From NCBI GenBank assembly GCA_905178155.1, contig CAJINV010000004.1, forward strand, positions 9,300,418 to 9,352,104: a stretch of 51,687 bases of DNA, given 5' to 3'. Origin of the DNA: Amoebophrya sp. A120 (taxonomy: Eukaryota > Protista > Dinoflagellata). Position 1 is the first letter of the stretch. Each line of letters starts with the position of its first letter. The notes beneath the pieces are model-generated. The model did no database searches. It was not told the origin of the DNA and saw only the letters and a program-made list of their open reading frames with translations. The translations under genes and the position numbers were made by a program. Shown in pieces: positions 1-51,687 of the stretch.

Positions 1-588
1 ACGCTCCTGATCTCAGTGGTACTTAGTCGACCCGGGGGGGCAGGTATTACGTGGCCCCCGGTTCGGGTCTGTGCCTGCAATGCCGCAGCGAAGTCGTTTT
101 AGATGGTGCTGCAGCACAGCTGCGCGCACCGTGATGGGCGCCAAAGGCCCCAAGTCTGTCACTACAGAAAACAGTAGCCATGACTGCGATCGGCCCTAGT
201 GTTCGACCGCTTTCTGTTTGAAACCAGCGCCGCGCGCACAGCTTCGGTCTTCGTGCGCCCATTGATCGGAAGCAGCGTCCCTAAATCCTACGGCCGGCAG
301 CCGTGCCACCGTAAACAATAGTCGCGCAGCGCTTCGCGCCTCACAAACCAAAATCGCGCGCGCGCGCGCCAAAATACAGGACCTTTTGGGGCTTGTTGCG
401 TGCACATACTTTTTGCGACATATGGCGCCCGCAAGATATGCTCTGTAGCTCATCGGGATTGTTTTCTCCCGTTGCCCGCTCTTTTTTTCGGGGTTTGGCA
501 CGTGCACTACGTATGGTTCTCTTCTTTTTCGTATGCCCGGAACCTTTACGAACTAGTTCGTGAACTGGGGTACACTCTCGAACCGATT

Positions 589-644
589 CACATACATACA
601 TACATACATACATACATACACACATACATACATACATACATACA
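589..644. repeat. (CATA)n microsatellite
   Basis: About 14 CATA units with one CACA interruption. Confidence 0.95.
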
Positions 645-1420
645 CGTTCCACTTGGAAGTGAAAATAAGGAGGCACGACAGACGACGAGCCTCATCGTCC
701 GCCGTGCAACTACAGAAGAAGTCGGTGAGAAGATGAAGAGGAGCCAAGCGTCGACCTCTCGGTCGCTCTTCTCGGCTGACTAGTGTAGACCTCTTGTGGC
801 TGAATAGTGTAGACCTCTCGTAGCTCTTCTCGGCCACGCGTTCGACCCCACGGGCTGAGTAGTGTACGTAGCCATAGAATCGGCCGCGCTTCGGTGTCAC
901 TGAATAAAATTTGTTCTATTCTTTCCTAGCCCATCGTGCTTGAGCTTGACTTTTTGACCTTTTTTCTCTTGTGATGCTTCGTCATGTCATCTTCTTCCTG
1001 CCCCAAATGACCGAACGAACCCCACCCAACCCACAACAGGACAACTTGAAGCTTTATTTCTTCGCGGAATAAACGCTTCTACGTTATTGCCCCCACAAGT
1101 TGAAATAAATCACTAACGACGACTCATCTCACCGATGTTTTTATAGAATTAAAACGAAATTAATATTGACAACGAGACAACAAAACTATAAGCTTTTTAC
1201 AACTGGTGTCCCAGAAGAACACAGCGAAAAACATTTTCTTTCTCTAGATTAGCATAGTTAGACGCACTATAACTAATCTAATTTAAATCGATTCGAAGTG
1301 AAGAAGACGAAGACCGATTCCTATCGGGCCGGCGTCCTTCCTTTCTTTTTGTTTTGTTCCTAAAATTTGACTCAGCCCTTCGTCTCCCTGATTTACTATA
1401 CTAATACCACCGCAAGAAAA

Positions 1421-4338
1421 ATGAAAATGGACGGACGCAAAGTTCCCGCGAGCAGCCCCGAGGGTGTCTCCTTCGGGAACAAGAAGATGTTGCTTTGTTC
1501 TCTGCTCCCGGTCGTTTCGGTCGTGCAGGGATCGCACATTATCTTCCACGGCCCGGCTGCACTGGAGCCGGAGTCGGAGCCGCAGCCGAATGTGTTTTTG
1601 AGTCCGCGGCCCGTGAGCGCCGCGGCCCGTGAGCAAGGCCGCGAGGCGACCTCGTCCGGGAGCGGGTGGTCGACCGGGAGTCTTATCAAATGCAAAAATG
1701 TGTGGGTCTGGCAGAGTGTAAACTTGTCATGCAGGTTTTTCATGATCCATGAGGTCTGGAATGCGAGACCTAGCGTGACAGAGTCTGTGAGGTCTCTGCC
1801 ATGCCTATCCTGCATGAGAAACTCCCTCCAAACTTGGTCGAAAGTGGACAGCTTTTGGCACTCATGCAGCACAGATCTCTGCATGATTCGGATTAATTTA
1901 GCATGACAAGTTGCAATCTTCCAGACCCAGACACTTTTGCAATCCATAAGTCTTGGCTTTCTGCAAGAGGAGTCCAAACCCTCCTCCGCGGCCGCGGTTG
2001 CAGTTCCCGTGCAGAGCACGAAACGGCGAAAGAATGTGTTCTATTACGCTGCCGGAGGGACGGAGCTCGCGGCGGCGTATGCTTCCGCGCGCTATCTGGC
2101 GCAGCAACGCGATGAAAACGGCGACCCGGTTTACAACGTGGTCTGCGGATTTAACTTTGGTCTCTCGATGATGCTGGTCGGCAGGCCGGGGGAGTGGCAT
2201 ATCGGGGAGGGTGACCCGGTAGAACTCGGGTGGTTGACCGAGAAAGAAGCCGAAGTCGACTGCAGCGCTGCAGCAGCTCGCGGCGGTGCTGAGGGTGCGA
2301 GAGGAGCCAGTGGAGACAGTGCGTCCCCGTCTCCTCGAGTTCATCCCTATAACAGGTGCGATGTTCCCATCGGACACTTACCCCTGGGCAGCGATGCTTT
2401 TTTGCAGGAGGAAGTGGGAAAAACCGAGCGCATCGCCTTGTCACAACCTCTGAATTCCGAACTGAAGCGGATGAAGGCGGCGGGTGTGCACCTGGCGCCG
2501 CATCGACTGTCCCTTCAATTCATCGCCAGAGACCAGTTGCGGAAGGGAGGAAAACCCGAGGAAAAGCCCGCGGAGATGTATGGCCAGCTTTTGGCCGGAA
2601 TCCGAGACGAGGCCGCTCTCGTTGCACACGCCAAACAGGCTTTGGGAGCTATGCCACCTAGTGGCGCGGAGGCAGCGGCATCTACGGGCGTCGACGAGGC
2701 AGCTGCACCGCTGACCGAGGCAGAAGCGGAGTATGTGTACGGGTACCCGAGCTACGCGCGGTACGTGAAAAACGTAATTTTTGAAGGAGAGGCTGTCGAC
2801 CTGGCTGTTGTGGACGTGATTGCGATGAATAACCGAGAGTTTGCGAAGCAGCTGGGTCTCGATTTTCGAACGACGATGTTGCGGGAACTGAGCCCGGCAG
2901 TTCTTGTGCAATGGATTGGGAATCCCGCGATGAGTCCGTACCCCACAATTAGCGGCCGCAAGTCGGAGGCACCGATACAACCGGACGACGCTCTTGTGAT
3001 CGACATGGCCCAGGTCCCCTCCGTGACAGCGACACCTTTTCCGCTCTTTTACAATTGGGCGAATGCGAATGCGAATGCGCCGCAGTCGATTGGAGACTTG
3101 CAAAAATCACTAGAGGCCAACGCAGAGCTGGAACACACCCGGGTCGGGGCAGCCCCCGGCTGCCGGTGGTCAAGGTGCACCTGCAATCGCACCGGCAGGA
3201 GGACGGAGGTTCACAGCCGTCGGCGGACTTCGGGCCCTACGCCCTGGTCATGCCCCACCCCGCCCGCGAAGCGAATGCCAGCACAGCGGGAAGCGCTCAC
3301 GTGACCAGCCTCAGCGAAAAACTGCTTGAAGGAGGGCGGTTTGACGCACTGATCTATGTGGGCTTCGGGACGCAGCCCAACTGGTTTTCGCGCGAAGGAG
3401 TTCGGTACCTGGCGAGGGAACTCGTCGGGGCGTCGGAGTCTGCGCTGGTCTACATGGTAAAGCCGAAGCTGATGCCGGTGGATTTCGATCCGGAAGCGGC
3501 TGTTTCGCCGCAAAAGTTTTTCGCGGGCCTGGAGGCGTCGTTTGGTGGATGGCTGATGTTTCACCCGGAAGAGGTGGCGCCCCAGCTGGAGATCTTTCAG
3601 ACTTTCGGTGACGGAAAATTCATGGTCGACCCCAAGGACGGCGGCGGAGAAAGGCCGCTGCAGGTGATCTTCGTGTCGCACGGTGGCGTGGGCTCGCTCG
3701 CGGAGGCCGCCGCGTTCCGACTGCCGCTCCTGTGCCTCCCCCTGCTCCAGGGGGACCAGCCCCCGAACTGCAGACAGGTGGCGCGTATGGCAACGGGGCG
3801 GGACTTGGGCAAGCTGTCTGCTGCGATGATTCTCCACAAGATGCTCAGCGGTCCGATTGCATCCGACGTCACCAATCTCGCGGGCCGCCATTTCGCCTAT
3901 TTTTCAACGCCGGGCTGCAAGACGGGCGGCGAAGATCGTACCGGGGAGCTGAAGTTCGAAGGAGTCGTCGCCGCTACGCGCGCAGAGCTTGGCAAGCTGC
4001 AAGGCTTTTACGAGTCGGCCGCGCAGTTCTCGCAGTCCGTGCGGGCGATGAAGCGTTGGGAAGAAGAGCTTCTGCCCGAGTTCGAGCGGGAGAGCGGGGT
4101 CCCGTGGCGCAAGCAGCTGGACATCCAAGGCGTGCTCCGCACGGAAGCGAAGGCGCTGCTTGCCGCGGACTCTGCCTACGCGCAAGGAATTCGCGGAGCA
4201 CTAGACACTTCGCAGGACCTCCTGTACCAAAACACGGTAAGCCGCGAAACGGGGGCGGGCCAGTTGCTCGAGTATTTCATGCAAAACGAGAAAGAGCACG
4301 GGGGATGGATGGTCGCGGACGGGGCGACGGAAGCCTAG
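1421..4338 (+). CDS. UDP-glycosyltransferase (GT1/UDPGT-like) with long N-terminal region; one introner and one apparent frameshift near 3150-3160
   Basis: ATG 1421; removing 1684-1953 joins WSTGSL-GFLQEE in frame. C-terminal ORF carries IYVGFGT and the UGT signature FVSHGGVGSLAEAAAFRLPLLCLPLLQGDQPPNC. Frames switch around GCAGCCCCCGGCTG. Confidence 0.7.
1684..1948. mobile_element. Introner-like TIR element, family A (subfamily A1, opposite orientation to the 7408 copy)
   Basis: TAT..ATA ends, TIR TGCAAAA(A/G)TGT(G/C)TGGGTCTGG, direct repeat AGTCT; 265+5 nt removal keeps frame. Confidence 0.92.
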
Positions 4339-4855
4339 CCACGCCGGTCGAGGGGCGCTCCTCCGGAGAACGCCGAGATCTTTTGCAGCAAACGCGCGCA
4401 GAAAGCGCACAAAGAAGCGACGAACTCAAAGATGACCATGGCAATATGATGTCGGATTTCCCGTATCTGTCTGCTATGGAAACTACTACTACTGTTATAA
4501 GATACAAGTCGTGTTTAATCTCAATAAACAGACCCTGCTATAATTAGAGCACACGAACAAAAACGAATAGGGCGCAACTATAGGGAAATACGAACAAAAC
4601 TAGAAGAGGAGATGGAAACTAGCTGGGTTTCTCTGAAGCCGGAAAGAACGCGAACAATTCGCACAGCTATGCGCGAACCGAGCGCAACACACAAAAACAG
4701 GGAAACTCCTATAGAGCGACGAAGTTACTTTTTTGCCATGGTAAAGCGAAAGCCGCATCATCCGCCTAGGTACGCGGAAGCGTTGTGGAGAAGCTACCGC
4801 AAGTAAACCTCTGAAAAAGTCATACGAAATTTACCTTCCTCTCTATTTTGGTCCG

Positions 4856-5645
4856 CCAAGCTACGCGGGGGGCGCGGGTAAGTAGTAAAAATGCCGGCCC
4901 CTTTACGCGTGTAAGGCTTGGATCGGGACACCTTGCGGCGCGAAAGTCCTCTTCCAAAAAAAAAAAAAAGGCGCCGCCATCGTACCACCTGAAAACACGA
5001 AAGGCCGGGGCGCTGCGGAGAAGCCGCCGCAGGCACGCCCCGTCCCACCAAGTCGGGCGAGGTTTTATGTTTTTCGTTTTTTCGGCCCAAGCTACGCGGG
5101 GGGCGCGGGTAAGTATCAAAAAAGGCCGGCCCCTTTACGCGTGTAAGGCTTGGATCGGGACACCTTGCGGCGCGAAAGTCCTCTTCCAAAAAAAAAAAAT
5201 AGGCGCCGCCGTCGTATCACCTGAAAAGACGAAAGGCCGGGGCGCTGCGGAGAAGCCGCCACAGGCATACCCCGTCTCACCAAGTCGACCGAGGTTTTAT
5301 CTTTTTCGTTTTTTCGGCCCAAGCTATGCGGGGGGCGCGGGTAAGTATCAAAAAAGGCCGGCCCCTTTACGCGTGTAAGGCCTGGGTCGGGACACCTTGC
5401 GGCGCGAAAGTCCTCTTCCAAAAAAAAAAAAAGGCGCTGCCATCGTATCACCTGAAAACACGAAAGGCCGGGGCGCTGCGGAGAAGCCGCCGCAGGCACG
5501 CCTCTCATCAAGTCGGGCGAAATTTCTGTTCCCCGTTTTTTCGGCCCAAGCTATGGCGGGGGTGTGGGTATCAAAAAGAGCCGGCCCCGCCTCTACGCGT
5601 GTAAGCCTTGACCTTGAGCCGTGCCACTGCGGCGGCGCGAAGTTT
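4856..5645. repeat. Tandem repeat, ~231-bp unit, ~3.4 copies
   Basis: Unit start CCAAGCTA(C/T)G at 4856, 5087, 5319, 5546; full units contain a long A-tract and TTTACGCGTGTAAG; fourth copy diverged. Confidence 0.92.
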
Positions 5646-6621
5646 TTGCAGCCGCCACCACTTACTACCGCCTCGCCTCCAGCTAGTCGGCACAGGCGAA
5701 GGCACATTTTTGTCCTCGGAAGCAAACAACTGCTTTCTGTGCGCAAGAACGCAAGCACGTAAATACCTCCGTAGTACGTCAAAGGTCTTATATTTTGTCA
5801 TCAAGCAGACTGTTTGGCTCAACAATTACAATGCTTCACTTCTGTGGCCTAGATACTAACGATACCTTTTTCAATCAAATTTTTCGGCTCAGTTGAACTA
5901 CCAGTTTTGTTGGAGGACATCGTGTAAGAAAGCCAGTTATATTCAGGTTCCTGCTGCATTGGAAGCATTCGAAGCAGCTCATGTTGCGGGGCAGTGGGTC
6001 GTGCTCCTGCTCTCGCGACAACAGGGAGCCACAAAAATATTTCATCGAGCGTGCCTCATCATGGTTGTTGTTCGATCCAACGTGTCTTCACTAGGCTCGT
6101 TCTGTCCTGTGGGTCCGCGATCAAGAAAGAACAGAACGTAGGTTATAATTCAGGCTTCGTTGAAAATTCATTGTACGGCCATTGTCATGTCAACATTGTC
6201 GTCAACCCATTGAAACGAAAATTTCGATTTCCCTTTCAGACGACCACGATCAAGTGCATTCGCATGAAAGAAAAAAAAAGGATGAAAAAATCGAAATCCG
6301 GTCACTTGAAAATGCAAGGAAGATGATCCAGAGTTCCAGCGATCGGTGATGAAGTTCTTCAAAAAAACGATCAACAAAGTTCTTCACAATTCCTTCGAAG
6401 GTGCTCTAGAATTGAGGCCATTTTTTCCTTGTTGCAACACCAAAATCAGCAGGACCGTCGCGTGGTGTTTTGAAGCGATGCGTTAGTTTCGAATATCTGC
6501 TTTCTCGTTGATTTCTTTCTGCATAAACAAGCCAAAAGACTTGGACTTCCAGAATTAGTACCTCGGCAAAAATCCGAACTAAAGGCAGTTTCAGTACGGA
6601 GAAAAAGCTTTGATTTTGAAA

Positions 6622-9600
6622 ATGACGGTGAGCAAACCTGAGAAGTCTGCCAAGGCAGACGGTGTGAAGAAGGTGAAAAAGGTCAAGAAAGTGAAGACGG
6701 CTACTGCGGAGCAACCAGCAGCGGCATCCACTGTGGCAGCTGCAGCACCTGTAGTGGCTGCAACGACAACATCAGAAGGCGCTGCTGTTGCGAAAAAGGC
6801 AAAGAAGACGAAGAAGGACAACAAAACTGGTGTAGCAAAGCCTACTACACCAGCTGCAGAAAAGAGTGAAGACTCCACAACAGTCGATGATCAGAATAAG
6901 AGTGCAGCTAGTGGAGCAGTTTCGTCCACGAGCACGAAAGTAGCTAGCACAAGTGCCGGATCTTCACCAGCGGAACCACAAACCATGGCAGCTTTCCTTC
7001 TGAAAAACCGCGTTGCGAATGCCCAGGACTTCCAACCGGTTCCGATGGACAACATTTCTGACATCAGTAATAAATCGAAGAAAGCTCTGAATGAGTATAA
7101 ATCCATCACCTCCCTCTTCGAGATCCAGGCCCGGGTGTTCGAGCACGCCGTGGCCGGAAAAGACGTGGTCGGGAAGGCCAAGACGGGCTGCGGAAAAACT
7201 CTGGCTTTTTGCCTACCCGTGGTCGAGCGGTTCGCAAAGTTGCTGGAGAGTCAAGACGGTGAATTCACAAAAGCAGTGTCGCGGAAGAAACCGCTGGTGA
7301 TTACCCTTGCTCCAACCCGGGAACTGGCAAAACAAATTATCCGGGACTTTGAAGTTCTGGGGAACGCGCACAATTTCTCGTCCGAGTGCTTGTACGGGGG
7401 TGTCCAGTATCAAATGTAAAAATAAATGTCTGGGTCTGGAACAAAGCAACTTGTCATGCTAAATCTGAATCATGAAAAAATCTGTGTTGCGTGATTACCA
7501 AAAGAAAAGCTGTCCACTTTTGACCTAATCGAGAGGCAGTCTCTCATGCAGGATAGGCATGATAGAACTCTCACAGAATCTCTCATGCTATGTCCTTCAT
7601 ACCAGACCTCATGGGTCATGGAAAACCTGCATGACAAGTCTGGCATTCTTCCAGACCCAGACATTTTTGCAGTTGATATCCAGTTCGGCCCGCAGTGCCA
7701 GGTGTTGCGGGAGGGGTATCAAGAAGAAAAATCCCCCCTCCCCATATCAAAACGAAACTTCTAATGCTGGATTTGCGTACACAAATCAGCCCTGTCTTGC
7801 AGTAGAGGACTGCAGGCCCGCATCAAGCCTGACTGGGAGAGGTTTTGGCCTAGGCGCTCAGCATGTCAAAAGTCCATGCTGCAGGCCGAACAGCATCACA
7901 AACCGCCGTTATAACGCGGGGGGCCTTCTGGGTTCGCCTTCTTGCAAGACAAACACGATTTGTGGCCACAAATCAGCATCGCAAATGTCCGAAAATATAC
8001 CTTTTCGGTATGGGGAGGGGGGATTTTTCCTTTTGATAAGGGAAGGCAGATCATCGTCGCGACCCCCGGCCGGTTGTTGGACCACATTCAACGGCAAACC
8101 ATCGACTTGAGCGAAGTCAGGTACTATGATCCACTTGAATGTTAATATTGCCAGGCTACTTTGAAGAGAAAATGAAAATGTCCATTAGTCGCTGCGACTG
8201 ACTCTTGCTGCAGTTGGTGCTCTTGCATGTTGACTGCGTTTTCAATTTCGTCCAAAATCAAATCGTAATCCTCGCAATTGCATGATAATCAATTCCCAAG
8301 CATGTTCAACTCGTCAATCCCTCTCAGGGCCCTCGTCCTCGACGAAGCCGATGAGATGCTTTCCATGGGTTTCCAGGAGGACGTCGATTCCGTCATCAAC
8401 GCGTTACCGCGGAAGGACGTCCAGAAGCTCCTGTTCTCCGCGACGCTCCCCCACTGGGTGATATGCAATACAAATTTCCCGTACATGTACTTACAAGATG
8501 CATCACAAATTTTACCAATGAATTTGGAGTGTGACCACACTTGTCATGCTAAACCAGGATCGAAGCCCAGTTTTGTCATGCAGAGACTGCATTTGTATGT
8601 GTACGGGAAATTTACTGTGGATAGGTGAACGACCTGGTGCAGAAAAAGATGACAGACCCGCAGTGGGTCGACATCGCGAGCAAGGACGACAACAGCACGA
8701 ACAAGAACATCAGCCACAAGTGCATCTTATGCATTGCAAATGTGTCTGGGTCTGGAAACTTGTGATGCTGGATGGCGTATCATGGGGAGGCCACTAGTGC
8801 TGGCTCAGCATGCCAAGTTTCTGAGCTTCTAGGTGTTGCCCACTCTGCGTGACAGACTGCGTCTCTGCATGACAGAAAAGTGGGGCTCTTGGGTAACGTG
8901 CATGACAGATTTAAGAGTCATACCGGGCAACCATGACAAACATGCACCCTTCCAGACCCAGACACTTTTGCATTTGATACATCTTCTGCCCGCCGCAGTT
9001 CAAAGCGGACACTTTAGGGGATTTTGTCAAGGTCCACGCGGGCGCGCTGTTTGGGAAAACCGTGATCTTTTGCGACAGCAAGAAGGAGGTCAACGAGTTA
9101 GCGCAGCACGAGAAATTGGTCCAACTCGGCGCGGGGGTGTTGCACGGCGACGTCCAGCAGAACCAACGCGAGGTCGTGATGGAGAATTTCCGCACGGGAA
9201 AGATTAAAGTTTTGGTCGCAACTGACGTTGCGGCCCGGGGTCTGGACGTGCCGTGTGTGGATTTGGTGATCAACACGCGGCCGCCGCAAGACGTGGAGTC
9301 CTACGTCCATCGATCCGGCCGAACCGGCCGCGCGGGGAACAGCGGGGTTTCGATCATCTTCTACAGCCGGTCGGATGAGTACATGATCCGGATTTTGAAG
9401 CGGAAACTCGGGATTGAAATGCAACGCGTCGGGCCGCCGCAACCGTTCGACATTGTGAAATCCGCGGCGAAGGACAGCACGCGGTTCTTGGATTCCATAT
9501 CAAATGCAAAAGTGTCTGGGTCTGGAAGGTTGGAACTTGTGATGCTATTTTTGGACTCTAAAAAAATCTGTATTGCATGAACAGCAAGAGGAGTCTAAAT

Positions 9601-10689
9601 TGTGCTACGCGGGGAGGGCGTTTGTCGTGCGGAGTAGGCATCAGGAAGCCCTCTAAAAATCTGTGATGCTAGGCCGTGCATTACAGACATCCTGTGTCAT
9701 GCAAAACATGCTTGACAAATTTCAGAATCTTCCAGACCCAGACATTTTTGCATTTGATATTCCATCCACCAGGACAACGTGGAGGCGTTTCTGGACCAGG
9801 CGAAGCAGATGATTGAGGAGCGCGGCGTATCCTGTGTAAAAACGTCCCCACCTCCCCATAGTTGTCATGCAAATCCGCCATGACAGGAAGATTTGTAATG
9901 ATCATCTCCATAAAAGGCATTTCGATTTCCGATTGTGTTTTCGCATTTGTAATGCTGTGAACAGGATGTGGATGAGACAGAGACTTTCTCATGCGGCTTC
10001 CCTTGCTAACCAGCACTACACTGCAGATGGAGACTTGTCATGCGCAACTCCTAAAACTTGGAGATTTGTGTTGCAGATTTACCAACTTGACTATGGGGTG
10101 GGGACGTTTTTGCTCAGGATACGGCGCGGAGCAGGCGCTAGCCGCGGCGATGGCGGGGTTGACGGGTTACACGAAGCGGGTGCAGGGAAGGAGTCTGTTG
10201 TCCTCGTTTCAAGACTGCACGTGCCTGAAACTCACCAGTAACAAGCCGATCGAAGCGACGTCGAAGGGGTTTTTCCTCCTCCGCCAATTTTTCGATAAGT
10301 CCTTGACCGAGGATAAGATCAAGGGGATGACGTTGTGCGCAGATAACTACTCCTGTATCTTCGACGTCCCTTCCGACCAGGTGGACGCCATGATGGCGAT
10401 CGTGCAGACACCAGGCGTGTTATGGGACGGGATTGAGATCACGATCCCGCGGGAGCTCCCTGAGTTGCAGGAGCGGGACGGAAACAGCTGGCAGAACGAC
10501 GAGCAGGCGCATAAAGATAGAAAGAAAATGCTGTGGGAAAGGAGAACCGGGAAAGGCGGCGGTGGCAAGGGCGGTGGTAAGGGCGGTGATCACGGCGGAA
10601 AAGGAAAAGGAGGCGGGAAGAAGGGCGGTTTTACCGGTAGAGGTGGCGGATCTGCTGGCGGAAAAGGACAGCGATCGGGACCGTATTGA
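6622..10689 (+). CDS. DDX21: DEAD-box RNA helicase, nucleolar DDX21/DDX50 (RH-II/Gu)-like, 755 aa after removing 6 introners and 1 GT-AG intron (8121-8327)
   Basis: Motifs [50 protein letters not shown]; GUCT-like region (RSLLSS...FDVP) and G/K-rich tail; 4068-1800=2268 nt, divisible by 3. Confidence 0.9.
7408..7678. mobile_element. Introner, family A (A1)
   Basis: TAT..ATA, DR TCCAG; joins GGVQ-FGPQ. Confidence 0.92.
7717..8038. mobile_element. Introner, family B
   Basis: TIR TATCAA..GAAAAATCCCCCCTCCCCATA; DR AGGGG/AGGGA; joins [14 protein letters not shown]. Confidence 0.9.
8462..8623. mobile_element. Introner, family C
   Basis: TIR TAT..AAATTTCCCGTACA; DR GGTGA; joins HWV-NDLV. Confidence 0.92.
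8728..8979. mobile_element. Introner, family A (A2)
   Basis: TAT..ATA, DR CATCT; joins HKCI-FCPP. Confidence 0.92.
9498..9759. mobile_element. Introner, family A (A3)
   Basis: TAT..ATA, DR TTCCA; joins FLDS-IHQD. Confidence 0.92.
9828..10121. mobile_element. Introner, family H
   Basis: TIR TATCCTG.G.AAAAACGTCCCCACC; DR CGGCG; joins EERG-AEQAL. Confidence 0.92.
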
Positions 10690-11183
10690 AGAGAGAACTA
10701 CGTTTTCTAGGAAATTGAGGTCCACCTTTTCCGTACTACCTGCCTCTCTATTACTTCCACTTCCACCTGACTGTATGATCATGCAACTGCCGCGAGGGTG
10801 AACAAGAGCTCTTCCTACTTCTTCACGTTCATCTATTTATTCTGGATATAGCTTTACTGGGTCACAGGGTATTTTCATTTTTCAAGACGAATTTCGTGTG
10901 CGTGCATCTGGTAACTACTTCAAACGAATCCATTAACAAATCCTTTCGCTTTTTTCCCGAGGAGCGGGAGCAGGAGAGATTTTTTGTTCCCTTCTGAGAG
11001 CACCAGACACTCTGCACAACTGATGTTCGCACGGGACCACGAGTGCAATTGTTATTGTTGTAGCCGCCTATGGCTCGTCCTCGCTCTTTTCTTCTTGGTT
11101 TTGTTTTGCGCTTCTCGTTTCGTTTTTTTTTTGGGTGTCGGGAAGGAGAAATAACAGTCAGCAAGACGGGAGAAAGGACGAAG

Positions 11184-12268
11184 ACGGAGTTTCTTTGGTT
11201 TCACTCCGGCGTGCTGCGGAAGATAAACAATGATTGACAATCGGGAGTGATGGCATGCATGTTGTAGGAGGTGAAGCTGGAATGCATTTATGGAGTTGGG
11301 GATTAGAGCACAGAGACCCCAAAGAGACTCCTCAGGTCTCTGATCACTGCCTTGTTGAGCTCCGACTGACAATCGTGGACGCGGTGCCACAATTGCCGAC
11401 TTTGCATGCTGTTTGCTCTTCTCTTGAAGATGGGGCAGCTTCTGCCGCCAACTTCTCGGTCGAGCAGGAAGAGCCGAAAGATGTAGCTATGCATTACACA
11501 GAGGAGGGGGCTTTTACTTCCAAGTTGCACAGATTCAAGTTTGAGAATGGGATACCGGTAAAGGAGCAGAAATGGGTAGGGAAGTACAACAGCGACGTCG
11601 AGTCTCGCATCCGGGATCATCCTATCATGCGCAATAACTGGAAGAAGCGGAAGTTATTTCGTCCAAGTATCAAAGATATTGAAGATGGTCATCTCCAATA
11701 TTTGTCTTGCAGAAGCGGAAGTGATATTTAGACCATGCCAATATTGCGGGCGCCTCCGTGCGTCGCGCCAATTGGTTAGATTAACTAGAATAAACACCCA
11801 CTAACTAAGATGATTGATCACGTGTTCTTATGCTACTAAGGTTCTAACAACAAACAAAATCGTGACTGTCAGGTTTGCTAGAGGTGCAGTCTTCAGTGCT
11901 ATCGATGTGTCTCCACTTTTGGACAAATTCAAAAACACAAAAATCAAAAATAAAAAAAGCAGGAAGCAGGAACAGGGTGAATAGTAGTAATGTTCACGTG
12001 AGTAGGGTAGTGTTTATGTGCTGCGAGAAGATAGTAGCGGTGATGAGGCTAGAGAAGTTGCAACTTTGATTGAGTAGTGTTAAGAGGGGTTAGTGCCCGA
12101 GTCAAAGATATATTTGGCATGGTCTTAGGAGAATTTCTGCTCCGTAGTAACCTTTACCTTTTTCAAAGTTTTTATACCTGGTGTATTATCTGCTTTTACT
12201 TTGTGTTAAAACGGAGTTTCTTCGGTTTCACTCCGGCGTGCGGTGGAAGATAAACAATGATTGACAAT
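11184..12268 (+). repeat. 58-bp direct repeat pair (11184-11241 and 12211-12268)
   Basis: ACGGAGTTTCTT(T/C)GGTTTCACTCCGGCGTG...GAAGATAAACAATGATTGACAAT, 3 mismatches; internal CGGAGT/ACTCCG stem. Confidence 0.9.
11731..12124. mobile_element. MITE, PIF/Harbinger (Tourist)-like
   Basis: 11-bp perfect TIR GACCATGCCAA/TTGGCATGGTC flanked by TTA on both sides; AT-rich non-coding interior, 394 bp. Confidence 0.75.
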
Positions 12269-12449
12269 GAATGTTGAAAAAGTACTAAGTTCTAGTTTTG
12301 ATAAGTCCTTGTTTTGTACTTGTGTGTGTAAGAGCCACTCGAATCAGGGGCGCAATTCGAGTTCTTGCTAATATCTTCATAATTTTTGTATTGTTCTTGT
12401 TCTTCGAACCTCCGCGTACGCGTTGTACTTACTGAAGTGCCTAAAAATC

Positions 12450-13847
12450 ATGGTGGTCGAACACCTGGAATTTGCGTCCAACGAGGAGTTAGGGATCACA
12501 AATATGTCTGAATCGGGAAGATTTCTAGATTTGTCATGCATATTTTCCATGAGCCATGATGTCTGTGATGCATGCCGTAGCATCGCAGATTTTTAGACGG
12601 CTTTGTGATACCTCTACCGCATGAGAAACGCCCTCTCCACGTAGGACAAACCCGACACCTCATCTTGCTGGTCATGCAATACATTTTTTTTTAGAATCCA
12701 CAGACAGCATCACAAGTTGTCACCCCCCAGACCTAGACATATTTGCATTTGATAGAAGTTGCAGAAATTTCTCGACAAGCACAAGATCGTCATCCTCGTT
12801 TTTTTATGGATTGCAAAAGTATCGTACTCGTATAAATGCATTACAAATTTCGACTTCCACCTCAGCATGAGAAAGAGAGTTTGCAATGCTGATTTACCTT
12901 AGGCAAAAGATTTGTAATGCATGACTGCAATACGAATACGTACGATACTTTTGCAGTGCATATTTCTCCGGTGATTGGTGCGGCCCCTGCCTGCGCATGG
13001 GCCCGGAGTTCGAGAGACACGCGAAGGAGCACGAAAATGCGATGTTTGTGATCCTCGACTGCGACGTATGCAATACAAATTCCCCGTACATGTACAAGAT
13101 GCATCACAAATTTCACGAATTTGGAGCGTAAAACTTGTCATGCTAAACTAGGATCGAAGCCAAGTTTTGTCATGCAGAAACCGCATTTGTACGCGTACGG
13201 GAAATTTACTGTGGATACGACACGTGTGCCGTGTGTGCGGAGGAGAACGACATCGACTGCATCCCGATATGGGGCTCTCAAACGTTACATTCTCAACTGT
13301 TACCTGAATTTGTAATGCAAGAACAGCAACAGTGAAAGTGGCAAGATAATTGCAGCTTTCGCATCACAGATTTTCCAGAGATTATCATGCTGTATAGCCC
13401 TTCGCGAATTTGTCATGCTAGAAGCGCCTTGATCAAGTAGAGGCTGATGGCAATTTTGCATGACAAATGTAAATGGTGTAACAGTTGAGAATGTAACAGT
13501 TGAGAGCGCCATACCCGACCTTCCTCGCGTACAAGCACGGAGAAGAATTCGACCGGTTCGAGGGGGCGTGCCAGAAGTCGCTGGAAAGGATGATCGAAAA
13601 GGTGTTTGCTGATGGAGCAGCAAGTAGTCGTCCTCGGGACGACCACGATGTCGCTTCGTCAACCGCAACGAATATTAAAACCCTGCTGACTTCTTCCACG
13701 GAGGACCACATCAAAGACGATGCGGTAGAGCACCACGGAAAGCAGGGCAGCACGGGAAAAAAGGACAAATCGGACGGACAAGAAAGAAAAGGCGCTATCG
13801 GTAACGAGGACCACGGGGCTGCAGTCCGGGGAAGCAAAGACAAGTAG
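12450..13847 (+). CDS. Thioredoxin with C-terminal extension, 185 aa, split by 4 introners
   Basis: Rebuilt sequence MVVEHLEFASNE(E/K)LQKFLDKHKIVILVFSGDWCGPCLRMGPEFERHAKEHENAMFVILDCD..CAEENDIDCIPTFLAYKHGEEFDRFEGA; WCGPC active site and cis-Pro IPTF; 1398-840=558 nt. Confidence 0.88.
12490..12754. mobile_element. Introner, family A (A3 reversed, degenerate left TIR starting TAG)
   Basis: DR GGAGT/GAAGT; 270-nt removal keeps frame. Confidence 0.85.
12805..12962. mobile_element. Introner, family E
   Basis: TIR TAT....TGCAAAAGTATCGTAC; DR TTTTT/TTTCT; joins LVF-SGDWCGPC. Confidence 0.88.
13067..13217. mobile_element. Introner, family C
   Basis: Very similar to the 8462 copy; DR CGACG/CGACA. 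Confidence 0.9.
13268..13513. mobile_element. Introner, family F
   Basis: TIR TATGG.GCTCTCAA..GTTACATTCTCAACTGTTAC; DR CCCGA; joins CIP-TFLAY. Confidence 0.92.
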
Positions 13848-14970
13848 GATCAGGTGGAACGAGCGCAGGGCGCATGACGCGCAAGAACGACCGCATGCCT
13901 CCCAGCAGTTCATAGGATAACATCAAGAATGAGAAATAAATCTTTTACAAATCTAGAATGATCTGACGTTTGGTTCTTTCCAGTGAAGGGCATTAGACCC
14001 CTTGATGGTCGGTAGCTTTTCACCTTTTTTCATGATATTGTCTTTGGTCGTGTGATTTTAGTTTTACGTGTGTGTAAAGCTTCAAAAAACTTCTACGTCC
14101 ACAACAACAAAAAAACAACGCGCATAGTAGCACAAGTTGAGGACCTGACTTGGCCAGTCACAACAGAAGTTGCATCACCGGATCTACATCATGGTGAGAT
14201 AACTTCTTCTTCCATATTTTGCAGCTGTTTCAAGGTCGCAAACGCAAAGACAAGAGGATATGTCGCAATAAAGTGGCCCATTATGCAGCTGCTCAGTATT
14301 ACTGATCTACATTTAATTGCTAGCAAGTTTTGTTTCACGGTTAGCAACTCGACAAAGCTTATGAACGTATGAGCATGCTTGCTAGTTCGTTATCGTTTCA
14401 GTAGTTTCCATGTGGCTAAGCGTTACAAATACCTATTTGTTGCATCTTCATCAGGAATCAAAACTGATTGAGGTTCTTGTTCTTCATCTATTTCTTTTTT
14501 CGTAGCTCTTCACCTCCTTCTACTGCTCTTGTGTAAGTATGTGAGGTTGACAAAATAAGGTATCTGTGAACAATAGTGTATTTGTTTGGAGGACGAGGAT
14601 CCGTGGACCTGTACAATTTACGAATTTACTTCATTATCTTCATTTCCTGATAGATCACTATCGAGGACGAGGCGCGCGACGACAAAGAGGATAATTCCAT
14701 CTTGTACAAATACGTGAGTGTGAAGTATCACGTCATGATGTTTCTGTTTGAATTTAGTGCATGAGAAAATTACCTTCTCGCCATCGGGGCAGCTGCATCA
14801 GCTTTGTTCACCAGCCGTAATAAAGAGGACACGCGCCTGCTTACTTGAGTAGTGCGTGCTTCTTTTTCTTCTGCTGTTCTTTACAGCCACGGCTTTTTAC
14901 TAGCCACGAATCGTGTTATTTTTGCTTCTATTTCTTGTCTCTGATTTAGATTTTGTCGTGTTTCGAAAGT

Positions 14971-16730
14971 ATGACCGTAAGAGCAGACTTCTATCCAGCA
15001 ACGGCGTCTACTACAACGTCAAGTGCAAGAACGCAGAAACCTTCGACATCAGCACTAACCGGGATTTCTACCTCCATGGAGGAAATCGCCGGTGAACAAC
15101 AACAAGGTCTTCCCGGGAATGTCCAAGCGGAACTACAACAGCAACCGCGACGGTTGTCTACCAACTCGACCTCCTCTGCTTCAACCAAGAAGCCTACGAC
15201 GCGTTCGTGGATCCCCCTTTCCTTCCGCGACGTGGCAGAGGACCGGGTTCTCAACGTCCTCACGTACAACATTCTGTCCGACGAGAAGGCGGTATGGAAG
15301 CGTCAGGTTTGAAATCGACAAAGTTGAGATGATTTGTCATGCATAAAATGCAAGGCATGAAGTGCCTGTCTTGCCGGGATGGCAAGTGAGGCAGATTGTG
15401 AGCCTATTTAGGGTTTGGGATAGAGCTGCTAAAGGAGCATGACAAAAGCAGTCTTCTGTGCCCAAGCAGCATGACAAAGTGGGGTCCGGTGGTCCGAAAA
15501 TTTGTCATGCGCCGCTTGGAAATTGGGCTTCCAACTGGTATCGATTTTATACATTACAAGTTATTTCAATCCTGACACCCCCATAAGCGGCGAAAGAAGA
15601 GTGGGCCACAAATGTTCCGCCCTTCCAGCACAGGAAGGGGATTATTGTCGAAACCATCGCGGCGAACGACTTGATCGCGTTGCAGGAGGTGGGACCTGCT
15701 GTGTTTTCCGAGCTGAAAAAACAATTGGACGAAAGTTACGACGGGGTTTTCTTCCAGCCCTCGATTCCGCCCTGCGGCGTCGCGGTGTTCGCACGGAAAT
15801 CGCGTTTGAAAATCGCCCGGTACGACGGGTTCCAAATCGAGGACAGCATGTGCTTACAATGCGAAATCCGGATGCTGGTAAACGGGAAGGTGAAGATGTC
15901 GAAGAAAAATCTGAACAACAAATTCGCCTGCGAAACTGTGCATTTTTTCGCGATCCATTTCTGTGGCGGAAAGCAACCGGGGGATGAGGAACGAAGGGCG
16001 AGGCACTTGAAATTGCTGCACGAAAACGCGATAGAGGGACTAATAACCGACCCGGCAGAAGGTGGTGGCGAAGGCAACAATAACTCGTTCTCGCCGAAGA
16101 ACATTATCGTCGCCTGCGACAGCAACAGCGAGCGGACCTTCGCGCCAGTGGAGGAACTCGAGCCGGTTTGGTACGGAGAAGTGAAATATGCATCGCAATA
16201 AAAGTATGGTACTAGTAGAAATAGCATATACAAATTTTTCCAGAAGGAAGAACGGAATTTGTAATGCTGAATGAGCTAAGGCACCAGATTTGCCATGCAT
16301 GACTGCAATTACTTATTACTACGAGTGCGATACTTTTGCACTGCATATTAAGAGGTTGTGGCTCGAGCCGGGGCTGTTTCAGGACGCGGTGTTGGATGCG
16401 AATTTGTTGTACACGACGAAAAAGATGCGAACCGAGGGAAAAATCACGCAGCGAGCGGTGGACTACATCTTTGTCAGCTGCAATAAAGCGGATAATTTGA
16501 CGGTCCACGGCGTGCTGGACGTGCCGAGGTATGTTGCAAGTAGTACGAAGAGGTCAACAATCGCGGAAAACTTGATGCCAAATGAAGAGTATGTGTCAGA
16601 CCATCTACCAGTAGTCTGCAAACTTTCTGTCGGCACAGGGGGGACTTCTGGTCGTGCGTCAGCGGAGTTTCACTTGAGAAAACACAGGGGATTTTTGACG
16701 TGTATCTTCGGCGTGAAAGATGAGGACTGA
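14971..16730 (+). CDS. Endonuclease/exonuclease/phosphatase (CCR4/nocturnin/PDE12-like) protein, 431 aa, 2 introners
   Basis: EEP motifs LTYNIL, IALQEV, IVACDSN, VDYIF, SDHLPV; 1760-464=1296 nt. Confidence 0.82.
15293..15585. mobile_element. Introner, family D
   Basis: TIR TATGG..G.GTCAGG.TTGAAAT; DR GGCGG/AGCGG; joins DEKA-AKEEW. Confidence 0.88.
16187..16347. mobile_element. Introner, family E (diverged)
   Basis: TAT..ATA; DR TGAAA/TTAAG (both read Val-Lys); joins EVK-RLWLEPG. Confidence 0.85.
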
Positions 16731-17464
16731 CGGTAGTGGGACAACTATCAGCTAGGAAAAGGAACAACTATCCCCTGCTGATCTCGGACGATAATTTTGC
16801 AGTGCTGCATCCTATGACTTGATTGTGTTTGTCTTTGTTCACATAGATTACCCGTCCAACGCATCCCGAGCGCAAACTTTACAACTATTTGGGCAGTTTG
16901 CGCGACCAAGAATCGCAGTTTTCCCGTACCCTGGAGGCGGTCTACGAAGGACAGCGCAAACTACTTTTTTTTGTTTCCCCGTCGCTTCATCTCGTCTGAT
17001 TTCGTGGATTTGTGTTTGTCTCACTCGTGTATGTCTGTATGTCCCTCATGGAGGGCCTCGTCCACGACTGCTTTTCGTACTACTCTTCACCAAGAAGTCT
17101 ATCGTGCCTGCGTCTTCAGCGTCAGTAATTATCCAACTGTCTTCGTGCCACCCATACTCATACAGACCACTATCGTTTCTCTTCAAGTAGTTCAACAAGA
17201 TTCAACAACGGAAGGCTTACAACCTCTAGCCAGCTCTCCTACCTTCAAGAGTACCTCTACCCAGCTCTCTTTACAGAAGGCTTAAAACCTCTACCTTGTG
17301 GAATACCTCTACCTAGCTCTCTTTACAGGGCACCCAGTCACCTCGAGCTTGTGCTTGTCTCTGCTGCTTTTTTGGTCGGTTGTTCTCTACTATCATAATA
17401 TCTGACAAATAGTTGTCGGACTCGGACCTGCAATTGTGGCAGGAGTTTAATTATTTACCGCCAA

Positions 17465-17483
17465 GTAGCCATTTTGGCTCAAG
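17465..17483 (+). other. Relict dinoflagellate spliced-leader (DinoSL) sequence
   Basis: GTAGCCATTTTGGCTCAAG equals the 3' 19 nt of DinoSL DCCGTAGCCATTTTGGCTCAAG; lies ~100 nt upstream of an ATG; not followed by the GT expected in an SL RNA gene. Confidence 0.85.
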
Positions 17484-17584
17484 GGCTCTAGTACCGGCTT
17501 GATTGCGACGGAAAAAACTCACGAAAATCCTCGAACTACAGTAAAGCAAGTGCTGCATACTTGTCGAGACTAACGTCGTCCATT

Positions 17585-19192
17585 ATGCGAATTGTTATTG
17601 TAATTATTCGATGCTGGACCCGGTCTGGGCTTGCGTTCGTCGGAGATTTATTCAGCGTCGACGGCCTCTCGGCGGAGCAGTGGCGGGACCACCGGGTCAA
17701 GGATGAAGAAGATTTATCTAAGCTCATCAAGCCGCTCCCGGTGCCGAGAAAAGAGCAGCATGAAGCCGTCGGAGCTCTGTTGGAAGATCAGGAACAGGGC
17801 GGCGAGACACGTCCACCACGGTCTACCCATGAGCCGTGGCTTCTCGGGAGCGCGTATGCTGAGGGGGTCTACGTTTCCGCAGAGATGCTAGCGCCTTTCG
17901 ACGCTGATCAAGCTGATCGTGACGCCGAGCATGGAGCCAACAACTGCCTGCATCACGACGGGAAAGTCTGTAAGAGCCACGCCATCGCAAACCCGTGGCT
18001 GCAAATTCAATCGGCTCAAGAGTTGCCCATCTTCCGTGTGAGTGTTCGTGCACCGCATGTTCCGCAAGAGGACGAGGGGGAGTTGCATTCGCGGGAGTTG
18101 CATTCGCTGGTGTCGCAGCGTCTAGGCCCTGACGGCGAGACGATTGAGTGCGGTGTGCGGGTCGGCGTGCATTCCTCCAACGGAGAGAGTGAGACCACAT
18201 TGGGCGGCGAGACCCGCATGAAGCCGCCGTGTCACGAGGAGTTTCCCGGGTTGGCCTGCGAGGCAGCGTACATGTGTCACCCCGCAGGACGACCGGAAAC
18301 CGAGCTGGGCGTCAAGCAGGACCTCCACCAGGACGGGCTCGAGGAGGTAATGGACTTTGACTGTCCGGCCAACACCAAGGGGAACTATGTGTTTGTGCAG
18401 CTGCAGTCAGAGGGGTGCGGGATGACGGAGGTGCTGGATGTGCCGGACCCTAAGAGTCCCGACAACAAGATGATTCAAACACACGGTGTGCAGCGGCGTC
18501 TGGAAGTTCTTCGCGTAGACGTGTTCCGGCCCGCTCCGGCCCCGGAAGCAGCTTGTTCGCCCGAACTAGCGCTCTGCGTCGACGCAGAGGGGGTTCCTGT
18601 GGACGGGGTGTCCTGCATGACTGCGAGAAAATTCTTACCCCCGGAGGGTCAAGCCGGAGACGAAATGAGCGGAGAGGTTTACGCCTGCTGGCAGAGCACT
18701 AGCGAGTGTAATGAGTTTGCGAACGCGCACCACGAGCACAACGCTCCTGAGCCGGGGATTGAAGCAGGGGGTGCATCTGCTGGACACACACTCGAGATCT
18801 CTCATTGCGCTGCGCACAAGCAGCCGAAGTGCGCAGCAGCCACGGAGGGGGACGCGCATGAAAAGTACGCCTGCCCTTTCGAGGACGGGGAGTGTTACAT
18901 GATCACTGGGGGCGTTAGCGGACACTCCACCAAAGACGAGCGGTTTTGTTTCAAGTCGGAGCCTCGGATCGGCTCGGGCAACATGGCGCTCGCCCCATGT
19001 GAGGCCTATTCGTCCTACTTCTACGCACACGGGGCTGACAACAAGGAACCACTGGAATGCCGAAAGCTAGAGAGAGCTGCTACGCTGGACGACGGTGGCG
19101 CATTCATGGAAACTACGAAAACAGAGGGCAATAAGAAACTCGAGCCGCCTTTGAGTCGCAATCGCCGAGGGCAACCTATAATCATGGTCTGA
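17585..19192 (+). CDS. Intronless Cys-rich, probably secreted protein with an F-type lectin/discoidin-like domain; putative retrogene
   Basis: 535-aa ORF from ATG 17585, hydrophobic N-terminus MRIVIVII; segments CKSHAIANPWLQI, VRVG, CPANTKGNYVFVQL and LEVLRVDVF resemble the fucolectin fold pattern (by eye only). Confidence 0.6.
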   Translation: MRIVIVIIRCWTRSGLAFVGDLFSVDGLSAEQWRDHRVKDEEDLSKLIKPLPVPRKEQHEAVGALLEDQEQGGETRPPRSTHEPWLLGSAYAEGVYVSAEMLAPFDADQADRDAEHGANNCLHHDGKVCKSHAIANPWLQIQSAQELPIFRVSVRAPHVPQEDEGELHSRELHSLVSQRLGPDGETIECGVRVGVHSSNGESETTLGGETRMKPPCHEEFPGLACEAAYMCHPAGRPETELGVKQDLHQDGLEEVMDFDCPANTKGNYVFVQLQSEGCGMTEVLDVPDPKSPDNKMIQTHGVQRRLEVLRVDVFRPAPAPEAACSPELALCVDAEGVPVDGVSCMTARKFLPPEGQAGDEMSGEVYACWQSTSECNEFANAHHEHNAPEPGIEAGGASAGHTLEISHCAAHKQPKCAAATEGDAHEKYACPFEDGECYMITGGVSGHSTKDERFCFKSEPRIGSGNMALAPCEAYSSYFYAHGADNKEPLECRKLERAATLDDGGAFMETTKTEGNKKLEPPLSRNRRGQPIIMV

Positions 19193-20170
19193 GAATCAAC
19201 AGCATATGTTATGTGCATGCTTTAATCACTTAAATCTAAAATTAGAAAATGATGCGTTTTTTCGAATAGTAATTTTATATTTATTTTTATTCCTCCATGT
19301 GCAATCAAAATTAAAACAAGAAAGGCGCCGTCTTTTGCGGATGACAACGAGCACGACACCACCAGAATCCCGCTTCTCGATCGTAGTTTGATGTGTAGCT
19401 TTGTTCTGTGTCCGTACTCGATCTCCAAATGCCTTGATCTCTCGGTTATCGCTCTGCCTAGCACCCTCGTAAATGCCTATTTGTCTACCTGTAATGCTAA
19501 ATCGTTGTACGTATCTGCTATCTCGTCCATCCTCGTCTCGTGCTGATGTATCTCGTGCAATAATACCTTTACTCCTTACACCTCGTCATTTCGTGTCGCT
19601 ACGGGTCGTCTTTGTATTCTCGTATGTAGCTTTTCTTCGCATCATCACCATCGTCTCGTATCGTCTTCGCTGTTGTACATAATATATTTTCATCATCGGC
19701 TTTTCTCGTGCCCTAATCGTCTGCTCTCGGGTCGGGCCGTCATTTTCCCCTTTTCAAACTTCGGTCATGGTGATCCATCAGATCCTTGTTTGTGTGCGTG
19801 TTTTGGTTCCCGCCCCGACCGCTGATCCTTTCCTTCCGCTTCCAACACGACGATAAAATTGTGAGTGCTTGGTTGGTGGAGCCGGCGCCCGTAACCGCCT
19901 TGCACATTGGGATCACAGTTTTATGCGAGCGCCACACTTTGCACATTCCACTTAGGGCTACTTTCCCAAGCAGCGTGGTCACCTGGCACATGTGGACGTT
20001 ACCGGCTGAAGTGTTGTTCTCCCGCATTCCTCCTCCTCCTGTTGCGTTGTAGCGTCTAGTTCTTCTGTTTCTGCTATAATTAGAATATAACAACAAACCG
20101 ATTTACCGCCAACTTTTTTTGTTTCTTCCTCGCTTCTTTCTTCTGGCTAGAAAACTGACATATATCAATC

Positions 20171-21334
20171 ATGTCGACTTCATCTAGTTCCGCACCTCCA
20201 GACGCGGAAAGCATCCGCAAGCAGGCCCAGAGTCTCGGGCGTGACCGGTGGCAGCAAGACCTCGCTGAAGCGAAACAGGAGATGAAGCAAGACCCGAATT
20301 GGGCCGCAAAAATGGCAGCCAAAAAAAGAAATGCAGCCGCTACAACCGGGAAACCCGCCAGCTACAAGTCTGCTGCCGAGCGGTATCTGGCGAATCACGG
20401 CGACACGGTTTCGAAAGGGTCGCTCGTGGTCACGATCGAACGTGCGGAGAGGCTTGGGTACAGTCAAAAAGAGATGGTTTTGCTCTTTTCCGCGGACAAC
20501 GGCTTTCTCGATATTTCCGGCTGGTTGGACGTGAAATTTGAGGAAAAACTCCAAGACATCGTCGGCAACTACAACCCGTACGCCATCGACCCCTACGTTT
20601 GTTGCGCAGTCGGGATGCAGGACCCGTTTACGAAGAATTTTCAACCGAATAGCCTGTGGAACGCGAAGCACATCAAAAATATCGTCCGCAAGACGAAAGT
20701 GTTGGTGAACGAGGGGACCAACCCGAGATGGGAGCATATGGGAGTGTCAGCATTGAAATCGACAAAGTAGTTGAAATAACTTGTAATGCATAAAATCGAT
20801 ACCGGTTGGGAGCCCGATTTCCAAGCGGTGCATGACAAATTTCGGCACCATCTAAATCCAGTCTGTCATGCTGTTTAGGGGCCCCAGAAGGCGTCTTGTA
20901 TCATGCTACTTCAGCAGCTCTATCGCAGACCCCAAACAGCAGGGTGACAGTCGGCCCCACTTGCCATCCCTGCAAGAGAGGCAATTCATGCCTTGCAATT
21001 TATGCATGAGAAATTATTTCAACTTTGTCGATTTCAATCCTGACGCTTCCATAGAGCAGCGACTCCTCTTCCACCCGAACATCACGCGCACAGACTACGT
21101 AGCCTGTGCAAAAGTATCGTACTCGTATAAATGCAAGTCTTGCATTACAAATCTTGTTGCCAAGGCAAATCAGCATGACAGATTCCATTTTTCGCGCGGA
21201 GAAAATTTGTAATGCATTTATACGAGTACGATACTTTTGCAATTCATATGAAGGATTGGGTACTAGCGATTGGTACTAGAGTAGACGTGAAGCTGCAGCT
21301 GATGAAAGGATCTCATCTGGTTGTTAAGCTTTAG
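20171..21334 (+). CDS. C2-domain protein; 3' end uncertain or disrupted
   Basis: GSLVVTIERAERL, DPYVCCAVG, RKTKVLVNEGTNPRWEQRLLF; second introner lacks matching DRs, so the end (TAG 21332-21334 if the element is removed precisely) is tentative. Confidence 0.65.
20737..21053. mobile_element. Introner, family D (opposite orientation to 15293)
   Basis: TAT..ATA, DR GAGCA; joins PRWE-QRLLF. Confidence 0.92.
21100..21248. mobile_element. Introner, family E, no matching direct repeats
   Basis: TAGCCTGTGCAAAAGTATCGTACTCG ... CGAGTACGATACTTTTGCAATTCATA; flanks CTACG vs TGAAG. Confidence 0.8.
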
Positions 21335-23294
21335 CGCAAGTTACAGCTGTGGAAGATGAAAAGTGACCCAGTTAAAATTTTTATCGCCACAAGCTCCAGC
21401 GAGCAAGCAAGATTAAATGCCACGAGCTGGAAGGTAGTCTCAGCACAGCAATCAAGCAAAATGTTTATTTTCAATCTGATTCGAAGAACGACAACGAACA
21501 ACAGTTTTAGTTAGACGACAAGGGTCTATTTTTAGCGAGCAGCGACAGAAAGAGAAACAGTTCAAGTTTTGTATTTGGGAAGTTGTATTCGCCAAGTTAG
21601 GGTTGGTGCACCAGGGATGAGTAAGTACGCGCAGTAAGACCAGAAGGGATGACGAGGGTAATTCTAATATTACCGAAGGGGCACCATCAAAGTTGATAGT
21701 ACGGCTACAACGCTGCAAGAGTTTATAAATTTCTGCGACATTATTTATCTCGCAACACTCATTTCGAGCGGACTGAAATTAATAGTACCCAGCCAGTATC
21801 CGCATTGAACCACTGTTGCTCTGACAAGAACAGGTCAAGTCAAGAATAGTAACGACCGACGACCGACGTATTTTTCATTTTTTTAGTATAAGATCTGCAT
21901 CTGCCGAGCTAAAGCGCTTCCTCGTCGTACTACATTAAAAGTGGAAATTCAACAACCTGTCAGACTATTGGTAGGTTGTACTGGCAAGCCCGCCGGCTTT
22001 TTTTCTTATGGCTCCGAAAAAAGAAAGCCTAACGAGCTGCTGAGGGAGATTATTTCGTGTTCCTTCGCTTGACTTCGATTTGATATAGCTTTTCTCGCAA
22101 GAATTTTTACGGATTTCGCTGGGGACGTACGAAGAGAAAAAATGGAAAGATGTTAAACGAGTGGTCGACAGTTCTGTGTTGTTTAATTGCTTTTTTTCAC
22201 CGTCCGAGTTGGAGCTTCGTATGTTCTTGATGTTGATGAAAAGATGATGGTACGTCGAACAAGTAGCTCTACGTAGTTCTACTACCCCCACTGTGTCTGA
22301 TTGCTGAAGCTTACTTGCTGCATCGAAGAAGCGAAGAAGATTGTTGATAGTATGTACTTAGGAAGAAGACTAAGATTAAGTTGTCCTTGTCCCCGAAAGA
22401 GTAGCGCTACTTACCCCAGCTGAAGGCCGCTGAAAAACTACCCTTGTTGTTCCATTAAGTTTGGGTGTCTTGTGTACCTGGTTGCCCCCGCCCTCCTCTG
22501 CATCATATGCTGTTGCAAGTACAACATGTGTGATAGATAAGAAAGTGCAGTAGAGTCGAATTTGCTGTGCTTGTAATTAAAATTCCACCCCGTAAGTACC
22601 ACCCCGCCGAGTGATGAACAAAGTGACGTCGAAGATGTGAAAAGCCTGGTTGTCGTAATTGTGGGAAAAAGAATGTTGCTGTGGAACAAAGAAAGTTGCT
22701 GTATCTCAATAGTATTCAGCATTCTGTTGTTGATTGTTGTCGGATAAAAAGAAGCACGCCATAAAGTTCTACCTGGTTTTTTTCTTCTGACACCATTTTT
22801 TCTTCTCATCCAAAAACCACCTCTAGCCACGTCTTTTTTTTCCGCCTGGTGCCGAAAAAATAGCAAAACACAATCTGTAATCTCCACCAAAAAACAACCA
22901 ACAGAAAGAAAAACCAGTGCTTTTGTGCTAAGAAAGTCAAGAGTATAGTAAATACACTAGCGATACGAAAGTCCAAAAAACCAAAACATCACTGTTTCGA
23001 TAGCTGCAGAAGAAAAATATCCAAGAGGAGTAGAAAAACAAAAATCTCTACCGTTGCAAAAGAACAAAAAAGGAAAACATAAATTTACATTTTTCAACAA
23101 CTATCCAAAGAACTACCCAAAAAACCTTGAAAATGTCTGTCATGCAAAATTGCAAGAACTACAACACCGATGATGGATTGAATTTTCCATGCAGAATGCG
23201 CACCACTATTTCTTTTTCTCCTCCCGCTCCCCACAACGTGTTTGCAGAAAGAAGAAAATACATCATAGAAAATTAACTGAACAAACTCTATCAG

Positions 23295-23436
23295 ATTGAT
23301 AAGGAGACGGGCAAGGGCAAAACGAGCTCCATCGCCGAACTGTCTCAGCAGTACGAGCATTTGGTCCTCGACTTTTACACGTGCTGGTGCACCAAATGCC
23401 CGGATACCGCGAAGGAACTCGAGGGTTTGGCAACCA
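23295..23436 (+). CDS. Thioredoxin-like (redoxin) exon with CxxC; start of a disrupted gene, first exon unresolved
   Basis: IDKETGKGKTSSIAELSQQYEHLVLDFYTCWCTKCPDTAKELEGLAT following a TATCAG acceptor-like site. Confidence 0.65.
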
Positions 23437-23595
23437 TATGGATTGCAAAAATGTCTGGGTCTGCAAGATTGTAACTTGTCATGCTAAATCCGAATCATGC
23501 AAAAATCTGTGTTGTATGAGTGCCAAAAGCTGTCCACTTTCAACCAAGTTGGGAGGAAGTTTCTCATGCAGGATCGATAGGCATGAGAGAGATCC
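23437..23595. mobile_element. Left half of a family A1 introner, truncated at rearrangement junction
   Basis: Matches the 7408 copy up to ..GATAGGCATGA, then breaks; no right TIR and no second AACCA. Confidence 0.8.
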
Positions 23596-23626
23596 TTTCC
23601 ATCTACGACGCCGGGTGTTCCTTCCA

Positions 23627-23788
23627 TTCCAAATCTGTCTGGCATGACAGCAAAAACCTGTCATGCGCAAATAGTACGTGAAAACGCCCCTTAAGGGACC
23701 CTACTATGCATCCCAAGCATGACAGACGCAATCATCTTGCATGTTGCGCATCACAAATTTACACTATACAACGTTTTTTTCTTGGATA
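23627..23788. mobile_element. Half introner of another family (J)
   Basis: Ends TTGGATA next to a minus-strand exon; contains GCATGACA/GCATCACAA motifs; partner TIR missing. Confidence 0.65.
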
Positions 23789-23862
23789 CCCGCGGCTCGA
23801 ACGGGGCCGCCTTGATCTCCATCGGCAACCCCTTGGCGTTCCAGTTGATCGCCTCGTAGAAG

Positions 23863-24124
23863 TATCAAATGTAAAAATGTCTGGGTCTGGAAGAATGCAA
23901 CTTGTGATGCTGCATTTGAATTCCAAAAAAATCTGTATTGCATGAGTACCAAAGAAAATGCAACTTTTGCTACGCTGACACGGCATTTGTCATGCGGGAT
24001 ACGCATCAAGAAGCCCTCAAAAAATCTGTATTGCTAGGGTATGCATCACAGACATCATGGCTCATGCAAAACGTGCATGAAAAGTGTCAGAATCTTCCAG
24101 ACCCAGACATTTTTACAGTTGATA
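23863..24124. mobile_element. Introner, family A (A3)
   Basis: TAT..ATA, DR AGAAG; minus-strand frame joins GHF-YEAIN. Confidence 0.9.
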
Positions 24125-24222
24125 AGAAGTGGCCCCGCTGCGCCTGCACGCCCGAGTACAGGCCGGTGGGACTGCGGGTCAGGTGCGCGATCACGTTCGG
24201 CACCGCGTTTTTCAGAGCCCAG

Positions 24223-24501
24223 TATGATATGTAAAAACGCCCCCACCCCATAGTCAAGTTGGGAACTTAGCAACACAAATCCAGAAGTTTTGGGAGCCAC
24301 GCATGACAAGCTGCAGTCCGTAGTGTAGTGCATGTTAGCAAGGAAAACCGCATCACAAATCCATCTGCTTATCCTGTTTGCTGCATTACAAATTCCAGAA
24401 CTCGATTGAAAATGCCCCTCATGGAGATGCGCATTACAAATCTTTCTGTAATCGCAAATCTGCATGACAGCTATGGGGTGGGGATGTTTTTACTCAGGAT
24501 A
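24223..24501. mobile_element. Introner, family H
   Basis: TAT..ATA, DR CCCAG; related to the 9828 copy. Confidence 0.9.
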
Positions 24502-24563
24502 CCCAGTACCGCATGTTCGCATCCGGGTTGTAGCACTTCTTCCCGTCGTGCACCATGGGCATG

Positions 24564-24799
24564 TATCAAATGCAAATATGTCTGGGTCTGGAAACTTGTG
24601 ATGCAAACCAGGGAATACCGGGCGCACTGCCACTGTCATACGTGGCCAAGCATGACACGTTTTTGAGCTGCTATGTGTAGCGTATTCCGCATGGCAGACT
24701 GCGCTTTTCCATCACAGACAAAGCGATCTTTTTGCATCTACGCATGACAGAGTTCCGAGACATGTCAGACAAGCATGACAAGTCTGGCAATCTTCCAGA
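24564..24799. mobile_element. Introner, family A, right TIR truncated
   Basis: Ends CAATCTTCCAGA without CCCAGACA..ATA or a second GCATG. Confidence 0.8.
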
Positions 24800-24905
24800 G
24801 GACCCGGACAAATTTCCATCTACGACGCCGGGTGTTCCTTCCAGGGCTGCGAGCAGTTCGATTCCTTCTTCGGGTCGAGGGGAATCGCGAGAGCCGGGTA
24901 GTACA

Positions 24906-25160
24906 TGTGGATTGCAAAAGTGTCTGGGTCTGGAAACTTGTGATGCTGAGTGGCGAAGCATGAGGATGCCACAAGTGACGGCTCAGCATGACAAGTTTCT
25001 GACTACTTGCTACGTGTTATGTATTCAGCATGACAAACTGCGTTTTTGCATGACAGAAAGTTGGGGCTTTTGGGTAACGTGCATGACAGACTTGAGAGAC
25101 ATGCTAGCCGAGCATGACAAACTTCCGCGCTTCCAGACCCAAACATTTTTGCATTCGATA
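24906..25160. mobile_element. Introner, family A (A2), left end TGT
   Basis: DR GTACA; minus-strand frame joins DNLY-YPAL. Confidence 0.88.
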
Positions 25161-25208
25161 GTACAAGTTGTCCTCCAGCTTGTTGGAGCTGTGCAAGAAC
25201 AGCGAAAA

Positions 25209-27480
25209 TGGTTCCGGAGGTACTGTCCGGTTGGATTTGAAAGAGTGTACGGCGTCACTAACGGTGCGAAGTACGTCCATACCAACCCGGGCGGGTGGCT
25301 GCAGCGGTGGCAGAGCCCGGGGTCGATCTTTGTCAAGGCGGAATGGTTTGACGAGGGGACAGTTATTCCGGAAGAAATCGTTCAGGAGCAGCGGGAAATG
25401 GACCGATTCCAGGCATTCGATTTACAGAAACTCGCGGCCGCGATGGCGGAAATGGAGGGGTGGAACAGCAGGGAGAGGCTACACGAAATGCAGGACAGCT
25501 ACTTGAAGATCTGCTTTCAAGAAACAACTGAGGATAATCTCGTCTTAGATTTATCAAAAGTCGGAAAAAGAGGCCGGTACCACGTCAACATCCCCTTCCA
25601 ATTCAATATTTCCCACTGCTTGTTCGAGCTCTGTCCGGTTCCGATCCCACATTTTACGAAATTCAAGGCGAAGTTGGATTATTGGAAAGGGTTTTTCGAC
25701 GCCTTGCTTGTTTCGGAGGAATTTGGAAAAAAAGTGGAAGAGTTTTTACTGGAAAGCGACGCGGATTTAGCCGGGTATACGCGGGAAGGGAAGATGAAGC
25801 GAAGGGTCGTAGTGGGAGATGGTGGCGACGCGGAGGAGGATGCATCTGCGTTGTTGTTCGGTGGAGAAGATGCTGATGAGGATGGAGATGTTGAGCAGCA
25901 AGAACTCAGAAACAGTGTCGCTGCCGATGAGTCCGAGGTGGATCATGCTGCTCCCGCTGCAAGAACATCAGCCCGTACCTTCAACGACCTTTCCTTCCGG
26001 GAGGTGGTTTTCTTCTGTACTTACAGAAGTGCAGAAAATTCTCCAGAACAATGATATCACAACCAAAAACTGGGCCGAGCCAAATACCACCCACCCCTCC
26101 GCGGATAATCAGTCGGGACAGAGGGTCAAATTTCTCATCGACCCAGAGACCGAAACCTGGCCTGAGCACGGGATAACTGCAAACTGGGATGAGAAAGATG
26201 CGGAAAAAAACGCGATCCCGGAAGGCCAAAACATCGGGGACATTATTGAGGAAAACAATGGTTTTGTTTTCGGATTAGTAGATGCGGATTTCCGCCACTT
26301 AGTCCGGCAATTTTGCACGTCATTCTGGGGCGAGCAGGCGATCCTCGCCGTGCACTCGGCCGCCGTGGAACTCGCGTTGAGGGAGTTCAGAACGGTGGGG
26401 GAAGTGAACGAAATGGTTTTGGATAATGAGAAACAAAAGACGAAGATGAAATATTTTTCTCTGATTTCCTTACATCCTCTCAAAGCGGAAGACGATGGAA
26501 TAGCCGGTCTGAAAAACCCGATGCCACTGAAGCCGACCGACATGATCCGACCCCGCAGTTGGGTCATAGACCCGTCGTTGCCGAAGGAAGTTTACAAAGA
26601 GCAGGCGTTCAACGGGACGGAATTTTCGTTCCAATCCTTCTCCTTGACCGAGCAGTCGTTAACGACCGGTTTCGCGGCAATTCACATCGGGCCTGTGCAG
26701 GCCTTGCGGTTGACCGGGAAAATTGGCATCCGGAGAGTTGACCCGGAAAAGCATATCCGTTATGGGAAAGCGAATATGGATGCTTTGGAACAATGCGTGA
26801 ACAACAACGCCCGCGCTCCTGCACTCAACATTGCTGGCGGAGGAGAGGAACAGCCGGGGGGTAGATTAGTCTTGCAAAACTTCGGGCAAAGCGAGCGAGA
26901 GTTTGGGCAGCAGAGAGTGATTGTGGCAGAAGACATAGTGCTGGACGGGGAAGTGAAAAATCTAGAGAAGACGATTTCCCCATTTGGGGAGGTGGAAAGG
27001 ACGACGTTCTCGCAGCCTCGCAGCCAATTGGATTTTCAGACGCAGCAACAAACTGCGTTGAAAAATTTCATCAAGTCCAGCTACAATTGGACCGGCCCCT
27101 GTCGAACCTCGTACAGTGATGGGGAAAATGGCGCGTTCACCTGTTCGCTGTTTTTCGAGCCGAATGGGAAACTGCAGGAGCTGGGGATCCCATATGAAAT
27201 CTACGTGGAGGAGTTTGACGAAACTGAATTGGCGGATTTGGAAAAAAACCGGTACAGCAACAGCCAAGATTTTGACAAACGTATCGAAACCGGGATCCGA
27301 ATTGAAGTGGGGTTTTCCGCCGACGATTCGAAGACAGAGGCGGAAAAGAACTTTGAGACGAAGACTCACGCGTTGGGCTACCCAACGGACGCAAACAAGC
27401 GGGGGTGGGGCCACCCGGATTTGTTTCCGCAGAAGGGTCGGAAAGGCGGAAATTGCGGAGCTGGGTGTGCGATTATGTGA
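25209..27480 (+). CDS. 3' part of an unknown protein ending in a CaaX motif (CAIM); one apparent frameshift near 26008-26011
   Basis: Protein-like ORFs 24732-26054 and 25819-27480 join as REVV-SSVLTEVQ if one T of a T4 run is removed; C-terminus GGNCGAGCAIM*. Confidence 0.6.
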
Positions 27481-28308
27481 GGTTTGGATATCATTATCGG
27501 TGCCCATTATGTGTGAGCCTTTTTCTTGAGCGCTTTTAGCGCACAAGTACACTTCCGCCTGCGCCGATCTCCCAAACCAAGAACTTGTCGTTCTGTCCTG
27601 TAGTTGATGTTTTGGACGAATAATAATTCGTACCCAATGTACGTGTAGCTGTAGCGCCTTGATGGATTCTTTTTCGTTTTGATGCCGTGAAAGCACACTG
27701 CACACCCTTCATCTACGTGAATTTCATGTCCTGAAATCGCAACAGACATCGCGTTAAATCTCTGCTCTGTCAACCGCAAAGAAGAAGGTGTTCTTGACCA
27801 CTTTCTCGTGTGCTTATCTCTGTCAACCGCAAACACCAAGGCATGTAGTTCCCGGATGAAAGGATAAGAAATAAATCGTCGGGCGCCGGCTTGATAGTAA
27901 GTAGAACAACTCGTCGCACGACGCCATGCAATCTCGTTGAACAGGTACAACGTCGTAGTCACGACAAGTAGAGTTCTCTCATCAAGATCGGTAAGAACCA
28001 CATCGTGTGCCAATCTGCTTTTTGCAGCTGATCGTCGTAGCAATTCGTCTTCCCTGGTGCAGAAGATCACAAATTCGTGTCACAACAACTTGCATCGTCA
28101 CCAAGTGTCGCTTCGTCGTATTTTGAGTTTGAAGGGAAGATCGTACGTAAGGAAAAATAGAAGCTCTTTGATCGTCGCTTGTCTAGTACTACAAACAATC
28201 TGCCACTAGCGTTTTTTTTTTTCGAGGATGACGCGCTATTGAAGATCATTTTGTGGTATAACATAGAGACCACTGCATCAGTTTGAATACAGTCAAGAAC
28301 CAATCAAA

Positions 28309-31300
28309 ATGGCCGACGTCGGCGTAGCGCCGGGCTACGCTTTCCGCGGCGGCGACGCGACTGCTGCGGCCAACGGGGTCCGCGATGCGGTCCGCGGTTT
28401 CGACTTCGCCAGGGTGGACGCGAGTCGTTTCACCTGCGATTACTTCGCCAACCTCGCCCAGTCCTACGTGAATCGGGGGGATACGAAGGGGTTGATCACG
28501 GTCACCGAGATTGTGAAGACCAACTTCCCGTCCGATGAGATCAATCTGAACTTCAACTCCGTCGTCTCCCGGCCGCGACGGACGCTGGACATGGCGGAGG
28601 TGCATGTTCTGCTCGCGGTGTTGATGAACAAGCTAGGGGAATTCGAAAAGACCGAGCAATACGCAAAATATGCGATCGGGCTCACAGATTTCCTATTCGA
28701 AATGATCCGCAAGATCAAGCGGGCGAACAAACGGATTGAGATGGACGAAGTGAAGTACCTGTCCGGCATGTACGACATCGACCGGATCTGGTACGACAAG
28801 GTGGTCCACGTTTCCTGCACGGCGCGCGAGGTTCTCGGCTGCGAGCAAGCCAGGCAGAACCGCGTCGCGATGGCGGGGAAGGTGGAGCAGATGCAGAGGG
28901 ACTTCCTGCACAATATCCTGTGCAAAAGTATCGTACTCGTAGTAATTGCAGTCATGCATTACAAATCTTTTTCTTAAGCTAAATCCGCATTACAAATTTC
29001 ATTTCTCATGCTGAAGAAATTTGTAATGCATTTATACGAGTGCGATACTTGTTTTGCAATTCATGCACAAGCTCTCCATGCAGTTCGCGGGCGCGTATGG
29101 CGAATTGAAGAAGGAACTCCGGGAGCGGGAAATCGACCGGTTGATCAAAACCAGGAAAAGGTGGAGCAAAAGTCGAAAGTTGCTGAAGGTGGTGAGGAAA
29201 ACGCTAAGCGCGGCGAAGGCAGTGGAACAGACCCAGACGGCGGCAGAGAATAAGGCTTTGCGGGAGGAAAAGGAGAAAACGCAAGCGGAAGATGGCGTTC
29301 CCTTTTTGGACGCACCGCCGGCAAGAGGGGCAGCAGGAGCAGGAGCTCCTGGTGGGGCGGATATTACGACCACTGCCACTGATGTCGTTGAGCAAGCTGC
29401 TGCAGTTGAGGGAGCGGAAGCTGCTGCAACTACAACTACTGCTACGACTACTGCTGTTGATGCAGAAGGGCCGGGTGCAGCTGCAAACGCGTCATCTGAG
29501 CAGGCCGCGCCTGTAGAAGCAGCAGCTACAGAGGAAACTGCAAATAAACCTGCGACTACAACTGTTGAATCTGAAGCCGCAGCGCCTGCTCCTGCAGCAG
29601 AAGACGACGCACAACAAGCAGCCGCACCTGCAGTTCTTCCGGAAGAGGCCGCAGAGGCGGGTACGACCGAAGCCGCCGCTGAAACCGAGGCTGCGGTGGA
29701 AGGAGAAGATCAACCAGCGGCCCCAGCAGAGGGTGAGCACGCTGGTATCGATGAGCAGCCGGCAATGACTGCGACAGAGGAAGCAACCGGTCCACCTGCT
29801 GTTGAGGAGGCGGAAGGGGAAGTAGCAGCTGCCGCTGCTGCTCAAGCGGAGATGAACAAGGCAGAAGATGAAAGTGCACCTGCTCCTGAGGCAGAAGCCG
29901 CAGCTGCGGATGCTGGTGGCGAAAATGCTCCCGCCGCGGCAGAGCCAGAGGAAGCGGCTGCAACGGCAGTGCCAGTGGTCGAAGAGGAGGCACCAGCGCC
30001 GCCAGAGGAATCGCCCGCAGAAGCTGCCGCTCCGGATGAACAGGAAGCTGAGCAACAAGGCGCGGAAGCTCCTGCTGTCGAGGGTGACCACGAGGCGCCG
30101 GGGCAAACCTCCGCTGAGGAAGGGGCGAATGAGGGCGAAGCTGCAGAGGAGGCTGCAGGTATAGTTTAGAGGCTGTGCAACAATTGGACCCCCTTTCGAC
30201 AGGTCGAAAGGGGGGGGGGGGTAGGTAGGTCGACAGCCGGAAACCGGCGGCCGGCCCGCCGATGTGTGGGTGGGGGTCCGGCCCCACAACGGCCCGTGGC
30301 TCGGTCGCCGGCTCCTCCGGCACTGGTCGGAGGCCCGCCTTTGCTTGTGTGCAGGCACTTATCCACAGCGCCGGGCTTCACTACAACTCCGACAAGGAAC
30401 AAAGCGCACTCCGCTTTGTTCTTTGTCGGAGCAGCGAGCCACCGAAACCGGCCCCGCGCAGCATGATACTGGAATGGCCTCAGCTTACGCACTGGCCCAC
30501 AGCTCTACTTTTTGGAGGGTTGCGCCGTGACCTGCTACGCCCTGTTCCTTTTCACCCATCACGGGGCACAGCAGGCGCGAGCCCTGCCTTTCACTCCGCC
30601 GATTTTCCGTCGGGAAAGGGGTTCTGTTGCATGGCCTGGCGCGCGATACGAGACCGCGCGCCATCCCATGGCGGGTCATTTTATTCTGGCCGGAATGGTG
30701 CAGAAGCAGATGTTTTTTGCAATTGACTCACAACTAGGCTCCGCGATTCTGATAGTAGATCGCAGGACCGCATCCGGCGAAGCGACTTTTTTGGCTGTGT
30801 GGCAACGACGACCACAGGCGGACTTCGTCGCAGAAATTCAGAAGTCCGGCCTAGTGGTTGCCCACTATGGCGGATTTTATTAGACTGCTTTCATCATAGT
30901 GGTAGCCCGCCTATGTTCGTTTTCGCTTCGTTCGCCGCAAGCCTTTGGCAAATGAATAAAGGCGAAGTCGCGGCGGTTTTCCTAGCAATTTAACCACAGC
31001 GGGCGCGCGCAGCGCGCCCCGCGAAATTTTTTTTGCAGGCAATGTAAAGCACACGCGCGTGGCTCCTAAAATTTTTTTTTTACAAAGACTAGTTCGCGAA
31101 GGGAGTGGGCAATATACCGGCACCGGGCGCGCGCAGCGCGCCCCGCAAAATTTGCAAGCAATGTAAAGCAACACACGCGCGCAACGTAGCTGCACCTCGG
31201 GCGGCGCGTGGGGCCTAAAGTTTTTTACTAGTTCGCGAACGAAAGGGGCAATGTACCAGCACCGGGCGCGCGCAGCGCGCCCCGCGAAATTTTTCGCAAG

Positions 31301-34300
31301 TAGGCCGCGATCCAAGCAGGAAAGGCCGGGGAGCGCCTTGAGCAGGTGTGCGTAGCGCACCCCACACAGCCCATCTTTTAGAAACTGGGGACGCTTGTCG
31401 AAAGGGGGGGGGGAGGGGGGAGGTAGGTCGCCAGCAGGCCGCTGACCCCCCTTTCGACACGTCGAAAGGGGGTCCAGTTTTTGCACAGCCTCTTATACCT
31501 CTGGAGGTGACGATGACGATGTTGAAAAAATAGTACGTCGCTGATTATACTTATGCGTCTGCGTGATGTGTTGAAGCCCGTTCTCCTGATTTGCATGAAG
31601 TTGAAAAAAGAAATACGAGCAGAGCTACTAGCTATAGACTTCAACTCGGTGTTCGTGTTCGTATCACAGAAATCAAAATTTTATCACAGCCGCGGCCGCA
31701 GAGCCGGCTGCTCCGGCGTTAGCTGAAGGCGCTCCCACTGCTGCAGCCACAGCAGCTGCCAGCACCGGCGACCAAGTTGCTGACGAAGAACCCGCCCGCG
31801 ATCTGTACGACCCGCTCCACAAGAGATTTGACTCGCAGGAGATGCGAAAATTTTCCGAGATCGGCATTGGGGACGGAATTTTAGAACCGGAGGAGGGGGA
31901 GCAATTTGACGAGCTCGACTACGACCTCCAGGATGTCGACACCTACGCCCGCGAGGGTCTCGGCTCGCTCCTCGACGAGGTCCGCGGGCCGGGCGTTCAG
32001 AAGGAGTACAATTTCAATTTCGAATTCGAAGATGAGGAGCCGGAACGGGAGTTTTACGAATCTTCCGGCGAATCGTCGACCGATGAATCGGAGTTGGAAG
32101 CGGGGTTGCAGAGGTTAATGGGCGGCGACGGCGGACCGGTGCAGGAGCATGTGGAGGAGGAAGATCCGTTCACACAACTTGTCAAAGCCGGTGGGAAAAT
32201 CCCGCGGGACCGGATCTGGGAGTTGCTATCCCACTATTTCGAGGTCGCGGGCCTCGGAGATCCGCGCGACGAGTTGGAGCGGTTGCAAATGAGCATGGAC
32301 AGCACGATGAACCAATCGGTTAACTTTTTGACGAAGAATTGTCAGTCGTTAGCGGACCAAGTCGAAGCGATCGCGTCCAACTGGTTCGACGCCCCATACG
32401 AATCGGCCGAGGACATCAAGAACATGGGGCGAATCCGTGCCGCCGGCGGCGATGTGGAGAAGTACAAAAGAATGATGGCGAAGCGGAAGAAAGAGGAGAA
32501 AAAGACCGCAGCGGCCGACAAGTACCTCGGTGCACCGCATCTAGCGAAACAGCACGAGGTGCAAACGGGGCGGATCACGTATGAAAGCCTCAGGTTGGAA
32601 ATCCTCAAAGTGGAAATGATTTGTAATGCAAAAAAACGAATCCAGTTGAAGCGCCATTTCTAGTCGGCGCATAACAAATTTTCCGGGCACTCAAAGCATG
32701 TCTGTCATGCTAGGTAGGCAAAGGGGTGCCCTTCTCTCGTGCTAATCAGCAGCCCAATTCTGAACCCCTAGCAGGACAATGGTCGGTCTCCATTGTGTCC
32801 TATGCAATACAGTCTTTTTTGCCTTGCATTTCATGCATCACAAATTATTTCCACTTTGACGATTTCCATTCTGAGGCCTTCATATCACGGCGATCGTGAA
32901 CGGGCAGAAGAAGCACACGGAAAGGGTCGTTATCAAAACGAAAAATCCCCCCTCCCCATATCGAAAACGAAACTTGTGATGCGGGATTTGTGTACACAAA
33001 TCGGCTTCGTCTTGCAGTAGAGGACTGCAGACAGATACAAAGCCGGAGTAGGGGCGTTTTGGTGTAGGCGCTTAGGAAGGCAGGCATATCCTCCGTAGGC
33101 CCTACAGCATTACAAATCGCCTGCAGGGCGCAGCGGGGTTTTTGGTTTTGCCTGCTTGCAATACAGAGACGGTTTGTGGATGTGGTCTCCAATCAGCATC
33201 ACAAATTTTCCCCGTTTGGTTTAATGGGGAGGGGGGATTTTTCCTCGCAGTAGTCGTGAGTAAAAACTTCGCGGAGGCGGATGAAAGGATGTGGACTTTG
33301 GCGGAAGCGTTGTGCGATCTACTCGTGCAGGTGAAGCGCAAAGGTGCGGACGGCCGGGCGAAGGCGCGAGAGGTTTTGGGTGGTGGCGAATCGTTTTTAT
33401 CCCCCATGCGGAAGAACTTGCAGTTACAATTGGAGATGGACCCGATGCAACTGCACCCGGGCGCGACCTTCTACTACCGCGCGAGCCCCTCTAGCAGTCG
33501 AGGGCTTGGTAGTCCGAAGAACGCGCACTTGCTGAAGAAAAAGGAATTGCTGGACAGAGTGGCAGATCAAGCGGCGGCCGCGACAAGTCCGGAGAGTTCC
33601 GCGCCGCCGAGTCCGAAGCGGAGGTTATCACCCGAGGACATAATTTTCTTGTCTCTGAGACAGCGTGTGATTCCCAGATCGGAGCGCGAGATTGTGATCA
33701 ATGTCCGGCTCGAACCTCCGGAGAAGGGCACGGTGCGGCCGGCGCCGGACGAGCCGCTGTGGCTGCCCAAATCGCCGGCGAAATCGCCGGAAAAGTCGGC
33801 AAGTGGAACGGCAAGTGTGGCGCAGAGTCCAGCGGGGAAGCCATTGAGTCTCCAGTCCCTTGGCAAAACGGCATCCACCGTGAAATTCATGACTGGTGGG
33901 AAACCCTTCGCGTTCGGCGCGTCACCGACCGCGCCGGCGACCGGGGTGCAGGTGGCCACAGGAACAGCGGCAAATGGTGCAGCAAATACTGCCGACGTTG
34001 CTCCCCCGGCGCCGCGACCTGGCTCTCCGAAGGGAATTCTCGCCTCGCCCAGCGCAAAATCACCGAAGCACCAGAACAGCAGCACCGGAAGTCCGTCAAA
34101 CCGCGGCACTCCAAGTGGTCATCATCATCATCATCACGGCAACCAGCAGCACCAAGAGGCTGTCGGCGCCTCTTACCTTCGCGCCTTGCGTCGCATCGCT
34201 GACGAAGCGACCAACCCCCCGCCGAAGACGAAATTTAGGCAGCAGAGGACGAGGAACAACAATGGGGACTTGGGTTTGTCCGCGGCACAACAATTAACCG

Positions 34301-37300
34301 TGTTGGACCGCTTCCACCGCGGGGAGAAGCAGTTTGTGAAGCTGAAAGACGCGCACTTCTACCCGAGGAACGACCATACGGAGAAGAAGCCGACGATTGC
34401 GGCGATGCTGGCCGGGCAAACATCAACGTACAACTCCGCGACGCAACAACAGTTCAGTGCCACAGGGCGGTCGAGCTCGCAATTCTTGCACACGGCGAGT
34501 ACCACGGTTGCGGACGGGAGGTCGATGTTAACGGCTACTTCTGCAGATAACTTCACCAACTCGCTGATGTCGACTACCGCGATCTGGAACAACCAACAGA
34601 GATCTGTCGACGGAACGAATACAGATGCAGCAGCTCAGAATAACAGCCTGCACCAACAGTCTCAGTCTTCCTTCCGATCGACGACTTTGTCTTCTTCCAT
34701 TCTGCAACCGCAAATGAACAACTCGATGAGCATGACGAATTTCAGCTTCTACGACGAATCCATGCTGTCCGAAAATGATCGGGGTTTATTCGATGACTTA
34801 GAAGAGCAAGAGGAGGACAGTGACGAGGAGAACGAAGTTGCTGCACAGCTGGAAAAGCGGGTGATTGAAAAGCGGAAACGACGAAATTTAGTCAGGAAGC
34901 CAAACTACTTCACGAAACAATCCCGCTGCTTCGAGAACATGCGATCAGCGAGGTCGGCGACACTTTCTTACCCGATCTTCTCCGAGCCGGTCTTATTCGT
35001 CCCCGAGCCCCTGCGTGACAACGTGCAATTGAAAGACGCCCAGATAAGGCGCAGGTTGAGGAAGTACCAAACCGACGGCGCAGCGTTTGGCTTAACAAAG
35101 TTCATGAAGCCGAGGGAAAAGGATAAAAAGTCCGTGAAGGGAATTATGTTCGGACTACGAGTCTCCTCGTTAGTGAACGTCGCAGCAGCGAAGTTCAAGG
35201 CGAAAGGGTTGCTAGACAACACGTACAAGACGGGGCAAGGCGTGTCGCAGTATTTGGATAAGGTGGCGCAGGAAAGGATGAAATTAGAGAAGGAGAAGCA
35301 GGGGAAGCAGGAAAAGCAGGGCAAACCGTCGAAATATGGAACTGTCAGGTTTGAAATCGTCAAAGTTGAAATAGTTTGCCATGCATAAAATGCAGCGCAG
35401 AAAGTGCCTGTCTTGCAGAGTAGGCAAGGGGGGCAGATTGTGTGCCTGTTTCGGGGTAGAAATAGAGCTGCTAAAGTAGCATGGCAAAAGGCGTCTTCCT
35501 TACCCAAACAGCATGACAGACTGGATTTCGGCTCTACCCAAATTTGTCATGCGTCACTTGGCAACTGGGTTGCAACTTTCATCCATTTTCTGCATTACAA
35601 GTTATTCCAACTTTGTCGATTTCAATCCTGACACATCCATACGAAAGCGGACGTGTTTAAAAAGGAAACGAAGATGGCACAGAGCAGAAGGGAGTTACTG
35701 TTATGCATTGCAAAAGTATCGTAGTAGTATAAATTGCATCACAAATTTTGGCAAGAAGGAAATTTGTATATGCTGTTTTGCATTAGGAAAAACATTTCAA
35801 TTTGTCATGCATATTTGCAATTAGTACGAGTACGATACTTTTGCACAGGATCACTGTCGATTTTCGACAATTTCCGGCGGCACAGCAGACGGCTGAACTA
35901 CGAAATGTCGTTGCTCACACCCGACTACTTATTCGACAACGTGTTCCTTTACAGCAATTTCTCCTTCCCGATGCTGCGAAGGAAGGCGATCAAGCAATTC
36001 GAGCGGGAGATGAAATTACGCGTGTACATGCGGAAACCAAGTGAATTGCTGCTGATCCAGAAGAAACTCTCGAGTGGTTTCCGAAGAATGAAGGAAGACC
36101 AGTTGTCGATCGATCACCGACGGATGTTGCGCGACATCGGGCGGATGGGAGACTACAAAGAGTACCGGCAGAGGATATGCAGTGCAAAAGTATCGTACTC
36201 GTATAAATGCATTACAAATTTCCTCAGCATGAGAAAAAAATTTGTAATGCTGATTTACTTTAAGGAAAAGATGCATGATTGCAATGCGAGTGCGATACTT
36301 TTGCACAGGATAGAGGAAGCCGCGGAATGAGTTACCGCTAGATCCGGAAGAGCTCGCGATGTATATGGCGTTCTCAAATGTTACATTCTGCTCAACTGTT
36401 ACATGATTTGTCATGCAAAATGAGCATCAACGTCCACACAGTGAAGCTGCCTCGCATGACAAATTTTGGAAGGGCTAAAGCTAAACAGCATGGGAATCTG
36501 TGCCGAATTTGTAATGCAAGAGTTGCAAGACCCCGATCCGGCCTTGTTTCCTGCCTGTTGCCATTCTTGCATCACAAATTCATGTAACAGTTGAGAATGT
36601 AACAATTGAGAATCCCATAATGTACGAGCAGCAATTTGAGGACGCGCCGTTGATCGATGCCCACCCGAAAATGCCGGACGAGAAGGTCTTCTTCGTGAAA
36701 TCTCGGGCGCAAGCACCCGACTATGGAAGCGTGGTCAGGATTGAAATCATCAGAGTTGGAATAGTTTGTGATGCATAAAATGCAACCAGCAAAATACCTG
36801 TCTTGCCGACTAGGCAAGGGAGGCAGATTGTAAGCCTGTTGAGGGGTAGCAATAGAGCTGCTAAAGTAGCATGAAAAACGGCGCCTCTTTACCCGAACAG
36901 CATTACAAACTGGATTTCGGCTTTACCCAAATTTGTCATGCGCCACTTGCAAACTAGGCGCCAACTGGTATCCAATTTATGCATGACAATATCATTTCAA
37001 GAACTTTGTTGATTTCAATCCTGACACACCCATACCGACCCGTCAGCGGATAAAAACAGCGGGCAGTTGGGGAAACGGCCGGAAAGGATGAAGGACAAAG
37101 AACCCAAAATCCGGTACATTTGGCGGGACAAACCGGACGTGCCGTTGGTGGTTCCGCGGATCGCGAAGGCGGAAATTGAGGAAAAACAGGCGAAACAGGC
37201 GATTGACTACGCGAAGGTGAAGCCGGAGGCGAAGAAGGTGTTGCGGATTCTACACGAGGATATGGTCCCGACCTACTATAAGAAGGAGAAGGAAGCCGAG

Positions 37301-40300
37301 AAAGCGATCATCAAATCCTTGTCCTACCGCGTGATGCGGTCGAAATCCGGATACGACGACGCGTTTTTGTCCGACTTAGACGAGGAGGAGGAAGAGGAGG
37401 AGGACGAGGTGTTCGATGAGGATATGGCTGTGTGAATAAATCACGTTTCTTGCAATGTACGTCAATTTGCCATGCAAGGGTGCTGCCCAGAGAAACAGAT
37501 ACAGGTTCAGGTCAGGAGACTTTGTGTCTACTACTATGTATTGTGCATGACAACTTGATAATTGATAATTGTCCACGTGTAGTACTAGTTGGTGATTTGT
37601 TCACCCCCGATATCCGAAGAGCAGATGCGGTTAGCAGCAGAGGCGGAACAGAAGGCCAAGATATGGGGTTCTCAAACGTTACATTCCCAACTGTTACATG
37701 GATTTGTCATGCGAAAGCAGCATCATCATCCTCACGATCAAGCTGCTCCGCATGACAAATTTGCGAAAAGCCAAACCGCGCCTAAATCTGTGCCAAATCT
37801 GTCATGCAAAAGGCGCAATCTTCCCCCTTTCAGTTTTGCCATTCTTGCATCAGAATACTCATGTAACAGTTGAGAGTGTAACAGTTAAGAACGCCATGCA
37901 AGATGATCGAGAAGTATGGTGCGGACGTGGCGGAGAAATTGCTGAAGGCCCAGGAGATTGAAGTGGTGGAATTCCTGCCGCCGATCGACCCGCGGGAGGA
38001 AACGGATGTTTTCTACTCGAAGTTAACCGCCCACGCCCGGAAAATGGAGGAGGATATGACAGTGCACAACTCCCCCTCCCCCTCATTTGTCATGCAAAAT
38101 CTTAAATCCAGTCGCTCTCGCTGCCTTGTGGCACTGTTTGCATGACAAGTTCTGGCAGTGGCTGCCCAAATAGCACTACACTCCAGTGTCAATTTGTCAT
38201 GCAAAACCGGCATTCTTGCTGATGCTTGTGTTGCCGTTCATGCTATACAAATGAAGGGGAGGGGGAGTTGTGCAAGCTCATAGAGGACGGGGAAGTGTCC
38301 AAATCGAACTGGAAGTACCGGCTGTCCGCGAGTCAGATGATGTATCCTGTGCAAAAGTATCGTACTCGTACTAATTGCAAATATGCATGACAAATGTTTT
38401 TCCGAAGGGAAAACAGCATTACAACACCCTTCTGGCCAAAATTTGTGATGCAATTTATACTAGTACGATGCTTTAGCTTTTGCAATCCATATGATGCGGA
38501 AGAAGGCAAAACTGGTCTCCGCTTTAAACATATCAGATGCAAAAACGCCTGGGTCTGGAAGGATGCGAACTTGTGATGCATAGTACTTGGATCACACAAA
38601 AATCTGTCATGCTTAAACAGGAACGGGAGCTCCTTCTCCTGTCGCCGAAAGAAGGCGTGGAAACCGCCTCAAAACCTTTGATGCTAGGCCTTGCATGGCA
38701 CACCTTCCGTGTCAAGCACACACAGCATCACAAAACTCAGCAATCTTCCAGACCCAGTCATTTTCGCAATGCATAAAACAAAGCGATGTCTACGGACGAC
38801 GGGGAGGAGGCCTACGAAGACGAGGAGACTTATGGGAGTGTCAAGATTGAAATCGTCAAAGTTGAAATTATAGTTTCTCATGCATAAAACCGATACCAGT
38901 CGGAAGCCCACTTCTCAAGCGGCGCATGACAAATTTTCCGAGCACCGGAATCCAATTTGTCATGCTGTTTGGGCAAATAAGACTGCTTTTGTCATGCTAC
39001 TTTAGCAACTCTATTTCAAACCCTAAACAGTCTCACAGTCGGCCTCACTTGCCATCCCGGCAAGAGAGGCACTTCATGCCTTGCATTTTATGCATGACAA
39101 ACCATTTCAACTTTATCGATTTCAATCCTGACGCTTCCATAAGATCGCGGCCGCCAAAGACGCCCTGCTACCCGGAGATCTTGCCGGCAAAGAGTTGAAA
39201 GCGGAGGACAGGAAAGCGGCGAAGGAGCAGCAGAAAGCGGCGGGGGGTCGGGGTGGGCGGATGAAGGTGCCGAAGTTTGTCCGGGAGGGGTTCTTATCAA
39301 GTGCAAAAATGTCTGGGTCTGAGAGAATGCATGTTTGTCATGCTTGTCTGGCATGACACTTAAATCTGTCATGCACGCTACCCAAGAGCTCCATTTTTCT
39401 GTGATGCAGAAACGCAGTTTGTCATGCAGAATAGGCAACACCTACAAGCTCAGAAACTTGTCATGCTGAGCCAGCACTTGTGGCCTCATCATGAGACGCC
39501 ACCCAGCATCACAAGTTTCCAGACATCCAGGGATTTTTACATTTTATAGTTCTACCGTTTTTTGGCCAAGGAGATGGGCGTCGCGAGTTACCGGATTCCC
39601 CGGGACAACTCGGCGAAGATGGTGAAATTGATGTGGAACGTCTACGAGGAATCGTACGCTAGAACGTTGTGGTATCCACAGTAAATTTCCCGTACCGCCG
39701 TACACATGCGGTCTCTGCATGACAAAACTTGGCTTCGATCCTAGTCTAGCATGACAAGTTTTACGCTTCAAATTGGTGAAATTTGTGATGCATCTTGTAC
39801 ATGTGCGGGAAACTTGTATTGCATATGTGGCAGCAGGGCGTGGAAAAATTCGGACCGAAAATCATCGCGACCGCGGTTTCGAACCCGGCGGAGGCGGAGC
39901 ATTTCAAGAAGATCATGATGAAGTATGGGCTCGCGCAGGGGAAGAAACTGCGGGTCGCGATGAGCTCCGCGGGCGTGTTCCAAGACGTCGCGTCCCCGGC
40001 CGTGAAAGCGAAACAGGAGGAAGCTCTCAAAAACGCCACGGAGGACGATGACACGGAGCACAAGGGGGCGGATTTGTCCTTCCGGATGGATTTGCTCAAG
40101 GGCGCGCGGAAAGCGACAAATGAAATCGCCGAGGCGCAGGCGGTATGCACTGCAAAAGTATCGTATTCGTACTAATTGCAGTTATGCATTTACAAACGTA
40201 GGCTGTTAAGGTAAATCCGCATTACAAATTTATTTCGTAATGCTGAGCTCATTTGTATTGCAATTTATACTAGTACGATACTTTTGCAGTTCATAGGCGG

Positions 40301-40359
40301 AACAAACCGCGGCGGCCGAAGCGGCAGATGAGGCTGGGGACGGGGCGGAAGAGCAGTAG
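28309..40359 (+). CDS. Large uncharacterised protein, ~2190 aa (helical/TPR-like N-terminus, A/E-rich and S/T/Q-rich linkers), 17 introners plus 1 GT-AG intron (30159-31689)
   Basis: Every junction restores an open frame; 12051-5478=6573 nt = 2191 codons, ending GDGAEEQ* at TAG 40357-40359. Confidence 0.8.
28914..29065. mobile_element. Introner, family E (right end ATG)
   Basis: DR CACAA; joins LH-KLSMQ. Confidence 0.9.
30169..31492. mobile_element. Non-autonomous DNA transposon, PIF/Harbinger-like, inside a canonical intron
   Basis: ~45-bp TIR GAGGCTGTGCAA.AA.TGGACCCCCTTTCGAC..GTCGAAAGGGGGG; TTA TSD at 30166-30168 and 31493-31495; three internal GGGCGCGCGCAGCGCGCCC repeats; no transposase seen. 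Confidence 0.85.
32580..32884. mobile_element. Introner, family D variant
   Basis: TIR TATGAA.GCCTCAG..TGGAAATC.TCAAAGTGGAAAT; DR TCACG. Confidence 0.92.
32931..33252. mobile_element. Introner, family B (right end GTA)
   Basis: 322 bp like the 7717 copy; DR GTCGT. Confidence 0.9.
35335..35641. mobile_element. Introner, family D
   Basis: TAT..ATA, DR CGAAA. Confidence 0.92.
35702..35852. mobile_element. Introner, family E (right end ATC)
   Basis: DR ACTGT; joins RELL-SIFDN. Confidence 0.9.
36176..36312. mobile_element. Introner, family E
   Basis: TAT..ATA, DR GAGGA. Confidence 0.92.
36364..36619. mobile_element. Introner, family F
   Basis: TAT..ATA, DR ATGTA. Confidence 0.92.
36722..37034. 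mobile_element. Introner, family D
   Basis: TAT..ATA, DR CCGAC. Confidence 0.92.
37423..37612. mobile_element. Old introner, family I, diverged direct repeat
   Basis: TIR TAT.G...GTGAA(T/C)AAATCAC; flanks GAGGA/TCCGA; 195-nt removal keeps frame. Confidence 0.75.
37662..37898. mobile_element. Introner, family F (right end ATG)
   Basis: DR CAAGA; joins KAK-MIEKY. Confidence 0.9.
38055..38282. mobile_element. Introner, family G
   Basis: TIR TATGA...TGCACAACTCCCCCTCCCC.TCATTTGT; DR GAGGA. Confidence 0.92.
38343..38491. mobile_element. Introner, family E
   Basis: TAT..ATA, DR TGATG. Confidence 0.92.
38531..38775. mobile_element. Introner, family A variant
   Basis: TAT..ATA, DR AAACA. Confidence 0.9.
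38831..39141. mobile_element. Introner, family D (same orientation as 20737)
   Basis: TAT..ATA, DR AGACT/AGATC; 316-nt removal restores frame. Confidence 0.88.
39295..39548. mobile_element. Introner, family A (A2, reverse of 8728)
   Basis: TAT..ATA, DR GTTCT. Confidence 0.9.
39673..39825. mobile_element. Introner, family C (reverse of 8462/13067)
   Basis: TAT..ATA, DR TGTGG. Confidence 0.92.
40144..40295. mobile_element. Introner, family E
   Basis: TAT..ATA, DR GGCGG. Confidence 0.92.
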
Positions 40360-41624
40360 TTTAGTACTTCTGTGAAGGTGGGAGCAACAAGCAGACCATC
40401 AATTTTTCGGTAAAAAACCGCCTGACTGCAAATTTTAATGTGATCGAAGTCCGTCTAATGAAATGACAATGCTTTACGCACCATCAAGCCACGAGCGTGT
40501 CGTGCGCTGATGTTTTATCAATCTCATCCTACTAGTAGTGGCAGGATAACTTTTATGGACTTGCAAATAATGTCTTTCAGCAGGCTCTAATACAGGATAC
40601 AGTTGTTATTTCAATTTCATACAGTTTATATATAATCTTTGTTTCATATTCATCGACGTATTATACCATCGTGAATCAGATAGGACGCAGAAAGCTTTTG
40701 CCATCGTGATCGTTTTGTAGACTTCGACTATGCACACGTAAGTACAGCAAGATGTTGCGAACTCAGACCGACTGTTGATTGATCCTTACCGTATTTCCAA
40801 GAACAAGTTTCGAGATTCTGTTCCAGATTGCCAATTGTTTCAATTTACTTCGCATCTATGTTTCAGTCTATTATTTTTCTACTTTACACTTACAGGAGCA
40901 GCGTTTGTTTGAAAGTTTTACAACTAAATTTGTGTTGTGGGGTTAGCTCGTAGGAGAGTTTTGTTTCTAGTTCAAAAATTCAAGTTTGACACTTGTATCA
41001 GGCACTTTGAATTGTTGTACCATCGACTTGTGTTGTTTCAAATGTACACTAATCTCCAGTAATGAAGACCGAGCGACTGCAGGAGCAATGCGGCTATGAC
41101 AGTAGTTGACCACGAAATTTTCTGTATACCAATACTTCTGAAAACCAAAAACATAGATTGCTGCCACTTCTGCTTTTATGGAACTTATCGGAGGTGGTGC
41201 CCTGCTCTGGATGTTGATCTAACCGTGTTTTATTCTTCTCTTGGTAGCCGCAGCCGCAGCTAGCTGCAGGATGATCACGTTTTTTCGTTTCCGATCAAGG
41301 CAGATCCACATTGCACGCACGTACGGTCAACAAGATCATGTTGTGTGCGATCACAAGGGGGTTACCAGGTCATGTGCTTCAGCAGGAGTCTCAGCAGGCC
41401 GCGTGTGAGTAGCTTCCATTCCAGTACCGTGTCTGTGCCTTCAGACTATGATTGAACTTGCTCGGAGGGCATGAACACGATAAGCACAGGAGTTCTCGTC
41501 GGCGCTTTCAATTTACTTTACGAAACCATACTGGAACAAACTGTGTCGTGATAGACCCATATCAAGAGTTTTTGACATTTTCCTCCCACGATAACTACCT
41601 GCTCCTTCGGATAATTTATAAAAG

Positions 41625-44600
41625 ATGGGCAAAAGCAGTAGACATCACGACGATCTCTTGAGCGATCGTCCGTCCTCAGAGCGGACGAATCGCCCCAGGG
41701 GAGCTCGATCAATCGCTACAACAGCGGACATCATGGCTGGCGGTGGCGACGCCAAGAAGTCACCCAGCAAAAAAACGAAAAAGCAGTTGCGCTCGGTGTC
41801 GACGTCCAGAGAGTCTTCAGTGAAAACTATCTGCACCAACAGCGCGGAGGAAGGAGATGAACGACAGCGCCAGCGGGAATTGCGCGACAGAAAAAACACG
41901 AAGTGTAGTGAGGTAAGAAGTGTGTTTCTTGGTCGCGCTGGATGCAGTTGAAAAGAGTCTTCTTTTCGATTTCAAGATATTTTTTCTCATAAGAAGTGGT
42001 GCCTTGATGGTGGAGTGCAAGAGAATGTAATGGTCAAATTCGAATAGATAGATTTTCACTGGCTGCAAGAGAAGAATGACCTCGGACTCCTCGGGAAATA
42101 TGCAAAGCTATCCGCAAGAACGTCATTGTCTTTGTGATTCCTGACAGACGAAGCGGGTCGCGGCCACCTTTGATTCCAGCTCGCCATCACCAACGCGACA
42201 ACAAGATGGCGATGGGCTCCAGCAGCTACAAGATTTAGAAGACCGCGCCAGCCGCTACGGGCGTAGGAGCAACGCTGATGCTGCAAGCCGTAGAACTACT
42301 ACCCAAAGAACTACTACAGTTCGGGCCCCGGTGGACAGCAAGAAGGAACGAAATAAAACCCAGCGCAAGAACAAGTACGACCACGAATACCAATACGACA
42401 GCGTACTTGACGAAACGACTCGGAGCGCTACGATAAGCGGTTCTTCCCGTGAAAAGAAGAAAAAGAAAAAGAAGGACAAAAGAACCTGTTCCGAATGGAG
42501 GTCAAATTGTTCACGAAGTTCTCCTTCGGCTGACGAGAGAGGAGATGGACGAGCCTATCGACAACCTCCTTATCAGGAACGGTACGATCCTGGTGCTGAC
42601 GATCGCGGCTCAGGCGGACGCGGTAACAGCCAGCAGGGCTTGTTTCAGGAGCACTTGGATGCCAGGAGCAGCAGAAGCAGTCGTGCGACTTTCAATGAGA
42701 AAGACAAAAAGAGGAAGAAGCAGAAGCACGACAAGAAAACGCGGAAAAGGTAAATACTGAAATTTCATCATCCATCTTGTTCTAAGTAGGATTTTCTTTT
42801 CCCTGAAGCCGGCCTGCTAGGTACGACAACGACTTGTTGCTATTTCTACTTTATCTCGAAAGAATACGGTAAATCTAAATGTTATTTCGCGTCTTCTACT
42901 GTCCTACTTGCGATGAGAAGCTCAACACAACTCTTCAGTCTTCTTCTTTCATCACGACAGGCATTACGATTCCGGGAGTGATTCCAACTCCCTACCCGCA
43001 GGCGAGCGCGGCGTCCACCCAGCGAGGACGCATCAAAGCGAGGAGAGCGACGCCCAGTCCTCGAGGCGGGACAGTCATATCGATTTGAATTCCCTCTCGC
43101 ACGCGCTCCCGCCCGGTGCGCACCCACTAGGGGAATCCTACGGCACGGCGCTGAATGCGTCCGCGGTGACCGGATGGGACTACCGATCGGAAGTTCATCG
43201 TAAGAACCCGCCTGCTGCACCATCTAGGTGGGCGGGCAGTAGGAGGAGCAGTCCTGATTGGGGTGAAGACCGTGGTGAGAACAGGGGGGAGAGGAAGAGC
43301 AAAAAGAAAAAATCCTCGCGCCACAGTTCCCCTTCCTCGTTTGCCTCGAACAGGAGCAGCAAGCGCGACTACGACAAGAAAAGCAGAAAGACGCACCGGC
43401 AGCGCTGCAGCACCATTCGCGAATATGGGTCACAGGACGAGGGTGCTGACGATTATATGGAGGACCACTACGATCGCGAACCAGGACAACTCCGCCGCGG
43501 GAGCGGGAGACGGCGCAGCGACAGTGTTGCCCAGCCGCCCGCGCTGCCGACCTCCGGTCCGGTGGCAGCTTGGGAGAAGATACGGTTTCTAGCCCAGAAA
43601 CACGAAGTTACTGACGAAGTTTTTCGCGAACAGAGGGAGTTCACCCAGTTTTACGGCCTGGTCTACGAAATAGATGTGGTAAACAAGGACTGCGCGGAGG
43701 CGATGTATCGCTACTTCCTGGTGACGTGCAAACTTTGCAGCAAACAAGCCAGCCACACGTATGAATATCGAAGATGATTCTTTGCTTGGTTTTATCTCCG
43801 ACTGGTTAGTTTTTTTTGCAATGTTCTTCCTTGAGTAAGAAAGTAGAAGTACTCATGGAACTTTTTTCAAGCACCAGTTAATCTTACTTGCCTGTCGCAT
43901 GCAAAGCGCACTGATCTGATCGCAGGACGCATCTGGATAGCAAGGACCACAAGCGCCGGATGGAAAACTTTCTTGCGATGACGTACAGCGGCAGCTATAG
44001 TGCCTACGCTGCGAGCGAGCAGTATTGTCCCGAAGTACCGCGAGAGCCGTATGTGCATGACGGGCACCAATACAACAACCATCCGAGCAGCAGCACTAGA
44101 GCAGGAACCGCTCCAAGCGGAGTCACGCAATCTGAGCCACGCTACGGACGTCCCCGCTGGGCTGGACCAGCACCAGCAGCACCGGAGTTGTCCTCATCGA
44201 AAGACCCGGCACTAGCCGAAAGGAGAGCCGCGGAACAACGGTATAAAGAGGCATCTATTGGCGCAGCGAACGATGAATTCTACCGACAGAATCGGGACAG
44301 GGCAAGGTTAAAACGGCGGGAAGGTGAACAGGAGCGCGCGGGGAAAGTGGAAGATGTGGCAAAGGAGAATCAAAAGAACGCGCAAGAGATCTTCAATATT
44401 CTGGACACGGAAGAGACTGAAGGTCTTGATGAAGCACCAACATCTGCTGTGCCTCCATTGCGACGAGGCGAAAAGGCTGCACATCTTCAATCCCAACAGG
44501 TCGAGCAAAAGGAACTCGAACCAGGTTCCACCCGACGAGAACATCAAAATCAACTGACCGGTACTAGAGGGTCCACGGAGTCGGATTTTGTCGACGAGGA

Positions 44601-45345
44601 ATTGGAGAATGAGTTTGGAAACATGCGTGGCCACGTGAAGCAGATCCGGAAGATTCGAAAGCAGAAGCGGGAGAAGAAAGCCGAGCTCGCGGCTGCGAAG
44701 GAAACTGCAGCGGTTGCGCTCCGGGAGCTGGAGCGAGCGCAGGAGCGGATCAAGGAGCTGAGTGACGAGTTAGCGGACTTGGAAGCGGAGAAAAGGAAAC
44801 TGGGGTTCGGGACGCACGGGACCACACAAAGGATTCACGTCTGCGCAGAAAATTACGAGGTGGAAACCTCGGACGACGAGGTTGTCGCAAAAAGGAGAGA
44901 TGATGAAGACCATGCGAAGCAAAGCTCCAAAAAGAAGCCGGCTACAGCAGGTACTACGTCTGAGCGAAATTGGGAAAGGGATGACCACGCCACTCCGTCA
45001 GTTGTGCCGGCTGCCTCTACACGCGAAAAAGAAGGGAAAGAAGACCGCGCACCACACCAGGACACGCACAGCAGAAGAACCAGAAGAGATCATCGCGTTG
45101 ACGCTGTAGAGGAGAGGGAGACCACACGAAGAAGTGCCGAGCACAAAAATGAGGCTGCGAGTACGCATCGGGGGAAGGTTTCTGCACACCCAGACGACGA
45201 AGCCCGAAGCAGGAAATCAAAAAAGGAGAAGAAGAGCAGAAAACGGAGCACCTCGTCCTCTTTCCTCGAACGGTTCCAATTCGAGTCCGGAAGTCGTGTT
45301 AGGGAACCGCATGATGACAAGCTCAGTGAAAACGCTAAGCTGTAG
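41625..45345 (+). CDS. R/S/K-rich low-complexity protein with a matrin/U1-type C2H2-like zinc finger; 3 GT-AG introns (41913-42147, 42750-42960, 43759-43925)
   Basis: Intron phases match at all three junctions; splicing creates TCKLCSKQASHTTHLDSKDHKRR; 3' end may extend further. Confidence 0.65.
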
Positions 45346-46093
45346 TTCGCCAGTTGGCCACCGCAGTGAGTGTGAGGGGTGACTACAGCACGAGAAACTT
45401 CTGCCAGTTTTGAATGCTAGACCCGTTTTCTTTTAAACCCTTTACTGGGTAACATCATCATCATCATATTGACGCTAAAAATTCTACACGATGAAGCGAT
45501 CGCGATCCTCAGTTCTGAAGCCCGAACTCATTCTTCACAGAACAGTTTTGTAAAACTTATCTGCCAAATTTAGTTTGTATGCCCAGCAAAGCTATTATTA
45601 TTAAGGCGAGGACTTACAGAGAAAGAAATGCTCTGTCGTGTGGTGGTATCCCTAACCAACGTTCTAGAAGCTGTGACGAGAGCATCGACAGAGTCGCGAT
45701 TATTTTCGATATGAAGAGCTGCAAGACCATAAGATAGAGAGCTGGCGTCGCCGTTTAGCATGGCTTGAGAGATGTGTAGTCCGCAACATCGTGGTGGATT
45801 CGCTCGTCGTTGTTGTCTTCTTCGTCTCTTGTGAGATAGGTGTCGTTTTCTCGAGCAGTGAGAATCAATACGCTTATTGTCCGGAAGGACGGAAAAACGT
45901 GAATAGCGTCCTCGTTGCAGTAACAGAAGTACGTACGCCAGCCCCAGCACGTGCGAAATAGCATGCAAAGCCAGACCCGATTAGAAGTTGCTTGCCGACT
46001 GCACCATCTGCTGCAAATCGCGCGAAGCGCCTCTGATCCGCCCACCACCGCGTCGCCACCAAGAACCTCCAGTGTGGTCCGACAAGAAAAGTC

Positions 46094-49000
46094 ATGCCGT
46101 TCTCTTCCGGCGGCAGCGAGTCGTCGACAAGTCGGCGCCACCTTGCGGTCACGAAAGAGAAATTAGCCTCGCAACGAGAGCAGAGGAGAGTGGGAACAAC
46201 TGCACAGGAAAAACATAGACGACAGCAGCAACAAAGTCTAGCAAAGGACGACGGCACGTTCACGCTTTCCTCTCCGGAGGAAAAAAGTTCTTCTACCACG
46301 TTGTGCCACGAAGCTGCAAATAACGGAAAAATCGCCACTGGTTCGCCTTCGAGCTCGGTGGGTTTTCAAGCGGAGCTGCTCGATGTCTTGTGTCCGGAGG
46401 ACACGGGAGGTGGCGCAACCCGGCCCCAGGCGACCGGCCCCATTGCGTACAATCAGGACCAGTTTCTGCCGAAGAGGAGCGGGGTAGCTGGAGCACGGAC
46501 AACTAGACTGCGGTCTCCTGCCGCGGGGACGAAGCGAGCTAGTGCGTGTGCGACCGGAGAAAAAAGCAGAGACGAGGACGATGGTGCGGGAACACCGGCA
46601 GAACAACTCGCTCCGCCCCCTCTCCAGGACAGAAACCCGGGTATTCCCGACATCACCCGGCGACCGATGCCGCGGTTCACGCTCGCGGCAGACAGGTCCA
46701 GGAGCCGAAGGAGTACTGGAACAAGGGTAGGACAACAACAACTCAGCGCCAAAGACGACCACTCCATCGTTAGCAACGCAAGTTCCATCAGACTACGCCG
46801 CGGAGGAACCAGTAGAGACAGAGCCCGAGCTCTTTCAGCGAACAACAAACTTAGTGCGGATGAAGTTTGGAAACTCGGCGTCGATGCAAACGGGAGGGCA
46901 ACGAGGCCAGTACAACCGAAGGAGCCACCGAAGCCGAAGTACGAGATCCACTACGACGGTGTGTACCTGTTCTACAAAGAGCAGGAGATCATCGCGAACA
47001 AGGATCAGTCGCAGGAAAAAGAAAACGAAGGTAGCGCGCCAGCGTCCCCGGTCGTAGTGCCCGTCGTCGCGGAAAGCCCAGAACAGCAAGAACCTCTCCT
47101 CAACGGCGAGGCTGCGATGTCAAGGCAGAAGCAGAAAGACGAGAAGATCAAGGAACTCTCGGCCGCATTACCGCTAGATGACAGGGAAAAGCTGAAAAAG
47201 CTCCGCATGAAGCAGCTCCACGAGCGGTTGGCGCAACACCGGGAACGGCACGAAAGCGCGGAGAAGAGGCAGATGCAGACGCAGTCCTTGGACAAAATGG
47301 AGCAGATCGTATTGAAGAAGGTGACAGAGGTAACCGCGCGGGAGCAGCCGGGGGGCGGGGCGGAGAGTGTGAATGATGACGTTCGTGTTTTGACGAGTCC
47401 GAAAGGCAACATCAAAGGTGGACAACAAGGAGGTGTCCCAGCAGCTGCGAAAAGAGCTGCTGCCGCAGAGGGCTCTCAAACCGATAACTCATCGCCGCAT
47501 CCTCTTCACGTGAAAGACCTGGTAGAAGATTTCGAGCAGCGCGCCTCCGCGGCGAAAGAAGATCAGGAGGCGCACGAGAAACTGCACCGCCAGCTCGTGG
47601 AGCAGCTGCGAACGCTGGCAAGATTTACGGCTTTGAAGGAGGAAAAGCACACGGCGTCGGACCGGAAGTCACTCAATGACATCGCGAATCACGTCGAAGT
47701 AGCGCATGCGAATCACATGAGGCAAAGGAAAAGTAAATCCGAGCAGCACGACCAGGATCGGGATCACGACAGTAACTTGAGCGAACTGTTTGTCAACAAG
47801 GTGGAGTATTCCGGGCAGCCGTTTGCGGTCATGAAAGGGAAGTTGGATGCGCACTCGGAGAAGGTACTCCTAAAAATTAATTGTACTAGAGCATATATTT
47901 TTGTCATCGTCATCACGTTCTTGCACCAGAAGCCGTGCGTGTCTCTCAGCATTTTTCCGCAAGGAAAATTCCAATCTCGAAATTCTATCAGGTCCAAACC
48001 CTCACCCGGAAATCGCAAACTCTCGTCGAGCGTCGCAGCGAGGCAGACCGAGCGGCGGTGGCGCTGCACCAGGCTGGGCAGTTAGCTTACAGCATCCACG
48101 AGCTGCCCAGACGGGGGCGGGAGAAGGTGCTGAAGCAGTTTGACATCGCGACGAAGAGCCACGACCTTGCGCAGCAGCAGGAGAAACAAGCGGAGGGTGA
48201 AGCCGAGAAGGCGAGGGCGGATTTGCGGAGTTTTGTCGTGAACGAGATCGTGCTAACGACGAAGAAGGAATCGAATGCGATGGATTCGAAATTAGACTCA
48301 ACTTTGAGGAGCAGGGCGCGCGGATCGGCGATGCAGAGGAAGTCGAGGCGGGGTTCTATTTTACGCGAACAGACGAGTGGCAGCAGCCGGAGTCCGGATA
48401 GTCATAGTGCAGCTTCTCAGGGCCGCCCATCACCGGAAATTGTTTCTGGAAGTAGAGACTACACGGGCGAAGGAGGTTCTCGTTCGTCGCAGAAGGAAGA
48501 ATTGAGGGGACAGGAAAAGGCAGAAAAGATGAAGAAACTTCTCGCAGCGCTACCAGCAGAAGACCGGGATACTCTGGAGAGAAGAGCGTCTATTGTTGCA
48601 GCTCCAGCGACAGGACAACATGCCGTAAATGACGTAAGAGCAGAAACCGATCATCTTGACATGGAGTCTGCCGCCGCAGAGCTGGGCCTCGGACTGAAAC
48701 AAGAAGCTCCGTCCGCCCGCTCTAGAGCAGGTAAAAGAAGAAAGCGGGTGGACCGAGCCGTCGATCCAGAAACTGAATCCTCCTCCGGTAGTGCATCAAA
48801 CGACAGGGAAAAAGATCCCAGCACAGCTTTACTAGCCGACAAGCGTGAGCCCCACCGGACGTACAAGAGAAAGATGAACTCTCTGATTCGCAGCCCGTAT
48901 GTCCTGCCGGAGATACGAGGATCCGTGAACGTTTTCAGCAAGGACACTACAAGCAGTCCCTCTGCTTCGGTTTCGTCGCCCCAACAGCGTGAAGAAGAAG

Positions 49001-51355
49001 ATGACTTGGAACAGCAGATCGGAAAGGAGGAGAAGGAGCTGCACGCAAGAATCAATGCCTTTGTGAACAAAGACCAAAAGGAGCAAAACCAGCAACATGG
49101 TCCCTCTGGCGGAGGTGCTGGCTCGATGTGGTCTTCCTTCGCAGATTCCCCGACCATCGCGGTTTCCCTCGGTTCAAAGAACACGGTGATGACGGGTAGT
49201 TCTGGAATGGAAAACAATCATTACCAGAACGAACAGCATCTACAAGAATCGACCAAACGGGTTTCCATGCTGACCGACGCAAGAAAACAGAAGCAGGTGC
49301 AAGAAAAAGCAGTTTTTCCCGCGAGTATGGCTGAATTGAAACTTACTCCGAATTTAGATCTGATTTCCGATAGTCACAAGCGGGCGAGCGAAATGCTGGA
49401 GCATTTAAAGGAGAGAATCCCGTACCCGATCGACGTTCTGGAATCTCCGCCGGATATATCACCCGATTCGACGACGCGAGGAACAACCACAGGTGGTGGT
49501 TCTGTCATCGGCAAACTCCGATCCCCGATTCTGCCAACGTTGCACCTCCAGCCGCTACGCGGGTTCGGTGGCAAACCGCAGAAGCGGAACAGCGTGCAGT
49601 TGGCGGATGAGAAGATCGAGAAGAGCAGTCCGCAGTTTCAACTCTCCAACGCGCCGGCGGAAGAGGGTCGTGATGAAGCAGCAGCTCCGGCGCAAAAGAA
49701 CGTCGGCCAAGATGAAAAGCGACGTATCAACAGAGGGAACAATTCTCTGGCCGGGGTGGACGACAGTAGCAGGCCGTCTTCTCTCTCCGCTAGCTACTCC
49801 GATGCGGTTCGGGCAGAGAAGAAAAAGGATCGGCGGAACCGGATTGCTTTTCGAGATGAGCAGGTGGACGAGGAGGAGGAGGAGGAGGTGGAGGCAAAAA
49901 AGGGAGACATGATTACGAGCACTTCAACATCCAAAAGGTCTCTGAGTTCGCACAAAAGACGAGGTGGACCACCAGCATCGCCGTTCAGCAAGTCATCAGC
50001 CGAGAGCATTTCTAACAGAGCTAGTAGCAGTAAGCTTTTCGCGGACTACCAAGGTAAAAATGCTGACCAAGAAGCGCTATCGCCGGAAAAGAAGCGCAAG
50101 TCTTCCTCAAGAAGTCGCTCGAGACAGAAAGAAGAAACGGGGCTGGCTGGATCTGCGCAGATGAATGAGGATGAGGAAGACCAAATCCAAAAGCTGCAAG
50201 ACGGTCTTCGTCATGAAGAACATTTTGAACAGAATCTGTTACTGGACTCTGGAAACCCAAACGTGATACGCGGCTTCGGAAGTAGTAGTAGTCTGGATCC
50301 TGATCTTCAAGGGCAGAATTTTACCTCTTCCGCGGCTTCAGAAAGAAAAAGCAAAAAGGAAAAGCGTCGCGACAGCAGTTCAGAAGCAACTGTTGGAGCA
50401 AAGAAGTCGAAGAAGCAGAAGAAAGTAGAGGACCGGATGAATTATGGCACATCAATGCGCTCCACCAGCGCCCCTGCAAATCCAATCGCTGCGGATTTTG
50501 TCCTCCATGACAACGAAAAGGTGAAAGCCGAGCCGCGACGGTCAATGGTGACGGGGTTGAAGAGGAGAAGTGAGGATGATTTGGTTGATGCACGCACTGG
50601 TCGTCAACAAGCAGAAGCAGAAGGAGCTCCTGCGCCAGAACTCGTCACGCTAGAACGGCTAGCTACCACCCCAACCGAACGGGTACACGAGGGAGAGCAC
50701 CAATCTAGTACCGCTAATGCTTCGTCCCGCGGTGGGAAGAACAAAGTCTCTCTGGTGTCCTCCAAACGCCGAAAGAGCGAACCGAAGAACGAAGGCGAGG
50801 AGCAGATGGTCTTCGAGTCTGGGCACAGTATCACTGATGGAGGAGATGAATTGTCTCAATCGCTTTCTCATCTCCCCGAACCATCAAAGAAAAATGCGGA
50901 TGAGGAACGAAAAATGCAGTCTAAAAAAATCAGCGAAGACACCAGTGCAGCCACTGCTCGCCAAAAACGATGGGAAGAGAACCGCAGCCGGAGTTTCAAG
51001 AAAAAAGACAAAAAGAAGGAGAAAAAAAAGAAGGAAGAAATAACACCAAGCCCATCTGGTACGTCGGAAGGGAGTTCCGGTCCCTCTTCCATCGCATCCG
51101 GCGATAGCGAGCCAGGTGTAGATAATTCAAATTCATCTCTGGAACCACAAAACAAAAAGAAGAAAAAAGAAAAGAAGGAAAAAAAGGAGGTGAAAATGGC
51201 CGCTTTTGAGGAGGCACGGGAGCACTACTTCGACAAACGCGCGGGTCGCGAGCCGAAGGGAAACTTGAGGCACAGACCCAAAGAGCGTAAACTGCTCCAT
51301 CCGCACAACACGATGGAGTCGCTGGAGCTGGAGCCGCTGGAATATTACGATAGTA
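46094..51355 (+). CDS. Large low-complexity/coiled-coil protein, partial; GT-AG intron 47864-47991
   Basis: Long ORFs 46094- and 47935- join in phase 0 (HSEK-VQTL); frame runs into an introner end at 51356; true start and end unresolved. Confidence 0.6.
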
Positions 51356-51392
51356 TATGCAATGCAAAAGTATCGTACTCGTAGTAATTGCA
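51356..51392. mobile_element. Left TIR of a family E introner followed by unrelated sequence
   Basis: TATGCAATGCAAAAGTATCGTACTCGTAGTAATTGCA, left flank TAGTA; no right TIR in the remaining 295 bp although family E copies are 137-161 bp. Confidence 0.8.
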
Positions 51393-51687
51393 CGAGATTC
51401 GAATAGCTTCGCCCGCTGGGTGTGACATCGCAAACTTGCGCTAGAAGGAACATTTTTCACAGAGTTCACCTGCCGCGACGGCGCGCAGGCGTTTTCGGTA
51501 TCAACTGAGAAAGACACTGCCTCTGCTGTCGTGCCGCAGTGCGTTTCCAGCTGCAAGGAAGCCCAGCCGGAAGCACATTGAAAACGCATCCGCAGCGCAT
51601 CCCAGCCGGAAATGCCTCTTCAGGGCATTTCTACCGAGCTGGTGGAGATCGAGCTAGAGACGCCCTCTCAGACAGAGCGTTTGCGTT

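Follow-up and report, generated by a model that had tools for sequence, protein, structure and literature searches.

The elements analyzed here are already known, being the introner elements of the Amoebophrya sp. A120 genome described in Farhat 2021 (PMC7789003). That report characterizes A120 introners by sequences that open with TAT and continue with seven variable positions and a stretch of A, by inverted and direct repeats, by a length of about 240 nt with RNA validation, and by a MITE-like organization with no transposase found; direct repeats (DRs) are given as 3-5 nt in the text and as 5 bp in the Fig. S19 legend (PMC7789003). Its authors recovered the majority of spliceosome proteins in A120, along with U2, U4, U5 and U6, and did not find U1. 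In their Table S4, every donor among the main non-canonical A120 motifs is N-T; for A25, where the repeats begin with TTA, the donors listed are all TT (PMC7789003). These Table S4 motifs may, however, be a product of aligner preference.

Several other systems should be considered for comparison. The nonconventional introns of euglenids are likewise of MITE-like origin, with paired ends, target-site-like repeats and no GT-AG (PMC11282704; PMC11170887), but they carry CAG/CTG a few bases inside their ends and leave as circles, whereas our elements have TAT/ATA ends and a 4|1 register (PMC11282704). The introns of Fritillaria borealis are also transposon-derived, with terminal inverted repeats (TIRs) and target duplications, and these non-GT/AG introns are removed by an adapted spliceosome (PMC13326754; PMC11282704). 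Fritillaria borealis prefers AG-AC and AG-AT termini and retains U1, while in A120 no preference is seen at +1 or at -1/-2 and U1 was not found. Within A120 itself, Gozashti et al. (2025, PMC12130899) describe family 38 and related TIR elements that carry integrase-like ORFs; as TIR-bounded introners of the same genome, likened to ours by description only, they are a possible source of the mobilizing enzyme. Finally, ciliate IESs resemble the elements in deriving from transposons, in interrupting ORFs and in leaving one repeat copy behind. Their excision takes place from DNA, however, and at a short repeat that is fixed (TA in Paramecium), whereas the elements described below stay in the DNA and are flanked by arbitrary 5-bp repeats.

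Our analysis considered one window, that is, the whole analyzed stretch of 51,687 nucleotides, in which 35 complete TAT..ATA elements of 137-322 nt and four partial ones were found (Table 1). A perfect 5-bp DR sits flush with the termini of 26 complete elements, eight have an imperfect DR and one (21100) has none; among the 34 elements examined, no perfect DR of 4 or of 6-10 bp was seen. Full-length BLAST grouping yielded 10 families, eight multi-copy and two singletons. The tally of an earlier note on this DNA was reproduced. The 5' end is TAT in 33 of the 35, and after TAT and seven variable bases an A is found at positions 11, 12 and 13 in 24, 25 and 32 elements, respectively. Arm complementarity spans about 30 nt, with positions 4-7 variable. 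Families insert in both orientations relative to genes. In a public assembly, 238 of 309 further copies have a perfect 5-bp DR. Of the roughly 30,000 copies overall, about 15% have imperfect repeats. Copies at other loci reach 94% identity to window elements; in run X5, element-containing bins have depths of about 3,000-140,000, as compared with about 30 typically. The elements are non-coding and MITE-like, presenting TIRs, a fixed-length target duplication, short length and high copy number. They also share the traits of Farhat's introners (RNA-backed non-GT-AG introns, a TAT inverted repeat, DRs and families), in agreement with their previous assignment as Amoebophrya-type introners removed without GT-AG. 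Farhat's report gives DRs of 3-5 nt and leaves the intron border undefined, whereas the window elements have flush 5-bp DRs and appear to be cut at one register.

From the 5-bp duplications, the two orientations and a shared subterminal TGTVATGC repeat, we infer that the elements were inserted by a transposase, this repeat being its likely binding site. The 482 kb searched contained no coding copy of any of the window's families. The longest DR-bounded copy without inner elements (L020, 1104 nt) gave no Pfam match in the 4 scanned of its 14 listed ORFs, a 1.3-kb TIR element inside the intron 30159-31689 has a largest ORF of at most 193 aa, and a TIR pattern search of viral contigs gave 0 matches.

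Table 1 Elements, host genes and control intron in the window. DR, direct repeat (upstream/downstream where imperfect); k, number of upstream-repeat bases retained in the exon; letters denote families.
Feature	Position	Strand	Evidence or remark
Element A, DR AGTCT perfect	1684..1948	+	Removal restores long ORF from 1421
DDX21-like helicase gene, 755 aa once 6 elements and one GT-AG intron are removed	6622..10689	+	P0002 identity, A25 colinearity, Pfam
Element A, DR TCCAG	7408..7678	+	RNA joint 7402>7679 in X1-X4
Element B, DR AGGGG/AGGGA, k ≤ 4	7717..8038	+	RNA joint 7711>8039, slide 4
Ordinary GT-AG intron (splicing control)	8121..8327	+	RNA contigs
Element C, DR GGTGA; sole element with GT-AG possible	8462..8623	+	Register scan, RNA joint
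Element A2, DR CATCT	8728..8979	+	RNA joint
Element A, DR TTCCA	9498..9759	+	RNA joint
Element D, DR CGGCG	9828..10121	+	RNA joint
Thioredoxin-like gene (WCGPC), 185 aa once 4 elements are removed	12450..13847 (end approximate)	+	ORF, Pfam
Element A, decayed left arm (TAG..), DR GGAGT/GAAGT, k ≥ 2	12490..12754	+	RNA joint 12486>12757 in X2, X4
Element E, DR TTTTT/TTTCT, k ≥ 4	12805..12962	+	RNA joint 12803>12967 in X1, X4
Element C, DR CGACG/CGACA, k ≤ 4	13067..13217	+	RNA joint 13061>13218 in X1, X2, X4
Element F, DR CCCGA	13268..13513	+	RNA joint
Element G, DR GGCGG/AGCGG, k ≥ 1	15293..15585	+	X1 contig pieces join 15288>15587
Element E, DR TGAAA/TTAAG, k 2-4	16187..16347	+	X1 pieces join 16183>16350; RNA is chimera TGAAG
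Element G, DR GAGCA, truncated gene	20737..21053	+	Sequence, local frame; no RNA joint seen
Element E without DR	21100..21248	+	No long ORF upon removal
Partial element, left end only	23437..23592		Sequence
Partial element, right part	23627..23788 (start approximate, by eye)		Sequence
Element A, DR AGAAG, gene fragment on minus strand	23863..24124	-	Sequence, local frame
Element D, DR CCCAG	24223..24501	-	Sequence, local frame
Partial element, right end lost	24564..24797 (end approximate)		Sequence
Element A2, TGT..ATA, DR GTACA; gene strand uncertain	24906..25160	-	Sequence, local frame
2190-aa ORF once 17 elements and GT-AG intron 30159-31689 are removed	28309..40360	+	ORF; P0001 identity
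Element E, TAT..ATG, DR CACAA	28914..29065	+	ORF restored
Element G, DR TCACG	32580..32884	+	ORF restored, P0001 match
Element B, TAT..GTA, DR GTCGT	32931..33252	+	ORF restored, P0001 match
Element G, DR CGAAA	35335..35641	+	ORF restored, P0001 match
Element E, TAT..ATC, DR ACTGT	35702..35852	+	ORF restored, P0001 match
Element E, DR GAGGA	36176..36312	+	ORF restored, P0001 match
Element F, DR ATGTA	36364..36619	+	ORF restored, P0001 match
Element G, DR CCGAC	36722..37034	+	ORF restored, P0001 match
Singleton element, DR GAGGA/TCCGA, k ≥ 3	37423..37612	+	Annotated protein
Element F, TAT..ATG, DR CAAGA	37662..37898	+	ORF restored, P0001 match
Element I, DR GAGGA	38055..38282	+	ORF restored, P0001 match
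Element E, DR TGATG	38343..38491	+	ORF restored, P0001 match
Element A, DR AAACA	38531..38775	+	ORF restored, P0001 match
Element G, DR AGACT/AGATC, k ≥ 4	38831..39141	+	Thr in annotated protein
Element A2, DR GTTCT	39295..39548	+	ORF restored, P0001 match
Element C, DR TGTGG	39673..39825	+	ORF restored, P0001 match
Element E, DR GGCGG	40144..40295	+	ORF restored, P0001 match
Partial element E, left end only	51356..51392		Sequence

Upon removal, 29 elements fall within four complete ORFs, namely those of the DDX21-like, thioredoxin-like and 'EEP' (430 aa) genes and the 2190-aa gene, the last carrying 17 of them, and retention of any single one of the 29 truncates its ORF. Removal of 1684 likewise yields a long ORF. 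For 20737 and the three minus-strand elements, the frame is kept only locally, in loci that are truncated or rearranged, and frame restoration, previously claimed at 34 sites, is thus clear at 30 and weak at these four. It should be noted that any insertion with a target duplication restores the frame when removed, so that frame alone is no proof of splicing. The window proteins match Amoebophrya sp. A120 records at 100% identity: the DDX21-like product to P0002, and residues 434-2190 of the 2190-aa ORF to P0001, across 16 element junctions. The DDX21-like product is also colinear with its A25 orthologue at all 7 junctions. The host proteins had been described as conserved, and Pfam bears this out for the DDX21-like product (DEAD, Helicase_C and GUCT) and for the thioredoxin (a match on a 31-aa piece, E 8e-5, just below the curated cut-off), while two scanned exons of the 'EEP' gene gave no match.

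RNA evidence over the locus comes from contigs X1-X4, all from one sample; the raw-read RNA runs X8 and X9 contribute 3 and 2 reads, respectively. X1-X4 represent spliced RNA, as the ordinary GT-AG intron 8121..8327 is also removed from them. At 12 of the 12 elements resolved, the contigs skip exactly the element plus 5 nt, including all 10 elements within 7300-14000, as well as 15293 and 16187. No alternative joints appear in 7300-14000 among the joints listed, although contigs drop rare variants. Mapping of RNA across the junctions, the check that the earlier note had named, thus finds every resolved element absent.

At imperfect repeats, the position of the cut can be bounded by k (Table 1). 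Ten repeats are informative, six from RNA, three from annotated A120 proteins (37423, 38831 and L040, the last with k ≥ 4) and one, L004 (k ≤ 4), from a 94%-identical homologue. The sole value shared by all ten is k = 4, and two of them, L040 among these, agreed with k = 4 as predicted in advance. With k = 4, the intron takes in the 1 nt that precedes TAT (N|TAT) and the 4 nt that follow ATA, placing a T at +2 as in GT. A cut at this one fixed register is likely; the bound k ≥ 4 depends on one RNA site and on annotations. A codon model, trained on the window genes so that its window check is in-sample, was applied to copies from elsewhere (309, of which 306 were scorable, 182 passed the orientation filter and 174 had a DR matching at 3 or more of 5 positions). 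Of the 9 mismatches that these 174 oriented copies show at DR position 4, 8 have their better codon with the upstream base, while polarity at positions 1, 3 and 5 is uninformative (5/7, 5/3 and 2/2). Our search of openly readable literature text listed nothing that places the cut register or settles how removal works. The register should be considered a refinement of a published phenomenon, and Farhat's 'four nucleotides upstream' text and Table S4 may describe the same register.

As to splice signals, the GT/GC donor and AG acceptor of canonical U2 introns do not delimit the elements. Of 34 elements scanned over six registers, 1 could use GT-AG, which is the chance level (0.038 per element), and 5 could use G[TCA]-AG (chance 0.104 per element); among the oriented copies, 12 of 174 have GT-AG at some register. 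The claim that most elements offer no signal at any register holds for GT-AG but overlooked that the real register begins the intron with N-T-A, and both verified ordinary introns begin GTA. In 207 oriented elements (the 174 copies and 33 window elements, 21100 and 24906 being left out), the first T is never changed, whereas 6 carry a change at the mirror A (p=0.03 without correction, with five positions compared). This asymmetry is only suggestive of a constraint on U+2. Most terminal changes are ATA>ATG, which preserve a U-G pair, and the A at +3 shows no 5'/3' asymmetry (2 vs 2). Two further candidates were rejected: the subterminal GCATBACA as a branch point, which failed the asymmetry test (15 vs 8 mismatches) with no greater conservation at the 3' end, and a depletion of C at intron +1 (2/35 in the window), which was not replicated (29 seen vs 34.6 expected). 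Phase-0 positions account for 91 of 174 copies, an excess largely predicted by a symmetric target preference, which alone gives 44%.

The reading that we favor, with somewhat better than even confidence, is removal by a spliceosome with relaxed end recognition and a 3' cut set by position. A transposase would insert elements in either orientation and, as the same sequence stands at both ends, the resulting intron has N-U-A-U at its 5' end and A-U-A-N-N-N-N at its 3' end whichever way the element points. The spliceosome would treat U at +2, mostly followed by A at +3, as it treats the GUA of ordinary host donors; G+1 and AG would be dispensable. The 3' cut would fall at a set distance from the element end, and the long hairpin may assist this cut without strictly dictating it. 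The spliceosome components reported from A120 favor this reading and Fritillaria offers a precedent, while the structural need for G+1 and AG in yeast and the failure to find U1 in A120 count against it. We give about an even chance to the broader proposition that such ruler-type splicing can excise every TAT..ATA transposon scarlessly, whatever its 5-bp target, with U+2 as the sole fixed base and with no need for G+1, AG, a branch consensus or an intact terminal stem.

A less probable but serious alternative is cleavage and ligation outside the spliceosome, in which an endonuclease or end-binding protein would recognize the paired TAT/ATA ends and cut 4|1, a ligase would join the exons, and a circular or linear RNA would be released. 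The lack of G+1 and AG and of any evident branch consensus, the roughly equal tolerance of both orientations, the failure to find U1 and the euglenid analogues that leave as circles (PMC11282704) are all consistent with it, as is the predicted pairing of the ends, which extends to 34 of the 35 elements in the window and to 170 of the 174 copies from elsewhere. Structure-guided removal, as previously proposed, is however only partly borne out: arm mismatches show no excess of G-U over A-C (53/53 in the window; 236 vs 224 in other copies), folding of sense and antisense strands does not differ (p=0.86), and 12490, with a decayed left arm and predicted end pairing near zero, is nonetheless removed exactly. 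That the register puts T at the +2 position of GT in A120 and A25, strains whose repeats are unrelated, also speaks for the spliceosome rather than for a separate enzyme.

RNA removal, spliceosomal or other, with a cut that varies within the 5-bp repeat and for which k = 4 is merely the commonest outcome, is improbable. Farhat does call splice sites variable relative to the hairpin (PMC7789003), contigs would hide minority forms, and the six RNA sites are modest in number: random cutting lets them share some single register 25% of the time, and their Bayes factor for a fixed register is just 2.6. Nevertheless, these six sites favor k = 4 over random cutting by a likelihood ratio of 16, and eight sites by one of 93, the ten informative sites agree, and variable cutting at imperfect repeats would yield mixed proteins.

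IES-like programmed DNA excision, with element-free genes in some life stage, had been the other proposal of the earlier note, and the anatomy indeed resembles that of transposon-derived IESs. We consider it very unlikely, as X5, the one DNA-like run examined (joints from the best 15 of 1306), retains the elements: exon-into-element contigs cross 11 junctions at a single-copy depth of 22-31, four of them with at least 31 letters on both sides. Rare element-free forms may nonetheless be present. Moreover, cut polarity tracks gene direction even though families insert both ways. Amoebophrya is not known to have a germline/soma nuclear split. Retention in mRNA or use of nearby GT-AG sites, which would make pseudogenes or different proteins and which the earlier note had named as refuting outcomes, is refuted for the tested genes by the exact absence of the elements from RNA and the colinearity of the DDX21 product with its orthologues, and is next to negligible overall, although RNA runs contain element-bearing contigs from other loci and retention may apply to 21100 and to the rearranged region 23400-25200, which yield no long ORF upon removal and showed no RNA joint.

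A fixed register leads to testable expectations, namely the position of a lariat or circle junction, the identity of intron +1 and the minigene mutations that block removal. It also settles gene models at imperfect repeats. More than half of Amoebophrya introns are removed without GT-AG, and a fixed register offers a handle on how this is achieved. If the ruler mode is true, it would represent an undescribed mode of splice-site choice, through either a separate enzyme or a spliceosome remodelled to work without U1, and would account for the genome's tolerance of tens of thousands of insertions.

Scans for TAT..ATA arms and end look-alikes detected 34 complete elements in the window, and gene modelling added one more, giving 35 complete elements beside four partial pieces, in 10 families. 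The flanking 5-bp direct repeats (DRs) lie flush with the termini and are perfect at 26/35, imperfect at 8/35 and lacking at 21100 (elements are named by their start); no perfect DRs of 4 or 6-10 bp were found among the 34 elements scored. These counts reproduce those of the earlier note, and its statement that most elements offer no GT/GC/GA..AG pair at any register also holds: GT-AG is possible in 1/34 and G[TCA]-AG in 5/34, which is the chance level. Of the eight multi-copy families, six are inserted both along and against the direction of the gene. A subterminal motif, TGTVATGC or its complement, is common to all families (35/35 elements; 13 per kb inside elements vs 0.09 per kb outside). 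As its conservation is not higher at the 3' end, the motif is more likely a putative DNA-binding repeat than a branch site. Across all elements, the arms are 95-98% complementary at positions 1-3 and 11-13 and often differ at positions 4-7 (38-75%), forming a terminal stem of 3 bp followed by an internal loop and a long stem. A pattern scan of one public assembly yielded 155 loci (482 kb) with the same families and 309 further elements, 238 of them with perfect 5-bp DRs.

Such elements are known in this organism. The available text of Farhat et al. 2021 (PMC7789003) describes introner elements in A120 itself, with inverted repeats that begin TAT, direct repeats of 3-5 nt, support from RNA and a likeness to MITEs; within that text no intron border is fixed and U1 was not found. 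The earlier note had mentioned TIR/DR-bounded introner elements with non-canonical junctions in Amoebophrya. Our literature search returned no work mapping the cut, part of which Fig. 3 and S19-S25 of that paper may show.

Once each element is removed with 5 nt, four genes show complete ORFs: DDX21, a thioredoxin, one of 430 aa and one of 2190 aa (17 elements). Keeping any single element truncates them. At four further sites the frame is restored only locally, and at 21100 not at all; against the 34 sites given in the earlier note, 30 are clear and four weak. The window exons are 100% identical to A120 proteins. Our DDX21 model equals the annotated P0002 and is colinear with the orthologue of strain A25 at 7/7 junctions, and the 2190-aa model agrees with its annotated product, P0001, at all 1757 residues compared, a stretch with 16 element junctions. 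The contigs of runs X1-X4, from one sample and presumed to be RNA, lack the ordinary GT-AG intron at 8121-8327 and thus behave as spliced RNA. Between 7300 and 14000 they skip 10/10 elements as element plus 5 nt (complete joint table, 11 rows), and in X1 the joints at 15293 and 16187 skip those elements too. The simplest reading is removal at the RNA level.

The cut can be placed only at imperfect repeats, since perfect ones leave its position ambiguous. With k as the number of upstream-repeat bases retained in the exon, RNA gives k of at most 4 at 7717 and 13067, at least 2 at 12490, at least 4 at 12805, at least 1 at 15293 and 2-4 at 16187, whose RNA combines bases from both repeat copies. 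P0001 adds at least 3 at 37423 and at least 4 at 38831; annotated proteins are indirect evidence, as a transcript-guided pipeline produced them. Only k=4 is compatible with all eight sites. Two imperfect sites from the public-assembly loci were picked beforehand as tests: at L040 the Ala of the A120 Rab protein P0077 requires k of at least 4, and at L004 a 94%-identical homologue with SEGG requires at most 4. Among 174 oriented copies from these loci, the upstream base gives the better codon in 8/9 cases at DR position 4 and 8/10 at position 2, positions 1, 3 and 5 being uninformative. With k=4, 52% of introns in these copies lie between codons; symmetric target preference predicts 44%.

This register implies introns that start N-T-A-T and end A-T-A-N-N-N-N, with T at +2 and A at +3, as at the start of the two verified ordinary introns (GTA). 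When elements are read in gene orientation, the first T is changed in 0/207 cases and the mirrored last A in six (uncorrected p=0.03, five positions having been tested); the 174 copies show no base preference at +1, -1 or -2. The accessible Table S4 of Farhat 2021 lists A120 donors only as N-T and A25 donors as TT, to which aligner preference may contribute. We lean modestly towards removal by a putative spliceosome with relaxed ends, which would recognise U+2 and place the 3' cut by position. In yeast, G+1 and AG are reported to pair with each other (10.1101/212811), so their joint loss would be coherent, and Fritillaria provides a precedent (PMC13326754; PMC11282704).

An endonuclease-plus-ligase route, as proposed for euglenids in the available parts of PMC11170887 and PMC12621601, is the less likely but still tenable alternative to such a spliceosome. 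In a different Amoebophrya, most introns are GT-AG and U1 is present, according to the accessible portion of 10.1101/2024.09.05.611473. Structure-guided removal, as the earlier note proposed, agrees with predicted end pairing in 34/35 window elements and 170/174 other copies, which would be expected of any TIR element. However, no selection on an RNA stem appeared in arm mismatches (G-U vs A-C, 236 vs 224) or in folding energy (sense and antisense equal), and 12490, with ~0.1 predicted pairs between its ends, is yet removed exactly in two runs; the hairpin may help but may not be needed. A variable cut register is improbable. As a caution, the six RNA sites would agree on one and the same k in 25% of cases if cuts were random; on these six sites k=4 has a likelihood ratio of 16 (93 with all eight sites) and a fixed register a Bayes factor of 2.6 (16 with eight). 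IES-like DNA excision, the note's other proposal, is very hard to uphold, although rare element-free alleles may exist, as the evidence rests on the joints listed: run X5, which covers intergenic DNA evenly (depth 30-57; element bins 3,000-140,000) and is read as DNA, has contigs of single-copy depth that cross the exon-element boundary at 11 junctions; in four of these, both flanks span 31 letters or more. In its accessible part, a Mesodinium preprint (10.64898/2026.07.09.736142) discusses intron-to-IES conversion for ciliates alone.

Further features of the window and one copy from the public-assembly locus L020
Position	Feature	Details
1421-4340	Gene	Apparent frame change at ~3100-3200 once element 1684 is removed
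4780-5610	Tandem array of a ~208-nt unit, about four copies	Upstream of DDX21
11181-11241; 12208-12268	61-nt duplication	Upstream of the thioredoxin gene
23290-25200	Rearranged stretch	Three partial elements; minus-strand exons adjoin apparent plus-strand gene from ~25200; paralogous contigs in X1 and X5
23596-23626; 24815-24843	31-nt duplication	In the rearranged stretch
30160-31495	1.3-kb element, ~48-nt inverted repeats of different type	Within GT-AG intron 30159-31689, its left end falling at the donor; ORFs of at most 193 aa
37423-37612	Complete element	Added by gene modelling
41600-51350	Long genes	GT-AG-like introns only, zero elements; adjoin the gene with 17 elements
L020:505-1608	1104-nt family G copy	Perfect DR; unique interior; no Pfam match in 4 ORFs scanned

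Element insertion looks very uneven between genes. The anatomy of the elements suggests that they mobilise as transposons, and no autonomous copy was found in the 482 kb of the 155 loci. Integrase-like TIR elements are described in A120 in the available text of Gozashti 2025 (PMC12130899), and these could be the source of the mobilising enzyme.

Follow-up and report, generated by a model that had tools for sequence, protein, structure and literature searches.

Inserts at the locus

The window, that is, the whole 51,687-nucleotide stretch of Amoebophrya sp. A120 DNA analysed here (GCA_905178155.1, CAJINV010000004.1:9300418-9352104), carries 38 inserts, which were delimited by their ends and flanking duplications (Table 1). 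They total 8,795 bp, and the remainder amounts to 42,892 bp. The insert at 7408..7678 lies in a DDX21-like helicase gene and that at 12490..12754 in a thioredoxin-like gene (read by eye). Every family starts with TAT, finishes with ATA and has a 5-bp duplication. Both TAT and ATA are intact in 28 of the 38 inserts, and one end is altered or absent in 10; the duplication is exact in 26 and has one mismatch in 5 (together 31/38). These inserts are A120-type introners, the same elements as those of Farhat et al. 2021 and Gozashti et al. 2022/2025, in the text of which the inverted repeat starts with TAT, seven variable bases and As, with direct repeats of 3-5 nt and non-canonical splice pairs (PMC7789003, PMC9860276, PMC12130899). 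One exon in the window matches, at 100% identity, a protein that its source assigns to Amoebophrya sp. A120.

A preliminary description of this DNA had called the terminal inverted repeats (TIRs) of the families unrelated. This was overstated, since TAT and ATA are shared and positions 8-14 after TAT are similar in families A, B, C and H, with B and C forming one cluster. The interiors cannot be aligned across families; the top cross-family blastn matches among the window inserts were 15-47 bp. A motif-blind search of 536.5 kb of a second assembly gave 382 further inserts, which clustered into 12 families with at least 3 members (3-195 copies). These 12 families have only the ends and the internal site described below in common.

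Table 1. Inserts and control intron in the window. Joint, nucleotides skipped by the exon joint in RNA-like contigs (insert + 5).
Feature	Position	Strand	Sites	Joint	Remarks
Family A	1684..1948	+	2 strict		TAT..ATA, exact 5-bp duplication
Family A	7408..7678	+	2		X3 contig 9 piece lengths imply removal
Family E	7717..8038	+	1
Canonical GT-AG intron	8121..8327	+	none		control; 207 nt needed by X3 contig arithmetic; top PWM score 3.5
Family C	8462..8623	+	3
Family A	8728..8979	+	1
Family A	9498..9759	+	1
Family H	9828..10121	+	3 strict		every site on sense strand
Family A	12490..12754	+	2		TAG start
Family B	12805..12962	+	2
Family C	13067..13217	+	3
Family F	13268..13513	+	3
Family D	15293..15585	+	4
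Family B	16187..16347	+	1 strict		older; duplication with 2 mismatches
Family D	20737..21053	+	2
Family B	21100..21248	+	2		no recognisable duplication
Family A	23437..23594	+	1		left half
Family X	23625..23788	-	1		partial
Family A	23863..24124	-	2
Family H	24223..24501	-	4 strict		sites on single strand
Family A	24564..24810	-	2		end damaged
Family A	24906..25160	-	4
Family B	28914..29065	+	3
Family D	32580..32884	+	2
Family E	32931..33252	+	3
Family D	35335..35641	+	2	312
Family B	35702..35852	+	2	156
Family B	36176..36312	+	2	142
Family F	36364..36619	+	4	261
Family D	36722..37034	+	4	318
Family I	37423..37612	+	1		duplication unclear; joint unlisted (repeat skipped nearby)
Family F	37662..37898	+	2	242
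Family G	38055..38282	+	3	233
Family B	38343..38491	+	3	154
Family A	38531..38775	+	2	250
Family D	38831..39141	+	4		excised stretch 38830..39145
Family A	39295..39548	+	4	259
Family C	39673..39825	+	3	158
Family B	40144..40295	+	1 strict	157

A word shared by the families

The window holds 92 matches to TTGT(C/A/G)ATGC, against 1.43 expected (100 dinucleotide shuffles, maximum 5). All but one of them, at position 969, lie inside inserts, which gave a mean of 0.7 matches when shuffled (maximum 5 in 300 shuffles) against the actual 91; the near-absence elsewhere, earlier judged by eye, thus holds. Each of the 38 inserts has at least one match. The copies first noticed were found exactly at 1724/1901, 8500/8541/8573, 9862/9947/10035, 13310/13410/13458, 15334-15502, 37545 and 38087/38140/38194. 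The enrichment over background recurs in the second assembly, the density being 8.4/kb where the DNA is homologous to elements (1,016 matches, 121 kb) and 0.19/kb in the other 415 kb (80 matches). Many of these 80 sit in further unique insert-like DNA. The site is present in 378 of the 382 second-assembly inserts, across all 12 families.

The motif as first given is real and occurs in both orientations; the true word is longer, namely AAATTTGT(C/A/G)ATGC, with the preference AAATTTGT(C>A,G)ATGCa at the variable base. An element carries 2-6 copies in either orientation. Six control stretches from canonical and other introns lack the word (top score 3.3-9.1). The core of the word varies by 4% against 18% elsewhere, its middle base is free, and the spacers between sites cannot be aligned. 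Positions 3-16 of some TIRs resemble the reversed word, 35% of B/C ends and 11% of A ends scoring at least 5 (background 0.02%); the TIRs of families D, E, F, G and H show no likeness to it.

Spacing was analysed in ten non-alignable family consensuses, A2 and C being omitted as non-independent. The spacers are dissimilar among the ten. The outermost sites lie 36-52 bp from the element end in 16 of 20 cases (P = 6.5e-4). Twelve of the 29 gaps between neighbours measure 31-34 bp (P = 2.5e-4), and another 8 measure 46-49 bp. The best-fitting period is 16.0 bp (P = 0.003, the floor of 300 shuffles). Pure 10.5-bp phasing fitted more poorly, and the family A gaps of 39 and 53-54 bp fit neither period. 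By eye, and uncounted, sites were seen to outlast the decay of the TIRs in unique insert-like DNA, many at intervals of 31-33 bp.

Removal from RNA

Contigs of the RNA-like runs X3-X6 (library type a guess; one sample) showed exon joints that skip the insert plus 5 nt in all 13 listed cases, and the lengths of contig pieces indicated the same removal for 6 further inserts. The sole unambiguous joint, 38829 to 39146 (X5 and X6), places the 5' cut one base before TAT and the 3' cut four bases after ATA. Raw RNA reads (44 matching reads in X9 and 2 in X10, all partial) were not used. Three inserts with TAT and duplication in long reading frames (L057, L067 and L055) are site-free or have weak sites, and as judged from the reading frame only removal of insert plus 5 nt would reopen them.

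Programmed DNA elimination is known from the internal eliminated sequences of ciliates. That the word tags inserts for such elimination would agree with the exact removal of insert plus one duplication, which restores the frame. The contig without inserts, however, also lacks the GT-AG intron and is therefore spliced RNA. The DNA-like run X1, moreover, has contigs that pass from exon into insert, with no exon-exon joint among the 15 listed of about 2,150; the inserts stay in DNA. We regard this explanation as scarcely credible.

Strand tests

The strand tests covered 280 of 360 scored copies or 260 of 386 homology copies. Core changes were equally frequent on the sense and antisense strands (201/4409 and 195/4278, 4.56% each). 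In the same test the terminal T was fixed strand-specifically (0 versus 10 changes of 260 by strand, P = 0.002). This strand-specific constraint suggests that the splice signals are located at the termini, apart from the word. The window had suggested a drift to GT, with G preferred and C shunned at intron +1; this failed, as 58 of the 280 strand-called inserts have C there and the mismatches were trendless.

The RBFOX splicing element is UGCAUG, read on the transcribed strand and strand-biased. The preliminary description had noted that the reversed motif often contains UGCAUG and that sense and antisense copies can pair into hairpins, and had suggested, as one of two uses, a tag marking the insert for removal. 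A modest surplus of sense sites (577 versus 473; elements 116 versus 86, P = 0.04) and the pairing of some opposed sites in the predicted fold of a D element would suit an RNA element of either type directing excision. The decay, however, is strand-equal, and family H, which has all its sites on one strand, occurs in coding DNA both ways (10 sense-only, 12 antisense-only). Among the RNA-verified inserts, 8 of 19 lack UGCAUG on the sense strand, as do 125 of the 280 inserts called by strand, and the totals of UGCAUG are unbiased (219 sense, 237 antisense). The hairpin that closes the ends is formed, in the predicted fold, by the TIRs. An RNA element is thus largely refuted and very improbable.

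Selection before and after insertion

Trees of 11 subfamilies with 8 or more members (252 of 420 copies) showed 24 core changes on internal branches against 214 expected, a nine-fold deficit, and 271 against 643 on terminal branches. The terminal-to-internal ratio was 11.3 for the core and 11.1 for TIR positions 15-30, against 3.15 elsewhere (P = 1.6e-11). Replicating lineages purge changes in the word, as they do in the terminal repeat.

After insertion, the core changed at 0.8-1.2 of the neutral rate by a duplication-mismatch clock (0.041) that assumes exonic tolerance, draws on a 0.5% genome sample, omits the 7 of 346 copies with 3 or more duplication mismatches and would be biased towards neutrality by assembly errors. 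Copies with aged duplications had more core damage (+0.008, CI 0.0001-0.017), and core singletons were at 0.65 of the context-matched expectation. A stratification by private load was discarded, being biased by regression to the mean. Decay at the neutral rate, earlier named as part of a refuting outcome, is largely seen after insertion but not before it. Drift after insertion combined with the purge on internal branches is what selection for copying would be expected to produce.

One base departs from this drift. The G at +7 (the G of ATGC) had changed on terminal branches in only 6 of 1,333 site-copies (0.45%; 3/552 and 2/537 per strand), compared with 2.0-3.2% at T+1, T+6 and C+8 and 5.3% for ATGC outside sites. 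Its rate is about 0.15-0.2 of neutral. Such fixity, seen even in resident copies, would not be expected of a site out of use once inserted, and a host factor may play a role.

The word might instead be a functionless relic of one ancestor of ~32-bp repeats that gave rise to all families. The common TAT...ATA ends and 5-bp duplication, the B/C cluster and the word-like TIRs of A, B and C point in this direction. The contrast between a conserved core, free in its middle base, and unalignable spacers argues against it, and the deficit on internal branches refutes it, barring an alignment artefact of collapsed repeats. Common ancestry may hold, but without selection it cannot keep the word. A mere relic is accordingly very improbable.

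Role of the word

Purging in replicating lineages, drift after insertion and strand-equal decay together indicate a DNA-level site selected for copying. We therefore favour, with a probability of roughly 0.57, the reading that the word is a double-stranded DNA site common to the major introner families, a candidate binding site of the copying protein (an integrase-type transposase or an accessory factor). A protein array bound on a lattice of ~16 bp (1.5 turns) would help to bring the two ends together for transposition, and families with differing TIR interiors would all borrow one machinery. Most of the word would drift after insertion. Splicing would rely on the termini, through the 5' cut one base before TAT, a fixed T at +2 and the 3' cut four bases after ATA, and the TIR stem would bring these termini together. 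The common cis-code read by one factor that had been proposed at the outset is supported by the word, its end distance, its spacing and the purifying selection in replicating lineages; of the two uses put forward with it, the subterminal DNA site agrees with the data and the RNA tag for removal does not. The 2-6 redundant sites per element could mask host selection.

A strand-blind DNA or chromatin tag is a less probable alternative. A host factor on resident copies would mark them for co-transcriptional removal or silencing, and carriers of the word would be tolerated and so spread. The near-fixed G+7 on both strands, the site in nearly all second-assembly inserts, its outlasting of TIR decay as seen by eye and its absence from the control introns are consistent with this. 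So is a statement in the text of PMC7789003 that U1 snRNA was not found in Amoebophrya, where splice dinucleotides are arbitrary and the splicing mode is called open. The remaining core bases, however, drift about neutrally after insertion yet are purged on internal branches, the inserts L057, L067 and L055 would need removal even with absent or weak sites, and strand-specific constraint already marks the termini as splice signals. We hold a host tag to be possible but doubtful.

Somewhat more speculative is a combination, in which a DNA-binding factor of the host, as opposed to a transposon protein, would recognise TTGTNATGC sites arranged in a 16-bp lattice across tens of thousands of introners, both licensing copying and flagging removal. 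If this were true, the word would be a passport run by the host, and whichever element took up the code would be tolerated as an intron; such a system would explain how 12 or more families spread with no detectable transposase.

As to the copying protein, no transposase or integrase Pfam match was found among the 113 longest of 200 candidate ORFs, and no long motif-ended element or autonomous copy in the window or loci. A viral scan for the paired-motif pattern returned 34 loci; the number of PWM sites within 1-2 kb never exceeded 8, and most loci had just the two searched. A scan with the family A end returned none. The text of PMC7789003 (Farhat et al.) likewise reports no transposase in A120 and calls introner mobility open, and a Dataset row of PMC12130899 lists for A120 a family of 808 bp whose ORFs are integrase-like, with "5-bp TSD, TA/TA termini".

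A word common to all families offers a bait for the mobilising protein and a marker for the autonomous element. The strand test parts it from the splice signals (an N-T donor, placed one base upstream of the TIR, and a 3' cut four bases beyond it). Both mobility and splicing of A120 introners thereby become directly testable.

Comparison with known systems

In Hin/Gin inversion, Fis sites form an orientation-independent recombination enhancer, ~48 bp apart, that organises the recombination complex. Fis enhancers are, however, bacterial and occur once per locus, and serve as a lead only for introners.

Among integrase-type DNA transposons, the TA..TA termini of IS3EU/GingerRoot, which has an IS3/integrase-like DDE transposase, resemble TAT...ATA, and the 4-5-bp duplication of Ginger2 resembles that of introners (PMC10045372). 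The IS3EU/GingerRoot duplication, however, is usually 6 bp, while that of introners is 5 bp and RNA joints skip insert plus 5; Ginger termini are, in the text of PMC12130899, unlike those of introners. Euglenid nonconventional introns and MITE-derived introns of Fritillaria share with introners a TIR stem that joins non-canonical ends and a junction duplication, but have other end signals, and the text of PMC11282704 reports no shared internal word.

The text of PMC7789003, PMC9860276 and PMC12130899, figures aside, mentions no shared internal word, spacing rule or fixed cut position in A120 introners, and our literature searches found no paper on such a motif. The word is likely of a known kind, the subterminal transposase site, and likely undescribed in these introners within the literature searched. 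In Emigrant/Lemi1, subterminal repeats copy part of the TIR, and Sleeping Beauty, pogo, CACTA, hAT and Stowaway are cited there as well (PMC1636448). Like such MITE repeats, the arrangement of which is considered relevant to mobility, the word is short and lies inside the ends in both orientations; a partial likeness to the TIR may also be shared, in view of the B/C and some A ends. Each repeat of the Emigrant/Lemi1 type, however, is tied to a single family with its cognate TIR, whereas the introner word, a candidate binding site, is shared by 12 or more families with different TIR interiors and recurs from end to end of the element on a ~16-bp lattice.

Distribution of the motif

TTGT(C/A/G)ATGC occurs in 47 forward and 45 reverse copies in the window, versus 1.43 expected from dinucleotide shuffles. 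When inserts were bounded by their ends and duplications, with the motif not used in delimiting them, 38 inserts of 137-322 bp were found; 91 of the 92 matches lie inside them, and each of the 38 contains at least one. The preliminary description, according to which the motif is common to the families and nearly absent elsewhere, was thus borne out. The iterated profile, AAATTTGT(C>A,G)ATGCa, gave 161 sites within inserts (18/kb) versus 0.37/kb outside. The word is a real feature of the introners.

The families had also been called unrelated. This holds for the interiors, which differ (cross-family matches merely 15-47 bp), but not for the ends, because every family starts with TAT, ends with ATA and is flanked by 5-bp duplications. 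These facts indicate a single class of ends enclosing different interiors. At positions 4-7 of the terminal inverted repeats (TIRs), a small word set is shared across families, and just 61 of 314 copies have matching ends there. Inserts are poor in CpG (0.62). The inserts are concentrated in certain genes, with a maximum of 15 in one.

With the family A end as query, 153 loci were retrieved, all in one other assembly (536.5 kb non-redundant); what they have in common with the window is insert sequence alone (best match 94%). A motif-blind finder located 382 inserts, which formed 12 clusters of three or more members, four of them absent from the window, with family frequencies biased by the selection via family A. 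The profile site was present in 378 of the 382. Strict matches amounted to 8.4/kb in element DNA versus 0.19/kb elsewhere in these loci, the latter mostly in additional unique insert-like DNA.

Geometry was measured on the consensuses of ten families that cannot be aligned with one another. Of their 29 gaps between neighbouring sites, 12 measure 31-34 bp and eight measure 46-49 bp; 16 of the 20 outermost sites are 36-52 bp away from an end, and the spacers have no common sequence. A period of 16 bp, close to 1.5 turns of the helix, fits best; gaps of 39 and 53-54 bp in family A are off this pattern. A likeness to the reversed word is seen at the TIR ends of families B and C and of some A copies; the end comparison found none in D, E, F, G and H.

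Splicing of the inserts

The insert anatomy agrees with the A120 introners described in the accessible part of PMC7789003. In run X6, exons are joined over 13 listed joints of a 4,635-nt contig, with the insert and one 5-bp duplication missing at each. A 2,645-nt contig of run X3 explains six further inserts; since it also lacks a 207-nt GT-AG intron, it represents spliced RNA. In the DNA-like run X1, contigs extend into inserts, and it is unlikely that the word marks inserts for DNA elimination. Runs X3-X6 come from a single sample, and X1 is possibly the source of the window itself.

The sole unambiguous joint, 38829 to 39146, whose two duplication copies differ, is cut one base 5' of TAT and four bases 3' of ATA. 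This rule predicts T as the second base, as in all nine predominant A120 splice pairs of Table S4 in the accessible part of PMC7789003. In strand-called copies, the initial T of the 5' end showed no changes versus 10 at the mirror position of the 3' end. The third base showed eight changes at the 5' end versus one at its 3' counterpart, an A that lies seven bases ahead of the cut. This strand-specifically kept A is possibly the branch point. The splice-side constraint sits at the termini, by a strand test that finds none in the core. Three inserts with no site or one weak site break long frames, which would reopen upon removal.

Coordinates of features in the window and in second-assembly loci (L numbers)
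Feature	Coordinates	Observation
Exon	8984-9490	100% identity to DDX21-like protein labelled Amoebophrya sp. A120 by its source
Introner cut rule	38826-39146; L035-L187	T fixed at +2; one unambiguous joint plus strand asymmetry
Motif-free inserts	L057:2970-3149; L067:2386-2653; L051:1639-1749	TAT...ATA, 5-bp duplication; first two interrupt long ORFs, third nested
Minus-strand gene piece	23437-25200	Own inserts; preceded by half of a family A element; ~30-bp duplicate on both sides (23595, 24811); rearrangement or misassembly
GC-rich insert	30166-31495	1.3 kb, within gene; terminal inverted repeats, no motif, no 5-bp duplication; no relatives among second-assembly loci
Family B-type left end	51357-51687	330 bp without strong site, leaves window; possibly long or autonomous element
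Insert-free stretches	1950-4340; 17490-19190; 25200-27480; 41600-51350	Long coding stretches or intergenic DNA (no inserts in any intergenic DNA)
Tandem repeat	4860-5600	~235 bp, GC-rich, poly-A tracts; a gene on either side
C-5 cytosine DNA methylase gene	L052:2628-6083	Split across two ORFs
Intact-ended elements	L062:632-1465; L090:3862-4492; L055:505-1608	Several hundred foreign bases inside

Selection on the word

Variation stands at 4.2% for the eight fixed bases, compared with 26% for the middle base and 17.7% elsewhere. In the trees, core changes numbered 24 versus 214 expected on internal branches and 271 versus 643 on terminal branches, a terminal:internal ratio equal to that of the inner TIR; a relic is an unlikely reading of the word. 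Duplication mismatches, which originate solely after insertion, amount to 0.041 per site. By this clock the core changes after insertion at 0.8-1.2 of the neutral rate, if 30-100% of changes in exons are taken to be tolerated. Older copies carry more core damage. This pattern, a purge on internal branches and near-neutral decay once inserted, is the hallmark of selection on the ability to be copied.

The G of ATGC (G+7), however, was changed in only 6 of 1,333 sites (alignment-free check: 4 versus 21-38 one-mismatch words), which speaks against selection for copying alone. Host-factor selection and a protected base are both possible causes. That the word is a strand-blind host tag is the main rival, though a rather doubtful one.

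An RNA tag for removal, with UGCAUG as an RBFOX-type element, had been suggested. A slight sense surplus of sites (P 0.04) was seen. With the transcript strand assigned by a codon model, however, core changes were identical for sense and antisense sites, the one-strand sites of family H occur in both orientations relative to the transcript, and UGCAUG shows no strand bias and is often missing from inserts. An RNA signal is therefore unlikely, and the proposed common cis-code survives most likely as a subterminal double-stranded site. Nor was pairing of sense and antisense copies into hairpins supported: in predicted folds the stem closing the ends is formed by the TIRs (z -9 and -14).

Mechanism and known systems

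The most likely reading, to which we assign a probability of a little under 0.6, is that the word is a double-stranded site of the mobilising complex, arrays of which would let distinct families share one integrase-type machinery. No transposase was found in the 113 ORFs scanned, and no autonomous element in the window and second-assembly loci. Among rows 1-40 of 58, PMC12130899 lists an 808-bp A120 family with integrase-like ORFs, 5-bp TSD and TA/TA termini.

No such motif appears in the accessible part of PMC9860276 or in the main body of the dinoflagellate introner preprint 10.1101/2020.10.14.339549. No report of the word was found in the literature searched, and the searched text of both Amoebophrya papers is silent on it; figures (logos S19-S25) and subscription journals lay outside the search, so that an earlier notice is possible. 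Within this scope, the shared word appears new for these introners, while its probable kind, subterminal transposase-binding repeats, is known. As far as the accessible parts of the sources go, it appears to work like the Emigrant subterminal repeats bound by Lemi1 (PMC1636448), a membership suggested by likeness. The ends are similar to those of IS3EU/GingerRoot (PMC10045372), although the duplication is 5 bp here versus 6 bp there, and the splice side resembles the euglenid TIR-stem introns (PMC11282704).
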